This document shows, piece after piece, positions 1 through 64,000 of a stretch of 64,000 bases of DNA. This DNA comes from Patescibacteria group bacterium UBA6017. Its GTDB lineage: Bacteria; Patescibacteriota; Saccharimonadia; UBA4664. Below the pieces are notes generated by a model. That model had not been told where the DNA came from. It ran no database searches and saw only the letters and a list, made by a program, of their open reading frames with translations. The stretch spans positions 55,258 to 119,257 of the forward strand of contig DIZX01000011.1 in assembly GCA_002429485.1 (NCBI GenBank). Reading direction: 5' to 3'. The translations under genes were made by a program, and so were the position numbers. Positions within the stretch are counted from its first letter, which is position 1. Each line of letters starts with the position of its first letter.

Positions 1-471
1 GGCCATCCATGTGCTTAATACCACCAAAAATACGAGTCAGCGCTGCTACTTCGTTGGTGAAGTCGAGCAGTTCCTTCTTGTTGTACTTGGAAGCGTAGTC
101 TCCGCTCTCCATGCCGGCTTCGAGTTTCTTCAGCCGTTGTACCTGCAGGCGAATTGTGCGGAAGTTGGTGAGCATACCGCCCAACCAACGCTCAGTAACG
201 TAAGGCAGCTCGGCTGCTTCAGCGATCTCCTTTACGACCGGGGCTGCCTGGCGCTTGGTTCCCACGAGGAGGACCTTGCCGCCGTTTGCAGCAGTTTCGC
301 GGGCAAAGTCGGTAGCTTCCTTGAGCATGACGCCGGTCTTGGTGAGGTCAAGAATGTGAACCCCGCCGCGTGCACCATATATGTACTCGCGCATCTTCGG
401 GTTCCAACGACGCGTCTGGTGGCCAAAGTGAGCACCAGCTTCCAATAGTTCTTTTAACGTAACATCTGCCA
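1..471 (-). CDS. rpsB: 30S ribosomal protein S2 (N-terminal part; 3' end lies outside the window)
   Basis: Minus-strand translation from the ATG at 471 gives MADVTLKELLEAGAHFGHQTRRWNPKMREYIYGARGGVHILDLTKT..., a typical S2 N-terminus. The frame stays open to position 1. The ORF track shows only its sense-strand shadow (11..448 +). Confidence 0.85.
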
Positions 472-627
472 TCTAGATTGTGTCCTTTCATCTACATACG
501 ACCACCCGAGCGGGAGGATTACGGCCGTACTGATTCATTAATTACTTATAGGCCAAGCGAGTGTACCAAATATTCACGCTCAAAACAAGTTCTCGATACA
601 GCCCCGCAACATGACATCAGAGATGTG

Positions 628-656
628 TTGACCAAAAATCAATTATCAGGTACAAT
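628..656 (+). promoter_or_regulatory. sigma70-like promoter for rpmE (TTGACC, 17 nt spacer, TACAAT)
   Basis: TTGACC at 628-633, a 17-nt spacer, then TACAAT at 651-656, about 10 nt before the ATG at 666. This implies a near-leaderless transcript. Confidence 0.4.
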
Positions 657-665
657 CTTCAAGTT

Positions 666-983
666 ATGAAAACTGGTATCCACCCCGAAATCTTCGAGAC
701 AACCGTTCACTGTAATGGTTGCAACACCACGTTCACGAGTCACTCGACTGTGAGCGCGATTGACGTTGAAATTTGCTCCAACTGCCACCCGTTCTACACG
801 GGCAAGCAGAAGCTCATCGACACCGCCGGCCGCGTTGACAAGTTCAAGGCCCGCCAAGCTGAGGCTGCCAAGCGCGCCGCCAGCAAGTCCGACACGGAAA
901 ACAAAAACGACCCTGAGGTCGCCAAAATCCAGGAAGAACTTCAGACTGAGACTGTCGACAGCCAGCCTTCTACCGAAGCATAA
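666..983 (+). CDS. rpmE: 50S ribosomal protein L31
   Basis: MKTGIHPEI...[13 protein letters not shown]...[22 protein letters not shown] matches the L31 Cys/His zinc-ribbon signature. Confidence 0.9.
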
Positions 984-994
984 AGCCTCTCGAA

Positions 995-1033
995 GAGCGC
1001 TCTGAACACTTCCTGTACAGTAGCGCTTTTTGT
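995..1033 (+). terminator. possible weak intrinsic terminator after rpmE
   Basis: Short palindromes (agcgct..agcgct, ctgtacag) followed by TTTTTGTTT at 1027-1035. The stem is short. Confidence 0.25.
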
Positions 1034-2118
1034 TTACCTTAATCCGGAAAGATTCTATGGACTCGACTGAACAAAAAATTCGCTCAGAGCACGAAGAAAA
1101 CGCCCAACGGATGACCAACCCGGATCTGTTTGGCACCTCCGAAATGGTGGCTCTAGCTAAGCGTCAAGCTGAGCTCGGCCCAGTCGTAGGCCTGTATGAC
1201 CAGCGCCAAAAACTATCCGATGACCTTACCGCCGGGCGCGAGCTGCTCGATGACCCGGAATATGCCGAACTGGCAGCCGAGGAAATCGCCGGTCTCGACA
1301 CCCAGCTGGAGCAGATCAACGATGCCCTGCGCCTCGCTCTCGTCCCCAAAGATCCGGCCGACGCCAAAAATGCCATCATCGAAATCCGCGCCGGTGCCGG
1401 CGGTGATGAAGCCAGCCTGTTTGCCGGTGAACTCTACCGTATGTATGCGCGATTCGTAGAAACCAAGCCCGGCTGGCGCATCGAGCTCATCAGTGATTCG
1501 CCCTCCGATGTGGGTGGCTACAAGGAAATTATTTTCCAGCTCAAAGGCCCTGATGCTTATGGCTGGCTCAAATATGAGTCCGGCGTCCACCGCGTCCAAC
1601 GCGTCCCCGAAACCGAGTCCAGCGGCCGCATCCACACCTCCACCGTCACCGTAGCCGTGCTCCCCGAAGCCGAGGAGACCGACATTGAAATCAAAGACAA
1701 TGATCTGCGCATCGACGTTTACCGCTCCGGCGGCAACGGCGGCCAGAGCGTGAACACCACCGACTCGGCTGTGCGCATCACTCACCTACCCTCGGGTTTG
1801 GTAGTGACGTGTCAGGACGAAAAATCTCAGCTCAAAAACAAAATAAAGGCCATGGGCGTTCTGCGCTCACGGTTATTGGCCCAAAAGCTCGAAACCGAAC
1901 AGCGCGAGAACCGCGAGGCTCGGCTGAGCCAAATCGGCACGGGTGACCGTTCCGAAAAGATCCGCACCTACAATTTCCCCCAAGATCGTGTCACTGATCA
2001 CCGCATCGGTCGAACCCAACACGGGTTACCAGGCTTCATGATCGGCGCCATCGGCGACATGATCGAGGCCCTACGTACAGAAGACCTAAGATTAAAATTG
2101 GAGCAAGCAGCAGTATGA
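1030..2118 (+). CDS. prfA: peptide chain release factor 1
   Basis: GGQ motif (SGGNGGQSVNTTDSAVRITHLPSGLVVTCQDEKSQ) and an RF1-type N-terminal domain. The true start may be the M at 1057. Confidence 0.9.
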   Translation: MFTLIRKDSMDSTEQKIRSEHEENAQRMTNPDLFGTSEMVALAKRQAELGPVVGLYDQRQKLSDDLTAGRELLDDPEYAELAAEEIAGLDTQLEQINDALRLALVPKDPADAKNAIIEIRAGAGGDEASLFAGELYRMYARFVETKPGWRIELISDSPSDVGGYKEIIFQLKGPDAYGWLKYESGVHRVQRVPETESSGRIHTSTVTVAVLPEAEETDIEIKDNDLRIDVYRSGGNGGQSVNTTDSAVRITHLPSGLVVTCQDEKSQLKNKIKAMGVLRSRLLAQKLETEQRENREARLSQIGTGDRSEKIRTYNFPQDRVTDHRIGRTQHGLPGFMIGAIGDMIEALRTEDLRLKLEQAAV

Positions 2119-2657
2119 ACAAGCACACTTACCTAATTACCGGCCCATCAGGATCAGGGAAAACGGCCTTAGCCGAATACCTAGACTCACAGAGCATTAT
2201 TTCCATCGACGCTGACAGCACGCAGGGGCTGTGTTACTTCGTAAACAAAAATAACAAACCCGTCCCTTTTCCGCCACACGCTGACGCCGGCTGGTGGGCA
2301 ACCCACAACTATATTTTCGAAATCGACCGTCTAGCGAAGCTCATTGCCACTCACGGATCAGGCGCGCCGGTATTTGTAAGCGGCAATACCGGCAACATCG
2401 CCAACGCCTGGAATATGTTTGAAGCCGTCTTCTATCTCGATGTGCCGACCGACCTCATGCTCAGCCGCACGAAGAATCTCACTAACGGTGAAAACTTCGG
2501 CCAGCGCATAGACGACAAAACTCTACTCGTATCCTGGGTTGAGCCGTTCAAGCAGAAAATGGTCGAACTAGGCGCTGTCGTGATCGACGGCACTAAGCCT
2601 GTCGACAAAGTTTCCGGCGAGATTTTGGCCCACGTCAAGAAAACTGCCGCCGCGTGA
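2115..2657 (+). CDS. small P-loop nucleotide kinase (CoaE / AAA_33-like) inserted between prfA and prmC
   Basis: Walker A motif LITGPSGSGKTALAEYL followed by a DAD motif (IISIDADS), as in dephospho-CoA kinase. It overlaps the prfA stop (ATGA) and the prmC start (GTGA), which suggests translational coupling. Confidence 0.45.
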   Translation: MNKHTYLITGPSGSGKTALAEYLDSQSIISIDADSTQGLCYFVNKNNKPVPFPPHADAGWWATHNYIFEIDRLAKLIATHGSGAPVFVSGNTGNIANAWNMFEAVFYLDVPTDLMLSRTKNLTNGENFGQRIDDKTLLVSWVEPFKQKMVELGAVVIDGTKPVDKVSGEILAHVKKTAAA

Positions 2658-3460
2658 GCACCGTTCGCGAAGCTCTAACTGCCGCTATCACATTCTTGGA
2701 AGCAGGCAAAATAGCCGGTGCCCGGCTCGATGCCGAGCTTCTATTGGCTCATGTGTTGCGCCGCGACCGCGCCTGGCTGCTCGCCCATGACGATGAAGAG
2801 CTCACGCCACACCAGGCTGCCGACTTTGAAGCCTTCATCTCCCGCCGCAGCGAACATGTTCCGGTAGTACACCTCACCGGCCACCGCGAATTTTACGGCC
2901 TGGAATTTGCCATCACGCCCGATGTCCTCACGCCGCGCGTGGAAACGGAGCAAATGGTCGAATGGGCCATTAAATACGCTCCAAGAAATTCTAATCTTAT
3001 CGATATTGGCACAGGTTCGGGCGCGATCGCCATCGCTATCGGAGCTGCCCGACCTGATCTGTCACTCACCGGCACCGAAATCACCGACGAGGCCCTGACC
3101 GTGGCCCACCGCAACGCCAAACAGTATGACACCAAAATTGAACTCATCAAGGCCGACCTCTGGGACGGCGTTTCCGGCACCTTCGCCACCATAGTGACCA
3201 ACCTCCCCTACCTCCGCGATGATGCTGACCTCATGCCCGAAGTGCGCAAAGAGCCCGCCGTCGCGCTATTTGGCGGTCCGGACGGCCTCGATCTGTACCG
3301 CCGCTTCGTCGCCGGTATTGCAGCGCACCTCACTGCGGGCGGCTACCTATTCACCGAATGCGACCCCTGGCAGCATGAAGCTCTCATGGCCGAAGCCGCC
3401 AAAGTCGGCCTCGCCCCTATCGAGCAGGGCTATTTTATCCTCGGCTTCCAGGGACAGTAA
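2654..3460 (+). CDS. prmC: release factor glutamine N5-methyltransferase PrmC/HemK
   Basis: SAM-binding motif DIGTGSGAIAIAIG plus a catalytic-type IVTNLPY motif (an NPPY variant). The position directly after prfA fits. Confidence 0.8.
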   Translation: MSTVREALTAAITFLEAGKIAGARLDAELLLAHVLRRDRAWLLAHDDEELTPHQAADFEAFISRRSEHVPVVHLTGHREFYGLEFAITPDVLTPRVETEQMVEWAIKYAPRNSNLIDIGTGSGAIAIAIGAARPDLSLTGTEITDEALTVAHRNAKQYDTKIELIKADLWDGVSGTFATIVTNLPYLRDDADLMPEVRKEPAVALFGGPDGLDLYRRFVAGIAAHLTAGGYLFTECDPWQHEALMAEAAKVGLAPIEQGYFILGFQGQ

Positions 3461-3465
3461 CCCGT

Positions 3466-4638
3466 CTAGCTCGCCGGTGCGGCTTCCAGTTTCGTACTCA
3501 GGGTCACCGTCTTACCGTCCCGCAACACCGTCACCGACACCGTATCGCCGACTTTGTGCTTACTGATCAATGATTGCAAACTGTGCGTGGCATCAATGGT
3601 GTCACCGCCCACTTTAGTAATAATATCGCCTTCTTTGATACCCGCCTTGTCGGCCGGCGAGCCCGCCACCACCGCCGGGGATTGGTCGGTGCCCGGTTGC
3701 ACCCAAGCACCGCTGCTAACCGCCAGGCTATTCTGTGTCGCCACTTGCTTATCAATCGCCAGGTAACGCACGCCCAAATACGGCCGTACAATGTGCCCCA
3801 CACTCTCAACGCTCGCTATCAACTGTTTCGCCTCATTTATCGGTATGGCAAAGCCAATGTTCTGAGCTTGGCCAGCCACCGCAGTATTAATTCCCACCAC
3901 TTGTCCGCCCAGATTCACCAATGGGCCGCCGGAATTTCCAGGGTTAATCGCCGCATCGGTTTGCAGTAAATTCTGCAGCACTTCGGAGCTGGTACCCGTA
4001 GCGCTGCTATCTCCGGCCACCACACCGCGGGATAATCCGGAAATAATCCCGTCCGTCACCGTATTTTGATACTGCCCCAGCGCATTCCCGATAGCTACCA
4101 CCCGCTGGCCCACCTGTACCGCCCCGGAATCACCCAGCTTCACTACCGGCAAACCCGTCGCCGTAATTCGCACAAACGCCACATCGTTTACGCTATCTTT
4201 TGAAACCACCTTCGCAGGATATGTCTTGCCGTCGGTCGTAATCACGGTGTAATTAGCCGTCGCATCATCCACCACATGGCGGTTGGTCAGAATCAACCCG
4301 TCACTTGTGACGATCATCCCGGTACCGGCGCCTTCAGCTTGCTGCACATTACCAAAAAAACCGCGCGTGACGGTTTTTGAAGTTATAGAAACCACTGCCG
4401 GACTAACCTGCTTAGCCACATCAATGACAGCCGAATTTTCTTGAACGATTAATTGCTTCTTATCGGTCGGGATTGCCCCTGGGAAAAACCGCACCATCGT
4501 CACGGTGCCAATCATTCCGCCCACTATTCCAAATATTAATCCGGCCGCCAACAGCTTTGCGTTGATATTGTCCATCCAACTCCGCCTCGAAGGAGGTACC
4601 GGAATGATTAACTGTTCTTCACCGTCTGTAGCCATGAT
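3466..4638 (-). CDS. HtrA/DegP-family serine protease with PDZ domain
   Basis: Trypsin-like catalytic motifs (LTNRHVV, GNSGGPLVN) and a C-terminal PDZ-like region. The likely start is the ATG at 4638, which has a GAGGG ribosome binding site; the ORF track extends to 4749. Confidence 0.8.
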   Translation of the reverse strand: MMATDGEEQLIIPVPPSRRSWMDNINAKLLAAGLIFGIVGGMIGTVTMVRFFPGAIPTDKKQLIVQENSAVIDVAKQVSPAVVSITSKTVTRGFFGNVQQAEGAGTGMIVTSDGLILTNRHVVDDATANYTVITTDGKTYPAKVVSKDSVNDVAFVRITATGLPVVKLGDSGAVQVGQRVVAIGNALGQYQNTVTDGIISGLSRGVVAGDSSATGTSSEVLQNLLQTDAAINPGNSGGPLVNLGGQVVGINTAVAGQAQNIGFAIPINEAKQLIASVESVGHIVRPYLGVRYLAIDKQVATQNSLAVSSGAWVQPGTDQSPAVVAGSPADKAGIKEGDIITKVGGDTIDATHSLQSLISKHKVGDTVSVTVLRDGKTVTLSTKLEAAPAS

Positions 4639-4730
4639 ATTCCCTCTGGATTTTGTGAATAATATTATATACCCACTTCCAGTATGCAATCTTCGGCTGA
4701 GAAAATCCTGAAAATTTAGCGAAAAAACGG

Positions 4731-5543
4731 CTAAACGTTGCCCCGCCAAGACGTTCCGACCACTACAATCATCACCAAAATCAACGCAATCACCATGTAC
4801 TCACCCAAGCGCCCGCGACTCAAGCTGCCATGCCGCGAGGACACCAAGATACTGCCGAAGATATAAGCCAGCGCCGTCAAAATTAATGCCGGTTGCGGAA
4901 CCAAAATAAAACCGCCCGTCATGGTGTAGGTAATCAGCCAAAGCATCAGCACCCAGGCCACCTCAGTTGCAACCACCCCCCACGTCGCCGCCATGACCCC
5001 CGCGGATTTATCCCCCCGCCGCGTCAAAACGCCGTAGACCGTAAAGTAAGCCCCCGTCCACACCAGAGCCAGTGTTATCCATGCCGGGATCGAGGTCCCG
5101 TCCGAATTGTGCCATACAGCCGCCACCAGGAATATCGCCTCAAACATCACCGCCTGAACAATCAATAACTGCGCCAAGTTGTTTGAAGCCCCATCCGGAT
5201 CACTTTCCCGCCAGACCAACCACCCTGCGTAAAGCAGCGCAACCACCACCTGAGTCGCATACCGAGGCACCATCGCGACCACCAGAGTCACACTCAAGCC
5301 CATGACCAGCCCAGGGAGACACCTCCAAAATTCCAACACCTTGGTCTCGCCAACTGCCAGGCTATTTGGCAGCAAGACTCGAAGTTCGATCGCCGCAATC
5401 AAGACAGCGGCCAGCACCCACAGTCCGCCCCTCCGGGCTAACGCGTATACTGCCAAGAATTCTATTGCCGCCAAGACCCACTGCGTCCAAGGACGGCCAG
5501 ACAGGTTACTGCGTCGAACTAGTTGCTTTATAGTTGCTACCAA
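4731..5543 (-). CDS. polytopic integral membrane protein, function unknown
   Basis: About eight hydrophobic segments and no recognisable catalytic motif. Confidence 0.45.
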   Translation of the reverse strand: MVATIKQLVRRSNLSGRPWTQWVLAAIEFLAVYALARRGGLWVLAAVLIAAIELRVLLPNSLAVGETKVLEFWRCLPGLVMGLSVTLVVAMVPRYATQVVVALLYAGWLVWRESDPDGASNNLAQLLIVQAVMFEAIFLVAAVWHNSDGTSIPAWITLALVWTGAYFTVYGVLTRRGDKSAGVMAATWGVVATEVAWVLMLWLITYTMTGGFILVPQPALILTALAYIFGSILVSSRHGSLSRGRLGEYMVIALILVMIVVVGTSWRGNV

Positions 5544-7062
5544 GGATTATCCTTATCTGAGGAGCCGGCACTGCTGCGCCGCTTGAATCCACCGTCGGCG
5601 TCGGAGCGATCATCCGCTGCGCCTTCACCTTAAACCGTTGCTCGAGGTAATTAAGTGTATATGGCTTCTTCCCGCCAGTATAGTCATATATCACCGTATT
5701 TGTATAGTGGTCGGGAGCATTTACCGGATCGCCAACGTTATAATGAGCCGCCTGCAGACTCTTCGTGATACTACTCGCGAGCCCCGGAATACCCGAACCG
5801 TTCTGAATTTCCAGCTTAGCATTCTCATCGATCAGATAATGATCCGCAAATATGTTCTTTACGAAATCCTGAATATCAGAGTAGTCAAAGTTCCCAATCT
5901 TCGGAACCTCTATGTATCCCGCGCTAGGGATGATGTTGACTCCACCGACCAACAATGCTTCCTTGGAGTCGGTGTCGATTACTTTCTGCACCATCTTAGC
6001 CGGATCAATATCTTTTACGATTGACGCCATTTTCTTCAACTCGTTGGCCTGAATATCGGTCTTCACGTGGCTCCCCACGGCGTCGATGAGCTCGGACAGC
6101 TTAACGGGATTTGTGAGCGTCGAAAGCTGCAGCGCCTTCTGCCTCAATGCGGCAATCACTAGCTGCTGACGGGCTGCCCGGTCGAAATCGCTCGTACTAT
6201 GACGCGACCTCGAGTAGCGCAGCGCCACCGTGCCGTTCATGTGCTGCAGCCCGGGCTTGATCGAAAATGGACAGAAACCGCCGCGCTCGTTGTCGCACGG
6301 GTACGATGCGTCATAAATTGCCGTCGGAACGTTGATATCAACCCCTCCTACCGCATCTATCGCCTGCTTGAACCCAGAGAAATCAATCAACACATAATAA
6401 TGAATCGGAACCCCGATAACATTTGCCACCGTTCGAGCCGCCAGCTCGGGGCCGCCGTAAGCGTTCGCGGCATTAATCTTGCCGTACTGCTCCCTCGTAC
6501 TAGTACCCGCTGGTATCTTCACGTATAAATCCCGGGGTATCGACAGCATCGCCGCATCTTTGGTTTTGGGGTCAAAACTGATCACCATCATCGTATCGGA
6601 CAAATTTGGGGCTTCGTGGCCCTGACCGCCAATCCCCAATACCAAGATATTTACGCGCCCGTCACCTTCGCCCTTAAGCTTTGTCACATCCAGTAGGCCG
6701 GCCAGTCCCGGTGCGCCGCCGTTCGACTTGGCAAAAATGCTGTGCGCTGCACTCAATGCCTTATAGCCAAACCAACCGACCGTTGTCACGATCAGTATCA
6801 GGACTCCAAGCGCCAGCCAGCGCATGACGCGCAAAATCCCACCGTGTACCCGCTTGGGTTTGCGATATACGAATACCGGCTCTTCGACTCCGGCTGCCTC
6901 AATTGGGTTCACAAAATCTACCTTTTCCACGGCAGGAGCAGACTCAAGGGGTGATAAATTTTTTGGGCGACGTACTGGTCCATCCAATGAACGCCGCCTG
7001 TCCGGATTTAACATTGTCATCGTCATCAAGTATAACCAGTATCCCCCAAACGGCACAACCAC
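5506..7062 (-). CDS. LytR-CpsA-Psr (LCP) family cell-envelope polymer transferase
   Basis: Cytoplasmic N-terminus, one transmembrane segment, then an LCP core (LSIPRDLYVKIPAG...GFKQAIDAVGGVDINVP) and a LytR_C-like tail. The start may be one of the internal Met residues around 7014-7026. Confidence 0.75.
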   Translation of the reverse strand: MVVPFGGYWLYLMTMTMLNPDRRRSLDGPVRRPKNLSPLESAPAVEKVDFVNPIEAAGVEEPVFVYRKPKRVHGGILRVMRWLALGVLILIVTTVGWFGYKALSAAHSIFAKSNGGAPGLAGLLDVTKLKGEGDGRVNILVLGIGGQGHEAPNLSDTMMVISFDPKTKDAAMLSIPRDLYVKIPAGTSTREQYGKINAANAYGGPELAARTVANVIGVPIHYYVLIDFSGFKQAIDAVGGVDINVPTAIYDASYPCDNERGGFCPFSIKPGLQHMNGTVALRYSRSRHSTSDFDRAARQQLVIAALRQKALQLSTLTNPVKLSELIDAVGSHVKTDIQANELKKMASIVKDIDPAKMVQKVIDTDSKEALLVGGVNIIPSAGYIEVPKIGNFDYSDIQDFVKNIFADHYLIDENAKLEIQNGSGIPGLASSITKSLQAAHYNVGDPVNAPDHYTNTVIYDYTGGKKPYTLNYLEQRFKVKAQRMIAPTPTVDSSGAAVPAPQIRIILGSNYKATSSTQ

Positions 7063-7129
7063 AAACAGTTCCCGTACACCATATCTAAGGCTTGTCGCAC
7101 CCGCCTTCGGGCAGGTATACTAAATACCA

Positions 7130-7939
7130 ATGGATGATCAAAACCCAACACCGACACCAACTCCGCCAACCGGCCCCAGACTCGACGGCCCCTCCTCGAG
7201 CTTGCCCGCCTCTCCGCTCGGGCAGCCATCGCCTCAGGCATACACCGAGCCAATACCCAGCTCATCTGAGCTACCCGCCCAAGCTCAGGCCCCTGTACCC
7301 GCCGACACCGACCCATCCGCCAATAATGAGCCCGGCGCTACAGGATCCGCCATATCCTCTATTGCCCGCGGCTTCTCCACCATCTTCGGGGCGATATTTT
7401 CTTGGATTATTTTTCCCATTGCAGTCGTATTGATATTGCACAATTTTGTATTTCAGGCCTATCACGTAATCGGCACCAGCATGGTCCCCTCTCTGCACGA
7501 CGCCGATTATCTGATCGTATCCAAACTTGGTTACACTCAGGGCCTCGTCGAACGCATGCTCGGCCAGGACAAAAAATACATACCGGCCCGTGGCCAGGTT
7601 ATCGTCTTTCGCTTTCCCAAGGACACATCTCGCGTCTTCGTGAAGCGCGTCGTGGGCCTGCCCGGTGACCGCGTAGTTGTAAAGAATGGCAGCGTTACCA
7701 TCTACAACAAAGCTCATTCCGACGGCTTCAACCCCGACACCTCTTACGAGGCAGCTGGTGCCACCACCCTCGTCGACACCGACGAAGTCGTACAGGAAGG
7801 CAACGTCTTCGTCATGGGAGACAACCGCACCCCCAACGGCTCCTACGATTCGCGCGAATGGGGCGAACTACCGTCGAGCTACATCATCGGCAATGCCGTA
7901 CTGCGCCTCCTCCCCCTCGACCAAGTCAAAGCTCTCTAG
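7130..7939 (+). CDS. lepB: signal peptidase I with a Pro/Ser-rich N-terminal extension
   Basis: SPase I boxes (GTSMVPSL, VKRVVGLPGD, GDNRTPNGSYDSREWG). The first roughly 70 aa are low-complexity and Pro-rich and precede the transmembrane segment. Confidence 0.8.
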   Translation: MDDQNPTPTPTPPTGPRLDGPSSSLPASPLGQPSPQAYTEPIPSSSELPAQAQAPVPADTDPSANNEPGATGSAISSIARGFSTIFGAIFSWIIFPIAVVLILHNFVFQAYHVIGTSMVPSLHDADYLIVSKLGYTQGLVERMLGQDKKYIPARGQVIVFRFPKDTSRVFVKRVVGLPGDRVVVKNGSVTIYNKAHSDGFNPDTSYEAAGATTLVDTDEVVQEGNVFVMGDNRTPNGSYDSREWGELPSSYIIGNAVLRLLPLDQVKAL

Positions 7940-8001
7940 AGCCCTCGCCAACGTAGCGCCCGGCTGATGTTGGATATTGCGCAAAACGCCTGACAACAAA
8001 A

Positions 8002-8036
8002 CGCTCCCACATAGCAAAGGGAGCGAGTTCGTTTTG
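8002..8036 (+). terminator. intrinsic terminator after lepB
   Basis: Stem cgctccc / gggagcg (8002-8008 with 8019-8025) and a 10-nt loop, followed by agttcgttttg. Confidence 0.45.
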
Positions 8037-8049
8037 AAAATATTCAACG

Positions 8050-8100
8050 CAGCCGAAGCTACCTAATCAGCCGAAGCTACCATATCGAAGCTACCTAAGC
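8050..8100. repeat. three tandem copies of a short motif (AGCCGAAGCTACC / CGAAGCTACCTAA)
   Basis: cagccgaagctacctaatcagccgaagctaccatatcgaagctacctaagc lies directly downstream of the parB stop. Confidence 0.4.
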
Positions 8101-8106
8101 CGGGAT

Positions 8107-9045
8107 CTACTGCCCCGTTTCAGCCTTGATCGCGCGATAAATACGCTCGAGCTCTTCTTCGGAGTAATACTCAATCACCAGTTTGCCGCCCTTGGCGGTG
8201 CGCACTTGCGTGACCTTAGCGCCCAGATAATCACCCAGATCCATCGTAAGCTGGTTGACGGCCGCGATCCGCGCCGCGGCTTTGGCCTTGCTGCCGGTCG
8301 CACCCTTATATCCGCGAGCATATTCCTCGGTCTGGCGGATCGTCCAGTGATTTTTGAGCACCATCGCCAGCAGTTCCAAGCGCTTAGCCAGCTCCATCTC
8401 CTTATCTTCTTCAACCACCGACAGCAACACTCGCGCATGACCCTCGTTGATCAAGCCCTCGATCAGCGCCCGCTTGGCCTCCGGAGGTAGATTGAGCAAC
8501 CTGGTAGTATTGGAGATAGTCGACACATCTTTGCCGATGCGCTTGCTCAGATCTTCGAGCCGTAGATTAAATTGATCAAGCAATTTACGATAAGCCGTCG
8601 CGACCTCCATCGGATTGAGCTCCGCGCGCTGCAGATTCTCGATTAATGCCAGCTCCAACTTCTGCTGTTCGTCAAAGCTGCGTATAATCACGGGCACCAC
8701 GTCGAGCCCAGCAATCTTGGCCGCGCGCAACCTACGTTCACCCGCGATCAGCTCGTAGCGCTCGCCAACGCGCGTGACCACCAAAGGCTGCAGTATCCCG
8801 TGTACGCGAATACTCGCCGCCAGAGCCTCCAGCGCCGGAACGTCAAAGTTCTGCCGCGGTTGGTGCGGATTCGGATCCACCAATGCCGGTGCCACCTCGC
8901 GTACCAGATCAGCCGAGCTGCGGTTGCCCGACGAGTCTACCGGCGCGGTGACGTCGAATTCGTCCTCGACCATCTGGGTCGGAATCAACGCGTCAAACCC
9001 TCGTCCTAATCCCCTTTTGCGCTCAAATTTCACTTCATCGGTCAT
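8107..9045 (-). CDS. parB: chromosome partitioning protein ParB/Spo0J
   Basis: GLGRGFDALIP box and a helix-turn-helix region. The start is taken at the ATG at 9045, which overlaps the parA stop by 4 nt. Confidence 0.9.
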   Translation of the reverse strand: MTDEVKFERKRGLGRGFDALIPTQMVEDEFDVTAPVDSSGNRSSADLVREVAPALVDPNPHQPRQNFDVPALEALAASIRVHGILQPLVVTRVGERYELIAGERRLRAAKIAGLDVVPVIIRSFDEQQKLELALIENLQRAELNPMEVATAYRKLLDQFNLRLEDLSKRIGKDVSTISNTTRLLNLPPEAKRALIEGLINEGHARVLLSVVEEDKEMELAKRLELLAMVLKNHWTIRQTEEYARGYKGATGSKAKAAARIAAVNQLTMDLGDYLGAKVTQVRTAKGGKLVIEYYSEEELERIYRAIKAETGQ

Positions 9046-9833
9046 TTCTTCTTCGCTCCTGCTCGTTTTTCTACTTCCTTGGCCAGCGCCTTGTAGCTGC
9101 GCGCACCCTTGCTCCATCCATCATAATGCATAATCGATTTACCAAAACTCGGTGCCTCGGCCAGCCGCACATTGCGCGGAATCACGGTCTCAAATACCTT
9201 ATCCGGGAAATGCCGCTTCACCTCTTCGTGCACCTGCATACTCAGCGTAGTGCGGCCGTTGTGCATAGTCACCAGCACCCCCATCAACCCCAGTTTCGGA
9301 TTTAAGGCTTTGCGGATTCGCTGTACCGTCTGCACCAGCTGCCCCAAGCCTTCCATAGCGTAAAATTCCGCCTGCACCGGGATAATCAGCTCGTGTGCCG
9401 CCACCAATCCATTCACCGTCAAAATCCCCAAACTGGGCGGACAATCTATCAGAACATAATCATAATCCAGATCGGCCAATGCATCGCGCAGCTTAAATTC
9501 CCGCTGCGGCACCGCCACTAGCTCCACCTCGGCCGCCGCCAACACCGCGCTCGCGGGCAGCACGTGCAAGCCGTCCACCGCCGTAGGCCTAGCCACCGCT
9601 TGCGCCGATACCCCGTCCATCAGCACGTCGTACAAATCACCCGACAACTTATCTGGCCGAATACCCAGCCCACTGGAAGTATTCCCTTGTGGGTCCAGAT
9701 CCACTATCAACACCTTCTTATTCCCCGAAGCCAGATACGCTCCGAGGTTTATGGTAGTGGTAGTCTTGCCAACTCCGCCTTTTTGGTTGGCGATTGCGAT
9801 TATTTTGGCCATTCGCGGCGCTCGCAGCCTCAC
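9042..9833 (-). CDS. parA: chromosome partitioning ATPase ParA/Soj
   Basis: Deviant Walker A motif KIIAIANQKGGVGKTTTTINLG. Confidence 0.9.
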   Translation of the reverse strand: MRLRAPRMAKIIAIANQKGGVGKTTTTINLGAYLASGNKKVLIVDLDPQGNTSSGLGIRPDKLSGDLYDVLMDGVSAQAVARPTAVDGLHVLPASAVLAAAEVELVAVPQREFKLRDALADLDYDYVLIDCPPSLGILTVNGLVAAHELIIPVQAEFYAMEGLGQLVQTVQRIRKALNPKLGLMGVLVTMHNGRTTLSMQVHEEVKRHFPDKVFETVIPRNVRLAEAPSFGKSIMHYDGWSKGARSYKALAKEVEKRAGAKKK

Positions 9834-9864
9834 ATATTACATCTATAAGTATACCAAATTCCGC

Positions 9865-10257
9865 TTACCCTTGGCTACGGGCATCCGGGTGAACGGTATT
9901 TTCGATATGGTGCTTCAGCTCTGCCCTCGTTCTATCTAATCGACGGCTAATCCGAGTGACCCTGTCAGCCTCCGCAAAATAATCCTCCTCCAGCATTGAT
10001 CGTACCCGCCTGATCTCGCCCCTAACCGAGGCAATACCTGTCTCAAGATCATCCTTTGTAGCCAGCCCGCTCACCGCTACTTGGAGCTCATCTCTCGTGG
10101 CTAGGCCGCTCACCGCTACTTGGAGCTCACCTTTTGTTGACAGGCCGCTCACGACCACCTCAAGCTGATCCTTCGTAGCCAGCCCGCCTACCGCCCCATG
10201 AATAGCATGAGTTACAGTCTCGCCAATCTGGCCTAAATCTTCCTGCGTCAGCGCCAT
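9865..10257 (-). CDS. small cytoplasmic protein containing four tandem 13-aa repeats
   Basis: Repeats LATKDQLEVVVSG / LSTKGELQVAVSG / LATRDELQVAVSG / LATKDDLETGIAS. No signal peptide. Confidence 0.45.
   Translation of the reverse strand: MALTQEDLGQIGETVTHAIHGAVGGLATKDQLEVVVSGLSTKGELQVAVSGLATRDELQVAVSGLATKDDLETGIASVRGEIRRVRSMLEEDYFAEADRVTRISRRLDRTRAELKHHIENTVHPDARSQG
10059..10200. repeat. 39-bp tandem DNA repeats (about 3.5 copies) that encode the 13-aa protein repeats
   Basis: The unit gtagccagcccgctcaccgctacttggagctca... recurs with a 39-bp period. Confidence 0.6.
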
Positions 10258-10344
10258 GATGCACCCCTATTTCTCACTAGTATACCCCGCTCTTATTCCA
10301 CCATCATACCATACAAAAGCCGAACATACAATGGTTCCGAGCAG

Positions 10345-10833
10345 TTACTTTACGACCTCAAGCCCGTTGAACAGCTTGCGCCACTGCTCATCCGAAAGGT
10401 CGCGATCCGGCTTCACAAACATCAAAGTACCCTTCGCATTCATCACCGCCGCCTGCTTTCCCTTCAGATCCTTCGGCCGCGTGAGGTGGACCGTACCGCT
10501 ATCACTGTCGAATTTACTGTACTCGTTCATGTTCGTCACTACCTTGTCGTACACCTGCGGGATATCAATAAAACTTTCCGGGGTTGGCTGCTCGCTCACT
10601 ACTGTCTTAACTCCATACGCCGCAACTGTGAAGCTAAGCAATTTCAGCTTCGAATCATAGATCATCGAGTCTCTCGACACCTCAACCTCGCGCACCTGAG
10701 GCACCATAATCGTCGACGTCACCGCGCGCTTGATCTCCACCGGCACCGGTGGCTTTGGCGCCACCAACATCACCCCGATCACCACCAACCCGATGGTCAC
10801 CAAACTACCTATAATCAACCACAACCGTTTCAT
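10345..10833 (-). CDS. small N-terminally membrane-anchored protein, partner of giant protein A
   Basis: Start at MKRLWLIIGSLVTIGLVVIGVML (transmembrane anchor). The C-terminus DEQWRKLFNGLE resembles the C-terminus YDKWAKLLSSME of the ORF at 31260..31805, which likewise follows a giant gene. Confidence 0.5.
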   Translation of the reverse strand: MKRLWLIIGSLVTIGLVVIGVMLVAPKPPVPVEIKRAVTSTIMVPQVREVEVSRDSMIYDSKLKLLSFTVAAYGVKTVVSEQPTPESFIDIPQVYDKVVTNMNEYSKFDSDSGTVHLTRPKDLKGKQAAVMNAKGTLMFVKPDRDLSDEQWRKLFNGLEVVK

Positions 10834-10934
10834 GTAAGTAGCATAACATGACCCGATATATCGACGAACTTCTAGCGCCGCCAACTAGCGAATATTTATT
10901 TTTATCAGTTAAGGTACTGCCAGGCGTGAGGCGG

Positions 10935-13900
10935 CTACCTGATATTAAGTACAGTTGCTACAGAGCCACGGCAATCATCCGTAGCGGCCGTACAGGTGCT
11001 TGAGAAAGCGGATAGTGCTATTCCCAGCGAACCATATCCATTGGCTGGTGCCGGAATTGCAGCCGCCGTGACCGAATATCCGGCGTTCGTCGTTGCACTA
11101 GACTCCAAATTTTGCTGTATGCTCCCGGCGTCAGCCTTGACGAATGCAGGGCCGGCAGTAGCTATGATGGCGTTGATAGTGTTTGCGGTCGTACCTCCGG
11201 CCGTCACAATGAAGACCCCGCGCATACTTGCCAATCCCAGAGTAAGCGCCGGTCGAGTTACCGCTCCAAGCGTGGCGGTTTGTTGTGCGATCATACCCAA
11301 CGCCGCCGCTGTCGTGATGTTATTCACTAGCTCTTTTGTTGTAGTCGTAAATGTTCTGGTGTCATATATAGCAGTGATCTTAGAGCCGTTCACCTTTAGA
11401 TCTGCCAAACAGAGAATGGGTGCAGTAGTCGAGAATGTAGGCAAGTTATTAGTCTCGGACGTCCCGTCTAGTAGCTGTGGTTGATTTGTACTAGCCGTAT
11501 TCAAACAAACATGCGTAAAGTGTCCGGCCGTTAATGTCACTGTCTGATCGGCAGCCTGAGCTGGCACCACCACACGACGACCATTTGAGTATGCAGTGCA
11601 TCCAGTCCAACGAATCTTGGTATTTACCGATCCCAAGTATATCCTGCAGGGACCAGAGGCGGATAGCGTCCCATTCACTCCGACCCAGTCCCCCGGAGTA
11701 GTGCCGCTATCCGGTACTACTCCGAACATTATCAGCCCAGTGTCCTTAGTGGTCACGACGTCACTCCACGAACCATCTTCACACACCCGGACCGAGGGAG
11801 TATTCGTATTTGTGTTGTAATACAGCGCCCCCTGATTAGTCGTCGCATTACACGTCCCGGTATCGGCAAATACGTTCGATGAATCTAATTGCAGATTATT
11901 TTGGGTCGCATCAGCAGCAGTGGCCGAGCCTATCTGAACATTACCGCCCAAGATCGTGTCACCACCTTGAACGTTCAGGCGAGAAGTTCCGGCATCAGCC
12001 ACCCCGATGCCCACATTATCGATGTACGACACTGTTGGCTTCACAAAGGATGTGGTGTCGGTCGTGTAGACTGCCGAAGTATTCATATTCTCAGAAATAG
12101 CCGTTATGCTTCCAGGGTAACCATTAATGGCCTTTACGTCGATAAAGACATCATTCCCGGTCGATACCCGGTGGACGATCTGGATCCGGTAGCGCGAGTT
12201 GGTAGCATCCCAAGTGACATCCGAGATTGCAAAATTGGCCGATGTTGCACCAGATGCATCGCTATAGCGGGAATCGTTATGCCATATCGTACCCCCGGCA
12301 TTCAAACCCAGATAGAAGGTTTTCTGAACCGCACCACCGGCATCCTGATTGATATAGTTACTCGTTAGAGTGACCTCAATCTCCCCGGCAAACTGCGGTG
12401 CAAAATATAGGTCGAACTTCTGATTTGCCACCCCATTTGTAAACGATTTGGTAAAGGTTCGTTCGGCACTGACGCCGCCAACTACGAGCGCATTACCAAT
12501 ACTGACATTGCTGGTCGTCGTATCAACGTTCAACGCCGTAGACGAACCCGCGCCATTCTTGACCGCAAAAGCGGTGGCGGAGTCGAGGCCAGCGTTTGGC
12601 TGGACCAAGGCCGTTCCGGCGACTACTAAGTTAAGGTTATAAGCAGTGCCCCAAGTATTGACTGCATCGCCCGAGGTAATCCCCATGCGCAGTACTTGAT
12701 CGGTTACGTTTGAGTTCGGACCAATTCCCCAGTTGGCGTTACTTGGCCATTGGCCGGTTATCGAGGCATTTCCGGTCGCAGTCGTCGTCCAGTCATCCAT
12801 ATACAAGAAAGCCGGTGTAGTACTACCACTGGAACTACCGATATGCACTGCATTACCTCCGGTGTCGACCGAAAGAACATTGGCGCCCGATGCATTTTGC
12901 ACCGCAAAGGCGGTGGTGGAGTTACTCGCGTTTCTCACCCTCACATAGCCAGCCGTGGCCGCACCGCCGGTTCCGACCGATCCGCCAGCCAAGGTGATGA
13001 TACCGCCGGCACCGCCTAGGGTGGAGCCGTTACCACCGTTTCCGGCCGTCAGGTTAATGTTGGACCCAGCACCGCCGGTGCCATTGATAGCCGCGCCACC
13101 GTTACCACCCTGCAGTAATAGTGTGCCGGCCGCACCGCCCGTTTCACCACCACTAGCACCAGTGGCTGCCCCGCCGTTACCGGTGGTAAATGAGATGGCC
13201 GAACCGGCCCCAGCCGTAGCACCAGCGGTGCTCGTGGTAGCACCACCATTTGGGCCAAGTACGGTCAGGGCGGCCGTAGCGGCCGTGCCAGCACCGGCCG
13301 AAACAGCTGGAATTCCACCAGTGACATATAGCAAGGAGGCTGGTGAAGACGTACCAATACCTACCAAGCCTGCACTGGTAACTTGGAGACCAATTCGGTG
13401 AATCCGGTAAGCAATACCGGGGTTAGATGATACTGTTTGCGAAGTCGCAGTTGTCATCGTTGTACTGGTCGGAACAGTCAGGATAGTAGCTGTCTGGCCA
13501 GTCGCGAATATGAACTGCTCTCCTATCATAGCCGAGGTCCATGATGTGCCCACACCTGTAATGTTGGTAGTCGACTGATAAGCCGTGCCGGTGCTGTAAT
13601 CCAGCGGGGAGACACTAAAGGTGTTAAGCGGGATGGTTGTGCCGATACCAACGTTCGTTGCCGTATCAACCGAACCGAGCACGATACTATTGCTGGCCTG
13701 CACCTGGGCATAGGCACCGAGGGCGGTGGCGTTTTGGAGGGCAGCACCGGTGGCGAACTGGCCGCCGGAGTCTTGGAAGCCAGCTCTCCTACCTAAGGCG
13801 GTGTTATAGCTGCCGGAGGTATTGTTGCGCAGCGTATCATCGCCTACAGCAGTATTATAAGATCCGGAGGTATTCAATATCATTGAAGCATCCCCAAAAG

Positions 13901-16900
13901 CATTATTTGAGGAACCGATATTATTGGCCTGGAGAGCAAAAGTACCAAAGGCATTATTGTAGCTAGCAGTGGTATTGGCGGTGAGGCTATAAGCGCCAAG
14001 AGCGTTGTTGTGTTGACCAGTGGTGTTGGATGTCAGTGCAGACATACCTGTAGCCGTATTGTCGAAGCCGGTCGTGTTATTCAGCAGCGCGCCCCGGCCA
14101 ATGGCGGTGTTCTCATAGCCAGTCTGGTTAAATTGGAGTGCTCGGGATCCGAGAGCGGTATTGTAATTGCCGGTAGTGTTGGACTGCATACTGTAGCTGC
14201 CGATGGCAGTGTTCTCGAAACCAGTCGTGTTAGCCTGGAGCGTGATGTAGCCCAGGGCGGTATTGCGGTAGCCGGTGGCGTTAGCTTGCCCCGAGTTGAT
14301 GCCTATGAAGTTGTTGCTTGGGTCACTGCTAGCCCGGACTTCGATGTTAGCTACTCCACTGGCGTTCTTAACGGTCAAAGCCGAGTTGGTAATACCGGTA
14401 ATCTGTTTGATGGTGACCCCCGAAATAGTCCCCAGCCAGCTGCCCGTCGGGGTGAAGGACAGTTTGTTGGTGTTAACAGTGTTGACGACGTAGCTGTAGG
14501 TGCCATTACAGTTGTCTCCGGTGATGGCTACACCACCCAAGGTCTGGCCACCAATGGCGGCAGTAACTGATTGAGATGAGTTGCCACAGGCCGTCGGCGT
14601 ACTACTGATATTGAAGCTAACTTGGTATGTAGCCCCACTGGTGATGGCGGCCGTGGTGTTGGTGATGGTGGTTGTACCACTAGTGTGGGTAGCTTGAGTA
14701 GAGGTGGTCACATCCCACCCAGTGGTAGTTCCCCATTGGGTGGCGAAGTTGTTAACCCCCATGAGATCCGCACCTAGGGTGGCTGTGTCGGTACCGGCGC
14801 GTACGGTGAGGGTTTGGTTGGTGGTGTCGACGTTTACTACCGGAACGGCGGTGGCATTTTGAATCTGGAAGGATGTGGCGGAGTTTGAAGCTGCCTTCTG
14901 AGTATAATCACCGTTGAGCGAGATACCGGAGCCCTGAACCTTGAACAGGTTGTCAACTCCGCCGTTGCTGCTCGAGATACCAAAATAAGTGTTAGCGCTG
15001 ATGTCCAAAGTCGACATCACTACTTCGTTCACCCCCAGAGAAGTGACGTTCGTGAATGCCACGAAGGTTGGCGTAAACCACGCCTGCTCCGTAGGCTCAA
15101 TTGTGACATATGTGTTCGAGGCACCAGCACTCGTAGAAGATGCCCGAACATCAATATAAGTTAGATCAAGTACTGTATCGTGTACTACTCTCATCCGGTC
15201 ATAGTCAGAAGTACCATTCTGGTTCAACAGAGATACAGTAGCCGTCGACCCCCAGTCAGCCTGAACTAAGAAGGATCTTGAGTTTGGGGTCATCGTACCG
15301 CCAATAGTCGTCAAAGTAACCTTAGCGGCAAATCGGCCATTGTTGGTCGCTCTTGAAGCAATCCGGTACCAATTGCCGCTAGTATTAGTCTGTGCCACAA
15401 CTCCCGTACTTATCCCCTGTGTCAACAGAATGTCGCTGCTAGTCTGAGCTAGCGTACGATATTTCAGTACGCCGCTATCGTTCGTAACGAACCCGGTATA
15501 AGTAGCGTCATCGGCTGTTTGGGGTACAATCACGCTTCCCGCTACAGTATCGACCGATAAAATGGAGGTACCGGCCGCATTTTGGACCCGGAAAGCAGTG
15601 GTTGAGTCATTTCCAGTAGTAGGCTTCACAAGGGCCGTTCCGGCCACCAGCAGGTTAATGTTGCGGGTGGTACTCCAGTCATTGAGGTTATTGGTCCCGG
15701 TCACGCCAAGCCGCACAGTAGAGTCACCAGCATTTGAGTTAGACCCTAGCCCCCAGGAGTTCATGCTGTTCCATTGTCCTACAATGCTGGCGTTACCGGC
15801 GGCATTGCTACTAGCATCGTTCAGGAGTAAGTAAGCCGGTGTAGCAGTACCAGTGCTATTAATTCCAATAACTACCTTATTATTGGAAGTATCAACTGCG
15901 AGAACATTAGCAGCCGAGGCATTTTGGACTTGGAATGCGGTGACGGAATTGGTATTACTCTTAGCAATAATCGAAGCGCTGGCGCTATTGGTGCTTAAGT
16001 TTAAGTTGCCAGTCCCGGCGTTTACGTTGACGGCCGTTGCACCAGTGGTATTACCAAGAGTAATCGTGCCGACATTAGCCGTTCCGATACTTATTGCCCC
16101 GTTCGCCGTCGCGCCGGTACCGGCATCAATCACTACGTTACCGCCGGTGCGGGTACCACTCGCCCCGGTAGCGTTGCCGCCCTGTAGTGTCAATACACCA
16201 CCGACGGCAGTGGTAGTACCGCTTTCGTTACCAGCCCTAAGGGTCAGGGCTGCTCCGGTAGCTGCCGCCGAAGTATTATTCCCCGGCTGAAACACCAAGG
16301 CCGTCGGAGCCGTCCCGGCCAAGGTGGTAATGTCGGCCGTTTGGGCTCCCGCCAAGGTTAAGGCTCCCAGGTTGTCTATTTTGAACTTCGACACTCCGTT
16401 GGCCTGGAGGTCTAGGAAAGCCCCCGAGGCAAACGAGCCCGAACCGTTGGCTACGTTCACTAGCAAAGCCGTGCCGGTGTAGGCTGAGGTGGACTGGCTC
16501 ACACTCAGTAAGGTAGCGCTGGTGGCCCCGGTATTTGAGGTGGTGATGTTGCCCGCATTCTGGGTTTGCTGAATATCTACCGCCTGAGCCGCCGTGCCAC
16601 TCGTCCCCTTCACGGTCAGACCCACTACGCTGTTGACTGTCGGCGTAATGGTGTTTTGGGCAGTCGAGGTGGGGGCTTGGAGAATACACGTGATACAGGT
16701 GTTGGCCGACCCGGCGTTCACCGCGTACACTGCACTGCCTATCCGGCGCATCGGCAGCATTTCCCCGTCCGGCGTACAGCTCGAGAAGGGCGTGCAACTG
16801 GAAGTCGTGTTGGCGCCGCCCGCGATGTTCGTAGACAGCCACAGCACCGGCTGGTTGAGGTCAATCCCCACTAAAGTCGTGATTGAGCCCAAATTCACGG

Positions 16901-17279
16901 AGAAGTAACCGTTCTTCACTGTCACTCCGTTACTGGCATTATTTAACCATTCTTCAGTCCACTGCAAAGTACCAGCCGTGCTCTGACAATCTGGCAGGGT
17001 TGCACAGGCACTATCGGTGGCCACCAACCCATCACCATTCTTGTAGATCTTGAACTGCATATTGTAATTTCCATCAGCAACAACGGCCCCAGCCGCGTTC
17101 AGCAGCCGACCCTGGTAGTTCACTTTATTGTTGATGCCAGCGCTCGGGGCCACGGCCTGCGCCGGACTAGCCGGCACTATCCCACTCAAGCCAAATAGCC
17201 CGACCAGTGTCAGGAGCGGTGCTATACGTGAGATAAATGTTTGGACTCTTCGCCTGAAAATTAGGCTCGAAATGATCAC
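10935..17279 (-). CDS. giant secreted surface protein A (2114 aa) with YadA-head-like 14-residue repeats
   Basis: Signal peptide. Its N-terminal domain is shared with giant B (QGRL.NA.G..V.DGNYN.QFKIY...GTLQWTEEWL...NLGSIT). It has a long run of 14-aa N-T-A-x-G repeats (NTAIGSYSMQSNTTGNYNTALGSRAL...) and repeated NVLAVDTSNNKVVIGI-type segments. Confidence 0.75.
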   Translation of the reverse strand: MIISSLIFRRRVQTFISRIAPLLTLVGLFGLSGIVPASPAQAVAPSAGINNKVNYQGRLLNAAGAVVADGNYNMQFKIYKNGDGLVATDSACATLPDCQSTAGTLQWTEEWLNNASNGVTVKNGYFSVNLGSITTLVGIDLNQPVLWLSTNIAGGANTTSSCTPFSSCTPDGEMLPMRRIGSAVYAVNAGSANTCITCILQAPTSTAQNTITPTVNSVVGLTVKGTSGTAAQAVDIQQTQNAGNITTSNTGATSATLLSVSQSTSAYTGTALLVNVANGSGSFASGAFLDLQANGVSKFKIDNLGALTLAGAQTADITTLAGTAPTALVFQPGNNTSAAATGAALTLRAGNESGTTTAVGGVLTLQGGNATGASGTRTGGNVVIDAGTGATANGAISIGTANVGTITLGNTTGATAVNVNAGTGNLNLSTNSASASIIAKSNTNSVTAFQVQNASAANVLAVDTSNNKVVIGINSTGTATPAYLLLNDASSNAAGNASIVGQWNSMNSWGLGSNSNAGDSTVRLGVTGTNNLNDWSTTRNINLLVAGTALVKPTTGNDSTTAFRVQNAAGTSILSVDTVAGSVIVPQTADDATYTGFVTNDSGVLKYRTLAQTSSDILLTQGISTGVVAQTNTSGNWYRIASRATNNGRFAAKVTLTTIGGTMTPNSRSFLVQADWGSTATVSLLNQNGTSDYDRMRVVHDTVLDLTYIDVRASSTSAGASNTYVTIEPTEQAWFTPTFVAFTNVTSLGVNEVVMSTLDISANTYFGISSSNGGVDNLFKVQGSGISLNGDYTQKAASNSATSFQIQNATAVPVVNVDTTNQTLTVRAGTDTATLGADLMGVNNFATQWGTTTGWDVTTSTQATHTSGTTTITNTTAAITSGATYQVSFNISSTPTACGNSSQSVTAAIGGQTLGGVAITGDNCNGTYSYVVNTVNTNKLSFTPTGSWLGTISGVTIKQITGITNSALTVKNASGVANIEVRASSDPSNNFIGINSGQANATGYRNTALGYITLQANTTGFENTAIGSYSMQSNTTGNYNTALGSRALQFNQTGYENTAIGRGALLNNTTGFDNTATGMSALTSNTTGQHNNALGAYSLTANTTASYNNAFGTFALQANNIGSSNNAFGDASMILNTSGSYNTAVGDDTLRNNTSGSYNTALGRRAGFQDSGGQFATGAALQNATALGAYAQVQASNSIVLGSVDTATNVGIGTTIPLNTFSVSPLDYSTGTAYQSTTNITGVGTSWTSAMIGEQFIFATGQTATILTVPTSTTMTTATSQTVSSNPGIAYRIHRIGLQVTSAGLVGIGTSSPASLLYVTGGIPAVSAGAGTAATAALTVLGPNGGATTSTAGATAGAGSAISFTTGNGGAATGASGGETGGAAGTLLLQGGNGGAAINGTGGAGSNINLTAGNGGNGSTLGGAGGIITLAGGSVGTGGAATAGYVRVRNASNSTTAFAVQNASGANVLSVDTGGNAVHIGSSSGSTTPAFLYMDDWTTTATGNASITGQWPSNANWGIGPNSNVTDQVLRMGITSGDAVNTWGTAYNLNLVVAGTALVQPNAGLDSATAFAVKNGAGSSTALNVDTTTSNVSIGNALVVGGVSAERTFTKSFTNGVANQKFDLYFAPQFAGEIEVTLTSNYINQDAGGAVQKTFYLGLNAGGTIWHNDSRYSDASGATSANFAISDVTWDATNSRYRIQIVHRVSTGNDVFIDVKAINGYPGSITAISENMNTSAVYTTDTTSFVKPTVSYIDNVGIGVADAGTSRLNVQGGDTILGGNVQIGSATAADATQNNLQLDSSNVFADTGTCNATTNQGALYYNTNTNTPSVRVCEDGSWSDVVTTKDTGLIMFGVVPDSGTTPGDWVGVNGTLSASGPCRIYLGSVNTKIRWTGCTAYSNGRRVVVPAQAADQTVTLTAGHFTHVCLNTASTNQPQLLDGTSETNNLPTFSTTAPILCLADLKVNGSKITAIYDTRTFTTTTKELVNNITTAAALGMIAQQTATLGAVTRPALTLGLASMRGVFIVTAGGTTANTINAIIATAGPAFVKADAGSIQQNLESSATTNAGYSVTAAAIPAPANGYGSLGIALSAFSSTCTAATDDCRGSVATVLNIR
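13780..14330. repeat. roughly 42-bp periodic coding repeats (the YadA-head-like / Hep_Hag-like 14-aa repeat array) inside giant gene A
   Basis: About 13 iterations of an N-[TY]-A-[LIA]-G ... [AS]-N-T-[TS]-G unit in the translation. Coordinates are approximate. Confidence 0.5.
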
Positions 17280-17372
17280 TTCTCACATATAGCTTATGCT
17301 ACATATAATATCAAAATGAATAAGTATACACAAGCATTAACACCTGTCAAAACTTGTTATTTTGAGCTGACA

Positions 17373-18329
17373 TCACACGCCCTGGACGTTCTGCTTTCTA
17401 AGCTTGCTAATCTCCCGCCGTTCGCCGAGCCAGAAGAAAATTACCATCACCAATGCCAACAGATACAGCGGCCAAGCTGTGAGTAAAATCCCCGGCAATG
17501 CCCCCAGTCCTTCACCCTTGGTTCCCCCCGATGAATTCACCGGGCCGTTCACTACCGTAATCATTTGCAGGAAAGCTCCGTTGCCCTGCGCATCCGTGAC
17601 CCGCAAAATCACCCGATACGTCCCCGGCCGATCATACACATGCTTACTTGCCACTTGACCGTCTGCACCCTGGCTCACCAGCGTGGTATTACCGTCGCCC
17701 CAATCCCAACTCACCGCGTACGGCGGAACACCGCCCACGATCGTCGCCGAACGACCCGCCTCCTGGCCTGGATTCACCCCGAGCACAGTAGTACTGACCT
17801 CCAGAAACAACTGACGTCCAGTGGAGCCGCCGGGTAAATTCAAGCTTGGTGCGTCATAAAACACGTTGACTGCCGCCGAATCGGGCCCAAACTGCCCCAA
17901 AGCATCCGACACCTTAGCAACCAGCACATTTGAACCATCAAATAAATCAATTAGTAACGAAAATGTACCATCGGTATCGCACGGCGTCACGCCGCCAAAT
18001 ACGCCATTCTTCGTAATATTCACAAACGTATTTGCCGGACATGTCCCGGAAACGGTAATCGGAATGGTGCCCGTACGAGTGCCGGTACGCGGGCTCACAA
18101 TCACCGCCGCCGTAGTCGGTGCCGGACCCCTCACTGTCCCGCTCAATCCCACCGAACCCGACTGCGGATTCACCGCCGGAGTTGCTGCCTGAGTGGCCAG
18201 GCTCGAACCGAGCAATAAAATGCCTACCAAAATCAAGGCAAAAAACAACCCGGGATACGAGGTATGGCGATGGTGCCGTACCTTCCCGGAATGTTCATGG
18301 GGCACGAGCTGTAGTAAACCGGCTTTCAT
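17373..18329 (-). CDS. PKD-domain membrane protein with two transmembrane helices
   Basis: N-terminal and C-terminal hydrophobic helices. PKD signature WDWGDGNTT...HVYDRPGTYRVILRVTDAQGN. The tail WLGERRE is shared with the ORF at 47016..47996. Confidence 0.65.
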   Translation of the reverse strand: MKAGLLQLVPHEHSGKVRHHRHTSYPGLFFALILVGILLLGSSLATQAATPAVNPQSGSVGLSGTVRGPAPTTAAVIVSPRTGTRTGTIPITVSGTCPANTFVNITKNGVFGGVTPCDTDGTFSLLIDLFDGSNVLVAKVSDALGQFGPDSAAVNVFYDAPSLNLPGGSTGRQLFLEVSTTVLGVNPGQEAGRSATIVGGVPPYAVSWDWGDGNTTLVSQGADGQVASKHVYDRPGTYRVILRVTDAQGNGAFLQMITVVNGPVNSSGGTKGEGLGALPGILLTAWPLYLLALVMVIFFWLGERREISKLRKQNVQGV

Positions 18330-18352
18330 GCCTTTAGTTTAGCACAAACGTA

Positions 18353-19345
18353 TTACCGGTGTCGGCGAGCTTGCGCAATGATGTGATCGTTGTAGCGGCG
18401 CAAGGCCATCTTGAGTACGAAGAAGAGGACAATCAGGCCAATCAGTCCGAGCAGAATCAGCTTCCACGGAATTACCCAGAACCCGATTTTGCCCGTAAGC
18501 GTCTTGCCGCTCGAGTAGTTCAATACCAACGCCGCCGTATAGTGACCAAATAATTGCTTATTGCTCAGACTACTCTCAAACCGGCGCACACTGTCCGGTA
18601 GCACATTGCCACCCTTCTCATTCACCGCTACAGATCCAATTTTCTTACCAAACGTATCTTTAACTTCAATTGCCCCCGTCACCTTCTCGTGAACGCTACC
18701 CTCGTTGCGAACGCGCACCAGGAAGTCGACCGGGCCGTGTTCAAAAAAGCTTTGCTTACTAAACACTACTGGTGATACCTGCATACCAGAAGTAAATTCT
18801 GCCAAACTCACCTTTTCGGTGATAATACCGCTGACTTTGAGCAAGATCAACGCCCCGACACTAGCTGACAGAGCCACGCCTGCGCCCGCTAGGTTCGGAG
18901 GCACGGCCGTAAACCGCACAACCCCAAAGTGACCGCCCGGCTCTGCGTTAGCCGGCACGACGATCTTTATAGTGGTGGTCTTGAGGTCCCCAGGGGCCAA
19001 TTGTAGGTCAGGTACGGTCTGGATCCAATATTTCAATGAAAAGTGCGTTGAACCAGTTTCGTCGAGGAGTAATTTCGGTTGGCCGCTCTCGTCTGATCCG
19101 GCACCAAAATCATCCGCCTTCCCTTTGGCTATCAACTCCCCTTGAGTCACGTTGCGCACACGGATACTGGCCGTCACAGTCTGGCCTGGGTTAGCTGACA
19201 ATTCCATCACCGGCGGAGAAATCTCCAGACCCTGACCAGGCGAACCAGCATCAGCCGCATTAGCTGTAGCAGCCCCAAACAAAGGACCGGCCGCCAATAG
19301 GCAGGTCATCAATCCGAAAACAGCATTCTTGTACCACTTACTCAT
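18353..19345 (-). CDS. membrane-tethered protein with two Ig-like domains (Ig-TM1); candidate chaperone-like or DUF916-like component
   Basis: Signal peptide, about 260 aa of predicted beta-rich ectodomain, then a C-terminal transmembrane segment and basic tail (WVIPWKLILLGLIGLIVLFFVLKMALRRYNDH...). The motif GGHFGVVRFTAVPP followed by the alternating-hydrophobic VALSASVGALILLKV recalls the F1/G1 region of PapD-type chaperones. The architecture also matches WxL-locus DUF916/DUF3324 proteins. Confidence 0.6.
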   Translation of the reverse strand: MSKWYKNAVFGLMTCLLAAGPLFGAATANAADAGSPGQGLEISPPVMELSANPGQTVTASIRVRNVTQGELIAKGKADDFGAGSDESGQPKLLLDETGSTHFSLKYWIQTVPDLQLAPGDLKTTTIKIVVPANAEPGGHFGVVRFTAVPPNLAGAGVALSASVGALILLKVSGIITEKVSLAEFTSGMQVSPVVFSKQSFFEHGPVDFLVRVRNEGSVHEKVTGAIEVKDTFGKKIGSVAVNEKGGNVLPDSVRRFESSLSNKQLFGHYTAALVLNYSSGKTLTGKIGFWVIPWKLILLGLIGLIVLFFVLKMALRRYNDHIIAQARRHR

Positions 19346-19384
19346 TGCAATTAGTGTATAGCATAAGTTTAATAATACGAAAAG

Positions 19385-20416
19385 TTAGAAGCTTGCTGTA
19401 CAGATATAAGTCATCGTCGAAGTATAAACGCCTGCCGCTTGCGCGCCGCCGATATTCACGATGTAGCTCGATGTAAAAGTATTCGCATTTGTCGGTAAGC
19501 CAGCCTGAGCCACACTATCGCCGCTGCCAAAACGATACGAATTCGCCGTACCATATGTCCCGCTGAACGTTCCACTCCCAACACCTGTCGGGTCGGCCCC
19601 CACCGCCGGAGATGCATTAGAACGTAAGTTTAATCCAAACTGACTCGTACCTATCGCGCTGACCGTTTGCGCAGCTAAAGCCGGTATTGTATTCACCCCA
19701 GACGCCAAAGTGCTGCCGTTTATCGTCACCGTATAGCCGTTCGCGGCATTAGTCTGAGCCTGCATAACGCTCGTGCCGCTTCTCGTCAGTACCGGCGAGA
19801 AATCTCCAAAATCAATAGTATTGCCAGCTACCGTAGTACAATCAGGACCGATTGAGGTTCCAACGCAGAATACTAATATCTCAGGGGTCACCCCGGTAAG
19901 CTGTACTGGCTGCGCCGTACTCATAGCTACCGTTCCGGTATCCGTCACACCCGTCGCTCCATCACCGCCCGTGTAAGTCGAGATGCGCACGAAGTATGAA
20001 GTATTTGTCGCTGATGGATTCGTAATCGTGCCTAACGTATAGCTCAGCGCTGTCCCAGAGTTTAGATTAACTGCACCTCGCGTAATGTACGGTGCCCCAT
20101 TAGCCCCATTCACTATCGCGAATCCCACTGCTCCGCTTTGAGCCGTAAGTGTGGCACTCGTCGTTACTACACCGGCCGGCATCGCGCAGACGCCCGTAGG
20201 CGCCGAACATAACTCAAATTTAATCGAGCCGATATTGGCAGTCGTAGCAGTGGTCGCATTCACGGTATAGTTAGTTGTCGCGCCCTGAGCGCTCGAACCC
20301 ACCTGCACATTGCGCGGGGAGAGCCCGGCAGCTGATGTACTCAAAGGGGCTAATATCAGCGCCAGGACGGCTATCCGCCGTAGGCTGTGCGAGGAAGTTT
20401 GGATTAAATGCTTCAT
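19385..20416 (-). CDS. secreted tandem-domain SCPU/Csu-pilin-like protein (P1)
   Basis: Signal peptide. Two modules, each with a Cys pair (IKFELCSAPTGVCAMP; LVFCVGTSIGPDCTTVAGNTIDFGDFSPV) and a terminal strand motif (YFVRISTY; AQAAGVYTSTMTYICTASF). These resemble the CsuA/B features TGCTVGG..NKFGTLNFG and AQGDYKDTLLVTVNF. Confidence 0.6.
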   Translation of the reverse strand: MKHLIQTSSHSLRRIAVLALILAPLSTSAAGLSPRNVQVGSSAQGATTNYTVNATTATTANIGSIKFELCSAPTGVCAMPAGVVTTSATLTAQSGAVGFAIVNGANGAPYITRGAVNLNSGTALSYTLGTITNPSATNTSYFVRISTYTGGDGATGVTDTGTVAMSTAQPVQLTGVTPEILVFCVGTSIGPDCTTVAGNTIDFGDFSPVLTRSGTSVMQAQTNAANGYTVTINGSTLASGVNTIPALAAQTVSAIGTSQFGLNLRSNASPAVGADPTGVGSGTFSGTYGTANSYRFGSGDSVAQAGLPTNANTFTSSYIVNIGGAQAAGVYTSTMTYICTASF

Positions 20417-20443
20417 GCTATGTTTGTTTCCGTTATGCTTGTT

Positions 20444-21532
20444 TTAGAATGTCGCGGTACAGATATAAGTTAATGTTGCCGTATACACCCCTGCGGCCTG
20501 ATCGCCGCCAACGTTTACAATGTAGGAATTTGTGAATAAGTTAGTATTCGTGACCCCGCTCACGCTCGCCACTGTATCCCCCGTAAAGTGTCTAAAGGCA
20601 TTAGCCGTATTGTAACCACCCACACCGACAGAAGTTCCGGGGCCCGATACATTGTTACCGACAGTTGGCGTGGCATTAGACTTCACGTTCGTCCCGAACT
20701 GGCTGGTTCCGGTAGTTGAAGTACAGCTCGGCGAACAGCCAGCCGAATTCAAAGACTGCGTCCCCATAGCCGTAATTGTATTCGCCCCACTCGATAGGGT
20801 TGTACCCGTGAGTGTAATCGCATATCCAAAGCCAGCATTCGTACTAGCACTCATCAGACTAGTCCCGGTATTGGTCGCGACCGGGGAAAACACCCCAAGA
20901 GATACTGCTGATCCAGTCATATTACTGCAATCCGTCCCGCTAGTACCCACACAAAAGACTAAACTCTCTGGCATTGTACCGCTCACTACGATCTGGTTTG
21001 CCGTCGACACAGCAACTGAACCAAAATCCACCTCAACTGTCCCTGATGAATCCGAATAAGTAGTGATACGCCCATAGAACTGCTTATTCGAGGCTGACGG
21101 ATTATGCACGTTCTGGAGCGTTAATGTCACCGTGGTACTAGTGTTTATGTTTTGGGGTGTGCCATTAGTTATCCTGAATGCATTAGTGGTTGGCGCTGGC
21201 GGTGTGCCGGTGCCGGCGGTAAAACCAGATATACCGCTCTGGGCAGAAATAGTAGCAGTATTTGAAGTAAAGCTGACTCCATTGGAATCGCCCGAGTTAA
21301 CGCAACCTATCGCTTCAAGCGGTGAGTCACACATCTCGAACTTAATTGCGCCTATATTCCCCGTCGTGCCGGGCTTAAAGCCAAACGAGTACGTTGTCAC
21401 TGCGCCCGCAGCTGAGCTACCGAGAGTAAGTACCCGGCTCGTTGGCGTCACAGCCTGAGCGGAAAAAGGTGAAGCCAAAGCAAGCAATAGTGCTATCGAA
21501 CTCGTCCGAGCCAGGAGCGTTTTAATTTTCAT
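20444..21532 (-). CDS. secreted tandem-domain SCPU/Csu-pilin-like protein (P2)
   Basis: Paralog of P1. KFEMCDSPLEAIGC and LVFCVGTSGTDCSNMTGSAVSLGVFSPV; the C-terminus is DQAAGVYTATLTYICTATF. Confidence 0.6.
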   Translation of the reverse strand: MKIKTLLARTSSIALLLALASPFSAQAVTPTSRVLTLGSSAAGAVTTYSFGFKPGTTGNIGAIKFEMCDSPLEAIGCVNSGDSNGVSFTSNTATISAQSGISGFTAGTGTPPAPTTNAFRITNGTPQNINTSTTVTLTLQNVHNPSASNKQFYGRITTYSDSSGTVEVDFGSVAVSTANQIVVSGTMPESLVFCVGTSGTDCSNMTGSAVSLGVFSPVATNTGTSLMSASTNAGFGYAITLTGTTLSSGANTITAMGTQSLNSAGCSPSCTSTTGTSQFGTNVKSNATPTVGNNVSGPGTSVGVGGYNTANAFRHFTGDTVASVSGVTNTNLFTNSYIVNVGGDQAAGVYTATLTYICTATF

Positions 21533-21608
21533 TTCTATTTGTACCCATATTCATAATGCTTATGTAAACATTACTACTCCGTGATCGATTGAGTCAAGGA
21601 CAGTTGAG

Positions 21609-22595
21609 CTAGCGAGCCCGAGACTTCGCAATAATGTATCGGTTGTATCTACGGACACCCAGAGTAACAAGGTACACCGTAACGATTATGCCAACCAAGA
21701 CAAGTAACAATAATTTCCATGGTATTACCCAGAACTCGATTGTGTTATCCACAATCTTGCCCGTGGCATAACTCAAAGCCAGGTGAGCCGAATATCTCCC
21801 AAACAACTGCTTCTGATTGAGCGTTTGCGTGAATCTGCGGATACTATCCGGCAAGACGCTCCCTCCTTGCTCGTCGACCTTAACGGTCGCAACTTTGTGC
21901 CCCATCCAGTCCGTAACATCGATGCTCCCACCTGGACGCTCGTGAACGCTCCCCTCGTTCTTCAGCCGGACCAAAAAGCCAACAGGTCCATATTCGAAAA
22001 ACGATCCTGTTACATCTTTTTTGGTTTTAGTATTCGTTTGATACGCGCTGAACTCAGCCAAGCTCATTTTATCGGTAATGGCCCCCGACACCTTCAGTAA
22101 TATCAATGACCCCACACTGGCCGAAAGCGCAACACCTGTACCGTCAACACCAGGCGCAACTCCAGTGAATCGAACAACCCCGAAATGACCACCGGGCTCA
22201 GCATTTTTAGGTATGGTGATGGTGACAGTCGTCGTCTTCAACTCTCTCGGAGCCAACTTCAGATCAGGAACCCCCGAAATCCAGTATTTCAACGAATACC
22301 GTGTTGCTCCGGTTTCATCGAGCAATATATGGGGGGCACCGTCTTCGCTGGTTCCCGCTCCAAAATCATCCGCCTTGCCCTTAGTTATCAGCGTGGCCGC
22401 AGTAACATTTCTAACCCGGATATTCGCAGTAATTGTCTGCCCGGGATCTGCGCTAAGCTCTATCACCGGCGGAGATATCTCGAGCCCCTGGCCGCCGGTA
22501 GCTTGAGCGTTTACGGGCAATGCTACTGCCAAAGGCGATAGACATAATGCAGCTCCCAGGACAAAAGCGCTCCAACCCAGTAATCTTTTATTCAT
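21609..22595 (-). CDS. membrane-tethered protein with two Ig-like domains (Ig-TM2), paralog of 18353..19345
   Basis: Signal peptide (start MNKRLLGW at 22595). Conserved GGHFGVVRFTGVAP...VALSASVGSLILLKVSG and a C-terminal transmembrane segment with basic tail. Confidence 0.6.
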   Translation of the reverse strand: MNKRLLGWSAFVLGAALCLSPLAVALPVNAQATGGQGLEISPPVIELSADPGQTITANIRVRNVTAATLITKGKADDFGAGTSEDGAPHILLDETGATRYSLKYWISGVPDLKLAPRELKTTTVTITIPKNAEPGGHFGVVRFTGVAPGVDGTGVALSASVGSLILLKVSGAITDKMSLAEFSAYQTNTKTKKDVTGSFFEYGPVGFLVRLKNEGSVHERPGGSIDVTDWMGHKVATVKVDEQGGSVLPDSIRRFTQTLNQKQLFGRYSAHLALSYATGKIVDNTIEFWVIPWKLLLLVLVGIIVTVYLVTLGVRRYNRYIIAKSRAR

Positions 22596-22793
22596 GCAAA
22601 TACCGTACAGCATAAGCCAGATCAATACAACCAAGCCCAAGCGTCTTTCTTCAAGTTAAATACCAATCCACGATTCCGGCGCAAATGTATATCTGCATCA
22701 CAATGTAGCGCCAGCTATCGTAGTTCCGTGTATGTTTGCATGCGTACGCCACAACGTAGGGCTTATCCATTGTTGGCCTTCAGTTAGAGATAA

Positions 22794-22824
22794 GCAAAAT
22801 AGCTCCTCGCCAGGAAGCTATTTG
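22794..22824 (-). terminator. possible attenuator or terminator hairpin between P3 and Ig-TM2
   Basis: Inverted repeat aaatagct(N11)agctattt, about 60 nt downstream of the P3 stop on the transcribed strand. Confidence 0.3.
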
Positions 22825-22884
22825 CCCAAACTCATGACTGCCGAACTGTATCTACCTAGTCCTCAGTTCCTAGTGATAAGTTGC

Positions 22885-24057
22885 CTAAAAGTTGCCTGTG
22901 CAGATAAATGTCTGCGTCGCAGTGTAGGCACCAGCCTTCGTAGTAGCAAGCACGTTGGCTACGTACGCCATCGTGTAGAGCGTGTCCGCGGTTGGCTGTG
23001 TTGCAGAAGCAATCTTCACTCCCCCTGCGGTACTGTAAGAGAACGTGTTGGCCGTAGCGTAGGTACCAAAGGCCGTGCCGGATGCGCTACCGGTTGCACC
23101 CACACCTACTGCAGGCGTCGTGTTGGTCATCAGGTTGAAGCCGAACTGCTCGGCCGTGGCACTGTTGTTCACCGCACCACCCACCGGGAAAGCCGTAATT
23201 GTATCAGCCGTTGTATCCGTAAATGATGAGCCGTTATAGGTAATATTATAACCGTTCAGACCATTTGTCGCCGCGGTCATCTTTGCGATACCGGTCGAAG
23301 CTGCACCATTGGCCATCGGGTTTGGTGACAGCGTCACTGTTGAACCGGTAAAGGTTCCACAAGTCTCGGGTGTACCCGAAGTTGCACCGGAAGTCCCGAC
23401 ACAGAAGACGAGGTTTTCTTGAACGTTCGCGGTTACCGATATCTGCTGAGTTGTGGCCATGGCGATACCACCGAAGTCACGCACGGTCGTAGGAGCTACA
23501 CCCGTACCTTCGTTGTAGGTCGTAATCTTCATGTAATATTGAACATTAGTCGTCGTCGGATTTTTGGCCGCGTTGATCGTACAAGTCCAAGTATTGCCCG
23601 CCGTTGCGGACGCAGATGTGCGAGTCATATACAGAGTATTTGCGGTCGAAGCTTGACCACTCACACCCAAGACAAAGCTTGCTGCGTTCGTACCAGTACA
23701 ACCGGTGGTGGTTGCTGGGCCCGATGTGAAGCTTTCACCAGTGGAGTTACCGGAGTTTACGCAAGACACTGCCGCAAGCGGAGAATCACAGATTTCAAAT
23801 TTAATCGTACCAACGTTCGCCGTCTGGCCAATATTGAATACTGAAGTTAACGTTACGCCCGTTGCCGCCGGCAGCGAGCTGCTCGGAGTTACACTACGAG
23901 TATCAAGCACACCGGCGGTAGAAGCCAACGCCGGGATCGGAGCCAGGCTCACGAGAATAAGCGAGACCGCACCGATCCAAGAAGCAGCTCGCTCGAGGAA
24001 ACTCAGCCTTGTCTTCGCATTTGAAGTTAATTTCATTATTTTTTTAGCACCTTTCAT
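22885..24057 (-). CDS. secreted tandem-domain SCPU/Csu-pilin-like protein (P3)
   Basis: IKFEICDSPLAAVSC, QYYMKITTYNEG, LVFCVGTSGATSGTPETC; the C-terminus is KAGAYTATQTFICTGNF. Confidence 0.55.
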   Translation of the reverse strand: MKGAKKIMKLTSNAKTRLSFLERAASWIGAVSLILVSLAPIPALASTAGVLDTRSVTPSSSLPAATGVTLTSVFNIGQTANVGTIKFEICDSPLAAVSCVNSGNSTGESFTSGPATTTGCTGTNAASFVLGVSGQASTANTLYMTRTSASATAGNTWTCTINAAKNPTTTNVQYYMKITTYNEGTGVAPTTVRDFGGIAMATTQQISVTANVQENLVFCVGTSGATSGTPETCGTFTGSTVTLSPNPMANGAASTGIAKMTAATNGLNGYNITYNGSSFTDTTADTITAFPVGGAVNNSATAEQFGFNLMTNTTPAVGVGATGSASGTAFGTYATANTFSYSTAGGVKIASATQPTADTLYTMAYVANVLATTKAGAYTATQTFICTGNF

Positions 24058-24118
24058 GGCAACATAATATTGTCAGAATCGTAGCATAAGCTTTATTTTG
24101 ATGTCAACACCCTCTAAT

Positions 24119-24928
24119 CTAGTATGTCCCCGTAGCCACCAGCGTCATACCGCCCCCGTAAGTGCCTCCGGGCGAGACACTACTCATATTTGCCATAAAA
24201 CTAATCGTGTAGTCTGTTTCCCCGGAACTACTAGGAGCTGAGGCAATAGTATCCCCCGAAAAATACCGGTACGCATCAGCCGTTCGATAAGGCAAAGGAA
24301 TAACCACTGAAGGGTTAGATAAGCTAAAGGCTGAACTGGGAATAGGCACAGGGTCGGCTCCAACCGCAGCCGGAGAAGCATTCAATCTTAGGTTGATCCC
24401 AAATTGTTCCACTCCGTTGTTCGATGCGCAGGTCGGCGAGCAGCCGGTACTGTTCGCACTTTGTGAACCCATCCCTGCTAAAGCATGCCCGCCGTTACTT
24501 GGCGGAGAGCCAACTATTTGCACCACATAACCAAAAGAAGTGTAATCCTTAACACTGAAGGTTGCCGTAGCTGTCTTGGCTGTCACTAATGAGAGTGCGC
24601 CAAACGCTACTAATGACGTATTCACTATCATCGTCAGGCTCGGTTGTGCCGTGGTATCGAACCCGGATTTAGTCTGGAAGCTTGTCGACGCGCCATTCCC
24701 CACCGCGTTCTCGCCGAGACTCGATCCCCCGTCGTCAGCACTTGGATTGAAAGTAAAGTTGCCTCCGGTGGAGGTTGAATTGAACTGCCCGTTGCCGCCC
24801 ACTTCTCCCTCGACTATTCGATAGCTCGTCGAAGTCGACGACGGATCTCCGATCGCGCCACTAGCCGTGCCGGAGATACCCAGTACCAGGGCCATCGAAA
24901 TTACAAGCTGTCTGTTCCACCTTCTCAT
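24119..24928 (-). CDS. secreted single-domain SCPU/Csu-pilin-like protein (P4)
   Basis: Signal peptide. STGCSPTCASNNGVEQFGINLRLNASPAAVGADP parallels P1 and P2. The C-terminus GGMTLVATGTY ends in an aromatic residue. Confidence 0.5.
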   Translation of the reverse strand: MRRWNRQLVISMALVLGISGTASGAIGDPSSTSTSYRIVEGEVGGNGQFNSTSTGGNFTFNPSADDGGSSLGENAVGNGASTSFQTKSGFDTTAQPSLTMIVNTSLVAFGALSLVTAKTATATFSVKDYTSFGYVVQIVGSPPSNGGHALAGMGSQSANSTGCSPTCASNNGVEQFGINLRLNASPAAVGADPVPIPSSAFSLSNPSVVIPLPYRTADAYRYFSGDTIASAPSSSGETDYTISFMANMSSVSPGGTYGGGMTLVATGTY

Positions 24929-24992
24929 TACTGTTTATCTTGCCGTATTTTGACAAAAATCGCAATCCGCTTGCGCTAGGATGGAATATATG

Positions 24993-25010
24993 TAGCACAA
25001 GCGTTATAAT
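24993..25010 (+). promoter_or_regulatory. island motif TAGCACAAGCG abutting a consensus -10 TATAAT
   Basis: tagcacaagcgTTATAAT with the -10 at 25005-25010. It lies upstream of the gene at 25040, in the region that diverges from P4. Confidence 0.4.
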
Positions 25011-25039
25011 GAGTGGGACTAATTAACAGTGAGCTAGCC

Positions 25040-25963
25040 ATGCCTCCGGGCACTCCCCCGCCAATTCTTCAACTCAATAAACCCAAGCCCAACCTCGGTG
25101 GGAGCTGGAAGCGCCTCAACGGCCGGGCCAGCCTGGTTGCCAGTATCACTTCCCTCTTTGTATTTTTGATGGTCGTCGGCGGCGTGGGCGGCTACTACTT
25201 TGCCCAAAGCCGCAAACCTGCGCCTACTGCCACCAAAACCACCATTTCGACCCTAACCCCCGAAGAACTCGCTAAACTCACCGAGGTCGGCTCCAATCTC
25301 GGTAACTCCGGCCAAACGCTAAATATCGGCGCTAACGCCTTATTCCGAGGCACCGCCAACGTCACCGGTGATCTCACGATCGGCGGCAAGCTCAACGCCA
25401 ACGGCCCTGTGACCCTCAGCCAGCTCAACATCACCGGCACCACCGCCGCCACCGGCCTCAACGTGGGCTCCAACCTCAACGTCACCGGCAACACCACTCT
25501 GCAGCAATCATTGAGCGTGGGCGGGCTCACCACACTGGGCGGCGGGCTCAACGTCGGCGGCGCGGCCAGCTTCAATTCGATCAACGCCACTACCTTGTCG
25601 GTCAGCAACATCAATATCTCCGGCCCCCTGCGCATCAGTCACCTCTCCACCCAAGGGCCCACGCCCACTTTCGTCACCAGCACCAACCTTGGCGGCGGCG
25701 GCACGGGCAGCATTAGCGGCAATGACACCGCCGGCACCGTCAACTTCAATACCGGAGGTGGCACGGCCGCGGGCGTGCTTGGCACCATCACGTTCCGGGC
25801 TGGCTACTCCGGTACCCCGCATGTATTGCTCTCGCCCATCTCCGGTGCCGCCGCCAGCACCCCCGTGTACGTCACCCGCACCACTGGCGGCTTCCAGGTG
25901 CGCACCGACTCCGCTCCCCCCGCCGGCGCCATCCTAAGCTTCGACTACTTCGTCACTCAGTAG
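25040..25963 (+). CDS. type-II membrane protein with beta-helical repeats and a conserved C-terminal domain
   Basis: Start taken at ATG 25040 (the ORF track uses GTG 25013). N-terminal transmembrane segment LVASITSLFVFLMVVGGVGGYYF. Repeats LNVTGNTTLQ / LNVGGAASF. The C-terminus ...FDYFVTQ is paralogous to the ORF at 48655..49779 (...FTYWVVQ). Confidence 0.55.
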   Translation: MPPGTPPPILQLNKPKPNLGGSWKRLNGRASLVASITSLFVFLMVVGGVGGYYFAQSRKPAPTATKTTISTLTPEELAKLTEVGSNLGNSGQTLNIGANALFRGTANVTGDLTIGGKLNANGPVTLSQLNITGTTAATGLNVGSNLNVTGNTTLQQSLSVGGLTTLGGGLNVGGAASFNSINATTLSVSNINISGPLRISHLSTQGPTPTFVTSTNLGGGGTGSISGNDTAGTVNFNTGGGTAAGVLGTITFRAGYSGTPHVLLSPISGAAASTPVYVTRTTGGFQVRTDSAPPAGAILSFDYFVTQ

Positions 25964-26510
25964 CCTGGCCTCCTGGCAACTCCGAGTTCTTGCGAGAATT
26001 GCAAAATATGGCGTAGTTATGTGGCCCGATATCAGTCAAGCGCATTACTGCGGACGGATCACAAAAACGATTCGGCTCGCCTAGATACGCCCGATAACTC
26101 GACCATTCATATTCATCGATCCCCCGAATCCCAACGGGATTCAAATGAATGTACCGGCTTAAGTTCATCAAATCAGCATTGTCACGCACATACCTATCTC
26201 TATATCTGCCCTGAAATATATGGCCGACCTGGCCATAATGCTTGTTGTAATACTTCACATATCCGAGCGCCAGCGACGTCATACATTTCTGTATCGATCC
26301 CCTGCCATCCTGTCTCAGCAGTAAATGGAAATGATTCGGCATCAGGCAGTATGCCGCCACAGTCACCGAATGCTCAGCAGCCGCATCCCGCAACATCCAC
26401 AGAAACTTCTCATAATCCCGTGCATCATGATAAACCGCTTCCCTATGGTTCCCACGATTATATATATGATAAAAATGAAAATCTTCGAAATTTCGGCGTG
26501 GCGTAGGCAT
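25953..26510 (-). mobile_element. IS200/IS605-like Y1 (HUH) transposase, or REP-associated tyrosine transposase-like gene
   Basis: HUH motif (YCLMPNHFHLLL) and Tyr motif (GHIFQGRYRDRYV...YIHLNPV). Start at M17, ATG 26510. The 3' end overlaps the 25040..25963 gene by 11 nt. Confidence 0.6.
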
Positions 26511-26599
26511 ACTCGTATCTCCAGCGCCTACAATACCGAACAAATACCATAAATACAACTTCTGTCAAAAACTCTGAGTTGCAGGGCGGCAGCTACCCC

Positions 26600-29500
26600 C
26601 TACTGCGCCGTATCCAGCAAACAGCCGTCCGTTACCACGCGGTTACAGCCCGTATTCGTAAACGACGCCCCGTGCCGCAACCGCCGCGTCGGGTTCGGAT
26701 GGTAGTAAATGTCGACGTCTTGAGCCACACTGACCGTATCCGGGAAGCCTCCGGTATTCGAATCGTCAATGATCAAGAAGAGATAGTAGTTGAACGCAAT
26801 ACCCACGTCCGTACCCGTGCCATCCAGTGCCTTCAAGAAGTAAAACTTGGTCGCGTAGGCCGGGCTAATGAATTGCGGCACACCCCAGGTAGTGGTTCCC
26901 ACAGCGGCCGTTCGCATGGTAATAACGTACTGACCGCTGCCATTCACCTGCACCAGCGACGGCGCAGTGTTGACCTCAGTGTTAAACATCTTGGAGTAGT
27001 GCCCGATGCGTGCTTGAGCCTTCTGCCCGGCATACTCCGCCCCATTGTTTGCTGTCGTACAAGCCGAACCGCTTAGCGTACAGCCTCCAACCTCATAAAA
27101 GAACCCGTCCGAGAAGACACCCCCGCCATGAGCGTGGTTTGAACCCGCAATCATGCCCGAGTTCGACGCCCGGTAGAGATTTCCAATCGTGCCGTTAGAA
27201 TTGATCGCGGCATAAAATACATCCAATCCCGAGCTCTCCGAACCAAAGAAGTACATGTACCCATTGGCCGCTGCGGCCTGCCTGAACCTCCCTTTCTGAT
27301 CTTGCTCATTGGTATATTTCCACGTACCGAGCGACCCATCGGTATTGATAGGCGCAAATTGCACATCACTCAAATTATTCGTGCCATCATACCCGCCTAT
27401 CACGTACAACTTTGAATTGTAGGCCAACACGCTCTGATCTTGCCTAGCGGTGGAAAAAGTACTGCCATCCGTAGTCCAACTCAGCAGCAATCCGTTTTCA
27501 CCAATCTCACTAAACATCACACTATTCTTCAGAGTCGCGCCGTTGATCCCCCCTGCCGCATATACCCGCCCGTTCATCAATGTCGCACCAAACCCATGTC
27601 GAGCCTCGGGCATCGACGTTTCGGTGCGCCAGGTACCGACATCGCCGGTAGCGCTCAGTGGCGCGGAAATGACGTCCGCGGTATCAGCAGCGGTAGACGA
27701 CGAACCCCCAATAAGGAATATCCTGCCTACGTAGGTTATCGCCGCCCCGGATATGCGCGCCTGACCCGACGACAACTGAGTGTCGCTACCGCTCGAAAAT
27801 GAACCAAGCGACCCGCTCGCGCTAATTGCCGCGTGCTCAACCTTCGTCGACCAGACCGTGCAAACGCCGGCGCTATAGGTAGTGCAGCCACCAACCACAT
27901 ACAGATTTCCGTTATATGCCACCGTCTGTGCATCGGCCCGGGCCGTTAGGGTACACGCGCCCGTACACCCTGAGGTGCTGGTCCAGGGGTTCGTATTGGC
28001 AGCCGTGGTTCCAAACAATCCGCTTCCGCCGTTCCGGACCACGAAGTACTCCGATGTCGCCAGGTAGCTACCCGTAGCACACGGCGGCACGCCGGTTCCG
28101 CTACACCCTCCGACCGTATATAGCCGGCCGTCATATGCAGCTACACCTGCTCCCCACCGCGCCGCGCTCAAGGTTTTTGAGCAAGTCGTCCAAACCCCCA
28201 CCGCTCCCGTCGATCCATCCAAAGCCGCACATGAAATCACGTTCGAAGGCGCATTGCCGGCGTTGTCCGTCATACCCCCGATGGAATAAATGACGTTGTT
28301 ATGAATCACTACCCCAATGAAAGTATGCGGCCCCGACGGCAAAGTGTTCGTCTCTGTCGTAACGCTCCCGACCGCTCCAGTCGTGCTGGTTAGCGGCGCG
28401 CGGTAGACATCAGTATAAGAGGTTGTCCCATTTCTTCCGCCAGCAATATACAGATATCCCGCATATGCCGCCGCTCCCAACCCCCGCTTGCCGGTGCTGC
28501 CAAAACTGTAAGTTCCACTGCCGCACCACAGCGTACTGCTAACGCCACAACTATTTGGATCAGCCAAACTTCCTCCCGAGATCTTGGTATACTGCACGTC
28601 GTTGTAATAGTTGGTGCCGTCATAGCCGCCCATCAGATAGATATAATTGCCCCACACGGCGCTAGCCAGATACGCCCGGCCGCTGATGAAGGCATGCGAG
28701 GCCGTATTGTCAGCCGACCAGCTCAGGTTACCATTGCTGGCCGTTTGGGTCGCCACCAACAAGGTATTGGCATAATTGTCCGCCGGGGCAGTCGTCTTCT
28801 GCAGCCCGCCAATGTAGTAAAGTTTGCCTCCATAACCCACCATCGTTCCGAATGTCCGCCCGGCGTTCATTCCCGTAGATGCCGGTAAAGTCCCCATGCC
28901 GGTAGTGGTCCAAGCACCCAGAGACCCGTCATCATTTATTTTGGCAGCGTCCACCGTAGCCACGTAGGTCCCACAGTTGGTACCATTGCAACCTCCGGCG
29001 GCGTATAGGTAACCGTTGTAGGCGGTGGTTGCAACTCCGGCCCTGGCCGCTGTCACGCTGCCGCCGTTGTTGGCCGTGGGGCTGGTAGTGTCGCCGGGAG
29101 TGGTATTGATAATTGCGTACTGCGAATCCCCGAGGGCAGTCGTACAGTTGTTGGCGTTGGTCGGCTCTGCGGTACACCCGGCTATCGAATATATAACACC
29201 GTTATATGACGCCACACCATTGAATAATCGCGCTGTCGTGAAGCTCGTCGACGTATCCCATGCACCAATCGTCCCATCGGCATTAATGACCGCGTAGTAG
29301 GTGCTGTTTAGTAAGCCCGAACAGGCAGGCGCCGTGGTACACCCACCCACGATATAGAGGTGGCCCTGTTCGGCTACTACTCCCCCATTGCGCCATCCGG
29401 CAGCCAACACCGCCGTAATAGCCGTTGTAGTGCCCCAAGTACCTAGCGTGTAATCCGGCGCGATAGACACATACTGCACATCGGTCAGCGCGCTCGTGCC

Positions 29501-31201
29501 GTTGTAACCGCCCACTATATATATGTATCCGTTGTACGCAGCCATCCCGAACCTGTTGCGCGCGGTCGTAAAACTCGAAGCGGTGCACCAGTTGGTGGCT
29601 GTCCCCGACAGGGTGCAGCTGGTAGTCGGACGCTGAAGCGTCCCATCCGAGTTTATTTGAGTGTACTCGCACGTAGCAATGAGGCTAGCATCCTTCTTGA
29701 CGGTCGCCCCTCCGCACATATATATGAAGCCGTTGTAGGTCACTCCCCCGCCAAACGTATGATTCGTTCCGGTGTAGTATGTTGAGCTATTCGTCCAGGC
29801 CGTGGTCACATCACCCGTTGCCGAAACGGGCGCAAACTCAACGTTTTTATACTGCGTGTTACCCGTTGAATCCTCACCGTTCATCACATAAAGATAGCCG
29901 TTGAAGCCCACCACAGTAGACCCGATGCGCCCCTGAGCAAATGTCGCTGTAGTCGGGGTCCACGTCCCAAGCGTCCCATTGGAGTTCAAAGCTGCGTAGC
30001 AAACAAACCGGCCGGCACCATTTCCTCCCCCCACCAGATACAGGAAGCCATTGTAGGCTGTGAGGCCGAAGTTGAAGTTAACACCGCCCGTCTCACCGCA
30101 ACCAGGAGCCGCCCCACCCGTGGTAGGCAAGTTCCCAGCCACAGCGGTGCCCCAGCTCCCCAGCAATCCAGCAGTAATTTTCGCCCGGTTCAGCTGGGCG
30201 TCTGTCCCGGCTGTAATCGTCACCGTAATGTTGTCCTCAACCTTGCCCAGCAAAAAATCCGATTGGGTTGTGATGATAAACGAGGGGTCAATGGAGAGCG
30301 GGTAAGAGGCTTTGGCTAGGCCTGTCGCCACCACACTCAAAGTATCGCCGCTCAACGCGAAATGCGCCTTCACTCCGTGCGCTTTTCCGTCCGCCTGCTT
30401 CACCACCGGTGCCGGAATCTCAAACATCAAAAAGTTCTTCTCGGCGTTCTTGCGGGCATTCTCTACCCGGGCCCGGTCAGCGTCGGTACTGAAGCTGATA
30501 TTGCCAAGCAACGCCGGATCCACAGAGTAGACCCCTACCGCCCCGTTGGCAGTCATCCGCGCTTCCAGGCCATCCTCCAGGTTCAGCGCGTAATCATACT
30601 GCACCCTGTCCGCCGGGGCATGGTCTAGCAGGATGTCTTCCTTGATACCGTTACCCTTGGGCGTCAATGCCAGCACGCCCGCGTCAGCCTTTAGCGGATA
30701 TACCACCCTACCTTTAACCTTCCGGCCCTCGTCCAAGCCAAATTTCGGACTCATGGTAGCCGATATTTTATGCGTGGTATCGGTAACCCGAATGCCAGAG
30801 CTCGCCTGGACCGGCATCTTAGCTGAATATAATTGCTTGCCTTCGCCCACCCCGACACGCGAGACCCGGTCATCACCCCCCAACGGCTGACCATCCCGGT
30901 TGAAGTACACCGCCTTGTCCTTCTGGTCGTAAGTCAGCATATCTCCGAGCCGCGAACTCACATGGCTCATCACTCCGGCCTGATCAGCATTCAACCGGTA
31001 ACGCGCCTCGCTTGCCAGGTGTTCCAGCGTCGGTACGACCACGCCAGCCAGTAGCACACCGATCGTCACCGCGTGCAGGGGCTTGCGCACATCCACCAGC
31101 CGCAGCTTCCGCTCAACCCAAAGCGGCCACCGGCGGATTTTTCGCCGAGTAGCCAAGAGTAAATGCGTAACCAAACCGGCCAGCTTGCGCCTAGGTATCA
31201 C
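26600..31201 (-). CDS. giant membrane-anchored Kelch-repeat / beta-propeller protein (1533 aa)
   Basis: N-terminal transmembrane segment. About 20 Kelch-like repeats (YNGFLYLVGG, YNGYIYIVGG, GHLYIVGG, YNGNLYVVGG, SKLYVIGGYDGTN, GRVYAAGGINGAT ...). Confidence 0.75.
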   Translation of the reverse strand: MIPRRKLAGLVTHLLLATRRKIRRWPLWVERKLRLVDVRKPLHAVTIGVLLAGVVVPTLEHLASEARYRLNADQAGVMSHVSSRLGDMLTYDQKDKAVYFNRDGQPLGGDDRVSRVGVGEGKQLYSAKMPVQASSGIRVTDTTHKISATMSPKFGLDEGRKVKGRVVYPLKADAGVLALTPKGNGIKEDILLDHAPADRVQYDYALNLEDGLEARMTANGAVGVYSVDPALLGNISFSTDADRARVENARKNAEKNFLMFEIPAPVVKQADGKAHGVKAHFALSGDTLSVVATGLAKASYPLSIDPSFIITTQSDFLLGKVEDNITVTITAGTDAQLNRAKITAGLLGSWGTAVAGNLPTTGGAAPGCGETGGVNFNFGLTAYNGFLYLVGGGNGAGRFVCYAALNSNGTLGTWTPTTATFAQGRIGSTVVGFNGYLYVMNGEDSTGNTQYKNVEFAPVSATGDVTTAWTNSSTYYTGTNHTFGGGVTYNGFIYMCGGATVKKDASLIATCEYTQINSDGTLQRPTTSCTLSGTATNWCTASSFTTARNRFGMAAYNGYIYIVGGYNGTSALTDVQYVSIAPDYTLGTWGTTTAITAVLAAGWRNGGVVAEQGHLYIVGGCTTAPACSGLLNSTYYAVINADGTIGAWDTSTSFTTARLFNGVASYNGVIYSIAGCTAEPTNANNCTTALGDSQYAIINTTPGDTTSPTANNGGSVTAARAGVATTAYNGYLYAAGGCNGTNCGTYVATVDAAKINDDGSLGAWTTTGMGTLPASTGMNAGRTFGTMVGYGGKLYYIGGLQKTTAPADNYANTLLVATQTASNGNLSWSADNTASHAFISGRAYLASAVWGNYIYLMGGYDGTNYYNDVQYTKISGGSLADPNSCGVSSTLWCGSGTYSFGSTGKRGLGAAAYAGYLYIAGGRNGTTSYTDVYRAPLTSTTGAVGSVTTETNTLPSGPHTFIGVVIHNNVIYSIGGMTDNAGNAPSNVISCAALDGSTGAVGVWTTCSKTLSAARWGAGVAAYDGRLYTVGGCSGTGVPPCATGSYLATSEYFVVRNGGSGLFGTTAANTNPWTSTSGCTGACTLTARADAQTVAYNGNLYVVGGCTTYSAGVCTVWSTKVEHAAISASGSLGSFSSGSDTQLSSGQARISGAAITYVGRIFLIGGSSSTAADTADVISAPLSATGDVGTWRTETSMPEARHGFGATLMNGRVYAAGGINGATLKNSVMFSEIGENGLLLSWTTDGSTFSTARQDQSVLAYNSKLYVIGGYDGTNNLSDVQFAPINTDGSLGTWKYTNEQDQKGRFRQAAAANGYMYFFGSESSGLDVFYAAINSNGTIGNLYRASNSGMIAGSNHAHGGGVFSDGFFYEVGGCTLSGSACTTANNGAEYAGQKAQARIGHYSKMFNTEVNTAPSLVQVNGSGQYVITMRTAAVGTTTWGVPQFISPAYATKFYFLKALDGTGTDVGIAFNYYLFLIIDDSNTGGFPDTVSVAQDVDIYYHPNPTRRLRHGASFTNTGCNRVVTDGCLLDTAQ

Positions 31202-31259
31202 TCACAACTCCTTTACCATAAGCTTAATGGTTTAGGCTCTCAGAATCAAACTGATTGCG

Positions 31260-31805
31260 CTACTTTGCGGCCACTTGCTCCATCGAGGACAATAGCTTGG
31301 CCCATTTGTCGTACGGCAAAATAGCGCCAGCCTGGCCGAACAGCAATATATCGCCGCTGGCATATATCACCGAGGTCGAGCCGTGCGCCGGTGCCCCATT
31401 CTGCAAGGCCGCCCGAAAGAAGGCTTTGCCCTCACCTACCGGCTCACTAAACGTCACGTTGGAAGCCACTATAAACTGGTTAAACTTGGCCGAGCTCGGC
31501 ACCGGCTTCAGCTCCTCCGGAGTCTTTTGCTGACTAATTGTAATGTTTGTGTTGCCATCTTTTAGTTTCACCTTGTAATTCACCACCCCTTTGGTTTGGT
31601 CAAACACGGGTGAGCTGGCATCAAACTCCCAGGCGGGATCCGACTTGGGTACCAAATAGATAAAACCGGCCTGGCTCGCCTCCTTCACCACCGTCAGTTT
31701 ATGGGTATTCTTAGCGCCCCCGGGCGTCACGATAGACAATGCTCGTTGGACCAACGTGGCGGCGCCCACCGCAAAAACTACCAGTACCAATGCGCTTGCC
31801 AACAC
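31260..31805 (-). CDS. small N-terminally membrane-anchored protein, partner of giant protein B
   Basis: N-terminal transmembrane segment MLASALVLVVFAVGAATLV. C-terminal YDKWAKLLSSME is homologous to the tail of the ORF at 10345..10833. Confidence 0.5.
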   Translation of the reverse strand: MLASALVLVVFAVGAATLVQRALSIVTPGGAKNTHKLTVVKEASQAGFIYLVPKSDPAWEFDASSPVFDQTKGVVNYKVKLKDGNTNITISQQKTPEELKPVPSSAKFNQFIVASNVTFSEPVGEGKAFFRAALQNGAPAHGSTSVIYASGDILLFGQAGAILPYDKWAKLLSSMEQVAAK

Positions 31806-31836
31806 GACCCATTTATTTGTATTAATCCTTAGCAGC

Positions 31837-34800
31837 TTACTTGCCCTTCATCGTGAATGTTATCTGGCTGGCGTAGGCGTAGGCATTGTTCTTGGAAGAC
31901 ATATCCACCCTGAAGGTCACAATGTCGTTGGGGGCAAAGGTACATGTGGTGGCTTCGTTTCCATTGTAGGCAACCGTCTGCCAGGTGTTGTTGGAGGTGG
32001 TGACCGTAGTTGTACCGGCAGGGTTGCCGCCGCACTCTGTGCCATCGTTCTGGAAGACAGCGTACGCAATGCTCGCGTCCGTCGTGGATGACACCCGGCC
32101 CACCATCTGGATGGTACTGTCACTCGCAAAGCCTCCGAACGTCGGCGGCAGCTGGTACTTCACAAAGATGCTGTAGGTTTGAGCCGTCACCTGGGAAGTA
32201 GTCCAGCGGTAGAAGTTGTATTCCTCAGTAGAGGCACAGATCGTGCCTTCTGTCGCTTGGATACTCATGCGACTCGAACCGGAGCAGATGTTGGCGGTCA
32301 CTGTACCAATGTGCGTGTCGGCGCCCAAGCCCGGGTTCAAAACGGCGCCGGCGTATTCTGGCTCCAAGATCAGGTTGCTATCTGGCGCCGCACCACATGA
32401 GCCCCAGCCGTCGATTTCATAGCATTGAATGCGGCCGAGCGTGGTGTCGTAGTACATCGAGCCGTACAGATCTTGGTTGACGGTGCCCGTAAAAGGCACG
32501 GCCGCAAAGGTGTCGAGCGTGAGTAGCGTTAGGCCCTGGCTCAGCGGCCCGCCCACCCGCAACGAGCCTGTGTTCTTGGTGCCGGTGGTGTTTTGCGCCA
32601 CCACCGCCAGGTTGTCGATGTAGATGTGGGCGATGGTCGATGCGTCAGTCTTACTAATTCGTAGGAAGTTGCCCGTGGTCTGACCCGACGCGCTAGTAGT
32701 GAAGTAACAGGTGTATTTGAAGAAGCCGGTGGAATTGACCGTGCCGTTGGTCGGCACGTTGCAGGTGGCGTCGAGGGTGGGAGTGGCATCTTTGTAGTAC
32801 TGCACCGCGATCGTCGGCGTCCCCGACGAAGACTTAATGTTGAAGCTCACGGCGTAGAGCCGGCTGCTAGTCAGGGCCGTAGCGCTAAGTGCGTTGTTGG
32901 CGCCCCCGGTACCCGTCCCGGTTATGGCTACATCAACCGAACCGATTCCCGAAGCTAGGTTAGCGGCAGTGACGTTCTGCGTTATGGAGGCGCTACCCGT
33001 ACCGGTGAAAGCCGTCCACCCCGTCACTCCGCCTACCTCCACGCCTCCGTTTGAAGCCAGGTTGAAACCGGTCGCAGTATTGGTGGTGTCGATGGAAATC
33101 ACCGGAGCGGCGGCGCTGTTACCCACTTGGAATACGTTAGCGTTGTCATCGCCCACACCCGCCTGGAACAGTATGTTCTTTGTGGTCGAGGTCGTAATGA
33201 TCGAGGCCGGCGCTGTCGAAGTGTTGTTATACACCTGCTGTAGTGAGCTGGCCGTGGTGGTGCCACTCCAGGCGGTGCCGTTCCAGACCAGCGTAGCGGT
33301 GTTGCCGGAGCTCATGTTCACGCCCGACATACCGGTGGCCGCCAGCGTAAATGCCACCGAGCTGGAACCCGCCGACACGTATACCACCCGACCGGCAATA
33401 GCATTAGTCGGCGAGGGCATGGTGATAGTAGCTCCGGTGAAAGCACCGGCCACGTTCATGACGACCGTGCCGTAGGTGTTGAGGTTGGTCAGCAATGCCG
33501 GATCAGTGCCCGAGTTAAATGCTTGATTATTGCCCGTCTGGGTAAACGTCTCGCTGACCGAGGTAAATACCGGGGAACCGATCTTCACCACACCAGGGAT
33601 ACCGTTGGTTCCGGTCTTAGCTCCGGCAGTCAAAGTGATGTTACCGCCGTCATTGTCATTACTCCCCGCCGCACTCCCCGCCTGCAGCGTGATATTGCCA
33701 CCGGGCCCGACGCCGTTGGCTGCCGACGAACCGCCGTTGGCCGCCGAGATCACCACGAAACCGCCTGCCCCGGTCGCCGAAGCCGCCCCGCCCGCCAGGG
33801 TCGTCATCCCGCCTGTACCCGTACCGGTAGAGGCGCCGCCCTGCACGGTCACGGCGCCGCCGGCTGTATTGCCCCCGCCGGCTGCCCCACCCTTGAGTGA
33901 TGCAGCGCCACCAACGCCGCTGGTCCCGCCGGCGCCGCCCACCAAAATCAGATTTCCGCCCGTCCCTGAGGTATTTCCAGCCGCCGATCGCACCGTGAGT
34001 GCGGCTCCGGCCGTGGCCACAGTTGTCTGATCGGCCACCGCTATTATCCGGTCGGCGCTCATGCCCAGCTGCAGATCTATTCCGCTCTGCAATGCTGGGT
34101 TCTGGGCCGTCCCACCCACGTTTACTCCCAGGCCGTAGCTGCTCACCGAAAATATTGAATTGCCCAAAGTATCACTCGTGTGCGCATCACGCACTCCAAA
34201 GATCTCTTGTCCTGCCGACATCCCTGAAGCGATCGCCGACTGCACCGTAAGTGCCTTATTTGCCGCGGTCTCGAGTATACTCGGCGCCGCCCCAGACGAA
34301 TTGTTGTAAGCGCCCTGCAAATTTGTCGAAACCGCCCCGCCGTTGGTCCAGTTTGTACCGTCGTACACAAACATCTGCGAATTACCAACCACCAAAGTTT
34401 GACCCAAAATGGTTATCGCGTTCGTAGAGGCAGATAGGTTATTGATGTAGATGATAGAGCCTGCGCCAGCCGTCGGTGATGCTATCGCAGATATTGTGGT
34501 GGCACCAGTATCGGTAATTGTAAATGCCGTACAGTCATTCACTGTCTTACCGGCGGTAGTCAAAGTGATTGTGCCCGACACCCCCGTGTATGCACAAACC
34601 ACGTTCTGTGTCGCGCCATTATTTTTAAACAGCGTAGCGCTCGCCACCGTTCCCACGGTTGTGCTGCCATTTATGGTCGTAGTGTTGGCAGTCTTTCCAA
34701 TCGACACCGCGTTGGCCGTGCTCGTGCCCAAGTTGAGCTGCGAAGCGCTAATGGTGTCGAACAAGGGGGCCGTAAAACTCGTGTTGGCCCGTCCAGTTAG

Positions 34801-37800
34801 GGTAATGCGGAAGCTTCCCGTCTGATCTGCCGAGCTCTGGTTTTGAATGCCGTTATTGTCAGCCCCCGCAAAAGTCCAAGTTCCTACGCCGTTAACATTG
34901 GCCCACACCAACGTGGCCGAACTCCCGGCCGAGACGGTGGAGCCCAATATGCTAAAGCTCGTGGTACCCGTGTTCGTTATATATACGATGCGCCCGTACG
35001 TTCCACTGGCGGACGGCGTTGGCGGAGTGAGCGTTTGGCTGCCGGTCAGCTGGTGAGCTGCGATATAGGTATAAATATCAACCGTAGCTGCAGCACCGCC
35101 TGCATCCCATCCGCCGCCCGACAAGTCGGCCATTGTGTAGACGCTGTTCACCGTTGAGCCGTTGTTCACGAGCGCCCCGCTGCCGGCGGCGTTGCCGATA
35201 AGGGCGGTGCCGTTGGTCTTCACGGTCGTGGTCGACTTGCCGAGCGTCACACTGGTGGCCGTGCCGGTGCCGATGCTGATGCCGACCGCCGAGTCGATAT
35301 TGCCGGCCATCGTCAGGTTGCCACTGGCGTCCACTGCAAACCTGCTGGTCGGCGCGGCACCGGCCTGCAGGTCGAGCAGGTTGCCCGACGGCGCGGCGTT
35401 GGTGTCGCTGGCAAATATTAAAGCGTTGCCGGCTGCCGGGTTCAGGGTGCTGGTCACTTTGAGCGCGTTACCGGTGCCGCCATTAGTCAGCGTCAGCACA
35501 TTGGCCGAAGAGCCGGAGTTGGTGTTGGTGAAGTCGTAGAAATCGCCCGCCACTCCCCCGCTCGAGGTCTCGGTGGCTGTCTGGTTCTTGGCCAAAAAGC
35601 CACCGGTGCTCGGCAACGCAGTACACGAACCGCCCACCACGAGGCCGCCGGACGCCTGGAACAAGCTCACGTACTGGCCCGCGCCACAGGCACCGAAGCT
35701 GCTGCCGCTCGTGCCGCCAACTGAGAATCCGGAGGTAGCATTGGCCACGCCCGCGGATGTCACCTTGAACTCCGAGTTGTTATTATTCTGCAGGTTGAGT
35801 AAATCGGCCGTGGTGGCGCCTGAAGTGTTGAGGCCGATATAAGTACCGTTGACGCTACCGCTCGAAATGGCGGCGCCGCCAATCTGGACTAGTGAGCTTG
35901 CATTGCTCACGGCCGGCGCCCCGCTGACTATCAGCTCAGCCGCGCCCGTGCCTGTGACCGAGAGTACGCTGGTGACCCCCAGCGTACCTGTGACACTCGA
36001 ATTGCCGGTGATACCTGCGCCGCCAGCGCTCACCGTGAGCGCACCGGCCTCGGTCACCGTTCCGGTGAAGTTCGCCGCGCTCGAAATCCGCTGGCCGTTG
36101 AGCGTGTCGGTGGTGCTCGTGCCGCCCGACTGAGTCGCGTTCCCGTTCATGTCCACTGCAAACCGGCTGGCCAGCGTGGCCGACTGCGTACTTTGCAGAT
36201 CGAGTAAGTTGCCCGTGGCGTTGTTTAGAGTGTTGCTCGCAAAGATCGTGGCGTTACCGGCGTTCAAGTTGGCCGCCGAGGTCACCGACAAGGCCGAGTT
36301 CAGCCCGGAGCCGTTACTAATCGTCAGTACGCTCGTACTACCCGAACCGCCGTTATTGAGCGTCAGCAGCGAGTGGCCGCTCGTGGTCACCGTGACGTTA
36401 TCGGTCTCCTCCACGCCTTTGCGGATGTAGCCGGTGCTCGAATCGCAAGAGCCGACCGCGTCAGTACAGATCAAGTAACTACCGGTTGTCACTGATCGGT
36501 CGAGATTATACGTCACCGCTCCGGTTGGGCTACCCGTAAAAGCCAAAGTAGTCGTAAAGCCGCCTCCGGTTGCGCTCAAAGAAGTTGAGGCATTACCTTG
36601 CAGTGTCAATTGCTGGCCAGTCGCCCCGATGGTGAGCGTGCCAGTGGGCGTAATCGTATTCGTCTGCAGCGTACCAACCACATTCAGCTGCCCGCTCACC
36701 GTCGCCTGTGAGTTGAGCGTATCCACCGCAAATTGGGTCACTCCGGCGGCATTTTGCACGCTCAACGCCGTCGTGGAGTTCTCGGTGTTTTGCAGCATGA
36801 TCGGCGAGCTCACTGCCGTATCAACCTGCAGCGTACCCGCGCCGTAAGCATTCGCAACGTTGCTCGTCTGCTCCAGCTGCACGCCGTCCAGGTAGAATGT
36901 GCGGGCTGCCCCGGCAGTCTGACGGATCACGATATAGGCGCTGGCGTTTCCGGCCGTGGCCGAGGAGGTGAACGTACACGTCACCCGCGTCCAGCCGCCA
37001 CTCACCACCGTCTGCGTATTGTAACTACTACAAGCCGTTTCTGTACCAGCCGTGCCGTCGCGCGAATAGGCCGCCGCAACGTCGGCAAATGCCGGGTCGC
37101 CGGTCTTAAGTTTGGCGTAGAAGCTCACCGTGTACGCCGTGCTCGCGCTCAGCGCCGCGCCCAAATTGTTCTGCGCGCCCCGGGTCGCCGTCGATGGCGC
37201 CACCACCACGCTCACCGACGCCGCCCCATTCCAAGCATTGCTGGTATTGCGCGCCACCGTCGTGTTGGTGCCATAGGCAGCCCACTCACTGCCAAATGCT
37301 ACTTCTGCGCCCGGGTTCAGGATTAGATTGGTGTCGTTCGTGCCCACCCCGAGCACCGCCGCACCCTGCCCGTTTTGAATCTGCAGAGCGGTCGCCGTAT
37401 TGCCCGCCGAGCTGGTACCGGTCCGAATAGCATCGCCGGTATTGCTCAATGTCTCGCTCAACGCTCCTGCCTTCGAAGTCACCGTGCTGCCCGAATTCGT
37501 CGATCCGGCCGTTATCGATTGGGCGTTCGTGGCATCAGTGCCAACCGCAATCGTGTGCGCCGCCGCGTTCGTACCAATGTTGATCGCGGTACCGCCCTGG
37601 TTGCCCAGGTTCAGATTGGCCGTAGCATATACCCCGAGATCACCCGCGCTCGTCCCCCACAATGAAGCCGCGGCCGCTGTTAGCGTCAGGGCCCCGGCCG
37701 AAGTCGTAAACGACGATGCCGCGTTTGCGCTCAGGCTCACTGCCCCGCCCGATTGCGTCACCGCACCACCCGCTACCGTCAACGACTTGCCGCTAAGTAT

Positions 37801-39726
37801 CGTTGTGCTTTGGTTCAAATTAATGCCAGCCGTGGCATTAGTAGTCCCAATCGCTAGCGTAGTAGTGCCGCTCGGCGTATCGAGCAGCGGCGTCAGCAGC
37901 GATGTATTGGCCCGGCCACTACCGCTGATCTGGAAATTGGCCGTTTGGTTAGCTCCGGTCTGATTCAAAATATAGCCAACCCCGGTAGTTCCGTCGCAGT
38001 TGCCCGAATCCAGACACAGGGTACCTCCGGCATTCGGGAAAATAATGCTGCGCGCCGCCGTCGGAGTGGCCACGGTAATGGTCGTCAGGTTCGTGTTCGT
38101 AGCGTCGTTAAATACCATGTTGCTCGAAGCCGCCAGCCCCTGGATCGACACCGACGTACCCGATGCCGTGGCCGCATTGCGCCCAATGTTCACACTTGGC
38201 GCGTTAGTGTTGCCCAGGTAAACATTACCTGCAAAGCCGCCGGCACTCTTAGCACCGGAATCGATCGTAACGTTACCGGTACTGGTACTTGTCCCGGTCC
38301 CGTCGCCCGACTTTATCGTCACAGTCCCGGTACTTAAGCCCGAGCCGCCCGAAGTATTGCCGGACCGCACCAGCAAAGCCGCCGACGCGCCGACACCATC
38401 AACCGTGCTCACCAGCGGCGCGATCAGTGACGTGGCGGCCGTCACCGTCCCCGTAAAACTGGCGGCACTGGTGATCGTTTGGCCATTTATCGTTCCGCTC
38501 GCCACGGCACCAGCCTGATTGACGCTGAACTTACTGCTCGCGTTCACTTGCAGATCGAGCAAATTGCCAGTGATACCGGTCGCTCCGTTCGCCAAAATCA
38601 GCGCCTGCCCAGCCGCCGGGTTGCCGCTGCCCACTACCGTCAAACCCGAGCCGGTGTTGTTGCCATTATCGAGCTTGAGTACCCCGCTGGCCACAGCCGA
38701 GCTGCTGTTCGTAAATCCATACAGGAAGTTCGTGGCCGTCACGGCGAAGCTCGAGGTATCAGTGGCGTTTTTGGCCAAGTACCCCGTTGCGCTCGCCACC
38801 TGATAAGTCGCCGAGCAGGTGCTGGCCGTGGTAGTACACAGCGTGCCGCCCGCATCCGGGAAAATTATTGAACGAGGGGCAGTCGGCGCAGCAAAACTCA
38901 CGGTGGTCGTATTGGCGCCGCTGGTAGCCGTAAACGTGCTGCTGGAGTTGCCCTGTACCAAAAATGGCGTTGTCGTGCGACCAATGTTCACGCTCGATGC
39001 TATCCCGGTCCCCACATTGAGCGCCACCGCCGTAGCCGTATCCACTAACGGCGCCTGCAAGCCTGTGGCGGCAGCCACCGTGGCGCCCGAAGTCACGTTG
39101 CCGTTAACGTTCAGGAACCCGCTCTGCGCCGAACCGGGCGAAAGCTGAGCAAAGTCCGTCGCGTGCAAGCCCTGCAGCGCGTCCGAGTTCAGCGCGTAGG
39201 GCGAAGCCGTAAACCTCACAAACGGCAGCATTTCGCCGTCACCCGAGCAGCTCGTAAACGGCGTGCAGGTAGCATTCGTGTTGCCCAAGTTGATGCTCAT
39301 CCAGATGGTGTTGTTGTTGAAAATCGCCGGCAGGCTGGTGATTGAACCCAAGTTGACCTGGAAAATGCCGTCCGTCACGGTCACTCCCTGCGAGCTGTTG
39401 CGCAGCCAATCCTCAGTCCACTGCAAGGTACCGCCGCAAGGCGACGACCCGCCGCCCACACACCCGGCACCAGCGGTGTAAAGCTTGAATTCCAGGTTGT
39501 AGGTCCCATTAGGGATGTTGGTGCCGTTCGCATTTGCCAGCTTGCCCTGGAAATTTATGGCCGAGTTTATGGTAGCTTGAGCCCCCGGCGCCGGCCACGC
39601 CACCGCCGCCATACTCACCAATACGCCAAAAACACCAATCGCCGCAAAGGCCTTGGTTACCATGTGCCGGCTGAAAACACCGGTTACCCTACCTATGCGC
39701 CTTTGGAGACGTCGGGGGATCTTCAC
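31837..39726 (-). CDS. giant secreted surface protein B (2629 aa) with carbohydrate-binding-like jelly-roll modules
   Basis: GTG start. Signal peptide. The N-terminal domain is homologous to giant A. Several CBM-like modules end in ...TFYLDGVQLEQ and ...HIYIDNLAVVAQ. Gly/Thr/Ala/Ser-rich fibrous regions. Confidence 0.75.
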   Translation of the reverse strand: MKIPRRLQRRIGRVTGVFSRHMVTKAFAAIGVFGVLVSMAAVAWPAPGAQATINSAINFQGKLANANGTNIPNGTYNLEFKLYTAGAGCVGGGSSPCGGTLQWTEDWLRNSSQGVTVTDGIFQVNLGSITSLPAIFNNNTIWMSINLGNTNATCTPFTSCSGDGEMLPFVRFTASPYALNSDALQGLHATDFAQLSPGSAQSGFLNVNGNVTSGATVAAATGLQAPLVDTATAVALNVGTGIASSVNIGRTTTPFLVQGNSSSTFTATSGANTTTVSFAAPTAPRSIIFPDAGGTLCTTTASTCSATYQVASATGYLAKNATDTSSFAVTATNFLYGFTNSSSAVASGVLKLDNGNNTGSGLTVVGSGNPAAGQALILANGATGITGNLLDLQVNASSKFSVNQAGAVASGTINGQTITSAASFTGTVTAATSLIAPLVSTVDGVGASAALLVRSGNTSGGSGLSTGTVTIKSGDGTGTSTSTGNVTIDSGAKSAGGFAGNVYLGNTNAPSVNIGRNAATASGTSVSIQGLAASSNMVFNDATNTNLTTITVATPTAARSIIFPNAGGTLCLDSGNCDGTTGVGYILNQTGANQTANFQISGSGRANTSLLTPLLDTPSGTTTLAIGTTNATAGINLNQSTTILSGKSLTVAGGAVTQSGGAVSLSANAASSFTTSAGALTLTAAAASLWGTSAGDLGVYATANLNLGNQGGTAINIGTNAAAHTIAVGTDATNAQSITAGSTNSGSTVTSKAGALSETLSNTGDAIRTGTSSAGNTATALQIQNGQGAAVLGVGTNDTNLILNPGAEVAFGSEWAAYGTNTTVARNTSNAWNGAASVSVVVAPSTATRGAQNNLGAALSASTAYTVSFYAKLKTGDPAFADVAAAYSRDGTAGTETACSSYNTQTVVSGGWTRVTCTFTSSATAGNASAYIVIRQTAGAARTFYLDGVQLEQTSNVANAYGAGTLQVDTAVSSPIMLQNTENSTTALSVQNAAGVTQFAVDTLNSQATVSGQLNVVGTLQTNTITPTGTLTIGATGQQLTLQGNASTSLSATGGGFTTTLAFTGSPTGAVTYNLDRSVTTGSYLICTDAVGSCDSSTGYIRKGVEETDNVTVTTSGHSLLTLNNGGSGSTSVLTISNGSGLNSALSVTSAANLNAGNATIFASNTLNNATGNLLDLQSTQSATLASRFAVDMNGNATQSGGTSTTDTLNGQRISSAANFTGTVTEAGALTVSAGGAGITGNSSVTGTLGVTSVLSVTGTGAAELIVSGAPAVSNASSLVQIGGAAISSGSVNGTYIGLNTSGATTADLLNLQNNNNSEFKVTSAGVANATSGFSVGGTSGSSFGACGAGQYVSLFQASGGLVVGGSCTALPSTGGFLAKNQTATETSSGGVAGDFYDFTNTNSGSSANVLTLTNGGTGNALKVTSTLNPAAGNALIFASDTNAAPSGNLLDLQAGAAPTSRFAVDASGNLTMAGNIDSAVGISIGTGTATSVTLGKSTTTVKTNGTALIGNAAGSGALVNNGSTVNSVYTMADLSGGGWDAGGAAATVDIYTYIAAHQLTGSQTLTPPTPSASGTYGRIVYITNTGTTSFSILGSTVSAGSSATLVWANVNGVGTWTFAGADNNGIQNQSSADQTGSFRITLTGRANTSFTAPLFDTISASQLNLGTSTANAVSIGKTANTTTINGSTTVGTVASATLFKNNGATQNVVCAYTGVSGTITLTTAGKTVNDCTAFTITDTGATTISAIASPTAGAGSIIYINNLSASTNAITILGQTLVVGNSQMFVYDGTNWTNGGAVSTNLQGAYNNSSGAAPSILETAANKALTVQSAIASGMSAGQEIFGVRDAHTSDTLGNSIFSVSSYGLGVNVGGTAQNPALQSGIDLQLGMSADRIIAVADQTTVATAGAALTVRSAAGNTSGTGGNLILVGGAGGTSGVGGAASLKGGAAGGGNTAGGAVTVQGGASTGTGTGGMTTLAGGAASATGAGGFVVISAANGGSSAANGVGPGGNITLQAGSAAGSNDNDGGNITLTAGAKTGTNGIPGVVKIGSPVFTSVSETFTQTGNNQAFNSGTDPALLTNLNTYGTVVMNVAGAFTGATITMPSPTNAIAGRVVYVSAGSSSVAFTLAATGMSGVNMSSGNTATLVWNGTAWSGTTTASSLQQVYNNTSTAPASIITTSTTKNILFQAGVGDDNANVFQVGNSAAAPVISIDTTNTATGFNLASNGGVEVGGVTGWTAFTGTGSASITQNVTAANLASGIGSVDVAITGTGTGGANNALSATALTSSRLYAVSFNIKSSSGTPTIAVQYYKDATPTLDATCNVPTNGTVNSTGFFKYTCYFTTSASGQTTGNFLRISKTDASTIAHIYIDNLAVVAQNTTGTKNTGSLRVGGPLSQGLTLLTLDTFAAVPFTGTVNQDLYGSMYYDTTLGRIQCYEIDGWGSCGAAPDSNLILEPEYAGAVLNPGLGADTHIGTVTANICSGSSRMSIQATEGTICASTEEYNFYRWTTSQVTAQTYSIFVKYQLPPTFGGFASDSTIQMVGRVSSTTDASIAYAVFQNDGTECGGNPAGTTTVTTSNNTWQTVAYNGNEATTCTFAPNDIVTFRVDMSSKNNAYAYASQITFTMKGK

Positions 39727-39790
39727 ACAACCACACAGTTACACCCTAAGCATAGCCGTTTTCAGATATAAACACAAGAGTTTTGAGGCT

Positions 39791-40663
39791 ATGTACTATA
39801 CTAACGTTATGCTTAATCTATATCTGAAGAATCACCTTAAATTCCTGTCCGTACTTGCCCTAACTCTTTGCATAAACACCGCATCATTTGCCGCCGAACC
39901 TACGCCGTTGCCGTCCCCCTCCGCCGCTCCCGGGGCAACCGAAGCCGTCACCGACTTCACCTCTACCGCTGAGCTTACTCATCAAGGTACGCTCGATGTC
40001 CACGAGCACATTACCTACGACTTCGGACCTGCCGATCCCCACACCATCAACCACCGAATTCTGATCGGCTACTCCGACGACCAGGGCAACCTCCTGCAAA
40101 GCAAATTCGTACTGCTCTCGAGCACCCAAAATGACCAACCTCTAGCCCTTCACCCCGACATCAATGGCACCGTCGCCAACATCAACCTTCCACCGGGCAG
40201 CAGCTCCGGTCCCCGCCGTTACTCACTGCACTATACCCTCTCGCCAGCGGTACTGGCCGGGCCGGATGCAGATGTGTTTAAATACAGCGTTACCGGCCTC
40301 GGCTGGACCGTCCCCATCAACCAGGTATCCATCGTGCTCACCACTCCCGGACTGACCCCGCAGACCCTCACCTGCTACACTGGTGCCGGTGGTAGCACTA
40401 CCAGCAGCTGCCGAGTTAGCGAACATGGCAGCACCTCCTCAATCGTCACCGACGCCGTTCTGACGCCAGGCGAAAGCCTTAGCCTCTACACCGGCTTCCC
40501 CATGCATTCGTTCACCGACTATTACAACTCCTGGAACGTCCAGTCACTTTGGCCGTTTCTAGTCGCAGCCATCGCTATCATCGCAATGTTGATAGCCATC
40601 CCCCTGCTACTGCGCCGCCGCAAACACCAGACCGACATACCTGATTCAGAGCCGGAAAAATAA
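39791..40663 (+). CDS. secreted protein with C-terminal transmembrane anchor and basic tail (DUF2207-like architecture)
   Basis: Signal peptide MYYTNVMLNLYLKNHLKFLSVLALTLCINTASFA. C-terminus LWPFLVAAIAIIAMLIAIPLLLRRRKHQ. Confidence 0.45.
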   Translation: MYYTNVMLNLYLKNHLKFLSVLALTLCINTASFAAEPTPLPSPSAAPGATEAVTDFTSTAELTHQGTLDVHEHITYDFGPADPHTINHRILIGYSDDQGNLLQSKFVLLSSTQNDQPLALHPDINGTVANINLPPGSSSGPRRYSLHYTLSPAVLAGPDADVFKYSVTGLGWTVPINQVSIVLTTPGLTPQTLTCYTGAGGSTTSSCRVSEHGSTSSIVTDAVLTPGESLSLYTGFPMHSFTDYYNSWNVQSLWPFLVAAIAIIAMLIAIPLLLRRRKHQTDIPDSEPEK

Positions 40664-40673
40664 CCGTCTGCGT

Positions 40674-41630
40674 TTAGCGGCGTCGCCGCTTTAGCCAGCC
40701 CCTCGGACGACCCCACAACCACCAGGCCAAACCGGCCGCTGCCAGCAACCCCGCGCCTATCACCAGCCAGATTATAATCGCTCCGGTATACACAAAGTCC
40801 TGTTCAAAACTACGCATCTGCGAAGTGCCGTCGTACCGGTAACTCGTCACTATCCGGTACCGGCCCGGCCACCAAGCCCGTGCCACGGGGATGAATTCCG
40901 TAGTGTAGTTTCGGTAGGTTTCCGGCAATATTACTTTGCTATCTTCATTGATTGCGCCACGCACAACCTCCTTGCCGAATGGGTCTTTCACGCTCACAAT
41001 ACCGCGTGGCACCACGTGCACGTTACCGGTATTACGATATCGCTGGGTTGCTTCATTTGGCAGCCGCCACCAACTCGCGTTAGATTTTTGGCTCTGCAAA
41101 GCTAGTTCCTGCTTTAACCCGCCTTCTTTGGTGACCAGTAGTAAGCTCGACAATACTTGTTTTACCCCCACGCTATCGCTGCGGCCGCCGCCAGCCGTAA
41201 GTGCGGTAGCGAGCAATGCGCCATAATGCCCGCCTGGCGCGAGGGAATCTTTGTTGATAATCGTTACCGGTATCGTTACTGACTTACCTGCCGGTACACT
41301 CAACGCGGTCTCAGGCAAAACCATCCAATTAGCTAATCCGTATTTATGATCTAGCTCGGCTGTCGCTGTCCCCAGAAAAGCCACCCCGCCATCTTCATCC
41401 AGGCTCCCAAAATCCAACATGCTCAATGCAAACGCCTGGTCTTGCGCGTTATGATTCGTTAACTGAACGTCATATGTCACCCGGGACTGATCCTTGGCGA
41501 TATCGATCTGCCCATATGCCGGCGACACCGCAAAGCCGCTGTTTGCTAGTGCGTATGCTCCGGCTCCGGACCACAATCCGCTCCCGAGCACGCAGACGGC
41601 CGCCGCAAGGCGCCCCCCATTACGCCACAC
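40674..41630 (-). CDS. membrane-tethered protein with two Ig-like domains (Ig-TM4)
   Basis: Signal peptide. GGHYGALLATAL...VGVKQVLSSLLLVTKEG. C-terminal transmembrane segment plus RPRGWLKRRRR. Confidence 0.55.
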   Translation of the reverse strand: MWRNGGRLAAAVCVLGSGLWSGAGAYALANSGFAVSPAYGQIDIAKDQSRVTYDVQLTNHNAQDQAFALSMLDFGSLDEDGGVAFLGTATAELDHKYGLANWMVLPETALSVPAGKSVTIPVTIINKDSLAPGGHYGALLATALTAGGGRSDSVGVKQVLSSLLLVTKEGGLKQELALQSQKSNASWWRLPNEATQRYRNTGNVHVVPRGIVSVKDPFGKEVVRGAINEDSKVILPETYRNYTTEFIPVARAWWPGRYRIVTSYRYDGTSQMRSFEQDFVYTGAIIIWLVIGAGLLAAAGLAWWLWGRPRGWLKRRRR

Positions 41631-42698
41631 TTAGCGTCTCCGCAGCCGCTTCAAGCGATGCGTTACGCGCCGCAAGGTTCCGCGAACCATCAGGTACACT
41701 CCCAATCCCACCAGCACGACCACTACGAGCACCGCCAGCAAGAAGCGCCAGGGTATCACCCAGAACGTCAGCGTCGCCTCAATCGGGACGTCATTGTGCC
41801 CGTTGTCGTACACCGCAAAGAGCTCAGCCGTGTATTTGCCCATCCGGATCTTACTAAACGGATTGTTACCGCCGGCATTCCAGCTCAACGCCTGAACCTG
41901 GTGGCCTTTATTGTCGATTTTTACGCTCCCGTTCACGAGCACATCCTGAAACGCCGGGTAGCCGTCGGTCCACTTCGCTGGGAAAATACGTACTGATTGC
42001 GGCAGAATATTTCCCCCGCCGGCATTGATCGGCAGCACCCCTATTTGTTTCCCGTTCTGTTTTATAAATACATCACCGTGTGGCACTGCGTGGACATTAC
42101 CGGTGTTATCCAGGCTCACATTGAAGGAACTTGGCAAAAACTCATAGATCCGATGAATAGATGCAAACGATTTCAAGACGAGAGTTCGGTTAGCATTCGG
42201 ATTGCGCGCTTCCAGCAACACCAGTACGGCTGTCGCGCCGGCGATCGAGTTGGTCCGGTTGTCGCGGTGAACATCGTCGCCCACTCTGGAAAACACCGCC
42301 GCATAGTAGTATCCGAACGCTGCGGTTTTCGGCAAGCTGATCGTCATATGCACCGTCTGCCAAACATTGGCGGGGGCGTCAAACTCTGTCTTATCAAACT
42401 TCACCCACTTCACGAACTCGTCGCCCGGCTCGGGATCCATCAGTTTCGGCTTGCCCTGATCCCCAAACGCCCCAAATTTCTGCAGCTTCACTTGCAGCTT
42501 CGCGTCGCCCGGCCCTGCCTGCTTCACCCGAATATCTGTCGTCACAGTTGTTCCTGGATCTGCTACCAAACTAATCGGCAGCGGCGACGTCTCCAGGACC
42601 AGCGGATGCAAATCATCCGCGGCTATTGCCGTTGCCGGCCCCAGCAAACTGCTAAAAGCCAAACATAAACTTATAACCCCTAATACAACACGCTTCAT
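41631..42698 (-). CDS. membrane-tethered protein with two Ig-like domains (Ig-TM3)
   Basis: Signal peptide. FGYYYAAVFSRV...IAGATAVLVLLEAR. C-terminal transmembrane segment plus RRVTHRLKRLRRR. It is contiguous with 40674..41630. Confidence 0.55.
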   Translation of the reverse strand: MKRVVLGVISLCLAFSSLLGPATAIAADDLHPLVLETSPLPISLVADPGTTVTTDIRVKQAGPGDAKLQVKLQKFGAFGDQGKPKLMDPEPGDEFVKWVKFDKTEFDAPANVWQTVHMTISLPKTAAFGYYYAAVFSRVGDDVHRDNRTNSIAGATAVLVLLEARNPNANRTLVLKSFASIHRIYEFLPSSFNVSLDNTGNVHAVPHGDVFIKQNGKQIGVLPINAGGGNILPQSVRIFPAKWTDGYPAFQDVLVNGSVKIDNKGHQVQALSWNAGGNNPFSKIRMGKYTAELFAVYDNGHNDVPIEATLTFWVIPWRFLLAVLVVVVLVGLGVYLMVRGTLRRVTHRLKRLRRR

Positions 42699-42707
42699 TG
42701 AATTTGC

Positions 42708-43808
42708 CTAAAAATTACCCGCACCGACAACCGTTATGGAATCGGTATAATCTGTACCTGCCGGCGTCACCCCTGAGATGGCTGCGCGCTCGGTCATCGT
42801 TATCACATCCCCGTTGGCCGTTCCGGTTGGCGGCGTACCGCTTGTGCCGGTGCAGGACCCAATTGGCTGATACGTGCTCGCTAGCGTTCCGCCCGACCTC
42901 GTCGGCTGCGCCTGTGTAGTGCCGTCATAATCAGCATTAATACCCACTATACAACCATCTGTAGCGTCGGTGGTCAAAAGTACGTCCATCACGAATCCCT
43001 CGACACCGGGAACCAGCTGTGTACTCAGGCTGTCACCTACGGTACCTGTGGTCGGTAGCGTATAAGATGCGGCCGCCGAATGCAGACCCTGATACAGGTC
43101 CTTGGCCCAGGCGATCCACCCCCCTTTGGCGTTCGTGATAAAGGTCGAGGTCACGCCGGAGGTAGACACCACCGACAGCGGATCGAGGTTCGTTGTAAAA
43201 CTATCGGTATAACCGCTCAGCGTCATAATGAATGACGGCGGAACCACCGCGGTGATCACAATGGTATCGTCGGTGTTATTGGCCAGCGCAATCGGAGTCT
43301 GATCAATCGTGGCATTACCCGAATCTTGCGTCGTTATCGATGCCTGCTGGCTGTTAGCCGCCGCCACCGCGGTAGTTGCCGTACTCACCGCCGCAAAATT
43401 GAAGCAGTAGAGCGTCGATGAGCTCGCTAGGTCGGTCGAGGGGAAAATCGCTGTATGCGCCCCGTTATTCACTGCAGTAGCAGTTGCAATGCCAGGCCAA
43501 GCTGTGGCGCCAGTTGGTAAGTTTGTAGTAGTTACAGTCCAGTTGGCGGCAGTTGTGTTGAGAGTATATGTCGTCGGGAACGTGATCATAATATGAGCTT
43601 CGGTCGAAGCCAGGTTTACGACCGACGGTTTCGCACACACCATACCGCCGGTAGCCGTATTCACCTTCATCCTATCGAGACGTAGAAACGCTTCCTGAAA
43701 CTGAGCTGCAGCATCAGCACTACTAGGCAGAAAAGGTGCCGCGGCACTGAGGATCAGTACAACGATAACTACAACACGATACGGTAAGCGCTGGCTCCAG
43801 CTATGCAT
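42708..43808 (-). CDS. secreted SCPU/Csu-pilin-like protein (P5)
   Basis: Signal peptide. Cys-containing N-terminal region (GGMVCAKPSV). The C-terminus PAGTDYTDSITVVGAGNF is identical over the last 16 aa to P6. Confidence 0.55.
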   Translation of the reverse strand: MHSWSQRLPYRVVVIVVLILSAAAPFLPSSADAAAQFQEAFLRLDRMKVNTATGGMVCAKPSVVNLASTEAHIMITFPTTYTLNTTAANWTVTTTNLPTGATAWPGIATATAVNNGAHTAIFPSTDLASSSTLYCFNFAAVSTATTAVAAANSQQASITTQDSGNATIDQTPIALANNTDDTIVITAVVPPSFIMTLSGYTDSFTTNLDPLSVVSTSGVTSTFITNAKGGWIAWAKDLYQGLHSAAASYTLPTTGTVGDSLSTQLVPGVEGFVMDVLLTTDATDGCIVGINADYDGTTQAQPTRSGGTLASTYQPIGSCTGTSGTPPTGTANGDVITMTERAAISGVTPAGTDYTDSITVVGAGNF

Positions 43809-43916
43809 CTAAACTCCATCACACTAACTAACTGGTATCAGTGTATCGGAAGCATAAGAAGCATGCAAGGAGATTTATTGTCGCTGTCTTCAGCTTATTC
43901 GATCGTCGGCTCGCTC

Positions 43917-45077
43917 CTAGAAGTTACCTGCCCCGACAACCGTTATCGAGTCGGTGTAGTCGGTACCGGCAGGCGTACCACCACGGATCACGGCCCGCTC
44001 TACGAGATTCAAGATGTCGCCGTCGGACGTGGCCGGAGTTGCACCGGTGCAGTTGGCGATTGGCTGGTAGGCCGTGTTGTCGAGCACACCGCCTCCGAAG
44101 CCGGTCAGACTGCCATAGGCAGCGTCGAGGCCCACTGTGCACCCGGCGGCAGCGTCGGTATTGATCGTTACATCCATCACGTAGCCTTCACGACCCACAC
44201 CGCCGCCACTCGGAATGAGGTCAAAGAACGGGTTGCCCACAACTTTTGTCTGCGTCGGATATGGGTTCATGAGACCGGAGGCAATTGTGTAACTGCTCGT
44301 TACAGAATGCAGCCCAGCATACAGATCCTTGGCCCAGGCGATCCAACCTCCTGGTGCGTTGGTCGAGATGGTAGCGGTGCGGCCGGCAGTCGACACTATC
44401 GCTGTCGGGTCAAGGTTGGTAGCAAATGCATCTGCGTAGCCATCAAGTGCCAAGGTAAAGTTCGGAGGTACCACCGCGCTCACCACAATCGTATCGTCAG
44501 TAGTTACAGTGTAGGCCCAGTTGGTTTGGTTCGAGATCGTAGGCCCAGCCGAATCCTGAGCGTACAATGTACCGCCCGTGATGCCCGTTGAGCTCACAGC
44601 CGACCCATTTGTCAGCACCGCCGCTCCGGCCAGAGTCAGCCCGGCAACTTTGAAGCAGACCTGGCCGCCGGCTACCGTGAGGTCGCCCGATGCGAAAGTT
44701 ACGGTGTGACCGCTCACGCTAGTAGCATGTGTGGTGCCCGAAGTCATACCCGGCCAAAACGTCGACCCTGCAGGCAAGTTGTCATTCCAGGCGGTCCAGT
44801 TTGCCGCCGTCGAGTTAAGCGCGAAGTCGGTCGCGCCGGAGTCGGTCGGTATTACGATCACAACCTGATTTTCTGTTACGCCGGTGGTAGCCGCAGTCGG
44901 TGTAGCGCATACAGTCAAAGCCGTACCGGTCAATGCCTTAAACCTATCCGGACGCACAAACGCCTGTGCGAACACTGGCGGAGCAGCGCTAGCCGTACCT
45001 ACTAAGATTGGTACCGCTAATTCTGCTACTAATGCTGCTACGGCAGCTACTATTAACTTGATTTTTGGTTTGTTCAT
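43917..45077 (-). CDS. secreted SCPU/Csu-pilin-like protein (P6)
   Basis: Paralog of P5 (ALTVCATP...; C-terminus PAGTDYTDSITVVGAGNF). Confidence 0.55.
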   Translation of the reverse strand: MNKPKIKLIVAAVAALVAELAVPILVGTASAAPPVFAQAFVRPDRFKALTGTALTVCATPTAATTGVTENQVVIVIPTDSGATDFALNSTAANWTAWNDNLPAGSTFWPGMTSGTTHATSVSGHTVTFASGDLTVAGGQVCFKVAGLTLAGAAVLTNGSAVSSTGITGGTLYAQDSAGPTISNQTNWAYTVTTDDTIVVSAVVPPNFTLALDGYADAFATNLDPTAIVSTAGRTATISTNAPGGWIAWAKDLYAGLHSVTSSYTIASGLMNPYPTQTKVVGNPFFDLIPSGGGVGREGYVMDVTINTDAAAGCTVGLDAAYGSLTGFGGGVLDNTAYQPIANCTGATPATSDGDILNLVERAVIRGGTPAGTDYTDSITVVGAGNF

Positions 45078-45084
45078 TTGGTTT

Positions 45085-45145
45085 GACTTTTTCTTGCGTT
45101 TTTAATGCGTTTTTTCTTGGACTTTTATTTGGGTTTTTTCGTTGT
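45085..45145. promoter_or_regulatory. helically phased T-tracts (predicted curved DNA) upstream of P6
   Basis: Five T4-6 tracts centred at about 45091, 45101, 45113, 45126 and 45137, spaced 10-13 bp apart and including gcgttttt repeats. They lie immediately 5' of the P6 start on its coding strand as A-tracts. Confidence 0.35.
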
Positions 45146-45232
45146 TGAAAATACTTACGCTAACTTTACCCCGAGCCCTCGGGTCGTGTCAACTATATTT
45201 ACAACACTTTTATCCACAAGCACTTTAGCCAA

Positions 45233-46300
45233 CTAGAAACTCGCACTAGCAATCGCAGTCATCACCTCTGCGTAGTCCGCCGATGCTGGTGTCAGGGGCT
45301 TGGTTTTGGCCGACATAATGAATGATCCGCGACCGCCCACGATCGGCGCACCGGTCGAATTAAAAATCTGCCGAATCAAGGAATCTTCCACCCCTACGTT
45401 CGTACCGCTCACGTTGTATGGTGAATCGAGAGCCAATGGTCCGCCCGAAGTTTGGGCAATGCTAGCCCCCTGCAACCCAAAACCTTCCGCCAGACTGGCC
45501 AGGTCGCCGGTTTGGGCGGCGATTGTATAGGTGGCATCTGCACTCCTCAGTCCCGCGTTCTGACCGCTCACATATACCATGCCGCCAGATTCGGCATTGG
45601 TATCCAAACTTATCCACACCCGCATCGACGAATTCGTTACCGTGCTCACCGGGATCGTGCCAAAGTCCACCACATACGGCGGGCTGGTGCTGATATTTGT
45701 GGCTGCCACATCAATATCAAACGACAATTGGGGATCAACCGTGCTAGCGCTCGCGACCGGCCCATAACCGCTCTCGGTGAACTTACCGCGATAGGCCTTG
45801 GCTTTCACGGAATACACCGTGCTCTTCGTGAGTCCGCGCACAATCACGCCCGAGCTCCCGCCCCACGCCGCATATGTCTGATAATCACTGAAACTCAAGC
45901 TCGAGCCGACCGTGAGATCACTGTGCACGTATTGAGTGGTCGTAAAGCCGTCGGTCGAAATTGCCACCGCAAACAACGCGTCACTGGGGTTGTTCTCCGG
46001 GCCGACCGTCACCCGCAGCTTGTTGTACCAACTGCCGGTGTCGTTGGCAATGGTGATCGTCGGCACGTTCGCCTGCTTAACATAATTTTCACCCGCGCCC
46101 ACTTTGTAATTACTCGACGCCGCCGAACCCGACACCTCACCGGTCAAACCGTTTACGTGGTAGTTCGTCGAGCCGCTATCTGCCGTACCGCCATTACCAA
46201 AACCATATGAATTGAGCTGAAAATTCGTACTAGCGGGTAAGCCGGCCACGAGCCATCCTGTCAGTGTCCAGGCAATCCAAACACTGCTCATGACGTCCAC
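45233..46300 (-). CDS. secreted FN3-like plus SCPU-like protein (P7)
   Basis: N-terminal hydrophobic signal. FN3-like segment (PTITIANDTGSWYNKLRVTV...SVKAKAYRGKFTESGYGP). The C-terminus ADYAEVMTAIASASF follows the family motif. Confidence 0.45.
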   Translation of the reverse strand: MDVMSSVWIAWTLTGWLVAGLPASTNFQLNSYGFGNGGTADSGSTNYHVNGLTGEVSGSAASSNYKVGAGENYVKQANVPTITIANDTGSWYNKLRVTVGPENNPSDALFAVAISTDGFTTTQYVHSDLTVGSSLSFSDYQTYAAWGGSSGVIVRGLTKSTVYSVKAKAYRGKFTESGYGPVASASTVDPQLSFDIDVAATNISTSPPYVVDFGTIPVSTVTNSSMRVWISLDTNAESGGMVYVSGQNAGLRSADATYTIAAQTGDLASLAEGFGLQGASIAQTSGGPLALDSPYNVSGTNVGVEDSLIRQIFNSTGAPIVGGRGSFIMSAKTKPLTPASADYAEVMTAIASASF

Positions 46301-47019
46301 CTCACCGAGCCGGAAATAACTTTCATGAAGGCTGCCACATCATCCGTAACATCCGTACTTGTGACTGAAATCATCAGTAATTTACCATCGCGAAGCCAAA
46401 ACAAAGTTTGCTCGGTCTTATCATTTTTGGCCATCACGTACACCGATCCCGCCGCATTTTTGTACACAGCTTCCTTATACGTTTCCGGATGGAGCTGACG
46501 TATACGATAGCTGGCATCGTCGCTGAGGGTAGCGATCTGCTCCCGCCTCACGTCCACCGCTATCAAGCGCCGATAGTTACTCTTCGACCCAATGTTAAAC
46601 TGCTCAATCGAGCCGCTATCCGTTTTCATCCCCGCCACTTGATCAAAAATACGCGGGTAGTTAAATGCGAATGTCTGCCCCACGAGCTGCGAGATTGACT
46701 GGTCGGGCGTTGGCGCAGCAGCGTTCACGCTGATTCTCGGCTTCGGGAGACTCGCTTCGGCCGGACCGTTCACCAGCTTCATCATCACTATGATCGCTCC
46801 GCCGACCATTACGCCCATCACTAGCATGGCTGAGCTCCAGGCAACCCTGTGTGCCCAGCCGCGTTTTTTTGGCTCCGCCGCGTTGTCCGGTGCCGCCTCC
46901 TGGCCGTCAGACTCAGGATCCTCGCCCATAACCTCAGCCACTACCTCGCTGGTCGACTCCCCGCGTAATGTCGCTAAATGCCGTACAACCTGATGCAGTT
47001 CCTCATCGCTTAAGCTCAT
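46288..47019 (-). CDS. single-pass membrane protein, possibly a regulator or assembly factor
   Basis: Acidic cytoplasmic N-terminus, one transmembrane segment (AMLVMGVMVGGAIIVMMKLV), then a roughly 150-aa ectodomain. It overlaps the stop of 47016..47996 by 4 nt. Confidence 0.45.
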   Translation of the reverse strand: MSLSDEELHQVVRHLATLRGESTSEVVAEVMGEDPESDGQEAAPDNAAEPKKRGWAHRVAWSSAMLVMGVMVGGAIIVMMKLVNGPAEASLPKPRISVNAAAPTPDQSISQLVGQTFAFNYPRIFDQVAGMKTDSGSIEQFNIGSKSNYRRLIAVDVRREQIATLSDDASYRIRQLHPETYKEAVYKNAAGSVYVMAKNDKTEQTLFWLRDGKLLMISVTSTDVTDDVAAFMKVISGSVRWTS

Positions 47020-47996
47020 GCCAGTGCCTCGAGACGGCGTTCCATGATTTGCTTCTCCCGCCGCTCACCGAGCCAAAACGAGATAATCATGAGCAGCAGC
47101 ACGATCCAAAGCGGCCAGATCATCAGCAGGTTAGTAATACCGGTGGGGTTGGAATTTCCGTTACCCGCCGCAGCGGTCGAACCAGTCGCCGGGTTCACGA
47201 TAGTCGTCAGCTGCAAGTAAGCCGTATGCCCCGCCGCGTCTGCCGCCCGGATGATCAACGGGTATGACCCTAAATATCCTCCAACCTTCTGATATGTGTG
47301 CCTCGCTGTAAACGGGCCCGGCGCCAGCCGTGTCACCACATCGGTGGTACCGTCGCCCCAATCAATACTCACCGCATATGGCGCTTGCCCGCCAATAATA
47401 ACAATCGGCCACACGATCTCTTGCCCCGGCGACACCCCGCGGTAAAAATTTTCAGACTGTACAATGAGCTCAGTTGAATACCCCGGGCCACCTGGCGGCA
47501 TATTCAGCGTAACGGTAACCGTCGGCGACGTCGGTCCTGCCTGATCAAGCGTGTTAAACGGCAATGCCGTCAGATCATTGCGGCCGATTACGAGGTCTAT
47601 CGGGATGCTAAAGTGCCCGTTCTGACAGATTATACTGCCCACCAGAATACCGTTCGTAAATATCTTCACCAATGAAGCGCTCGGACAGGTCCCCGTAACC
47701 GTAACCGGGTTAATCGTGAAGGTTTGGCCGCTCGTCGGCGAGGTAATTACCGCCGCGCTCGCTGGCCTGGGACCCGGCACGACGGCCGATACCGCATATG
47801 CATTTGGGACACAATTGTTGCCGGCCTCCCCGCACAACGCCCCCATTGGAGGTGCCGCCAGGGCCGCCCACGTAAAGCTTGCGAGCAGCACACCCAGCCC
47901 CAATGTCAGAAACAACAGGAGCGAATATGAAGTCTGACGGTGGTGAACCAACCGCCCGGTAAGCGAATTGTGACTAGTCCTCGGAAACACAAGCAT
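47016..47996 (-). CDS. PKD-domain membrane protein with two transmembrane helices, paralog of 17373..18329
   Basis: IDWGDGTTDVV...HTYQKVGGY PKD signature. Same WLGERRE tail after the C-terminal transmembrane segment. Confidence 0.6.
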   Translation of the reverse strand: MLVFPRTSHNSLTGRLVHHRQTSYSLLLFLTLGLGVLLASFTWAALAAPPMGALCGEAGNNCVPNAYAVSAVVPGPRPASAAVITSPTSGQTFTINPVTVTGTCPSASLVKIFTNGILVGSIICQNGHFSIPIDLVIGRNDLTALPFNTLDQAGPTSPTVTVTLNMPPGGPGYSTELIVQSENFYRGVSPGQEIVWPIVIIGGQAPYAVSIDWGDGTTDVVTRLAPGPFTARHTYQKVGGYLGSYPLIIRAADAAGHTAYLQLTTIVNPATGSTAAAGNGNSNPTGITNLLMIWPLWIVLLLMIISFWLGERREKQIMERRLEALA

Positions 47997-48029
47997 TATC
48001 TGGATATTAGCATATCCAGGCTCACGAAA

Positions 48030-48584
48030 CTACCGGTTTATAGGCCGTATCACGCCTACGCCTTGGATCGCCGCCTCAGCCTGAGCTACCAGACCCGAGG
48101 CAACCTCCCCGCCCGTGCAGGTACCGAGCGGCATCTGGTAAACAAAGTCGCTACCGCCGACATTAGCCAAGAATACCTTCGTCTGACCGCCCGAAGGGTA
48201 ATGGGCAAAGCTCCCCGCCGACAGCCGTAGGATCGACCCCAGCGCATTAGCCTGCGCGCTGCACTTGGCATCGAGACCGGACAATGCCGCACTCGATAAT
48301 CCAACGCTATCAGATCCCTTACCCGCATAGTTTACCAGCGGCATGTCCTCGCCTAATGGCAAAACTAATTGAACATTCCAACTCCCGATAGTCAGTACCT
48401 GCGAACCATTCCCGTCCGCTACCGCCTCTACGGCCGGTATGCGCACATCATCGGCCGACACCTGATGGAACCTTTCAAACGCAGCAGCTGCCACCGTGAA
48501 CGCAAGCGCCACGCCTATAGCCACAAACAATACCGGAACCAATGACCGAACGGCTACTAATTTTCGAGACACAACTCGTAACAC
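48030..48584 (-). CDS. N-terminally anchored exported protein
   Basis: Likely GTG start at 48584 with a GAGG ribosome binding site. Transmembrane segment LVPVLFVAIGVALAFTVAAAAF. The ORF-track extension to 48671 would overlap the divergent gene. Confidence 0.4.
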   Translation of the reverse strand: MLRVVSRKLVAVRSLVPVLFVAIGVALAFTVAAAAFERFHQVSADDVRIPAVEAVADGNGSQVLTIGSWNVQLVLPLGEDMPLVNYAGKGSDSVGLSSAALSGLDAKCSAQANALGSILRLSAGSFAHYPSGGQTKVFLANVGGSDFVYQMPLGTCTGGEVASGLVAQAEAAIQGVGVIRPINR

Positions 48585-48654
48585 CTCAACCTCACTATGG
48601 TTGATTAGAGCATACCAGTTTGTAAGCCAGAAGCACAAGCAGTATTCTAGGTGT

Positions 48655-49779
48655 ATGGCCGACGAACCCAAACCTCAAACCGCTGACCAACCGACGCCCA
48701 ACCCGGCGCCGGAATCTTCGGCTGTCTCGCCGGGCGTTACCGATGCCGTAGAGACCAAACCCGAAGGCAGCTCAGCGGCTGCAGCCGATGATGCCCCCAA
48801 ACCTCAGGTAGTCCCCGCCGATCCGCTGGCTGACGGCACCGTTCCCACAGTCCTTGCTACCGGCACCAGCCACAAGTCGGTCTCCAAAGGTAAAGCCTCG
48901 ATCGCGAATATCTACCGCAAAGCCGATATTCTCACCACTATCCTCACCTTCGTGGGTGCCCTCGTTGCAGCCGGCATAATTTTTGGTATCTACGCCTACA
49001 TTACCCGCTCCAAAAACACCGCTACGCCCGCCCCCAAAGTCACCAGCCTCGACAAGAACGAGCTCGCCAAACTCAGCACCTTTTTCGACGGCAACTCCGC
49101 CGGCAGCTCCAGCCAGGTCCTCACCATTAGCTCTTCATCGTTCTTCAAGAACCGCGTCGCCATATCTTCCGACCTCAAGGTCATCGGCGGAGTGCAAGTC
49201 TCCGGCACTACCGCCCTCGGTGACCTCACCGTCGACAAAACCACCACCCTTGGCGTCACCAATATTCGCGGCCAGCTGGTGGTAGCCGGACCGGTCAACT
49301 TCCAGAGCCCGGCTCAGTTCGGCGCCGGCGGCACCGTAAACGGCAACCTAGCCGTCACCGGTAACGGCAGCTTTGGCGGTTCAATTTCCGCCGGCACCCT
49401 CAATGTCTCTACCCTCTCCGTCAACACTATCAACCTAAGTGGCCACCTTTCAATTACGGGCTCCAGCCCGTCGGTCGCGGGCACCGGCCTCGGTACTAGC
49501 GCTACCGTCGATGGCAACGACTCCTCCGGCACCGTCAGCGTCACCGTTGGCGCCTGTACTAACGGACAATGTATTGCTACGGGCGGCCAGCTCGTCATCA
49601 TTACCTTCCACAGCGCATATCCGCGCTTGCCGCATATCATCATTTCCCCCATTGGTGCCGGCGCCGCCCGCCTCCAGGCCTACGTCCAGCCTGGCGCTAG
49701 CTCGTTCACGATTGGCGCCGCTTCCATCAATAACCCCAGCCCAAACACATTCTCGTTCACTTACTGGGTCGTGCAGTAA
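48655..49779 (+). CDS. type-II membrane protein with beta-helical repeats, paralog of 25040..25963
   Basis: Start at ATG 48655, preceded by AGCACAAGCAGTATTCT. Pro-rich cytoplasmic N-terminus, a transmembrane segment, then repeat and C-terminal domains homologous to 25040..25963. Confidence 0.55.
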   Translation: MADEPKPQTADQPTPNPAPESSAVSPGVTDAVETKPEGSSAAAADDAPKPQVVPADPLADGTVPTVLATGTSHKSVSKGKASIANIYRKADILTTILTFVGALVAAGIIFGIYAYITRSKNTATPAPKVTSLDKNELAKLSTFFDGNSAGSSSQVLTISSSSFFKNRVAISSDLKVIGGVQVSGTTALGDLTVDKTTTLGVTNIRGQLVVAGPVNFQSPAQFGAGGTVNGNLAVTGNGSFGGSISAGTLNVSTLSVNTINLSGHLSITGSSPSVAGTGLGTSATVDGNDSSGTVSVTVGACTNGQCIATGGQLVIITFHSAYPRLPHIIISPIGAGAARLQAYVQPGASSFTIGAASINNPSPNTFSFTYWVVQ

Positions 49780-49794
49780 CTACCTTCTCGATCC

Positions 49795-49828
49795 AATAAA
49801 AAATGGCCCCGTAGGGCCATTTTCGTTT
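49795..49828. terminator. bidirectional intrinsic terminator at the island / rplU boundary
   Basis: aataaaaaa + atggccc-cgta-gggccat + tttcgttt, between the convergent 48655..49779 (+) and rplU (-). Confidence 0.6.
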
Positions 49829-49841
49829 CCGAGTCTCGGAC

Positions 49842-50141
49842 TTAACCGATTTTAGTGATTTTCACCAAAGAATAGTGCTGGCGGTGACCCGTCAAACGCT
49901 TAATGCGCTTCTTAGCCTTGAACTTCAAGATCTTGAGCTTCTCGCCCTTCACTTCTTCCAAGACTTCGCCGTGAACTTTCACGCCATCAACGATCGGCGC
50001 TCCCACGGTGATCTTGTCGCCGTCAATCAACAGTAGAGCATCGAGCTCAATTTTCTTGGCATCGCCCAGCAGCTCGAGCTCGAGCGTCTGGTCTTTCTCT
50101 ACGATATATTGCTTCCCTCCGGAAGTAATGACTGCTTGCAT
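49842..50141 (-). CDS. rplU: 50S ribosomal protein L21
   Basis: MQAVITSGGKQYIVEKDQTLELE...KIELDALLLIDGDKITVGAPIV...FKAKKRIKRLTGHRQHYSLVKI. Confidence 0.9.
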   Translation of the reverse strand: MQAVITSGGKQYIVEKDQTLELELLGDAKKIELDALLLIDGDKITVGAPIVDGVKVHGEVLEEVKGEKLKILKFKAKKRIKRLTGHRQHYSLVKITKIG

Positions 50142-50258
50142 TGTTACAAAGCCCCTTTCGTGCCTGGTTGTAGCAGGCGTGCTTGTGTTATATGTTCTAG
50201 CGTAACTCGAGCGATAATACCAGATTTCACCCTTGATGTACAGGGGTCCACAGCCTCG

Positions 50259-50900
50259 TTACTGCACAATCTCCATCACTTTGCGAAAATCATCCACCAC
50301 ATACGTCGGTTCATGCTTCTTGAGCGATTCTAGATTATAAAATTTCGCATGTTCAGGCGGATAAAACAGAACGGAATCTATACCTGCGTTTACCGCCGCG
50401 CCGAGATCGCTTTGCGAATCGCCAATCATTATGGCTTCGTCCTTATTACCGCCCAATTCCGCCAGCGCTTTATATAACGATTCAGGATGAGGTTTATGTT
50501 CAGCTACATCGTCGTGCGTAATCACCACATCAAATAACCGATGCATATCATACCTATCGAGCAAATGTTCAATATAAGTATGCTTCGACGTCGTAATGAG
50601 CGCCGTCTGTTTATTTTTATCCTTTAGATACCCGAGCACTTCAAGTGCATCTGGATAAAGCTCAACATCGTGCAGCTTTTTCCTCACCAGTTGATCAGCC
50701 CGCTCGTATATAACAGCCGGATCTTCAATCCCCAGCCCTACGAGATAATCCGTTAACGTACCAAACGAATGAGCAATTTCCTCATCGCTCGGGTAAAAGC
50801 CCTCTTCATTCAAAATAAATCTGTAGACCTCAATCCATAAATCGAGAGTCTTAGCCAAATTTCCATCCCAGTCGAGCAAGATGTACTGATAGTTCTTCAT
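50259..50900 (-). CDS. HAD-superfamily hydrolase (phosphatase)
   Basis: The N-terminal ILLDWDGNLAK gives the HAD motif I DxD (DWD). Motif I, GDS and a K-x-D layout are present. Confidence 0.65.
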   Translation of the reverse strand: MKNYQYILLDWDGNLAKTLDLWIEVYRFILNEEGFYPSDEEIAHSFGTLTDYLVGLGIEDPAVIYERADQLVRKKLHDVELYPDALEVLGYLKDKNKQTALITTSKHTYIEHLLDRYDMHRLFDVVITHDDVAEHKPHPESLYKALAELGGNKDEAIMIGDSQSDLGAAVNAGIDSVLFYPPEHAKFYNLESLKKHEPTYVVDDFRKVMEIVQ

Positions 50901-50906
50901 ATATGC

Positions 50907-52022
50907 CTAACCCTCAAACTGCAATTTCTTCCGCCGCGTTGCCACGCTCTCCAGCAACCCCAGCCCACCCATCGCTACAATCAGCGCCGTACCGCCGTAG
51001 CTCACCAGCGGCAGCGGAATACCGGTGACGGGCGCTATGCCCATATTCATCCCGGCATTGATGAAGACGTGGAACAAAAACATCGCCGACACCCCCACCG
51101 CCACAAACATCCCGAACCTGTCCTGTGCAACGTAGGCTATCCGCACGCCGCGATACAGCAAAATCGCGAATAGCACCAACAGCAGCATGCCTCCAATAAA
51201 GCCCATTTTTTCGTTCAGCACCGAGAAAATAAAGTCCGTATGCTGAGCCAGCGACGGCAAAAAGTTGAGCTGACTCTGTGAGCCGGCCGCCAGTCCCCTG
51301 CCAAATACCTGCCCGGAGCCAATCGTGATCGTGGATTGGATCACATTATGGCCCGCCCCCAACGGATCTACCTGAGGGTTCAAAAATACCGTTAGCCGGT
51401 CCCGTTGATAGGATTTCAGGTGCTGCAGCACAAACGGCATCAATGCCAGCCCCACCCCCGACAGCGCCAACAGATACAGCTTACGCACCGGCGCCACCAT
51501 TGCCATCGCCAGCCAAATCGCCACCAACACCAATGCGGTCCCCAAATCTGGCTGTCTCATAACCAGTGCCACCGGGATTACCAGATACAGTAGCGACAAA
51601 CCCAAATATTTAGCGCGATGAACCTTGTCGTAATTACTTGAAAAAAATTTCGCCAAACCGATAATCAGTACCAGCTTCGCAAATTCCGACGGTTGAAACT
51701 GGAAAAACCCCAAGTCAATCCACCGCTGAGCGCCCAGCACCGCCCTTGAAGTCAACAGCACAATAATCAGAAACAACAGCGTAAGGCCGTAAAGCCAGGG
51801 TGTCAGCTTAAACCAGGTACGGTAATCAACCCGGGCCATAAACACAAAAGCACCCAGCCCGACCGCCACAAACACCAACTGATGCCACAAATCGGTCAGA
51901 CTGCCCAGGCGGGTAGCCTTAAATGAGGTCGAATATATCACCAGCAGCCCCATGGCCACCAGCAGCATCATCACCCCGAACAATATCCAGTCAAAATTTT
52001 TCCAAAACCGCGTTTTTAACAC
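50907..52022 (-). CDS. SEDS-family peptidoglycan glycosyltransferase (FtsW/RodA-like)
   Basis: About ten transmembrane segments; the SEDS-conserved region includes ...GTALVLVAIW...GGTALIV. Confidence 0.75.
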   Translation of the reverse strand: MLKTRFWKNFDWILFGVMMLLVAMGLLVIYSTSFKATRLGSLTDLWHQLVFVAVGLGAFVFMARVDYRTWFKLTPWLYGLTLLFLIIVLLTSRAVLGAQRWIDLGFFQFQPSEFAKLVLIIGLAKFFSSNYDKVHRAKYLGLSLLYLVIPVALVMRQPDLGTALVLVAIWLAMAMVAPVRKLYLLALSGVGLALMPFVLQHLKSYQRDRLTVFLNPQVDPLGAGHNVIQSTITIGSGQVFGRGLAAGSQSQLNFLPSLAQHTDFIFSVLNEKMGFIGGMLLLVLFAILLYRGVRIAYVAQDRFGMFVAVGVSAMFLFHVFINAGMNMGIAPVTGIPLPLVSYGGTALIVAMGGLGLLESVATRRKKLQFEG

Positions 52023-52105
52023 TAAGCCGGGTAACCACCATTACTGAAACCAGTCTAGCTTAATACGCCTCTATTTTAAAATCACCGCAGAGGGGCGTTA
52101 GCGTA

Positions 52106-52134
52106 TTGATATATGCTTGTTATAGTGGTATAAT
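52106..52134 (+). promoter_or_regulatory. consensus sigma70 promoter (TTGATA, 17 nt spacer, TATAAT)
   Basis: TTGATA at 52106-52111, a 17-nt spacer, then TATAAT at 52129-52134. It drives the small ORF below. Confidence 0.55.
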
Positions 52135-52189
52135 AAACAACAACGGCCGAACCCGACCGCTACCGTTTCACCCGATCATGGGAGAAAAA

Positions 52190-52351
52190 ATGTTCAGCCT
52201 CATCAAGGATCTCGCCACCGCCCGCACCGTGCTGCGCGATGAGCGCAACAGGCACCTCGCCCGGGTCGAGAAGGCCAAGAAGGTCCCGACCGAGATCACC
52301 TTCCCGGGCGGCCTCCCGTTCTTGAACGACGAGGTCAACCCTCCAAACTGA
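52190..52351 (+). CDS. small basic protein (53 aa) with strong expression signals
   Basis: GGAG ribosome binding site 6 nt before ATG 52190. Sequence MFSLIKDLATARTVLRDERNRHLARVEKAKKVPTEITFPGGLPFLNDEVNPPN. No family recognised. Confidence 0.4.
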   Translation: MFSLIKDLATARTVLRDERNRHLARVEKAKKVPTEITFPGGLPFLNDEVNPPN

Positions 52352-52359
52352 TCGGCCTT

Positions 52360-52397
52360 GCGGCCCCTCGTCCTCCATCCAGGAGACGAGGGGCCGC
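52360..52397 (+). terminator. strong GC-rich hairpin terminator
   Basis: 13-bp perfect stem gcggcccctcgtc / gacgaggggccgc around a 12-nt loop, followed by a T-rich tract tctccatttct. Confidence 0.55.
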
Positions 52398-52415
52398 TCT
52401 CCATTTCTGCCCTAT

Positions 52416-55292
52416 TTATGCCTTCGAGATACCGATATACAGCTCATCCCCGGATACCTTCACGGGCACTTGATCTCCCGCGCCAGCCGTCTTAACCTCA
52501 ACAGCCAACGTCTCGGCTTTGATCACCTCCGCATGCGCCTCAACCGCCCCGGCTAATTCGGCGGACTCGGTCATGAGAGTCAAAACTATCCGATCATCCA
52601 CCTCTAATCCTGCCGCTTTACGCGCAGTCTGGACGTGTCGTACAACATCGCGCATCAAACCTTCGGCTTTTAGCTCAGGGGTGATGTTTACATCGAGCTT
52701 TAACCCTTCTCCGCGCACGATTTCGCGTACATTCACTTCCTGCGCAATAATTTCGTTGATCTCCGGTCGGAAATCAACCGGCACTTCCAGCGTCTGCAAC
52801 GGCTGCCGAACCTTAACGCCCGCATCTGCCCTCAGAGATAAGCTATCGGTCACAATTACCCGCGCCGCCTGCATCTCGCCAATCAATAGACTCATATCAT
52901 TAGTAACCGTTGCCTCCGGCCAGTCGCTCAAGTGCACGCTGGATGGCTCGTCCATCCCCTCGGTCAGCTCGCGCCACAACTTATCAGCTACAAACGGACT
53001 CCACGGCGCCAGCAGTTGGGCGATTCTCACAAGCACATAGTGCAAGGTTACATAAGCGCTCGCCTTATCGCCATCGTCTTCGCTCTTCCAAAACCGCCTT
53101 CTGGAACGTCGCACATACCAGTTGGATAAATCGTCAATCAACGCGCGCAGCGGTCGCAGCGCCTGTGCCAACTCATACTTGTCCGCCGCTTCACTGACTT
53201 CCACGATAGTTTGATCCAGCCGCGCCAGCATCCATTGGTCGAGCGCACTAGTGACCTCGGGCCGGGCCAGCTTCTTGGGCGGCTCCCAGCCGTCGATCTC
53301 GGCGTACATGCTCAGGAACGAATAGGTGTTCCACAGCGTCCCGAAGACATTGCGCTGGATATCCCGCATGGCGTCTCTATTAAACCGCATATAATCGGCA
53401 CCTACCGCCTGATCGTTGCCCAGGAGGTAAAACCGCAGCGTATCAGCGCCTTCGGTGCCAAACACTTCTTCCACCGGCGGGTAATTCTTGAGCCGCTTGC
53501 TCAACTTTTGCCCGTCAGCCGCCATTACCATGCCGTTCACCAGCACATTCTTATACGCCGGCCGGCCAAATACAATCGTCGACAGCACGTGCTGCACGTA
53601 GAACCACAGTCTTGTCTGGTCCAGGCCCTCACCAATATAGTCAGCCGGGAACGACTGCTCAAAAACCTCTTTGTTCTCAAACGGATAGTGATGCTGTGCC
53701 GCCGGCATCGAACCGCTCTCAAACCAGCAGTCGAAGACCTCGTCGATTCGGCGATAAGTCTTGCCGTCTTTCTCGATCACAATTTTATCAATCCCCGGCC
53801 GGTGCAAATCTTCCGGCGCCTTCTCCAATCCCGCCAGTTTCACCAGCTCATCCAGGCTCGAGATCACCAAATAATCGGTCTCATCGACTTCATTAACCCA
53901 AATCGGCATTGGCGCGCCCCAGTATCTGTTACGGCTGATCGCCCAGTCGCGCGCGCCTGCCAACCATTTGCCGAAGCGGCCGCTCTTGATGTGGCCCGGC
54001 TGCCAATTGATCTGCTCGGCCGTGGCCAGCATTTCTTCGCGAATCTCCGACACCTTCACGAACCAGGTGGAAATTGCGTAATACAGTAGCGGACTGTCGC
54101 ACCGATAGCAAAACGGATAGGTGTGCGTAAACGTCTCAGCCGCGTACACTTTGCCCGCTTCTACCAGGTGCTGGGTGATAATCTTATCCGCCCCCTTAAA
54201 GAACTTCCCGCGCGCCCCTTCAATCGGCACATTATCGGTCAGACGCCCGTCAGGCTTCACCGTCATCAGCACCGGTATGTCGTGCTCAACTGATAGATTG
54301 AGGTCGTCTTCACCAAACGCCGGCGCCACATGCAGCACCCCGGTACCGTCATCTATCGATACCGCCTCTGTGGCCCACACCTGGAACAAATTATCGCCCT
54401 CAGCACCACTTGCCAGCTCAATAATGGGCTCATAGTGCTTCCCCACCAATTCCTCGGCTGCCACTTCCTCTACCACCTCATATTCGGCCTTCAGAGCCTC
54501 CAGACGCGCCTTCGCCAGCACCAGCGTTTCCGCCTTGCCATCATCATCCTTTACCTTCACATAGACATACTTCGCTCCCGGCTTCACCGCCAGCGCGGCA
54601 TTACCCGGCAAGCTCCATGGCGTCGTCGTCCACCCCAGTAAACTCGCATCTTCATCAACCAACTTAAACTTCACAAACAGGCTCGGATCCGGCACATCGT
54701 CCTTGTAGCCTTCATTTACCTCAAAATTGCTCAATGGCGTCTCGCAGCGTGGGCAGTACGGCATACTCTTAAATCCGCGCTGCAGCAGACCCTTCTCGTT
54801 CACCTGCCCCAGCATCCACCACACGCTCTCGGTGTAGTCACGGTCAATCGTGGCGTAGGCATTATGCGTATCTGTCCATCGTCCAGCCCGGCGGAAAAAA
54901 TCTTCCCACTCGCCCTTATACTTGAACACACTTGCCCGACAGGCATCATTGAATTTTTCCAACCCAAGCTCCAGAATCTGCTTTTTCCCGCTCACTCCAA
55001 ATTCTTTCTCGATCGCAAATTCCACCGGCAACCCGTGGCAATCCCAGCCGTTGCGCCGCTGGACGTATTCACCCTTCATCGTGTGATACCGACCCAGCGA
55101 GTCCTTAATGCTCGTCACCAAGGTATGCCCGAAATGCGGCAAGCCATTGGCAAACGGTGGACCGTCATAAAAACTAAATCGCTTAGCATCTTTACGATTC
55201 TCTAGGCTCTTTTCGAACGTCTTCTCGGCTGTCCAGACCTTGAGCATCTCAGCTTCAATAGCAGGAAAATCAGCAACTTGAGCTTTTTTCAC
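52416..55292 (-). CDS. ileS: isoleucyl-tRNA synthetase, eukaryote-like type 2
   Basis: FYDGPPFANGLPHFGH (HIGH region, type-2 form) and KLSKRLKNYP (KMSKS). GTG start with a GGAG ribosome binding site. Confidence 0.9.
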   Translation of the reverse strand: MKKAQVADFPAIEAEMLKVWTAEKTFEKSLENRKDAKRFSFYDGPPFANGLPHFGHTLVTSIKDSLGRYHTMKGEYVQRRNGWDCHGLPVEFAIEKEFGVSGKKQILELGLEKFNDACRASVFKYKGEWEDFFRRAGRWTDTHNAYATIDRDYTESVWWMLGQVNEKGLLQRGFKSMPYCPRCETPLSNFEVNEGYKDDVPDPSLFVKFKLVDEDASLLGWTTTPWSLPGNAALAVKPGAKYVYVKVKDDDGKAETLVLAKARLEALKAEYEVVEEVAAEELVGKHYEPIIELASGAEGDNLFQVWATEAVSIDDGTGVLHVAPAFGEDDLNLSVEHDIPVLMTVKPDGRLTDNVPIEGARGKFFKGADKIITQHLVEAGKVYAAETFTHTYPFCYRCDSPLLYYAISTWFVKVSEIREEMLATAEQINWQPGHIKSGRFGKWLAGARDWAISRNRYWGAPMPIWVNEVDETDYLVISSLDELVKLAGLEKAPEDLHRPGIDKIVIEKDGKTYRRIDEVFDCWFESGSMPAAQHHYPFENKEVFEQSFPADYIGEGLDQTRLWFYVQHVLSTIVFGRPAYKNVLVNGMVMAADGQKLSKRLKNYPPVEEVFGTEGADTLRFYLLGNDQAVGADYMRFNRDAMRDIQRNVFGTLWNTYSFLSMYAEIDGWEPPKKLARPEVTSALDQWMLARLDQTIVEVSEAADKYELAQALRPLRALIDDLSNWYVRRSRRRFWKSEDDGDKASAYVTLHYVLVRIAQLLAPWSPFVADKLWRELTEGMDEPSSVHLSDWPEATVTNDMSLLIGEMQAARVIVTDSLSLRADAGVKVRQPLQTLEVPVDFRPEINEIIAQEVNVREIVRGEGLKLDVNITPELKAEGLMRDVVRHVQTARKAAGLEVDDRIVLTLMTESAELAGAVEAHAEVIKAETLAVEVKTAGAGDQVPVKVSGDELYIGISKA

Positions 55293-55520
55293 GGTTGTCT
55301 CCTAAAAATAAAAACCATCCGGACTTATGCAGGGACTCGCAAAGTCGCGAGCGGTACCACCCTGCTTTCCAGATGGACTCTTCATTATCAACTATTGTCG
55401 TGAGTTGCCAACGTCTCGGTCTAATAAGCTCAATATGAGCCTTTCTTCGAGCAGCTTCGCGGTTGATAGCCGCTTATCCATTTACAGGAATGCCTACCAA
55501 TTTGTGAACCTACTATACCA
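55293..55520 (-). promoter_or_regulatory. T-box riboswitch leader of ileS
   Basis: On the coding strand, AGCAGGGTGGTACCGCTCGC (plus-strand coordinates 55347-55366) matches the T-box consensus AGGGTGGNACCGCG. It is followed by the terminator helix CCATCTGGAAAGCAGGG...CCCTGCATAAGTCCGGATGG and TTTTTATTTTT before the ribosome binding site. The 5' extent is approximate. Confidence 0.6.
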
Positions 55521-55555
55521 TAAGTTACGGCCAATACGCTTACTTCTCAATTTGC

Positions 55556-55813
55556 TCAACGAACCAGATTATCGGCCATCAACTGCAGCCCCTGCAGCAA
55601 TAGCAGCGCCACCAGCGGCGCAAAGTCGACGCCAGCCGTCGGTGGGATGATTTTACGCGCCGGCCCCAGCAGAGGCTCAGTGAGGCTCGTAAGTGCCTCG
55701 AGCAGCCTATTTCCCGGGCTCATCAGATAGCTCAGGATAACCCGGAGCAGCAACACTCCCGAAAATACCGGTACAAACAGATCTACGAACGTAACAATAA
55801 CGAGCGCAATCAT
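55556..55813 (-). CDS. YggT/YlmG-family small membrane protein
   Basis: 85 aa with two transmembrane segments. The position between ftsZ and ileS matches the Firmicutes ylmG locus. Confidence 0.65.
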   Translation of the reverse strand: MIALVIVTFVDLFVPVFSGVLLLRVILSYLMSPGNRLLEALTSLTEPLLGPARKIIPPTAGVDFAPLVALLLLQGLQLMADNLVR

Positions 55814-56073
55814 TGACGCGCCAAATAAGCTACTTCCGAGGTTGCCGGCATGCCGTCTTCACCCTCCCACACCTTCACCGGGGCGCCGTCACTCTTAAGG
55901 AGCAGCACCGCCGGCCGACCCATAATTGCGTATGTTTCAGCTACCTGAATGCCGTGAGGGCTGTCGGCGTCCAGAAGCTCAACCTCAATCTGATCACGTT
56001 TGAGGCTTTCCTCAAACCGCTCCGCTATGCGCTCCCCTGGAGTCGCCCTGTTGTACAGCACATAAATAATCAT
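55810..56073 (-). CDS. small conserved hypothetical protein (87 aa) in the ftsZ-yggT interval
   Basis: It overlaps the yggT start by 4 nt. No signal peptide. It sits where sepF/ylm genes lie in Firmicutes, but no SepF motif is recognised. Confidence 0.35.
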   Translation of the reverse strand: MIIYVLYNRATPGERIAERFEESLKRDQIEVELLDADSPHGIQVAETYAIMGRPAVLLLKSDGAPVKVWEGEDGMPATSEVAYLARQ

Positions 56074-56121
56074 AAGTGCCTCAAGTATAGCATTAGCGTT
56101 ATATCAGCAAAGTAGTTTTTG

Positions 56122-57528
56122 CTACTCGACTTTGCGGCGAATGAACGCCGGTACATCCAAATCATCATCGCCAAGCGGCAGGCCCATTTCCTGATCCGAC
56201 GGACGTTGACCGTGCGTCACCCCCACCGGCTCATCAATGAGTTTATCTTCATACTCTGCTTCCACCGGAGCAACGGGCTCCTTCTCGACTGCGTGTCCAT
56301 AACGGTGTCTTGGAGCCTCTTCCTCAGCGGGCTCAATCGAAGCCAGGGACGGGAACCTCCGCGGCGGCGCGGCTTCTACCGCAGGCACCTCGATTGGTAC
56401 CACCTCGGGGTCAGGCTCAACCTGCGGGCGCTCATTGATAAATGGCTGTCGCGGAGTCGGTAGCACTTCGGGCGTGTACACCTCTTCTGGCTCCGGCTCA
56501 GGTTCAACTTCGGCCTTTGGAGCCTTCATGTGCACGTCGTGGCTGCGCGCAGCTGGTTCGAGAACAACACGCTTGGAGTTATCGAAGCCGGTTGCTACCA
56601 CCGTGATCTGTAGGTCATCATCCATCTGATCGTCGAGCACGGCACCAAAGATAATATTTGCGTCCGGATCAACCGCATCCGTCACTGTCTTAGCGGCTTC
56701 ATCGATTTCGTGCATCGTCATGGTACGGCCGCCGGTAATGTTAAACAGCACCCCGCGGGCGCCTTCAATGCTCGTTTCTAGCAGCGGCGAATCAATCGCC
56801 TGGCGTGCAGCCTCCACGGCTCGATTGTCGCCCGATGCCCGGCCGATGCCCATCAGGGCCGATCCGGCATTCGACATAATGGCTTTCACGTCAGCGAAGT
56901 CGAGGTTGATCAGCCCGTGAACCGTAATCAAGCTGGAGATTCCCTGCACACCCTGCTGCAAGACTTCATCGACAATTCCGAAAGCATCCACGAGCGACGT
57001 TTTGCGATCAATCATCTGCAGTAGGCGGTCATTCGGAATCGTGATCAAAGTATCAACGCTGTCTTTGAGCTCCACGATACCTGCATCCGCGCTGCGGCGG
57101 CGGCGCTCGCCCTCAAAAGTAAACGGTTTAGTAACAATTGCTACCACCAACGCGCCGGCTTCGCGAGCCGCAGCTGCGATCAGGGGTGCAGCACCAGTCC
57201 CGGTACCTCCGCCCTCTCCCAGGGTGATAAAGATCATATCAGCGCCTTTTACGGCCTCATAAATTTCCTTTTCGCTCTCCTCGGCAGCCCTTCGGCCGAC
57301 ATCAGGATCGGCGCCTGCACCCAGTCCGCGAGTAGTCTCACGGCCGATGTGAATTTTGCTGGGCGCCTTAGCGTGAACCAGAGCCTGAGCATCAGTATTG
57401 ATTACTACGAACTCCACTCCGGCAAGCTTAGACTGAATCATGCGGTTAACCGCTGAGTTGCCGCCGCCTCCTACACCAATAACTTTGATTCGAGCTGAAG
57501 TATCGACTTCGGGCATTATTTCTGCCAT
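56122..57528 (-). CDS. ftsZ: cell division GTPase FtsZ
   Basis: [17 protein letters not shown] and the [10 protein letters not shown] tubulin signature. Start at ATG 57528 with an AGGAG ribosome binding site. The ORF track extends to 57615. Confidence 0.9.
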
Positions 57529-57586
57529 TAAAAGACTCCTTACCACCAGGGGCTCGCCGTTAATAAATGCGAACGAGTACACATGG

Positions 57587-57615
57587 ACTATAACGTTCCG
57601 CAACAATGTATGCAA
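57587..57615 (-). promoter_or_regulatory. ftsZ promoter (TTGCAT, 17 nt spacer, TATAGT) in the long ftsA-ftsZ spacer
   Basis: On the minus strand, TTGCAT (plus-strand coordinates 57610-57615), a 17-nt spacer, then TATAGT (plus-strand coordinates 57587-57592). Confidence 0.45.
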
Positions 57616-57786
57616 CTTTTTTATTCGGGCAAATTTTGCATTATTTATTGAATATATTTTGTACTCAATAACAGATATAATCCCTCCGCAAAGCCCAAAT
57701 ACCCCAACAAAAAACGAGCCGTTTCCGACTCGTCAGATATTATTTAAGCGTAAAAGTTTTCCACAGTTCCAAGATAAGCGACAGGA

Positions 57787-59022
57787 CTACGGCAGTAAGT
57801 TTCGCAGCGTCTTCTTGATCCGGTCAACCGTTTGACCGATCGACGCGCCTGAGTCCGGAGCCATCTGGGCGTGGGCCATATTCTCGAGCATCAAGCCGAC
57901 CGGAGCGGCAAACGCCGGGTCATTGATTCGATCGACAATCCCCGTAAAGCCCTCGGGCTTACCTACCGTCACCGGCAGCTGCAGCGCCTCCTTAGCCATG
58001 TCCTCAATTCCCTGCATCTTCGCTCCACCGCCCGTCAGCACCACGCCGCCCGGAAGCATCACATCCTTACCTATCTTGCGCAACTCTGCCCGCACCAAGC
58101 TAAAGATCTCATCCAGGCGCGCGCCTGCGATGTTTTGCAGCTCGCGGCGGGTGATCACGTTCTCATCACTATCCAGCTCTTCCATTCGAATCTTTTCGGT
58201 CAGATTGGACTTGCTCGTGTGAGCTCGGACATATTTGAGCTTAATCTTCTCGGCCGTATCTACACTGGTCTTGAGCCCGATAGCCAAATCGTTGGTTATG
58301 TGGCCGGCACCCACCGGAATTACGCTCGAATACAAGATATCGCCTTCTTCATAAACGGCGATGCCCGTCGTACCTGCCCCAATGTCTACCAAAGCTACCC
58401 CCAGCTCCTTCTGACGCTTAGTCAGAACAGCCCGAGCCGCGGCCAAAGGAACCAGAATCTGGCCCGATATCGCAATACCGGCCTGATGAATGCTGCGGTC
58501 CAGATTCTTGATCGCCGGCACCGATCCGCTGATGATATGCGACTCTACTTCTAGCCGCACACCATGCATACCCACCGGATCCTTGATATTAGTCTGACCG
58601 TCAACCGAATACGACCTCGGGAAAACCTGAATGATCTCGCGATTCGGGGGCAGCTGAATCGCTGTAGCCGCCTCTTCTACCCGCACCAGATCTTCCACCA
58701 TAATTTCCTGATCGGCCCGACCCACCGCAATCACGCCCTTTGAGTTCTGACTGGTCACATGAGCTCCGTCGATCGAAATCGTGGCCTGATCAATCGCAAT
58801 GCCCGAGATACGCTCCGCCTCATCAACTGCCGCGGTGATCGCCGATACTGTCTCCTCGACATCCACCACTACGCCCTTACGCATGCCGCTGGTGGGAGCC
58901 ACGCCCACACCAATCACGCTCGGAAGCGCAGAGCCCTCTTCGTGCAGCCCCACGACACAGCACACCTTGGTGCTTCCGATATCCAAACCAACATATATTT
59001 GTTCAGCAGACTTTCCGGCCAC
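57787..59022 (-). CDS. ftsA: cell division protein FtsA
   Basis: Actin-like ATPase motifs (YVGLDIGSTKVCCVV ... DIGAGTTGIAVY). GTG start. Confidence 0.9.
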   Translation of the reverse strand: MAGKSAEQIYVGLDIGSTKVCCVVGLHEEGSALPSVIGVGVAPTSGMRKGVVVDVEETVSAITAAVDEAERISGIAIDQATISIDGAHVTSQNSKGVIAVGRADQEIMVEDLVRVEEAATAIQLPPNREIIQVFPRSYSVDGQTNIKDPVGMHGVRLEVESHIISGSVPAIKNLDRSIHQAGIAISGQILVPLAAARAVLTKRQKELGVALVDIGAGTTGIAVYEEGDILYSSVIPVGAGHITNDLAIGLKTSVDTAEKIKLKYVRAHTSKSNLTEKIRMEELDSDENVITRRELQNIAGARLDEIFSLVRAELRKIGKDVMLPGGVVLTGGGAKMQGIEDMAKEALQLPVTVGKPEGFTGIVDRINDPAFAAPVGLMLENMAHAQMAPDSGASIGQTVDRIKKTLRNLLP

Positions 59023-59157
59023 GCGTTTTCAGTGCTCCATATGCAAATATTATAGTTCTTATGGACCCGTGTGTACAATATTGAATAAATTATTCTTACA
59101 CCCCGATAGCTGATCGGCTAGCTCAATAGATGAACACAATATGTATCCAACACGTCC

Positions 59158-59925
59158 CTATCGAGTGATAATTTCGAATCCGTCTTCGGTCACCAATACC
59201 GTGTGTTCAAATTGCGCACTCAAGCTGCCGTCGGTCGTCTTGATGGTCCAGCCATCGTCCTCTACAAAAATATCGTATCCGCCCAGCGTAGCCATCGGCT
59301 CGATTGCAATCGACATACCCGCCTTCAATCTGGCCCCTGTCCCAGCGCGGCCGTAGTTGAGAATCAGCGGATCTTCATGCACGTGATGCCCCACTCCATG
59401 CCCGCTCAGTTCCTCGACAACTCCAAGCTTATCTTTGCGCAGTCGCACCTCGACAGCGTGCGAAATATCTCCCACTCTAGCGCCGGGCTTCACCTGAGCG
59501 ATTCCCAAATCGAGAGCCTGAGAGGTAGCGCTCAGTAATCGCTGCACGGCCGGCGTGGTCTTGCCTCCGGCCACCACCGTCACCGCCCCATCGGTAATCA
59601 TCCCTTCGTATGTCACTCCAAAGTCCAATCCTACCAAATCACCCGCCTTGATCACTCGAGATCCGGGTATGCCATGAACGATTTCATCGTTCACCGAAAT
59701 ACAGATGGTCGAAGGAAACGGTGTACTGTGCCGATCCGGCCGGTAATGCAAAAACGCCGGCTCGCCGCCCAGAGCCGCCAGCTCACGTGCCGCCATATCG
59801 CCCAAATAGCCAGTAGTTTGACCGGGCTCAAGCTCCGCCGAAAGGCGGCGCAGAACTTCCGCCAGTATACCGCCGCTCGTACGTAACCTTCGGATCTCTA
59901 CCGGAGTTTTTGGTTGATTCATCAT
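59158..59925 (-). CDS. map: methionine aminopeptidase type I
   Basis: Metal-ligand context (GDLVGLDFGVTYEGMITDGAVTV ... HGVGHHVHE ... IAIEPM). Confidence 0.85.
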   Translation of the reverse strand: MMNQPKTPVEIRRLRTSGGILAEVLRRLSAELEPGQTTGYLGDMAARELAALGGEPAFLHYRPDRHSTPFPSTICISVNDEIVHGIPGSRVIKAGDLVGLDFGVTYEGMITDGAVTVVAGGKTTPAVQRLLSATSQALDLGIAQVKPGARVGDISHAVEVRLRKDKLGVVEELSGHGVGHHVHEDPLILNYGRAGTGARLKAGMSIAIEPMATLGGYDIFVEDDGWTIKTTDGSLSAQFEHTVLVTEDGFEIITR

Positions 59926-60452
59926 GATACTGCCGCCTTTACCAGTGCCTGGACTTCTTCAATCGTCCCTCGGCCGTCTATTCGTTTAACGAGTCCCAGT
60001 TGTTCGTAATGCTCAACCACCGGCCGAGTTTTTTGCTGATACATATCCCACTTTTCCCGTACAGCCTCGGGAGAATCATCAGCTCGATCTCTTAATCCCA
60101 GCCGCTTTTGAATCGTTTCAAAATCAAGCTCGATCAAAATGACCGCTTTTAGATGCCGTTTATGTCCTGGCAATTCTTCGTCCAACCAGCGAACGTTGCT
60201 CATTGTTCTGGGGAAGCCATCGAGAATGATCGGCTGCCCCGGCGGTATCGCGTCCACGGCTTTGCCGACAATCGCTTCAACCTCTTCCGCCGGCGCCAAG
60301 CGGCCGTCAGCTAGCAGCGCTGCAGCATGCGGGTTCTGCCGCAGTAAATTTCCACTCGATAAATGCACGCCGCCCATCTCGCTCGCAAGCAGATCACCCT
60401 GAACCGATTTACCAGCTCCGGTCGGTCCCATCAGTACAATTAGTTCGGCCAT
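59922..60452 (-). CDS. adk: adenylate kinase (short form)
   Basis: P-loop LMGPTGAGKSVQGDLLA; 176 aa. It lies upstream of map, as in secY-adk-map operons. Confidence 0.8.
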   Translation of the reverse strand: MAELIVLMGPTGAGKSVQGDLLASEMGGVHLSSGNLLRQNPHAAALLADGRLAPAEEVEAIVGKAVDAIPPGQPIILDGFPRTMSNVRWLDEELPGHKRHLKAVILIELDFETIQKRLGLRDRADDSPEAVREKWDMYQQKTRPVVEHYEQLGLVKRIDGRGTIEEVQALVKAAVS

Positions 60453-60871
60453 ATCAGCCTCAAAATGTGCGGTCCGAAAATCACGGTACCGATAGCTGCC
60501 GCAGCGACCGCAGCCACTAGCACTGCCCCGGCGGCCATATCCTTAATCAGCTTAATTCGCGGATTCTCCTGAATATCAATCAGATCCAACGTCCGTTCAA
60601 TAATGGTATTAAAGATTTCGGTCAAAAATACGATAACCACGGCAAAGAACACGGCCGCCAACTCCACGTCCGATACCCTCAGCAGCAAACCGAGCGCAAA
60701 CGCCATGACCGCAAACAACAAGTGCACCCGTGCATTATGCTCGTGCTCAAAAACGTGCAGCACTCCATGCATCGCGTGCCGCAGACCATTAAGAAAGCCC
60801 CCCTGAGAACCGGGATGCACTCGCGCAGAGTGATCATCCACGGCCGCCTGGACCTCTGGCTGGTGGCTCAT
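60440..60871 (-). CDS. dgkA: DgkA-family lipid kinase (diacylglycerol or undecaprenol kinase)
   Basis: 143 aa with three transmembrane segments and a conserved ...EIFNTIIE...D... core. Confidence 0.65.
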   Translation of the reverse strand: MSHQPEVQAAVDDHSARVHPGSQGGFLNGLRHAMHGVLHVFEHEHNARVHLLFAVMAFALGLLLRVSDVELAAVFFAVVIVFLTEIFNTIIERTLDLIDIQENPRIKLIKDMAAGAVLVAAVAAAAIGTVIFGPHILRLIWPN

Positions 60872-61314
60872 AAACCCAACCTGGAGCGAACCGCTTGCGA
60901 CACCGCGCCGCCGTCGGCCGTGGCTCCTACCCGCTTCATCACCGCCCCGATCACCTGACCCATTTGCTTCATGTCTGTGGCGCCCAACTGCGTCACCACC
61001 TCATCCACAGCCTTCGCGAGCTCATCCACGCTCAAAGCCACCGGCAAATACGCCGCGATCACCTTCAGCTCAGACTCCTCTACGGCCAATAGATCGTCAC
61101 GTCCGGCCGTGCGGTAAGCATCGATCGAATCCCGGCGCTGCTTAGCTTCGCGCTGCAGCACTTTGAGCGCCTCCTCGTCGCTCAACGGATGGCCGACTTT
61201 GATCTCTTCGTATTTCATTGAGCTGCGCAGCAGCCGCAGCACACCGGTACGTTCAGTGTCTCCCGCCAGCATGCTGGCTTTCATGTCTTGAGCTAGTTGT
61301 TCAATAATACTCAC
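60868..61314 (-). CDS. GatB/YqeY-domain protein
   Basis: 148 aa helical protein adjacent to rpsU, as in rpsU-yqeY of Firmicutes. Confidence 0.65.
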   Translation of the reverse strand: MSIIEQLAQDMKASMLAGDTERTGVLRLLRSSMKYEEIKVGHPLSDEEALKVLQREAKQRRDSIDAYRTAGRDDLLAVEESELKVIAAYLPVALSVDELAKAVDEVVTQLGATDMKQMGQVIGAVMKRVGATADGGAVSQAVRSRLGL

Positions 61315-61392
61315 GTCTATATCCTGAATTCTTGTGTTTATTGTATCAAAGAAAAGCCCCCGTCTCAGGGGGTTCTCATTTGATCGTAAGTT

Positions 61393-61602
61393 CTAGTGAC
61401 CTAAATAAGCCTTAGCCTTGGCAGCCTTGCGGGCCGTTTTTCGGATGGCGATCTCGCGCTTGGCGCGCTTGGTCAAATCCTTCTCGAAATATTTACCGCG
61501 GCGGGCAATTCCGAGTACACCAGATTGCTGCACTTTCTTGTTGAAGCGCCGGATCATGTTCTCTAACGACTCTTTGTCGTCTTTGCGTGTTACTTGAAGC
61601 AT
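61393..61602 (-). CDS. rpsU: 30S ribosomal protein S21
   Basis: MLQVTRKDDKESLENMIRRFNKKVQQSGVL...KYFEKDLTKRAKREIAIRKTARK. Confidence 0.9.
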   Translation of the reverse strand: MLQVTRKDDKESLENMIRRFNKKVQQSGVLGIARRGKYFEKDLTKRAKREIAIRKTARKAAKAKAYLGH

Positions 61603-61738
61603 TTTGTTATCACCTCCTCTCGGCTGGCGTTGGAATTCAAATTAATTCGACCTGAGTATCCTACCAGATATTGGTCCATGCAGCAAGAATCCCACTCAAC
61701 GAGATACCGACCCGCGACCATCCCCGGAGGCTGGGCCG

Positions 61739-62050
61739 CTAGCTAGGCTTATACCTTGAATCGCTCATGATATGAAAATGGAGGTGATCAATTTCCTTAC
61801 CCTGAATAAGAACCTTATTGGCTTCCTCTAGTCCGTATTGCTTGATCACTTCCCGGACTGCCATTATCATCCGGCCCGCGAGATGCTCATCGTCCAGTGC
61901 ATCGATATTCTTCACGTGCTGCTTCGGCACCACCAACACATGTACCGGTGCCAAAGGTTTAATGGTCTCGAACGCCGCCGCCACGTCATTCTCCCATACC
62001 AGTTTTCCAGTTTCGCCGCTAACGATTGAGCAAAATATACAATTTTCCAT
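61739..62050 (-). CDS. HIT-family nucleotide hydrolase
   Basis: CIFCSI.. and the histidine triad HLHFHI. Start taken at MENCIFC (ATG 62050). Confidence 0.75.
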   Translation of the reverse strand: MENCIFCSIVSGETGKLVWENDVAAAFETIKPLAPVHVLVVPKQHVKNIDALDDEHLAGRMIMAVREVIKQYGLEEANKVLIQGKEIDHLHFHIMSDSRYKPS

Positions 62051-62174
62051 GAGCCCATTATAGCAACTACGCTCTGCCGCACTCAAGCCTGCCTCGCTTG
62101 TCCGCTTGGTCGATTTTGCCTTTCTCAAGCCGCTTATGATTGACTAGACCCCATATTTAGCCCAAAATACCGAA

Positions 62175-62831
62175 TTGCTTAAAGTTGTGGCCCAATTCAT
62201 GCCTTTCAATCTGAAAACCACAATTCTCGCCAGCACCGCGCTGGCCGGATTGCTCAATCTGGTTCAGTTTACCTCCAGCTATAATCAGCACGCCCAAGCC
62301 TCCTTTGCGCCCAACTGGGCCGAGGCAACGGCCGGACGGCCAACCCCGCGGCCGATCGCGCCTCGTGCCGCAACAGCCGCTACAGTGGCCGCCGTGCCGC
62401 TAACGGCACCGGACACCGTTGCGGCTCCGGTGGCCGCAGCCCAAGCCAAACTCAGTGCCGCCGGCCTCAAGCCGGCCTTTGCCGCCAACTACCTGGCCGT
62501 ACAAGCCCAAACCGGAACCCCCTGGCAGCTACTGGCGGCTGTGCACCGCATCGAGACAGGCCAAAGCGGCGACACCACCCGAAGCTCCTACGCCGGCGCT
62601 ACCGGCCCGATGCAGTTTATGCCCGCCACCTTTAACCACTACGCCCTCGACGGCGACGGCAACGGCACCAAAGACATCCATGACCTGGACGACGCCCTCC
62701 TCACCGCCGGACGCTACCTTGCCGCCGGTGGTGCAGCCCGCGGCAACTACCAAACCGCCCTATTCAACTACAATCATTCCAACACCTACGTCGCCAACGT
62801 CCTCGCCATCGCCCACCGCCTCGGCCTGTAG
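62175..62831 (+). CDS. lytic murein transglycosylase (MltB/SLT-like)
   Basis: GATGPMQFMPATFNHYALDGDGNG matches the MltB-type catalytic region. Signal-like N-terminus and an Ala/Pro-rich linker. Confidence 0.6.
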   Translation: MLKVVAQFMPFNLKTTILASTALAGLLNLVQFTSSYNQHAQASFAPNWAEATAGRPTPRPIAPRAATAATVAAVPLTAPDTVAAPVAAAQAKLSAAGLKPAFAANYLAVQAQTGTPWQLLAAVHRIETGQSGDTTRSSYAGATGPMQFMPATFNHYALDGDGNGTKDIHDLDDALLTAGRYLAAGGAARGNYQTALFNYNHSNTYVANVLAIAHRLGL

Positions 62832-62966
62832 TAACAAAGGTGGAGCGAAGTAAATAAATGCTAGTCGCAGCGAGCGCCAGACAACACAGCGCAAACAATA
62901 GGCATACGGGTTGAGTTCGTGAGCAAGGCTAGCGTTATTCGCGCAGCACAAAATCTAGCTATCTAG

Positions 62967-63731
62967 CTATTTGGATTCGTTCGCCAAGAATTCCTTCACA
63001 CTCGTGACCGTATCCATAAACTGCGCCGGAAAGATGATCGTCGAGTTGTTCTCTGTGGCAATCTCACTCATCACCTGCAAATTTCGCAGTTGCAACGCAA
63101 TCGGATGAGCCGCAATGATGTCGGCCGCCTGCCCCAGCTTCTCCGCGCTTTCGTATTCACCCGAAGCCGCAATGATTTTCGCCCGCTTCTCGCGTTCGGC
63201 CTCAGCCTGCTTAGCCATAGCCCGCTGCATGGTGTCGGGCAGCTGGATATCCTTAAGCTCAACCCGTGTCAGCTCCACCCCCCACTGCTCCACCGTGTTC
63301 TCGAGCATCGTCATCACCTTCTTGTTGATCTGGTCGGTGGAAGACAGCACTTCATCGAGCGGATACTGACCCACAATGTTTCGCACTGTGGTTTGAGAAA
63401 TCTGATTAATCGCCATCATCACGTTATCGATCGCCACCAGCGACCTGGTCGGCTCAACTACGTGGTAGTAAGCCACCGCCGCCACGTCAATCGACACGTT
63501 ATCTTTTGTGATCACCTTCTGCGACGGAATCGGCATCGTTACGATGCGCATATTTACCTTGCGCATAACGTCCACTATCGGAATAATCACCCTTAAACCC
63601 GGCTCCTTTGGCGCTGGCGTCACCCGGCCAAACCGAAACACCACGCCGCGCTCATACTGCTGTACCACGCGCAAACCAAACACAACTACGATCACCGCTA
63701 TAGTAATCAGAAAGTACATCAAATCCATCAC
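62967..63731 (-). CDS. SPFH/band-7 (stomatin/prohibitin-like) membrane protein
   Basis: N-terminal transmembrane segment, then [16 protein letters not shown] and a band-7 core. Confidence 0.8.
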
Positions 63732-63773
63732 TATCTCCAGTCGCTTATCTAGAAAATATTATGCGCTTTTTGG

Positions 63774-64000
63774 CTAAACAATGCCAAATCGTGACCGCAG
63801 TTCGGCCACAATGCCGTTCAACGGCAGGATCTCCTGAGCTCCCGAGGCCATATCGCGCAGTATCACCGTCTCTTCGCGCACCTCTTTTTGGCCGATAATA
63901 ATTGCCAGCGGCACCCCGAGCTTATCTGCCCGAGCCAACTGCGATCCGATGCCGTCGCGGTCGACTGCGCCCAGCGCCCCCACGCTGCCGTCGAGCAGCT
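63774..64000 (-). CDS. hisS: histidyl-tRNA synthetase, C-terminal anticodon-binding domain (5' part outside the window)
   Basis: SQLARADKLGVPLAIIIGQKEVREETVILRDMASGAQEILPL resembles the HisS anticodon-binding domain ([37 protein letters not shown]). The minus-strand reading frame stays open to the window end. Confidence 0.65.
   Translation of the reverse strand, partial: LLDGSVGALGAVDRDGIGSQLARADKLGVPLAIIIGQKEVREETVILRDMASGAQEILPLNGIVAELRSRFGIV

Follow-up and report, generated by a model that had tools for sequence, protein, structure and literature searches.

The closest described relative of the locus studied here is the Pam system of the Saccharimonadia bacterium Candidatus Mycosynbacter amalyticus, whose filaments were solved by cryo-EM in a 2026 preprint (bioRxiv 10.64898/2026.03.03.709456; structures 25PZ and 25QA). 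Pam pilins (PamA, PamB and PamE) have two domains and undergo donor-strand exchange between subunits, visible by cryo-EM for PamA and PamB; the donor strand is the pilin's own inter-domain linker, and single filaments contain two pilin classes (bioRxiv 10.64898/2026.03.03.709456). The PapD-like chaperones PamC and PamD are anchored in the membrane by a transmembrane (TM) helix, PamT forms the tip, PamR is the anchor, and there is no usher or trans-envelope machine (same preprint). Saccharimonadia have no outer membrane (same preprint; also general knowledge).

Two other systems share features with Pam. In chaperone-usher pili (Pap/Fim, Csu), truncated Ig-like subunits are also completed by a donated strand and the tip subunit also lacks a donor strand, but the strand is an N-terminal extension rather than an internal linker, whereas Pam has neither usher nor outer membrane and its chaperones are membrane-anchored. 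In the WxL clusters of Firmicutes, which likewise belong to monoderm hosts and have no usher, WxLIP consists of DUF916, DUF3324 and a TM helix (PMC10599100; PDB 9i1y), and one of its strands is predicted to complete the incomplete beta-sandwich of a partner protein (PMC10599100). Unlike Pam pilins, WxL proteins are described as bound to peptidoglycan at the cell surface, not as filaments.

The window analysed here is a stretch of 64,000 nt. We consider it probable (roughly 80%) that its central region carries the usher-less Pam pilus system, recently described from CPR bacteria, twice over, so that this Saccharimonadia bacterium (CPR/Patescibacteria) would have two Pam-type pilus systems along with associated giant surface proteins. 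The pili of this organism are predicted from its genes; the filaments that have been seen are those of M. amalyticus. The original prediction had proposed an usher-less pilus in which membrane-tethered two-Ig chaperones act through donor-strand interactions. All of its ORFs are present where it placed them, and this core mechanism is that of the published Pam system, of which module A is a member by NCBIfam. Its statement that no characterised system has such a combination is out of date: the system is described in the preprint and in the curated NCBIfam models NF058578, NF058579 and NF058581.

The two modules, A (17373-24928) and B (40674-47996), both lie on the minus strand and have corresponding parts. 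Their predicted paralogy was borne out by BLAST for PamR, the chaperones and the divergent type-II membrane proteins on their flanks, but the pilins of A and B are linked only by profile-profile comparison, their paralogy being undetectable by BLAST. Module A comprises the following genes.

17373..18329, minus strand: PamR (module A), anchor/terminator; Ig and PKD domains, hydrophobic segment near the N-terminus, TM helix near the C-terminus
18353..19345, minus strand: chaperone A1, PamC/PamD-like and WxLIP-like, with signal peptide, two beta-sandwich domains, C-terminal TM helix and basic tail
19385..20416, minus strand: two-domain Pam pilin A1 (NF058581 Pam_pilin_C 165.7 bits, cut-off 55, residues 196-343)
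20444..21532, minus strand: two-domain Pam pilin A2 (NF058581 133.1 bits; 46% identity to pilin A1)
21609..22640, minus strand: chaperone A2, an extra copy with 61% identity to A1 (BLAST E 1.6e-133; PF06030 E 0.0049); the true start is probably at 22595
22885..24057, minus strand: two-domain Pam pilin A3, more divergent than A1 and A2 (NF058581 84.7 bits)
24119..24928, minus strand: PamT tip subunit (module A), a Gly-rich N-terminus and a pilin C-terminal domain, without N-terminal domain or linker

Judged by its family matches, module A is a pam operon of the canonical kind found in Candidate Phyla Radiation bacteria. Its PamR matched NF058578 (CPR_pilus_PamR) with 298.8 bits (E 3e-89, profile 2-294/297) and its PamT matched NF058579 (CPR_pilus_PamT) with 213 bits (E 4e-63, profile 5-241/241), scores just below the equivalog cut-offs of 300 and 240. 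PamR also has Pfam PKD and Glucodextran_B matches and hydrophobic segments at 27-45 and 281-299. Pam_pilin_C was matched by all three pilins (85-166 bits, cut-off 55) and by PamT (130 bits, residues 103-269), as well as by 100/127 family members from related loci. The parts list is that of M. amalyticus, and the order (PamT, pilins, chaperone, PamR) is alike, judged from the order of accessions in the preprint. Both systems have two-domain pilins with a conserved linker, TM-anchored two-Ig chaperones and an Ig/PKD anchor with a TM helix, and both lack usher and sortase. The differences are that the window has no pilin of the size of the 55-kDa PamA, that the chaperone of module A is duplicated, and that there are two separate operons in the genome, with a PamR and a tip encoded in each. 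The second chaperone, A2, is missing from the nearest relative (locus L001), which has a single chaperone.

Module B is a second, rearranged and diverged Pam-type operon with its own cognate parts.

40674..41630, minus strand: chaperone B1, two Ig-like domains, TM helix (284-302) and basic tail (hhalign to the module A chaperone family 100%, E 7e-42; PF06030 E 0.11)
41631..42698, minus strand: chaperone B2 (BLAST E 1e-25 to chaperone A1; hhalign probability 100%; TM segment 320-338)
42708..43808, minus strand: type B two-domain pilin B1, assigned by AF2 fold and hhalign to type A pilins
43917..45077, minus strand: type B two-domain pilin B2 (47% identity to B1, E 3e-89)
45233..46300, minus strand: type B tip subunit, 355 aa, with a Gly-rich N-terminus like that of PamT, then an additional middle domain, then the C-terminal domain of a pilin
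46288..47019, minus strand: type B-specific type-II membrane protein, 243 aa (TM segment 65-83)
47016..47996, minus strand: PamR (module B), first gene of the operon (NF058578 289.1 bits, E 3e-86)

The order differs from that of M. amalyticus in that PamR comes first and the two chaperones last, and module B adds the 243-aa membrane protein and the inserted domain of the tip. The type B pilins fall outside the NCBIfam pilin model NF058581, which was matched neither by pilin B1 nor by any of 18 type B pilins. By profile comparison they are remotely homologous to the module A pilins over their full length: hhalign aligned pilin B1 with the type A family over 304 columns (97.7%, E 1.4e-12). The AF2 model of pilin B1 (pLDDT 92.5) has two beta-sandwich domains, with the linker (179-192) unpaired in the monomer, and its family counts 774 representatives at 50% identity. 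The type B tip was aligned with PamT over the N-terminal 60 columns (hhalign 96.9%; NF058579 29.6 bits at residues 10-76) and with the C-terminal domain of type B pilins (97.3%). No Pfam, NCBIfam or PHROG family matched the 243-aa protein, which is kept in 9/9 type B loci.

The linker together with the strands of the C-terminal domain forms the most conserved part of both pilin families (residues 175-186 for the linker of pilin A1). Pilins B1 and B2 have the linker motif DDTIVVSAVVPP in common. The motif [STA]AVVP occurs in 3/26 window proteins checked, namely both type B pilin linkers and an N-terminal segment of the module B PamR, and is conserved across type B loci; the type B tip has no AVVP linker motif. 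In this PamR, the segment YAVSAVVPGP follows the hydrophobic stretch near the N-terminus and copies the type B pilin linker. The two PamR proteins are alike in layout, a hydrophobic segment near the N-terminus and a TM helix near the C-terminus, and share 40% identity (E 6e-58). The module B PamR has the linker motif of type B rather than that of type A, which indicates a self-contained assembly line. Module B probably builds a distinct fibre. We regard it as unlikely that only module A builds a pilus, with module B a diverged paralogue (serving, for example, single-adhesin display) or a supplier of the module A fibre. Such a role would fit the failure of type B pilins in the NCBIfam model, the different gene order with its extra conserved membrane protein, the two pilin classes in single M. 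amalyticus filaments, and the fusion of some type B family members behind large passenger domains. Against these points, module B has a full private set of PamR, tip, two pilins and two chaperones, kept as a unit in nine loci.

The four chaperones (~320-355 aa) are mutually homologous (BLAST E 1e-9 to 1e-133; hhalign 99.5-100%) and share a signal peptide, two beta-sandwich domains, a TM helix and a basic tail (AF2 model pLDDT 88). The window copies have no NCBIfam match and only sub-threshold Pfam matches (PF06030, about E 0.005-0.1). Among family members, 39/58 matched PF06030 (WxLIP_PGBD; best E 6.8e-9), to which domain 1 is thus related in sequence, and EfmWxLIP1 was the only PDB match to the family profile that aligned as one stretch over a whole domain (E 0.07). 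DUF916-like is the best sequence-level description of these proteins, so the original prediction was right to hedge its PapD-like label with this term; PapD_N/C had no Pfam match in window proteins or the 58 family members. These matches, the identical architecture and the predicted WxLIP strand completion (PMC10599100) would also suit a WxL-type surface complex, in which WxLIP-like proteins permanently hold strand-complemented surface proteins without polymerisation, as proposed for Firmicute WxL clusters. We find this improbable, given that the chaperones have no DUF3324 match, that the partner proteins have no WxL domain or motif (0/127 subunit homologues), and that the subunits carry the Pam_pilin_C domain found in proteins proven to form filaments. 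The conserved inter-domain linker and its PamR mimic likewise favour subunit-to-subunit exchange.

The pilins had been likened to SCPU (Csu-type) subunits. The sequences do not support this label, as Pfam SCPU matched 0/127 family members and 0/7 window pilin and tip proteins; the seven had no Pfam match at E<=10, and Fimbrial and WxL were also absent from the 127. Fold matches of the pilin model were generic Ig-like, and CsuA/B was outscored by many unrelated Ig folds. An archaic chaperone-usher pilus with its usher encoded elsewhere is therefore highly improbable: SCPU, PapD_N/C and Usher had no match in window proteins or the 127 + 58 family members, the chaperones are membrane-anchored, and the host class has no outer membrane. 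Inspection of C-termini upheld the claim of a final Phe or Tyr in the pilin-like proteins (...ASF, ...GNF, ...GTY), with no LPXTG or TM segment. Likewise in agreement with the prediction, no usher-sized barrel or sortase came up in the window when each island protein was scanned with Pfam and NCBIfam. Sortase-assembled pili of Gram-positive type, which would need such sorting signals, are just as remote a prospect.

The preferred reading, two Pam-type pili, suggests the following assembly. N-terminal hydrophobic segments point to Sec export of all components. From their fold and homology, the two-Ig proteins would be held by their C-terminal helix at the outer face of the cytoplasmic membrane, where they would cap the incomplete C-terminal Ig-like domain of freshly exported pilins. 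Polymerisation would proceed by donor-strand exchange, the linker of one subunit completing the C-terminal domain of its neighbour, as NCBIfam membership, profile homology and the conserved linker suggest for the window pilins. A chaperone segment had been predicted as the donor strand, which does not agree with the published filaments; the chaperone F1-G1 segment could act only in a transient chaperone-subunit complex. The tip protein (PamT in module A, the larger protein in module B) has a domain that can accept a strand but lacks a linker to donate, and would therefore occupy the distal end. PamR would stop growth and anchor the fibre, its N-terminal strand mimicking the pilin linker and its TM helix lying in the membrane. 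Neither usher nor sortase would be needed.

Among 55 related loci fetched, with titles almost all of Saccharimonadia, Saccharibacteria or unnamed bacterium, the type A operon occurred in ~40 and type B in 9, and both types lie on one contig in the nearest relative. The operons of the window are accompanied by the genes below, whereas ATP synthase genes are the neighbours in M. amalyticus.

10345..10884, minus strand: small type-II membrane protein, following the giant gene (TM segment 23-41; no Pfam or NCBIfam match)
10935..17279, minus strand: 2114-aa giant surface protein, encoded immediately downstream of module A (no Pfam or NCBIfam match)
25013..25963, plus strand: type-II membrane protein with Gly/Thr/Asn-rich repeats, divergent from module A (TM segment 41-59; no Pfam, NCBIfam, PHROG or PDB match)
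25953-26558: IS200-like Y1 transposase homologue, cytoplasmic (PF01797, E 9e-12)
26600..31201, minus strand: surface protein of 1533 aa with Kelch repeats (beta-propeller; Pfam Kelch_1 E 4e-36, with matches to related Kelch families)
31260..31805, minus strand: small membrane-anchored protein (N-terminal hydrophobic segment 1-19; no family match in the NCBIfam scan)
31837..39726, minus strand: giant surface protein, 2629 aa, with carbohydrate-binding modules, downstream of module B (Pfam CBM_4_9 E 1e-13, two stretches)
39791..40663, plus strand: DUF2207 membrane protein (PF09972 E 2e-18; C-terminal TM segment 302-320; ORF from 39653, likely start 39791)
48030..48671, minus strand: small membrane protein upstream of module B (hydrophobic segment 34-52; homologues at the equivalent position in loci L023 and L024)
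48655..49779, plus strand: type-II membrane repeat protein, divergent from module B (ORF from 48496, likely start 48655)

The transposase homologue is an exception to the claim that all genes of the region encode a signal peptide or TM segment. The region is flanked on the left by ParA/ParB and on the right by HAD hydrolase, FtsW, IleS, FtsZ and FtsA, with a 99-aa ORF taken as a putative bL21 on visual inspection. A T-box predicted upstream of ileS scored only 23.8 bits (gathering score 93). Because module A also adjoins parAB in other Saccharimonadia (L006, L029), the region is not obviously a mobile island. The two type-II repeat proteins are homologous (E 7e-27), and genes of their kind lie upstream of the operon in most related loci and upstream of PamR in type B loci.

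Of three predicted giant fibrous proteins, two are indeed related, with a common N-terminal domain (~190 aa, 42% identical, E 3e-37), while the third is the Kelch protein, found downstream of a giant gene in L009, L011 and L012. In 18 related loci, pam operons are followed by the N-terminal domain of the giant proteins, and six type B loci (L014, L023, L024, L045, L047 and L054) have a homologue of the 2629-aa protein after the last chaperone. The giant proteins next to the two operons are probably adhesins, putatively in one host-contact apparatus with the pili.

We confirmed both minus-strand modules that had been predicted from the sequence by ORF listing and translation. They lie within a ~39-kb surface-gene stretch bounded by ParA/ParB (8107-9833) and a 99-aa ORF (49842-50141), read by eye as ribosomal protein bL21, beyond which are encoded a HAD hydrolase, FtsW/RodA, IleS, FtsZ and FtsA. 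The principal features are as follows, with the genes of each module in order of transcription.

9865-10257, minus strand: 130-aa protein with tandem 'VSGL[AS]TK[DG]ELQVA' repeats, between ParA and the island
10935-17279, minus strand: giant protein, 2114 aa
24119-24928, minus strand: module A, 269-aa subunit
22885-24057, minus strand: module A, 390-aa subunit (pilin A3)
21609-22640, minus strand: module A, two-Ig TM protein (chaperone A2)
20444-21532, minus strand: module A, 362-aa subunit (pilin A2)
19385-20416, minus strand: module A, 343-aa subunit (pilin A1)
18353-19345, minus strand: module A, second two-Ig TM protein in the order (chaperone A1)
17373-18329, minus strand: module A, Ig/PKD protein with C-terminal TM helix
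25953-26558, minus strand: IS200-like Y1 transposase homologue (PF01797, E 9e-12), flanked by the gene upstream of module A and the Kelch gene
31837-39726, minus strand: giant protein, 2629 aa
47016-47996, minus strand: module B, Ig protein with TM helix, followed by a 243-aa type-II membrane protein
45233-46300, minus strand: module B, 355-aa subunit
43917-45077, minus strand: module B, 386-aa subunit (pilin B2)
42708-43808, minus strand: module B, 366-aa subunit (pilin B1)
41631-42698, minus strand: module B, two-Ig TM protein (chaperone B2)
40674-41630, minus strand: module B, two-Ig TM protein (chaperone B1)

Nearly all genes of the stretch encode an N-terminal hydrophobic segment or TM helix. 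The Y1 transposase homologue contradicts the original prediction that every gene product is secreted; its homologues adjoin pam loci in three related genomic loci (L003, L018 and L043), and the enzyme may be domesticated or REP-associated, rather than a mobile IS. The 130-aa repeat protein has neither a signal peptide nor a Pfam match. A proposed T-box at ileS was not recovered at the Rfam gathering threshold: the match directly upstream of ileS (55328-55476, minus strand, E 0.005 in a 1-kb search) reached only 23.8 bits, where the gathering score is 93. Nothing in the whole window reached the Rfam gathering threshold, and tRNA genes are absent. Promoter and terminator scans gave counts at chance level, with promoter-like sites no commoner than in shuffled sequence. 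Near-consensus -35/-10 pairs are found on the minus strand at 17323-17350, 24078-24107 and 45163-45192, in the intergenic gaps that precede the 2114-aa gene, pilin A3 and pilin B2, and could be internal promoters.

The identity of module A emerged from NCBIfam release 20. The protein encoded at 17373-18329 matched NF058578, 'pilus system RbmA-like protein PamR', over its full length (298.8 bits, E 3e-89; cut-off 300), as did its module B counterpart at 47016-47996 (289.1 bits, full length), and the 24119-24928 protein gave a full-length match to NF058579, 'CPR-type pilus protein PamT' (213 bits, E 4e-63; cut-off 240). The three larger subunits of module A matched NF058581, 'Pam pilus system pilin subunit, C-terminal domain', at 165.7, 133.1 and 84.7 bits (cut-off 55). 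The PamR and PamT scores fall slightly under the equivalog cut-offs, yet homology is unambiguous. TM helices were seen in both PamR proteins, and membrane-anchored two-domain chaperones of the PapD/FimC-like PamC/PamD kind are present. We therefore assign module A, by sequence, to the known Pam pilus system.

Pam filaments of Ca. Mycosynbacter amalyticus have been resolved by cryo-EM at 2.8 and 3.6 Å, revealing the pilins PamA and PamB, in which each C-terminal domain is completed by the linker of the neighbouring subunit (bioRxiv 10.64898/2026.03.03.709456). The operon also encodes the FimC/PapD-like chaperones PamC and PamD, which retain a C-terminal TM helix, a third pilin, PamE, the single-domain tip PamT and the RbmA-like TM anchor PamR, the N-terminal strand of which is modelled as plugging the last pilin; the authors conclude that trans-envelope machinery is not required (bioRxiv 10.64898/2026.03.03.709456). 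The mechanism that had been proposed for the window, with usher-less donor-strand exchange and TM-anchored PapD-like chaperones, is almost identical. Its claim to novelty is preempted by this preprint, and as the discovery of a new mechanism the finding is overtaken. Both PamR proteins of the window share an N-terminal 'HHR.TSY' motif ahead of the first hydrophobic segment, which suggests a conserved cytoplasmic or signal-anchor feature and is not discussed in the text of the preprint (bioRxiv 10.64898/2026.03.03.709456).

Other pilus types were also considered. The original prediction had likened the subunits to SCPU pilins, a label that did not survive profile searches: the seven pilin and tip proteins of the window had no Pfam match at E<=10, and SCPU (PF05229) matched 0 of 127 family members at E<=1. 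Pfam scans for SCPU, PapD, Fimbrial and WxL families found nothing in the window pilins (E<=10) or in the 127 family members. Family scans bore out the predicted absence of both usher and sortase within the 64-kb window. Archaic chaperone-usher (Csu) pili were rejected, given no usher-family match in the window and chaperones that are TM-anchored and lack a PapD match. Sortase-dependent pili were likewise rejected, as the subunits, which terminate in F or Y, lack an LPXTG sorting signal and a C-terminal TM segment, and a sortase domain is absent from the island. Sequence searches of a PDB set that did not contain PamA/PamB (25PZ/25QA), using either single proteins or profiles A1, A2 and A3 as queries, returned nothing or one chance match.

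Module B shares recognizable components with module A. By BLAST, the two Ig/PKD anchors are 40% identical (E 6e-58), the two-Ig proteins match between modules at E 1e-25 to 1e-13, and the divergent upstream repeat proteins (25013+ and 48496+) match at E 7e-27; no BLAST match was found between the subunits of A and B. NF058581 matched 0 of 18 type B pilins, taken from the window and related loci, and its 100 matches are exactly as many as the type A pilins plus PamTs scanned. In profile-profile comparison, alignments of database matches related type B to type A pilins with 82% probability, and the more diverse locus-derived families did so at 97.7% (hhalign, E 1.4e-12, 304 co-linear columns, full length). 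Profiles of the four chaperones were all homologous at 99.5-100%. The 355-aa protein (45233-46300) aligned to PamT at 96.9% through its Gly-rich N-terminus (60 columns only) and to the type B pilin C-terminal domain at 97.3%, and has an additional, strongly conserved middle domain; on these grounds it is interpreted as the type B tip. Both tip proteins (45233-46300 and 24119-24928, minus strand) start with Gly-rich repeats containing S-x-N-Y/F, with three copies in the type B tip.

In its AF2 model (pLDDT 92.5), pilin B1 has two beta-rich, beta-sandwich domains. Residues 179-192 between them (DDTIVITAVVPP) lack strand pairing in the monomer and are among the three most conserved 12-residue windows of the family; the remaining top-conserved windows lie in the C-terminal domain, as they do in type A pilins. 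The preprint reports the same pattern of pilin conservation, in linker and C-terminal domain (bioRxiv 10.64898/2026.03.03.709456). The motif [STA]AVVP occurs in just 3 of 26 window proteins checked, namely the two type B linkers and, at residue 70, the PamR of module B, where it directly follows the N-terminal hydrophobic segment; it is kept in all type B loci. This placement fits the published plugging model, and the sharing of the type B linker motif by this PamR indicates that module B forms a self-contained assembly line. Clustered at 50% identity, the type B pilin family comprises 774 representatives, of which 328 fall below E 1e-30. Some members (P0385, P0389, P0392 and P0395; 784-1641 aa) carry a complete pilin module at the C-terminus, preceded by a large N-terminal region with its own signal peptide, and may be adhesin-pilin fusions incorporated in the fibre. 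We classify module B as a diverged, rearranged second Pam-type operon outside the current curated models.

The affinity of the chaperones was assessed by structure and sequence. The AF2 model of chaperone A1 (pLDDT 88.1) consists of two beta-sandwich domains and a helix (294-329), and its top-ranked structural match was a WxLIP protein.

Structural matches of the chaperone A1 model, with scores
EfmWxLIP1, Enterococcus faecium (9i1y), 165 residues aligned: 13.2 (rank 1)
YadV: 11.4
FimC: 10.9
SafB: 10.8
CfaA: 10.7
CsuC: 10.5

The sequence-level results agree with this ranking, with WxLIP first. Matches of the window chaperones to Pfam WxLIP_PGBD (PF06030, DUF916) are weak (E 0.005-0.11), and each covers almost the entire Pfam domain; among 58 diverse members of the chaperone family, 39 match PF06030 (best E 6.8e-9). 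DUF3324, which together with DUF916 and a C-terminal TM helix makes up a WxLIP, gave no match. PapD families had no Pfam match in the window chaperones or the 58 members. When a profile of the 58 was searched against the PDB, EfmWxLIP1 was the sole single-stretch, whole-domain match (E 0.07), and chaperone-usher chaperones were not found; the top 'Pizza' propeller matches were rejected as artefacts of summed repeats. WxLIP proteins of Firmicutes WxL clusters have the same architecture as the Pam chaperones, with a signal peptide, two Ig domains and a C-terminal TM helix, and are predicted by AlphaFold2 to insert a strand that completes the WxL beta-sandwich (PMC10599100). The preprint mentions neither WxL nor DUF916 (bioRxiv 10.64898/2026.03.03.709456). 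The WxL domain (PF13731) matched 0 of 127 subunit homologues, where a WxL cluster has at least two WxL-domain proteins; because the subunits themselves lack this domain, the link to WxLIP is one-sided and a lead.

The donor segment originally proposed, GGHFGVVRF...VALSASVGALILLKV, maps to the final two strands of chaperone domain 1 (137-148 and 162-171), which sit where the F1-G1 hairpin of PapD does. As it is highly conserved, it is a reasonable candidate donor. The conserved but low-confidence loop at 83-113 is a second candidate.

Exact copies of the window proteins lie on a contig of 490,927 bp. Homologue searches returned hundreds of unannotated proteins, and the few named ones came from Candidatus Saccharimonadia. 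A genome scan with both PamR sequences yielded 55 loci, the ORFs of which were classed against the window proteins; their titles are almost all Saccharimonadia, Saccharibacteria or unnamed bacterium, and M. amalyticus is absent both from the 55 and from the named protein matches. The survey revealed two conserved operon types. Type A, in about 40 loci, comprises a divergent repeat protein, PamT, one to four pilins, one chaperone and PamR, often with a giant protein next. Type B (L013, L014, L015, L023, L024, L045, L047, L054 and, in a variant order, L051) comprises a divergent repeat protein, PamR, the 243-aa protein, a large tip, two pilins, chaperone B2, chaperone B1 and a giant protein.

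The nearest relative (87% identical in PamR) carries both types on a single 24.7-kb contig (L001, L045), placed relative to each other as they are in the window, and module A adjoins parA/parB in two further loci (L006 and L029). This conserved placement leads us to regard the pam region as a stable chromosomal neighbourhood of the clade, not mobile-island-like; GC content gave no signal opposing a stable chromosomal location. The type A operon of the nearest relative (L001:4728-10957) encodes PamT, three pilins, one chaperone and PamR. Chaperone A2 (21609-22640, minus strand), 61% identical to A1 by BLAST, is missing there, and since that relative has a single type A chaperone we regard the gene as a lineage-specific duplicate; it looks like a recent duplication inserted between pilins.

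The three fibrous giants of the original prediction proved to be two related proteins (2114 and 2629 aa), the third (26600-31201) being a Kelch-repeat protein. The N-terminal ~190 aa of the two are 42% identical by BLAST (E 3e-37), and the 2629-aa protein bears CBM_4_9 modules. The giants and their relatives in 18 related loci share an N-terminal domain of ~190-200 aa (IN..NFQG...G.Y..FK.Y...WTE...DGEM.P..R), followed by a highly variable remainder of roughly 1100-2600 aa; in most of the 18 loci the giant gene begins ~100-350 bp past the end of the pam operon. They may be the co-localized 'tail fibre-like protein' of the preprint (bioRxiv 10.64898/2026.03.03.709456). A pilin relationship of the N-terminal domain was rejected, as hhalign gave a 14-column match only, judged spurious. 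PHROGs, NCBIfam and Pfam searches of the giants, repeat membrane proteins and small membrane proteins found only Kelch, CBM_4_9 and DUF2207, and the repeat protein had only an insignificant phage baseplate match in the PDB (E 0.22). The conserved positions of the giants, Kelch protein, divergent repeat proteins and 243-aa protein suggest that they belong to the same cell-surface apparatus.

Taken together, we consider it probable (roughly 80%) that each of the two modules makes fibres by donor-strand exchange, with PamR as their anchor. This mechanism is drawn from the cryo-EM of homologues rather than from data on UBA6017 itself; support within the window consists of the conserved linker and C-terminal domain only. 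A joint reading that we hold tentatively, as possible and somewhat short of an even chance, is that the Pam chaperones belong to the DUF916/WxLIP superfamily and are not PapD relatives, and that the type B operon represents a separate class of Pam pilus that has not yet been described. Such a class would be marked by PamR in first position, the 243-aa membrane factor, a larger tip, two chaperones that have diverged and pilins that current models do not cover. If the chaperone assignment is true, CPR Pam pili and Firmicute WxL clusters would be two branches of one ancient usher-less, outer-membrane-less system in which a TM-anchored chaperone donates a strand to incomplete beta-sandwich subunits, and WxL clusters might assemble by strand exchange too.

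Pam pili are regarded as the fibres with which epibiotic and parasitic CPR bacteria contact their hosts, and were recognized only in 2026, from one organism. The type B pilins and all four chaperones escape the current curated models, so that genome annotation will under-report the system. The link in sequence and structure between the chaperones and Firmicute WxLIP offers a testable evolutionary origin of usher-less donor-strand assembly. Here, a Saccharimonadia lineage has two complete Pam operons, adjacent and diverged from each other, and a giant surface protein follows each of them; this pairing points to two specialized fibres or a wider host range.

What the first reader, a model, noticed from the sequence alone, without database searches (positions are those of the whole stretch)
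10935..17279. Giant protein A has YadA-head-like 14-residue repeats; giants A and B share an about 190-aa N-terminal domain
In giant A, residues around the 13.8-14.3 kb DNA region form about 13 consecutive 14-aa units with N-T-A-[IL]-G ... N-T-T-G periodicity. This is the hallmark of the left-handed beta-roll head of trimeric autotransporter adhesins (Hep_Hag).

Here the repeats occur in a protein with a signal peptide but no autotransporter anchor.

Both giants begin with the same domain (INxKVNYQGRL/INSAINFQGKL ... GTLQWTEEWL ... NLGSITTL/SL ... MLP). That domain may be the cell-attachment or export-recognition module of this family.
Basis: partly seen in the sequence, partly recalled or inferred. 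Interest (0 to 1): 0.55.

Follow-up and report, generated by a model that had tools for sequence, protein, structure and literature searches.

The report
Tail-fibre-type repeats in giant Saccharimonadia protein
A 2114-residue secreted protein of an uncultured Saccharimonadia (TM7) bacterium carries a 17-residue repeat block of the kind found in phage tail fibres, not a YadA adhesin head, and it shares with its neighbour a very widespread, unnamed N-terminal domain that marks a family of large mosaic surface proteins.

Summary
Giants A (10935-17279, minus strand) and B (31837-39726, minus strand) do share an N-terminal domain: 42% identity over 193 residues, E = 4e-38.

The repeat block is real and lies where stated, but its period is 17 residues, not 14. 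There are 11 gap-free units at residues 990-1176.

It is not a YadA/Hep_Hag head:
- Pfam YadA_head scores 14.7 bits against a cut-off of 25, and only on the short cap after the array.
- A profile of the 17-mer finds nothing in the PDB.
- The same profile scores 0.1-1.4% hhalign probability against genuine YadA-type heads, which match each other at 92-98%.

The repeat belongs to a very large family (more than 4,377 proteins). It occurs in phage tail fibres and tailspikes and in bacterial "tail fiber domain-containing" proteins. AlphaFold2 models it as a beta-solenoid that superposes well only on right-handed beta-helices.

The N-terminal domain is an Ig-like sandwich with no Pfam family. It always follows the signal peptide. 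It has 1,872 cluster representatives at E <= 1e-30, nearly all named ones from Saccharimonadia.

The proteins carrying it are mosaics, and they sit in conserved clusters of envelope-protein genes.

Most likely giant A is a modular surface fibre or adhesin. This is ordinary in kind, and its N-terminal module is undescribed.

The parts
10935..17279 (-). Giant A gene, 2114 aa. T+A+G+S+N make up 58% of residues and charged residues 8%. No Pfam, NCBIfam or PDB sequence match on the whole protein.
17154..17279 (-). Residues 1-42: basic stretch, the only hydrophobic segment of the protein, then PASPAQA/VA. Read as a Sec signal peptide or N-terminal membrane anchor.
   Evidence: for hydrophobicity. 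One search shows the same layout in 39 homologues. Cleavage is inferred, not shown.
16710..17153 (-). Residues about 43-190: conserved N-terminal Ig-like beta-sandwich domain shared with giant B. It defines a large family found almost only in Saccharimonadia.
15525..15962 (-). Residues about 440-585: first copy of an internal module of about 140 aa. It contains the recurrent 'STTAFxVQNAxGxxVLxVDT' motif.
   Evidence: 55% identity to the second copy, E = 9e-44
13752..14312 (-). Residues 990-1176: 11 gap-free 17-residue repeats with consensus N-T-A-[LI]-G-x-x-[AS]-L-x-x-N-T-T-G-x-x. Predicted beta-solenoid with one coil per repeat.
   Evidence: period; AlphaFold2, pLDDT 84-95; family; fold
13644..13751 (-). 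Residues 1177-1212: C-terminal cap of the array, with two YadA-like units of about 14 residues (NATALGAYAQVQAS / NSIVLGSVDTAT), then NVGIGTT.
   Evidence: YadA_head 14.7 bits, below cut-off; hhalign 2-13% to trimeric-autotransporter heads, reversed-sequence controls up to 1.9%
13365..13643 (-). Residues 1213-1305: small domain that travels with the repeat block in relatives.
   Evidence: co-inherited in L002, L065, L028, L059; weak match to phrog_9942 tail fibre protein, E = 0.003; AlphaFold2 confidence is low here
12495..12944 (-). Residues about 1446-1595: second copy of the 140-aa internal module.
10938..11912 (-). Residues about 1790-2114: A-type C-terminal domain, a candidate distal or ligand-binding end. 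Its distribution is narrow.
   Evidence: 19 homologues, all unnamed or Saccharimonadia; no PDB relative
31837..39726 (-). Giant B gene, 2629 aa. It has the same N-terminal domain (residues about 52-181, 39184-39573), a CBM_4_9 domain (residues 800-934), and a B-type C-terminal domain shared with 27 of 79 related loci.
17373..18329 (-). Gene immediately upstream of giant A: a PKD-domain protein with a C-terminal transmembrane anchor. It is a candidate membrane partner. Its paralogue lies at 47016-47996.
   Evidence: Searches find a homologue directly upstream on the same strand in 37 of 70 related loci that have enough upstream sequence.
18353..19345 (-). Secreted protein with a C-terminal transmembrane anchor and weak similarity to the peptidoglycan-binding domain of WxL-interacting proteins. 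Paralogues lie at 21609-22640, 41631-42698 and 40674-41630.
   Evidence: paralogy; PF06030 at E = 0.005-0.11 in 3 of 4 paralogues, below cut-off; conserved position

Best explanation
Giant A is a Sec-exported, mosaic, fibre-like cell-surface protein of a Saccharimonadia (TM7, Patescibacteria) bacterium.

Its repeat block is a beta-solenoid of 11 coils, about 5 nm long if each coil rises 4.8 A. The repeat is the 17-residue type common in phage tail fibres and tailspikes and in bacterial 'tail fiber domain-containing' proteins. Here it serves as one rigid shaft module among several.

The constant N-terminal Ig-like domain sits directly behind the signal peptide. It is the proximal end and most likely holds the protein at the envelope. 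Either the uncleaved signal anchor helps with this, or the domain docks onto the co-encoded membrane-anchored PKD protein or the peptidoglycan-binding-like proteins.

The variable middle modules and the alternative C-terminal domains form the distal end, which binds a target. For an epibiont that target is presumably a host-cell surface structure.

Shown: the repeat type, the domain homology, the mosaic architecture and the synteny. Inferred: export, tethering, oligomeric state and ligand binding.
For: Repeat type:
- The period is 17.
- PHROG tail-spike and virion-structural families match at E = 1e-30 to 6e-34.
- More than 4,377 homologues were found. Most carry a C-terminal Peptidase_S74 or Peptidase_G2 intramolecular chaperone.
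- 103 phage records match, annotated as tail fibre, tailspike or virion structural protein.
- AlphaFold2 gives pLDDT 84-95 with one strand every 17 residues.

N-terminal domain:
- A against B gives E = 4e-38.
- A profile search finds 22,175 cluster representatives at E <= 1e-3 and 1,872 at E <= 1e-30. The match is at the N-terminus in all 150 listed, in proteins of 180-4533 aa.
- In 79 genome loci it is preceded by only 21-80 codons of open frame.
- The record titles are almost all Saccharimonadia.

Mosaicism:
- The N-terminus is constant. The B-type C-terminus occurs in 27 loci, the A-type in 2 plus L002, and the 17-mer block in about 5.

Context:
- A PKD transmembrane gene lies directly upstream in 37 of 70 loci. 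A WxLIP-like gene lies 1-3 kb upstream in 31 of 63. A Kelch protein lies downstream in 22.
- The window is chromosomal, with RF1, ParAB, IleRS-type synthetase, FtsW/Z/A and signal peptidase I.

Literature:
- Epibiotic Saccharibacteria need several surface adhesins (PMC10633639).
- Very large surface-targeted proteins are typical of Patescibacteria and are read as adhesins (PMC11809585, PMC13059738).
Against: - No experimental or structural evidence shows that the N-terminal domain binds anything.
- The PKD transmembrane neighbour is present in only about half of the loci.
- No adhesion or carbohydrate-binding domain is detectable in giant A itself. Only giant B has CBM_4_9.
- Giant A lacks the intramolecular chaperone that accompanies this repeat in most relatives, so its oligomeric state is open.
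- The handedness of the solenoid rests on rmsd values of a monomer AlphaFold2 model, not on coordinates I could inspect.
- Foldseek found no significant PDB match.
Confidence: 0.55

Rival explanations
1. One reading: the block is a YadA-type (Hep_Hag) left-handed beta-roll head, so giant A is a trimeric-autotransporter-like adhesin adapted to a cell without an outer membrane.
For: - The N-T-A-[IL]-G motif resembles N-S-V-A-I-G.
- The cap gives a weak YadA_head match of 14.7 bits and 2-13% hhalign probability to real heads.
- JGI's pipeline names some homologues 'trimeric autotransporter adhesin'.
Against: - The period is 17, not 14.
- The Pfam hit is below cut-off and lies off the repeats.
- The 17-mer profile finds no PDB sequence at E <= 10.
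- hhalign gives 0.1-1.4% to three genuine heads, against 92-98% among those heads.
- The rmsd to UspA1 is 9.2 A, against about 3 A to right-handed helices.
- No stalk, neck or anchor domains were found.
- None of the 120 listed homologues carries PF05658.
Confidence: 0.06
2. The gene is phage-derived in the strict sense: a prophage or tailocin tail-fibre (receptor-binding) gene rather than a cellular surface protein.
For: The repeat block, and weakly the small domain after it, match phage tail fibre and tailspike families.
Against: - Only about 300 of the 2114 residues are phage-like. The other eight segments and the N-terminal domain have no PHROG match at E <= 0.01, apart from one 19-residue match (E = 0.0048) to a family of unknown function.
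- The protein has a signal peptide, which virion proteins normally lack.
- The neighbours are housekeeping and envelope genes, with no capsid, terminase or baseplate genes.
- The N-terminal domain and the gene order are conserved across many Saccharimonadia genomes.
Confidence: 0.04
3. Giant A is an enzyme: a tailspike-like beta-helix depolymerase that cuts host-cell-wall or capsule polysaccharide, rather than a passive fibre.
For: - The related L002 giant carries a separate PbH1-like 'NNTITGNT' beta-helix.
- The epibiotic lifestyle needs access to the host envelope (PMC10633639).
Against: - A coil of 17 residues is too slim for the loops and grooves that form active sites in 22-25-residue pectate-lyase-type coils (inference).
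- No catalytic family was detected.
Confidence: 0.1
4. The N-terminal domain is not an anchor. It is either an export or quality-control recognition module, analogous in role to the TPS domain of FhaB/HMW1, or it is itself the ligand-binding part.
For: - It has a fixed position right after the signal peptide in a family of giant exoproteins, as TPS domains do.
- Two conserved Cys pairs suggest an extracellular folded unit.
Against: - The fold is an Ig-like sandwich, not a TPS beta-helix.
- No dedicated transporter gene was seen among the neighbours scanned.
- A strongly conserved N-terminus combined with varied C-termini is the usual layout for a proximal attachment end, as in phage fibres (established knowledge).
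Confidence: 0.15

Closest known systems
Bacterial and phage 'tail fiber domain-containing proteins' with NTAxGxxALxxNTTGxx repeats and a C-terminal Peptidase_S74 or Peptidase_G2 intramolecular chaperone (PHROGs 6002, 4636, 23837)
   Same: They have the same 17-residue repeat and consensus. Identity is 35-55% over the block, with E down to 1e-71. The 14-residue cap and the NVGIGTT motif that follows are also shared.
   Different: Giant A has no intramolecular chaperone domain. It is 4-5 times longer. The block is internal rather than the main body of the protein. Giant A also has a signal peptide and the Saccharimonadia N-terminal domain.
YadA-like heads of trimeric autotransporter adhesins (Pfam PF05658; YadA, UspA1)
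   Different: The period is 17 against 14. No HMM or profile-profile relationship was found. The model fits right-handed helices. There is no neck, stalk or beta-barrel anchor. Saccharibacteria are regarded as lacking an outer membrane (established knowledge).
Giant surface proteins of Patescibacteria reported as putative adhesins (PMC11809585, PMC13059738) and the essential adhesins of Southlakia epibionticum (PMC10633639)
   Same: These are very large, secreted, low-complexity, modular proteins in episymbiotic ultrasmall bacteria. Relatives differ by domain reshuffling.
   Different: The published examples are defined by FhaB, DUF2341, FN3, VCBS or dockerin domains. Giant A has none of these. 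It is defined instead by an unnamed N-terminal domain.
WxL surface-protein gene clusters of Firmicutes (WxL proteins plus WxL-interacting proteins, PF06030)
   Same: The upstream genes encode signal-peptide proteins with a C-terminal transmembrane anchor. They show weak, full-length PF06030 similarity in 3 of 4 paralogues. They are clustered with other small secreted paralogues.
   Different: All PF06030 scores are below cut-off. No WxL domain was detected. The large protein in this cluster carries a different N-terminal domain and no WxL C-terminus.
TPS domain of two-partner-secretion exoproteins (FhaB, HMW1), as a functional analogy only
   Same: It is a conserved module of about 150-250 aa directly after the signal peptide of giant fibrous exoproteins.
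   Different: The fold is an Ig-like sandwich rather than a beta-helix. No TpsB-type partner was found, and there is no outer membrane.

Membership tests
Trimeric autotransporter adhesin, YadA-like head (Hep_Hag, PF05658) | 14-residue repeat (NSVAIGxxSxAxxx) | tested here: not met
   The period is 17. Identity at lag 17 is 0.48 against 0.058 at lag 14. Only two cap units have spacing of about 14.
Trimeric autotransporter adhesin, YadA-like head (Hep_Hag, PF05658) | Pfam YadA_head match at or above the gathering score | tested here: not met
   The segment scan gives 14.7 bits against a cut-off of 25, E = 0.042, at residues 1182-1203 only. There is no hit on the whole protein.
Trimeric autotransporter adhesin, YadA-like head (Hep_Hag, PF05658) | Profile-level homology to genuine heads | tested here: not met
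   hhalign of the 17-mer profile against YadA, an E. coli YadA-like head and an Acinetobacter head gives 0.1-1.4%. The positive controls give 92-98%. The profile finds no PDB sequence at E <= 10.
Trimeric autotransporter adhesin, YadA-like head (Hep_Hag, PF05658) | Left-handed parallel beta-roll | tested here: inconclusive
   The AlphaFold2 monomer model superposes at 2.8-3.4 A on right-handed helices, and at 9-12 A on UspA1 and left-handed beta-helix proteins. I could not inspect the coordinates, and no trimer model was made.
Trimeric autotransporter adhesin, YadA-like head (Hep_Hag, PF05658) | Coiled-coil stalk and C-terminal YadA_anchor beta-barrel | tested here: not met
   No Pfam hit on the whole protein or on nine segments. 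The C-terminus has no hydrophobic or barrel signature.
17-residue tail-fibre-type repeat proteins ('tail fiber domain-containing protein') | NTAxGxxALxxNTTGxx consensus in gap-free 17-residue register | tested here: met
   There are 11 units. The consensus is identical in 30 in-register blocks taken from 29 homologues plus giant A, with 63% mean column identity.
17-residue tail-fibre-type repeat proteins ('tail fiber domain-containing protein') | Significant sequence match to family members or phage families | tested here: met
   PHROG matches at E = 1e-30 to 6e-34. More than 4,377 proteins match at E <= 1e-3, the best at 2e-71. 103 phage records match.
17-residue tail-fibre-type repeat proteins ('tail fiber domain-containing protein') | C-terminal intramolecular chaperone (Peptidase_S74 or Peptidase_G2) | tested here: not met
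   It is present in most listed homologues and absent from giant A.
17-residue tail-fibre-type repeat proteins ('tail fiber domain-containing protein') | Homotrimeric fibre | not testable with these tools
   This needs a multimer prediction or biophysics.
Saccharimonadia N-terminal-domain large secreted proteins (unnamed; no Pfam entry) | Domain with NFQGRLL...YN..FKIY...WTE...VKNGYFSVNLGS...GEMLP motifs directly after a signal peptide | tested here: met
   Both giants carry it. The profile search puts it at the N-terminus in all 150 listed hits. In 79 loci the upstream open frame is 21-80 codons.
Saccharimonadia N-terminal-domain large secreted proteins (unnamed; no Pfam entry) | Gene cluster with a PKD transmembrane protein and WxLIP-like proteins upstream | tested here: met
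   Giant A: 17373-18329 and 18353-19345 lie directly upstream. The arrangement is conserved in about half of related loci.
WxL-type surface gene cluster | WxLIP_PGBD (PF06030) protein and WxL-domain proteins | tested here: inconclusive
   PF06030 scores E = 0.005, 0.037 and 0.11 over nearly the full profile in 3 of 4 paralogues, all below cut-off. No WxL domain hit was found for the other small proteins.

The most novel reading that the evidence does not exclude
The unnamed N-terminal Ig-like domain is the docking handle of a display system specific to Saccharimonadia and not yet described.

In this reading, membrane-anchored PKD and peptidoglycan-binding-like proteins form a conserved socket, together with small secreted paralogues and a Kelch beta-propeller protein. 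Interchangeable giant fibres plug into that socket. Those fibres are built from shuffled modules, including tail-fibre repeats taken from phages.

This would be the host-attachment organ of these epibionts. Module swapping at the distal end would set host range, much as in phage receptor-binding proteins.
Probability: 0.2. Interest if true: 0.7.

Novelty: new variant of a known kind. Interest (0 to 1): 0.4.

Why it matters
How uncultured Saccharimonadia recognise and hold on to host cells is largely unknown. Apart from type IV pili, only a few adhesins in cultured oral strains have been implicated.

This analysis removes a misleading label: the repeat is not a YadA head. It shows instead that the same repeat is a standard shaft module of phage tail fibres, reused here inside a cellular protein.

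It also defines a very large N-terminal domain family with no annotation (1,872 cluster representatives at E <= 1e-30). That domain and a conserved gene neighbourhood tie many different giant proteins together. This gives a concrete, testable candidate for the proximal attachment end of Saccharimonadia surface fibres, and a handle for finding them in metagenomes.

The protein as a whole is still an expected kind of object for this phylum.

Tried and rejected
- **Whole-protein scans.** Pfam, NCBIfam, PHROG and PDB scans of giants A and B gave almost nothing. The repeat block only scored once it was scanned as a separate segment, so the whole-protein negatives were uninformative.
- **PDB search with the homologue alignment.** The profile hit only the intramolecular-chaperone part of the homologues, which giant A lacks.
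- **Foldseek of the repeat model against the PDB.** Nothing was significant.
- **Self-BLAST for internal repeats.** It returned nothing. A direct pairwise comparison was needed to show the duplicated 140-aa module.
- **Tandem Repeats Finder on the DNA.** It found nothing.
- **tRNA and Rfam scans of the window.** They found nothing.
- **Literature searches.** Searches for the 17-residue repeat, for YadA-like heads in tail fibres and for WxL clusters in Saccharibacteria found no relevant paper.
- **PF26696.** It is listed for many homologues but could not be identified, because the local Pfam copy does not report it.
- **Prophage origin.** Rejected from the gene context.
- **A 'CBM-like' label for residues 835-965 of giant A.** Considered from the look of the sequence and dropped, because no profile supports it.

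Full report
**What is there**

The ORF at 10935-17279 (minus strand) encodes a 2114-aa protein, giant A. The ORF at 31837-39726 (minus strand) encodes a 2629-aa protein, giant B.

Both are rich in T, A, G, S and N (58% in A) and poor in charged residues (about 7-8%). Each has a single hydrophobic segment, at the N-terminus. In A this segment is followed by an Ala-X-Ala type site (PAQA/VA). Neither has an LPXTG-type signal or a C-terminal hydrophobic signal.

The window is ordinary chromosome. It carries RF1 and PrmC, an HtrA-type protease, an LCP-family protein, signal peptidase I, ParA/ParB, a class I tRNA synthetase, FtsW, FtsZ, FtsA and methionine aminopeptidase. I saw no phage genes. tRNA and Rfam scans of the window found nothing.

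**The repeat block**

- N[TN]AxG recurs at residues 1006, 1023 ... 1159.
- Residues 990-1176 (DNA 13752-14312) split into 11 units without a single gap.
- Identity at lag 17 is 0.48 and at lag 34 is 0.46. At lag 14 it is 0.058. The best lag in 2000 shuffles never exceeded 0.21.
- The consensus is N-T-A-[LI]-G-x-x-[AS]-L-x-x-N-T-T-G-x-x.
- Only the short cap after the array (NATALGAYAQVQAS / NSIVLGSVDTAT, residues about 1182-1207) has 14-residue spacing.
- There is no DNA-level tandem repeat, so the array is old.

**Is it a YadA/Hep_Hag head?**

I tested this four ways.
- Pfam: there is no hit on the whole protein. On the isolated segment, YadA_head gives 14.7 bits (cut-off 25, E = 0.042). It covers only the cap, not the 17-mers.
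- PDB sequences: I built a clean profile of six in-register units from giant A and 29 homologues (A3). It finds no PDB sequence at E <= 10. The PDB holds several solved trimeric-autotransporter heads.
- Profile comparison with genuine heads: I fetched real head sequences from plasmid records. They were YadA of Yersinia enterocolitica, an E. coli YadA-like protein and an Acinetobacter adhesin. hhalign of the 17-mer profile against them gives probabilities of 0.1-1.4%. The three heads match each other at 92-98%. Reversed-sequence controls give at most 0.05% against the 17-mer profile. The cap alone reaches 2-13%, against up to 1.9% for its reversed controls, which is marginal.

I conclude that the block is not a member of the YadA-head family. 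The resemblance is at the level of a short motif.

**What the repeat is**

Scanned on its own, the segment matches phage families:
- phrog_6002, virion structural protein, E = 6e-34;
- phrog_4636, tail spike protein, E = 1.3e-30;
- phrog_23837, E = 1.1e-29.

Most of the 120 listed carry a C-terminal Peptidase_S74 or Peptidase_G2 intramolecular chaperone, and some a T9SS sorting domain. Sources name them 'tail fiber domain-containing protein', 'Chaperone of endosialidase' or, from JGI's automatic pipeline, 'trimeric autotransporter adhesin'.

A translated search of phage genomes finds 103 records. They include Pelagibacter, Roseobacter, cyano-, Bacillus SPO1-like and Escherichia phages. The matches are annotated as tail fibre, tailspike or virion structural protein, at 34-48% identity.

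The S74 domain is known to aid trimerisation and then cleave itself off (PMC12143355). Giant A has no such domain, so its oligomeric state is open. I found no paper describing this 17-residue repeat in the searchable library.

**The shared N-terminal domain**

A and B align at 42% identity over 193 residues, E = 4e-38. No Pfam, PHROG or NCBIfam model covers the domain.

The family is very large. An exhaustive profile search finds 22,175 cluster representatives at E <= 1e-3, 7,893 at E <= 1e-10 and 1,872 at E <= 1e-30. In all 150 listed, the match is at the N-terminus, in proteins of 180 to 4533 aa. The weakest of the 22,175 may owe something to the signal-peptide part of the profile.

In species-representative genomes, a single peptide pattern recovered 125 confirmed copies. 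Nearly all came from records titled Saccharibacteria, Saccharimonadales or Saccharimonadia. In 79 loci the open frame upstream of the domain is only 21-80 codons long. Complete genes run 326-3300 codons from the start of the domain, with a median of 1131.

**Mosaic architecture**

Across those loci:
- All share the N-terminal domain.
- About 27 share giant B's C-terminal domain.
- Only 2, plus locus L002, share giant A's C-terminal domain.
- About 5 share the 17-mer block.

The 2725-aa protein in L002 shows the shuffling clearly. It has the same N-terminal domain (46% identity) and a PbH1-like 'NNTITGNT' beta-helix that A lacks. It then has A's block 'globular domain + 17-mers + cap + small domain' (55% identity over 529 aa), joined directly to A's C-terminal domain (49% identity).

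Giant A also contains an internal duplication of a 140-aa module (55% identity, E = 9e-44). A's C-terminal domain has only 19 detectable relatives, all unnamed or from Saccharimonadia, and no PDB relative.

**Gene context**

Each giant ends a minus-strand cluster of small secreted paralogues.

Directly upstream of A is a PKD-domain protein with a C-terminal transmembrane anchor (17373-18329). Before that come proteins with a signal peptide, a C-terminal anchor and weak, near-full-length similarity to the peptidoglycan-binding domain of WxL-interacting proteins. PF06030 scores E = 0.005-0.11 in 3 of 4 paralogues, all below cut-off. A third family ends in ...YICTA[ST]F.

Downstream of B lies a 1533-aa Kelch-repeat protein.

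This order is conserved elsewhere:
- A PKD transmembrane homologue sits directly upstream on the same strand in 37 of 70 loci with enough sequence.
- A WxLIP-like gene sits 1-3 kb upstream in 31 of 63 loci.
- A Kelch protein lies downstream in 22 loci.

**Most likely mechanism**

Shown: the repeat type, the domain family, the mosaicism and the synteny.

Inferred: Sec export, then a fibre whose constant N-terminal Ig-like domain is the proximal end held at the envelope. It could be held by an uncleaved signal anchor, or by docking to the co-encoded PKD transmembrane or peptidoglycan-binding-like proteins. The shaft would be made of interchangeable beta-rich modules. One of them is the 11-coil solenoid, about 5 nm long at 4.8 A per coil. 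The variable distal end would bind a target.

A constant proximal end with a variable distal end is also the design of phage receptor-binding proteins. The reading fits what is known of the group. Epibiotic Saccharibacteria need several surface adhesins (PMC10633639). Very large surface-targeted proteins, differing by domain reshuffling, are typical of Patescibacteria (PMC11809585, PMC13059738).

I put about 0.55 on this overall picture. I am near certain of the repeat classification and of the domain homology, and put about 0.4 on the anchoring role.

**Verdict**

The finding is partly right as an observation and mostly wrong in its main interpretation. The object is an expected kind for this phylum: a giant mosaic surface protein. 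Two things are worth keeping. First, a phage-fibre shaft repeat is used inside a cellular protein without its usual chaperone. Second, a very large N-terminal domain family with no annotation has a conserved gene neighbourhood.

Noticed in passing
window 17373-24928 and 40674-47996 (minus strand): There are two parallel clusters of small secreted paralogues upstream of the two giants. The families are: PKD transmembrane proteins (17373-18329 and 47016-47996, 40% identity); WxLIP-like proteins (18353, 21609, 41631, 40674); a family ending in ...YICTA[ST]F (19385, 20444, 22885, 24119); and a family ending in VVGAGNF (42708, 43917). None has a Pfam hit above cut-off.
   Followed up: partly
window 19385-24928; C-termini of the four paralogues: The C-terminal motif AGVYT[AS]T[LM]TYICTA[ST]F looks like the end of WxL domains (G-x-Y-x-x-x-L-x-W-x-L, from memory), with Y and C in place of W and L. 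Pfam found no WxL domain, and I did not run a profile-profile test.
   Followed up: no
window 26600-31201 (minus strand); L001 13257-17075: A 1533-aa Kelch-repeat protein lies downstream of giant B. A Kelch protein follows the N-terminal-domain gene on the same strand in 22 related loci. The L001 homologue carries a long Gly-rich insert.
   Followed up: partly
window 25953-26558 (minus strand): An IS200-like Y1 transposase (PF01797, E = 9e-12) lies between the two surface-protein clusters, next to the Kelch gene.
   Followed up: no
window 10345-10884, 31260-31805, 46288-47019; L002 2755-3243: Small single-pass membrane proteins follow each giant. They look related by eye (…SEQPTPES… / …SQQKTPEE…; …W[RA]KL…). 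BLAST does not link the window's three copies at 1e-4. In L002 a close homologue of 10345-10884 sits upstream of the giant instead.
   Followed up: partly
L002 3410-11587, residues about 560-760 of the 2725-aa protein: The related giant carries a run of 'NNTITGNTxxGN' units of about 22 residues, which is the PbH1 right-handed beta-helix pattern. Giant A lacks this. It shows whole-module swapping within the family.
   Followed up: partly
giant A residues about 1815-1840; giant B residues about 2420-2445; L002 giant residues about 395-420: A short motif G-x-[LMI]-YY-[ND]-T-...-[CY]-x-x-x-x-W recurs near the start of the C-terminal domains of both giants and inside the L002 protein. I did not identify it.
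   Followed up: no
window 39653-40663 (plus strand) against 39726 (start of giant B): A DUF2207 membrane-protein ORF on the opposite strand overlaps the annotated GTG start of giant B by 74 bases. B may really start at the Met 21 codons downstream (MVTKAF...), which would cut the overlap to about 11 bases.
   Followed up: no
method note: giant A as a whole against residues 990-1224 alone: The whole-protein PHROG scan missed the repeat block entirely. The isolated segment scored E = 6e-34. Low-complexity giants need to be scanned in pieces.
   Followed up: yes
table: Many homologues of the repeat carry PF26696, a Pfam family that the local Pfam copy does not report. It may already describe this 17-residue repeat or the region next to it.
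   Followed up: no

Follow-up and report, generated by a model that had tools for sequence, protein, structure and literature searches.

A probable class-specific extended −10 element at predicted promoters of the Pam pilus cluster in Candidatus Saccharimonadia

The 64,000-nt stretch that we analyzed (hereafter, the window; contig DIZX01000011.1 of Patescibacteria group bacterium UBA6017) comes from a Candidatus Saccharimonadia genome, and the "surface island" seen there in the initial annotation is the Pam pilus cluster. The NCBIfam model for the Pam pilin C-terminal domain (NF058581; cutoff, 55) scores 133 bits for gene 20444-21532, 84.7 for 22885-24057, and 130 for 24119-24928; the PamR and PamT models each fall just below their cutoffs (298.8 versus 300 and 213 versus 240, respectively). 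The window holds two paralogous clusters, the second of which is divergent and pam-like, as well as genes for giant proteins. Most CPR/Patescibacteria have not been cultured; what has been inferred about their gene regulation comes only from a scarcity of regulators, and to our knowledge, almost nothing is known of their transcription signals. The Pam pilus has recently been described as a host-contact filament of very high abundance, and its cluster depicted as a single operon (10.64898/2026.03.03.709456). PamA and PamB rank second and ninth in protein abundance in Ca. Mycosynbacter amalyticus; the words "promoter" and "transcription" are absent from the preprint that reports this (Troman et al. 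2026; 10.64898/2026.03.03.709456).

A motif shared by ten sites had been described upstream of the island genes. The motif is real and the strings quoted for it exist, albeit with two coordinates off by 6 to 7 nt: TAGCTTATGCTA lies at 17290-17301, not 17296-17307, and the motif before the Ig-TM1 gene at 19359-19368, not 19352-19362. However, the list mixed three different things, conflating orientation and register, and it missed sites at 18342-18349, 31216-31223, and 56090-56097. The true element is an 8-mer with the consensus GCTTATGC (hereafter, the box), which spans −20 to −13 (G at −20, then C, T, T, A, T, G, and C at −13) and abuts a TAnnnT −10 hexamer.

Three of the listed sites are canonical, that is, co-oriented with their gene and abutting a TAnnnT-type hexamer; like all promoter assignments in the window, theirs are predictions. 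The minus-strand pilin gene 22885-24057 (ATG 24057) has a putative −35 hexamer, TTGACA (24102-24107), separated by an 18-bp spacer from the −10 hexamer TACGAT (24078-24083), with the box GCTTATGC at 24084-24091 (22.4 bits). Before the PamC/D-like (Ig-TM1) gene 18353-19345, ACTTATGC (19361-19368, minus strand; 18.0 bits) is followed by TATACA (19355-19360), a near-leaderless arrangement 9 nt before ATG 19345. The third site, GCTTGTGC at 24995-25002 (20.0 bits), runs into TACATA (24989-24994) toward the minus-strand, PamT-like gene 24119-24928. Two of the missed sites also lie on the minus strand. A variant, GTTTGTGC (18342-18349; 16.4 bits), precedes the PamR-like gene 17373-18329 and is followed by TAAACT (18336-18341), whose position 6 nt before ATG 18329 is a leaderless geometry; GCTTATGG and a weak hexamer, TAAAGG (31210-31223, with the box at 31216-31223; 15.5 bits), precede the 1,533-aa gene 26600-31201 and are conserved in locus L020.

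The other listed sites fall into different categories. The one assigned to the giant gene 10935-17279 is a good box (GCTTATGC at 17292-17299, then TACATA overlapping TATAAT; 17292-17309, 21.5 bits), but it lies on the opposite (plus) strand, antisense to the neighboring genes, and the sole ORF that follows it has 56 codons, from ATG 17316. The likelier promoter of the giant gene is predicted at 17323-17350 on the minus strand, where TTGACA-16-TATACT gives 11 of 12 matches and the box is one base shorter, GCTTGTG (17329-17335). Two minus-strand sites are exact 8-mers (CTTATGCT) with no −10 hexamer after them. At 22609-22616, before the PamC/D-like gene 21609-22595, the 8-mer runs into TGTACG, not a −10 sequence, and this is either a degenerate box or a site at which TATGCT itself serves as the −10; at 43851-43858, before the pilin-like gene 42708-43808 of the second cluster, TACACT occurs 6 nt on. 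The sites listed at 10839 and 39746 are TATGCT look-alikes of a −10 in a different register, and we rejected both as boxes. The former (10840-10848, minus strand; matrix score, <9 bits) consists of TGT, TATGCT (10840-10845), 6 nt, and ATG 10833, and looks like an ordinary extended −10 of the TGn kind at a leaderless gene; the latter (39749-39754, minus strand) is a probable −10 of the giant gene 31837-39726 and is conserved in L008.

The last three, listed at 21555, 24993 (as the site of a plus-strand gene), and 48632, have instead an inverted configuration, GCAYAAGC-NN-TATAAT. Read on the plus strand, 24995-25002 is GCACAAGC, 2 nt before the −10 hexamer TATAAT (25005-25010) of a divergent gene whose real start is ATG 25040 (GCACAAGC-GT-TATAAT). 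A paralogous plus-strand gene ending at 49779 is preceded by GCACAAGC-AG-TATTCT (48633-48648; box, 48633-48640), with a predicted leaderless start at ATG 48655, 6 nt past TATTCT. On the minus strand, ACATAAGC-AT-TATGAA (21550-21565; box, 21558-21565) precedes the pilin gene 20444-21532 with a weak hexamer. The inverted form, with its 2-bp offset, is conserved at 12 loci in the 25013/48496 gene family, and an inverted 8-mer 2 bp from TATAAT fits a DNA-binding protein better than σ contacts.

In its forward form, the box keeps an exact register with the −10. TAnnnT directly follows 37 of 77 upstream copies of the 8-mer but only 6 of 314 copies in coding sequence, bearing out the earlier view of a motif that abuts the −10 and placing it within promoters in a fixed register. 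Pilin promoters have an additional TTGAC −35 element at a spacing of 17 to 19 bp, and this distance varies among box promoters (18 bp, n = 21; 17 bp, n = 7; 19 bp, n = 2). The matrix hits have T at −15 (85%) and G at −14 (90%), which places TG one base 5′ of the hexamer, as expected from the extended −10 originally suggested; with T at −17 (70%) and A or G at −16 (97% in total), they also have the TRTG form that defines the extended −10, or Firmicutes-type, element (PMC12641261). Box-class and generic promoters share the −35 (TTGAC) and the hexamer (TAnnnT) and differ only at −20 to −18 and at −13; at the latter position, C occurs in 48% of class members and G in 59% of generic leaderless promoters, and TATACT hexamers are frequent in the box class. 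The 3′ half of the box (T-17, R-16, T-15, and G-14) reads as an ordinary extended −10 ("TRTG" or −16 region), while the 5′ half, GCT at −20 to −18, appears to be an extension almost confined to TG-containing sites that marks a discrete promoter class.

In another reading, a dedicated transcription factor that represses or activates the pilus genes uses the 8-mer as its operator, binding in the spacer and −10-proximal region, and a generic σA promoter merely overlaps this operator. Such an operator would account for a box that is class specific rather than a general promoter feature, that occurs in both orientations beside −10 hexamers, and that is kept in PamT-class intergenic regions, where TAnnnT is usually absent after the 8-mer. 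Locus L032 has four tandem copies of a 19-bp unit containing GCTTGTGT before a giant gene, an array that looks more like operators than like promoters. GCTTATGC is moreover a near-palindrome, matching its reverse complement GCATAAGC at 6 of 8 positions, but the conserved letters are asymmetric: among the four pairs of conserved positions three are symmetric, and the best-conserved pair, T-18/T-15, breaks the dyad. The 8-bp sequence is present as a single copy and lacks a second half-site, and the spacers (17 to 19 bp, mostly 18) contain no long palindrome, unlike MerR-type operators, which lie as a long palindrome in an over-long spacer of 19 to 20 bp. In L004 the cluster has genes for a dCache protein and a response regulator beside it, and related genes occur in L005 and L007, but we detected no recognizable DNA-binding domain in the response regulator, which is missing from most loci, and neither the window nor the recurrent small neighbors yielded a gene for a DNA-binding protein. 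Given also that the −10 register is nucleotide exact in dozens of promoters of nonhomologous genes while the −35 distance varies, and that the box contains the canonical TG of σ recognition, we consider an operator rather unlikely.

Exact CTTATGCT occurs five times in the window (1.39 expected; 1 of 100 shuffles reached 5), each time in an intergenic or start-codon-proximal stretch, and TATGCT by itself is not enriched there (25 versus 27 expected). CTTATGC is the top upstream-enriched 7-mer in the window; in 31 other species it is one of the top 7-mers, as are GCTTATG and TATGCTA, and GCTTATG was found upstream there 41 times against 6.9 expected. In our sample of loci centered on pam clusters, the 6-mer CTTATG precedes island-type genes 50 times (5.8 expected) and other genes 14 times (7.0 expected); TATACT and TATAAT are enriched before both alike. 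A weight matrix, for which the other species served as the training set, gave 9 hits of at least 14 bits in the window versus 0.38 expected; such hits number 1.3, 0.18, and 0.018 per kb upstream of island genes, upstream of other genes, and in coding sequence, respectively. This matrix was seeded and refined on the loci on which it was tested, a circularity from which the k-mer and regular-expression tests are free. When only genes preceded by a gap of 40 nt or more are counted, the motif stands before 56 of 121 island genes versus 8 of 116 others (Fisher P = 2.5e-12, with orthologous promoters of related species counted as observations although they are not independent), and the overrepresentation before pam genes that had been claimed is upheld.

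Which part of the box carries this specificity is evident from the sites upstream of TAnnnT. TG alone is found at 74 sites of island genes and 73 of others, as befits a generic extended −10, but GCT together with TG is found at 43 and 3, respectively; the odds ratio for co-occurrence of GCT and TG is 22 at island genes and about 1.9 elsewhere. These counts weigh on the idea that the box simply shows the extended −10 of the housekeeping σA in its full consensus form, visible only at the strongest promoters and devoid of regulatory specificity. The canonical −35 and −10, the TRTG known as a Firmicutes-type element, the commonness of TGn at other promoters of these loci, and the rank of the pilins among the most abundant proteins of a relative all agree with it. 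Yet other promoters show no partial preference for the 5′ half: G-20, C-19, and T-18 are present in 19%, 19%, and 26% of 27 non-island leaderless promoters, which have G at −14 (74%) and −13 (59%) and no GCT, and in 28%, 15%, and 35% of 75 TGnTAnnnT sites. GCT is also missing from the rplU and ATP-synthase operon promoters that we examined, and the class favors C at −13, where generic promoters favor G. The whole 8-mer is not a general feature of housekeeping promoters; only TG is general, and a plain σA consensus seems to us improbable.

The box is not restricted to the pilus genes. It had not been seen before the housekeeping genes inspected earlier (rpmE, ftsZ, ftsA, and ileS), and its confinement to the island is contradicted by the top-scoring site of the window, which lies outside the island, in a housekeeping region downstream of ftsZ: GCTAATGC (56090-56097) and TATACT (56084-56097, minus strand; 23.0 bits) stand 10 nt before ATG 56073 of an 87-aa, thioredoxin-like gene that is followed by yggT. 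This site is conserved in relatives (L072, L044, L055, L035, L038/L039, and L051). As a housekeeping control, 23 ftsZ loci of relatives (189 kb) yielded 16 hits, more than half of which fall close behind ftsZ, on the conserved site or next to it.

In the comparison with 31 other species, the box precedes 40 of 81 pilin genes (27 of 32 loci), 10 of 30 PamR genes, and 9 of 32 PamC/D-like genes, versus 10 of 263 unrelated genes; the second pam-like cluster of the window largely lacks it. Across 16 orthologous or paralogous pilin promoters with diverged flanks, C-19, T-18, A-16, G-14, T-12, A-11, and T-7 are invariant and T-15 is present in at least 90%; the columns of the 24084-24091 box are invariant or nearly so. 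CTTATGCTAT does not vary in the PamC/D promoters of eight species, and PamR orthologues have GCTTGTGC, GCTTATGG, or GCTCATGC. That the likeness is a functionless relic of tandem gene duplication, or chance, might be suspected from the paralogy of the pilin genes and of the two clusters in the window, and from the weak look-alikes among the sites originally listed. This reading, already disfavored by the 9 window hits where 0.38 were expected, is made very improbable by a box that precedes nonhomologous families (pilins, PamR, PamC/D, a kelch-repeat giant, and the 87-aa gene) and stays invariant where proteins share just 35 to 70% identity and the flanking DNA is scrambled.

The distance to the start codon provides independent support for the hexamer as a −10: ATG lies 6 to 7 nt past it in 20 of 74 promoters (about 2 expected), matching the observation that transcription start sites center 7 bp downstream of −10 elements (PMC12641261). 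This geometry recurs in the PamR-like and PamC/D-like families, before some pilins, and before many further genes of the loci; it characterizes numerous Saccharimonadia genes and is not tied to the box. Many box promoters would start transcription at or beside the ATG and yield leaderless mRNAs, judging from the spacing; about half have predicted leaders of 35 to 50 nt.

The box has a definite architecture and register, is conserved, and is specific to one class of promoters. We think it probable that it is a class-specific composite extended −10, a core promoter element fused in fixed register to σ70-type promoters. For its start sites, its reader, and its effect on expression, we infer the following. 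RNA polymerase holoenzyme would read the box on double-stranded DNA within a σ70-type frame (TTGAC, 17 to 19 bp, TAnnnT), reaching TG by region-3.0-type contacts and −18 to −20 by extra contacts made by σA, a second σ70-family σ, or a σ-bound factor. The class would drive the Pam cluster from several internal promoters, its targets being above all pilins, plus PamR-like, PamC/D-like, and PamT-like genes and few further members, notably the 87-aa thioredoxin-like gene and yggT after ftsZ; pilus subunits would as a result be expressed at high, coordinated levels. More tentatively, the 8-mer may be the recognition element of a dedicated reader (a second σ70-family σ or a CPR-specific, σ-bound protein) that serves the Pam regulon and the thioredoxin-like/YggT module near ftsZ, a possibility that we entertain without leaning toward it; the window contains neither a σ gene nor a regulator gene, and the relatives' loci that we compared contain no σ gene.

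In any Saccharimonadia genome, the composite element offers a sequence handle for predicting which genes are coexpressed with the pilus. Several internal promoters and leaderless mRNAs are predicted from it for the pam "operon." It also suggests strong native promoters for emerging Saccharibacteria genetics and poses a defined question: what reads −20 to −18? If there is a dedicated reader, a host-attachment regulon would be switched on together with the thioredoxin-like/YggT module; no regulon or cis-regulatory code would have been defined in Saccharimonadia before this one, and the "pam operon" would be a set of individually promoted, stoichiometry-tuned, and partly leaderless genes. If the box is merely a strong variant of the σA promoter, it is a useful but unsurprising annotation.

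Extended −10, or "−16 region" (TGn, TRTG), promoters of σ70-family holoenzymes are common in Firmicutes and Mollicutes. Like them, box promoters have TG at −15/−14, T at −17, a purine at −16, canonical −35 and −10 hexamers, and a register with the −10 that is fixed irrespective of the −35 distance. Unlike them, the box has G-20, C-19, and T-18 conserved as well as TG, and the full 8-mer is limited to a gene class while generic promoters of the same genomes have TG or GG only. In Escherichia coli, σS (RpoS) reportedly discriminates its promoters through C at −13 and a TATACT-like −10, a finding attributed to Becker and Hengge-Aronis in 2001. The box class is likewise set apart by bases just 5′ of a σ70-like −10, with C at −13 in 48% of members and TATACT frequent, but its discriminating positions reach −20, its hosts are unrelated to Proteobacteria, and any second group 1 or 2 σ in them is hypothetical. 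Promoters of leaderless mRNAs, with the −10 about 7 nt before the start codon, occur in Actinobacteria and Deinococcus; PamR-like genes, PamC/D-like genes, and some pilins resemble these in having ATG 6 to 7 nt past the hexamer, but about half of box promoters differ in their predicted leaders of 35 to 50 nt.

The gene content compares most directly with the pam operon of Ca. Mycosynbacter amalyticus: both have Pam pilins, PamT-like and PamR-like proteins, and candidate membrane-anchored, Ig-like chaperones, and in several relatives ATP-synthase genes adjoin the cluster as they do in that species. There the cluster was treated as one operon and its transcription was not addressed (Troman et al. 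2026; 10.64898/2026.03.03.709456). Here, in contrast, most genes have a conserved predicted promoter of their own, and the window adds a second, divergent pam-like cluster and the giant-protein genes.

Across the window and the loci compared with it, an 8-mer at −20 to −13 (the box) marks a small, discrete class of promoters, not promoters at large. In a k-mer test made with no prior motif, CTTATGC was the top upstream-enriched 7-mer of the window; in 31 other species, the top-ranked 7-mers were GCTTATG, TATGCTA, and CTTATGC, beside ATGAAAA and TATAATA, and GCTTATG occurred upstream of genes 41 times versus 6.9 expected (orthologous sites among these are not independent observations). Exact CTTATGCT is present in five copies in the window versus 1.39 expected, every copy lying outside gene bodies; the bare hexamer TATGCT is unenriched (25 versus 27 expected). 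With a weight matrix trained on the other species alone, 9 sites in the window scored 14 bits or more, versus 0.38 expected and a simulation maximum of 3 in 60 runs, but because the matrix drifted on iteration and is partly circular, we rely mainly on k-mer and regular-expression counts. Together, the k-mer and matrix enrichments show that the motif is real and that its conservation extends across the class.

When the instances are aligned, the 8-mer directly abuts a TAnnnT hexamer. Among matrix hits, positions −20 to −14 were occupied by G (75%), C (82%), T (97%), T (70%), A (79%), T (85%), and G (90%), and −13 by C (48%) or G (28%). The pattern GCT[TCA][AG]TG[CGT] was followed by TAnnnT in 37 of 77 matches in upstream regions versus 6 of 314 in coding sequence. 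In 16 pilin promoters, C-19, T-18, A-16, G-14, T-12, A-11, and T-7 are invariant and the flanks are scrambled; in 8 PamC/D-like promoters, CTTATGCTAT and an AATG start are invariant. Pilin promoters also bear TTGAC, usually at 18 bp from the hexamer (21 promoters) and otherwise at 17 bp (7 promoters) or 19 bp (2 promoters), and the register between 8-mer and hexamer stays constant despite this variation. We rejected TATGCT as the −10 at canonical sites, because TTGAC would be just 13 bp off and the leaderless geometry described below would be broken; the −10 is thus the hexamer that follows the box.

Start codons support this −10 assignment independently: in 20 of 74 promoters, the first ATG falls 6 or 7 nt past the hexamer, and in 7 more, it falls 8 to 9 nt past it (expected, about 1 per offset). 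Since transcription starts ∼7 bp downstream of the −10 (PMC12641261), an ATG at 6 to 7 nt is the geometry of a leaderless mRNA. A second group of promoters would have leaders of 34 to 47 nt. The arrangement TAnnnT, 6 to 7 nt, ATG is common in many loci, for example, before ftsA in L030 (16451), at L004 2703-3404, and at window positions 10833, 18329, and 48655; generic promoters of this type carry GG at −14/−13. Judged from sequence, such frequency may mean that leaderless mRNAs are widespread in Saccharimonadia.

The surface island of the window consists of two paralogous clusters. Cluster A is a Pam pilus cluster by NCBIfam: Pam pilin C-terminal domains were found at 20444-21532 (133 bits; cutoff, 55) and 22885-24057 (84.7 bits; cutoff, 55), a PamR-like gene at 17373-18329 scored 298.8 against a cutoff of 300, and a PamT-like gene at 24119-24928 scored 213 bits against a cutoff of 240, with a pilin C domain at 130 bits. 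Housekeeping genes make up the flanks of the window, in two sets: prfA, prmC, htrA, a LytR-family gene, lepB, and parAB; and rplU, a HAD hydrolase gene, ftsW, ileS, yggT, ftsZ, ftsA, map, and adk. The Pam system was described in a 2026 preprint, in which PamA and PamB rank second and ninth in protein abundance in Ca. Mycosynbacter amalyticus and the cluster is named an operon; the words "promoter" and "transcription" are absent from its text (10.64898/2026.03.03.709456). Contig DHWZ01000022.1 of GCA_002413465.1 codes for a pilin-like protein identical to one of the window. A locus search seeded with three pilin paralogues, an alignment of five being too divergent to serve, returned 31 loci, the majority titled Candidatus Saccharimonadia, Saccharimonadales, or Saccharibacteria. 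Relatives are syntenic in gene order: a divergent gene is followed by PamT, the pilins, PamC/D-like and PamR-like genes, and then parAB or a giant-protein gene. A profile search for pilin homologues outside Saccharimonadia gave only close relatives among the matches listed, and a PDB sequence search with the pilin gave no match.

The second, divergent pam-like cluster (40674-49779) is mostly without internal gaps and holds pairs of chaperone-like and pilin-like genes, one PamT-like and one PamR-like gene, and a plus-strand paralogue. The 8-mer is largely missing from it; its PamR-like gene has TATGC, then TAATAT, 7 nt, and ATG, a leaderless arrangement. An IS200/Y1-transposase-like gene (25953-26558, minus strand) has a counterpart with 53% identity at L007 4057-4683, and its occurrence at the same position beside the pam cluster in two species points to a gene that is resident or domesticated, not one recently inserted. 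The giant gene at 10935-17279 (giant A) is one 2,114-codon ORF in the window and several shorter calls in the public MAG locus L001 (GCA_002413465.1), which is an assembly or frameshift difference.

The initial annotation listed ten sites in the window. Its motif strings were all present, with two coordinates 6 to 7 nt off, and some of the sites are canonical; others are on the wrong strand, lack a −10, are look-alikes, or are inverted. Canonical boxes lie at 24084-24091 (hexamer TACGAT; TTGACA at 24102-24107), before the pilin gene 22885-24057; at 19361-19368 (hexamer TATACA), before the PamC/D-like gene 18353-19345; and at 24995-25002 (hexamer TACATA), directed at the PamT-like gene 24119-24928. 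The canonical box at 17292-17299 had been assigned to giant A, but it has plus-strand orientation, antisense to the neighboring genes, and TTGACA-16-TATACT (17323-17350), which includes GCTTGTG, a box one base shorter, is the likelier promoter of that gene. The site at 17292-17309 could drive an antisense transcript; a 56-codon plus-strand ORF after it (17316-17486), which enters the PamR-like gene from its 3′ end in antisense orientation, is unlikely to be a gene. Exact 8-mers without a following −10 (22609-22616 and 43851-43858) are either degenerate or have TATGCT as the −10. One look-alike, at 10840-10848 (TGT, TATGCT, 6 nt, ATG), represents an ordinary extended −10 that serves a leaderless gene; another, TATGCT at 39749-39754, is a probable −10 kept in L008. 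The inverted form, GCAYAAGC followed after 2 nt by a TATAAT-like hexamer, is found at 21558-21565, 24995-25002 (plus-strand reading), and 48633-48640. Sites that had been missed are at 18342-18349 (PamR-like gene, leaderless), 31216-31223 (1,533-aa gene), and 56090-56097 (post-ftsZ). Close upstream of their start codons, giant-protein genes also share an element resembling TGTGTGAGA (window 17281-17290 and 39730-39745; L008, L017, L019, and L023).

The two halves of the box differ in distribution. In its 3′ half, the box is an ordinary extended −10, TG or "TRTG" (PMC12641261), and TG-only sites before TAnnnT number 74 upstream of island genes and 73 upstream of other genes. GCT at −20 to −18 together with TG before TAnnnT was found 43 times at island genes versus 3 times at others, and the odds ratio for their co-occurrence was 22 at island genes and ∼1.9 elsewhere. 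Observed and expected counts of upstream CTTATG were 50 and 5.8 at island genes and 14 and 7.0 at other genes; matrix matches scoring 14 bits or more numbered 1.3 per kb upstream of island genes, 0.18 upstream of others, and 0.018 in coding sequence. TATACT and TATAAT were enriched upstream of island and other genes alike. The proposed preference of the motif for island genes was borne out: among genes whose upstream gap was 40 nt or longer, matches preceded 56 of 121 island genes versus 8 of 116 others (Fisher P = 2.5e-12). By gene type, the box preceded 40 of 81 pilin genes (in 27 of 32 loci), 10 of 30 PamR, 9 of 32 PamC/D, and 5 of 27 PamT genes, and 10 of 263 other genes. That the box is a generic strong σA consensus seems unlikely to us; non-island promoters of leaderless geometry favor G-14 (74%) and G-13 (59%) and do not favor G-20, C-19, or T-18, a pattern with which the rplU, parA, yqeY, and ATP-synthase operon promoters agree.

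For a housekeeping control, we used metagenome ftsZ neighborhoods; 23 loci of window-like GC (189 kb, 172 genes) gave 16 matches, over half just downstream of ftsZ, with AT-rich loci (L056-L068 and L070), in which false "intergenic" matches fell within ftsZ, left out. The AT-rich loci, with 22 to 37% GC and long ORF-free stretches under genetic code 11, probably represent other CPR lineages or an alternative genetic code. Genes for tRNAs, markers of strong housekeeping promoters, numbered none in the window and four in the 31 loci. The initial annotation did not see the motif before the housekeeping genes that it inspected (rpmE, ftsZ, ftsA, and ileS); a general absence from housekeeping regions is contradicted by the post-ftsZ box at 56084-56097, the window's best match (23 bits). 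It precedes an 87-aa thioredoxin-like gene (55810-56073) and then yggT (55556-55813), both on the minus strand just downstream of ftsZ, and is kept in relatives L072, L044, L055, L035, L038, L039, and L051; a paralogue of the 87-aa gene in L051 (15163-15423) likewise bears a box. Such conservation means that the box is not exclusive to the pilus cluster. An Rfam scan of the window gave nothing at the gathering threshold; the ileS leader (55328-55476, minus strand) is a weak, subthreshold T-box match (23.8 bits, E = 0.0018; gathering score, 93).

We lean toward reading the box as a promoter-class element recognized at the holoenzyme level. RNA polymerase holoenzyme would read it as part of the core promoter, a composite extended −10; the fixed register, canonical TG, asymmetric conserved letters, and independence from −35 distance argue for this. 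Recognition might be by a second σ70-family σ or a σ-associated factor, or by σA alone. Pfam identified no σ or HTH protein among all window genes and recurrent small neighboring ORFs; besides ParB, the regulator search yielded just a cohesin-domain protein and, in relatives, a receiver-only response regulator. A relic or chance origin is very improbable.

It is possible, if doubtful, that the 8-mer instead serves a dedicated regulator as its operator. Conservation of the inverted form is nearly confined to the upstream regions of the divergent 25013/48496 gene family (two plus-strand genes in the window), where it extends to 12 loci; 6 nt past the inverted form at 48633-48648 is ATG 48655, a leaderless start, and the true start of the other gene (25013 family) is ATG 25040. 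PamT intergenic regions retain the 8-mer but usually lack a −10 after it, and L032 carries, upstream of a giant-protein gene (14738-14816), a fourfold tandem repeat (4.2 copies) of the 19-bp unit ATATGGCTTGTGTTTTCAG, every unit holding the 8-mer variant GCTTGTGT. A dCache-domain protein adjoins the pam cluster in three close relatives (L004 2703-5004, L007 1942-3997, and L005 3986-5623), partnered in L004 and L007 by a response regulator with no recognizable domain besides the receiver; neither gene is in the window. These features favor a DNA-binding regulator. The conserved positions lack the symmetry of a dimer operator. We know of no Gram-positive operator consensus that resembles GCTTATGC. 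Separately, we rejected a MerR-type operator because the spacers do not have the right length and no long palindrome is present, and a DNA-uptake sequence or REP-like repeat because the copies are too few and are locked to promoters.

Our search of the literature on Saccharibacteria/Saccharimonadia promoter motifs, start sites, σ factors, and leaderless mRNAs found nothing specific. Whereas the preprint calls the pam cluster an operon (10.64898/2026.03.03.709456), our evidence is for multiple internal, partly leaderless promoters. The box offers a useful, testable entry point to how a newly found and highly abundant CPR pilus is regulated. Among known elements, the TGn/TRTG extended −10 comes closest, and the box has its sequence-level defining features. 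Escherichia coli σS promoters are told apart from σ70 promoters by comparable features, and the class specificity of the box, with its G-to-C switch at −13, resembles that discrimination. The extended −10 principle is familiar; what differs here is the conserved three-base 5′ extension and the confinement of the box to a gene class.
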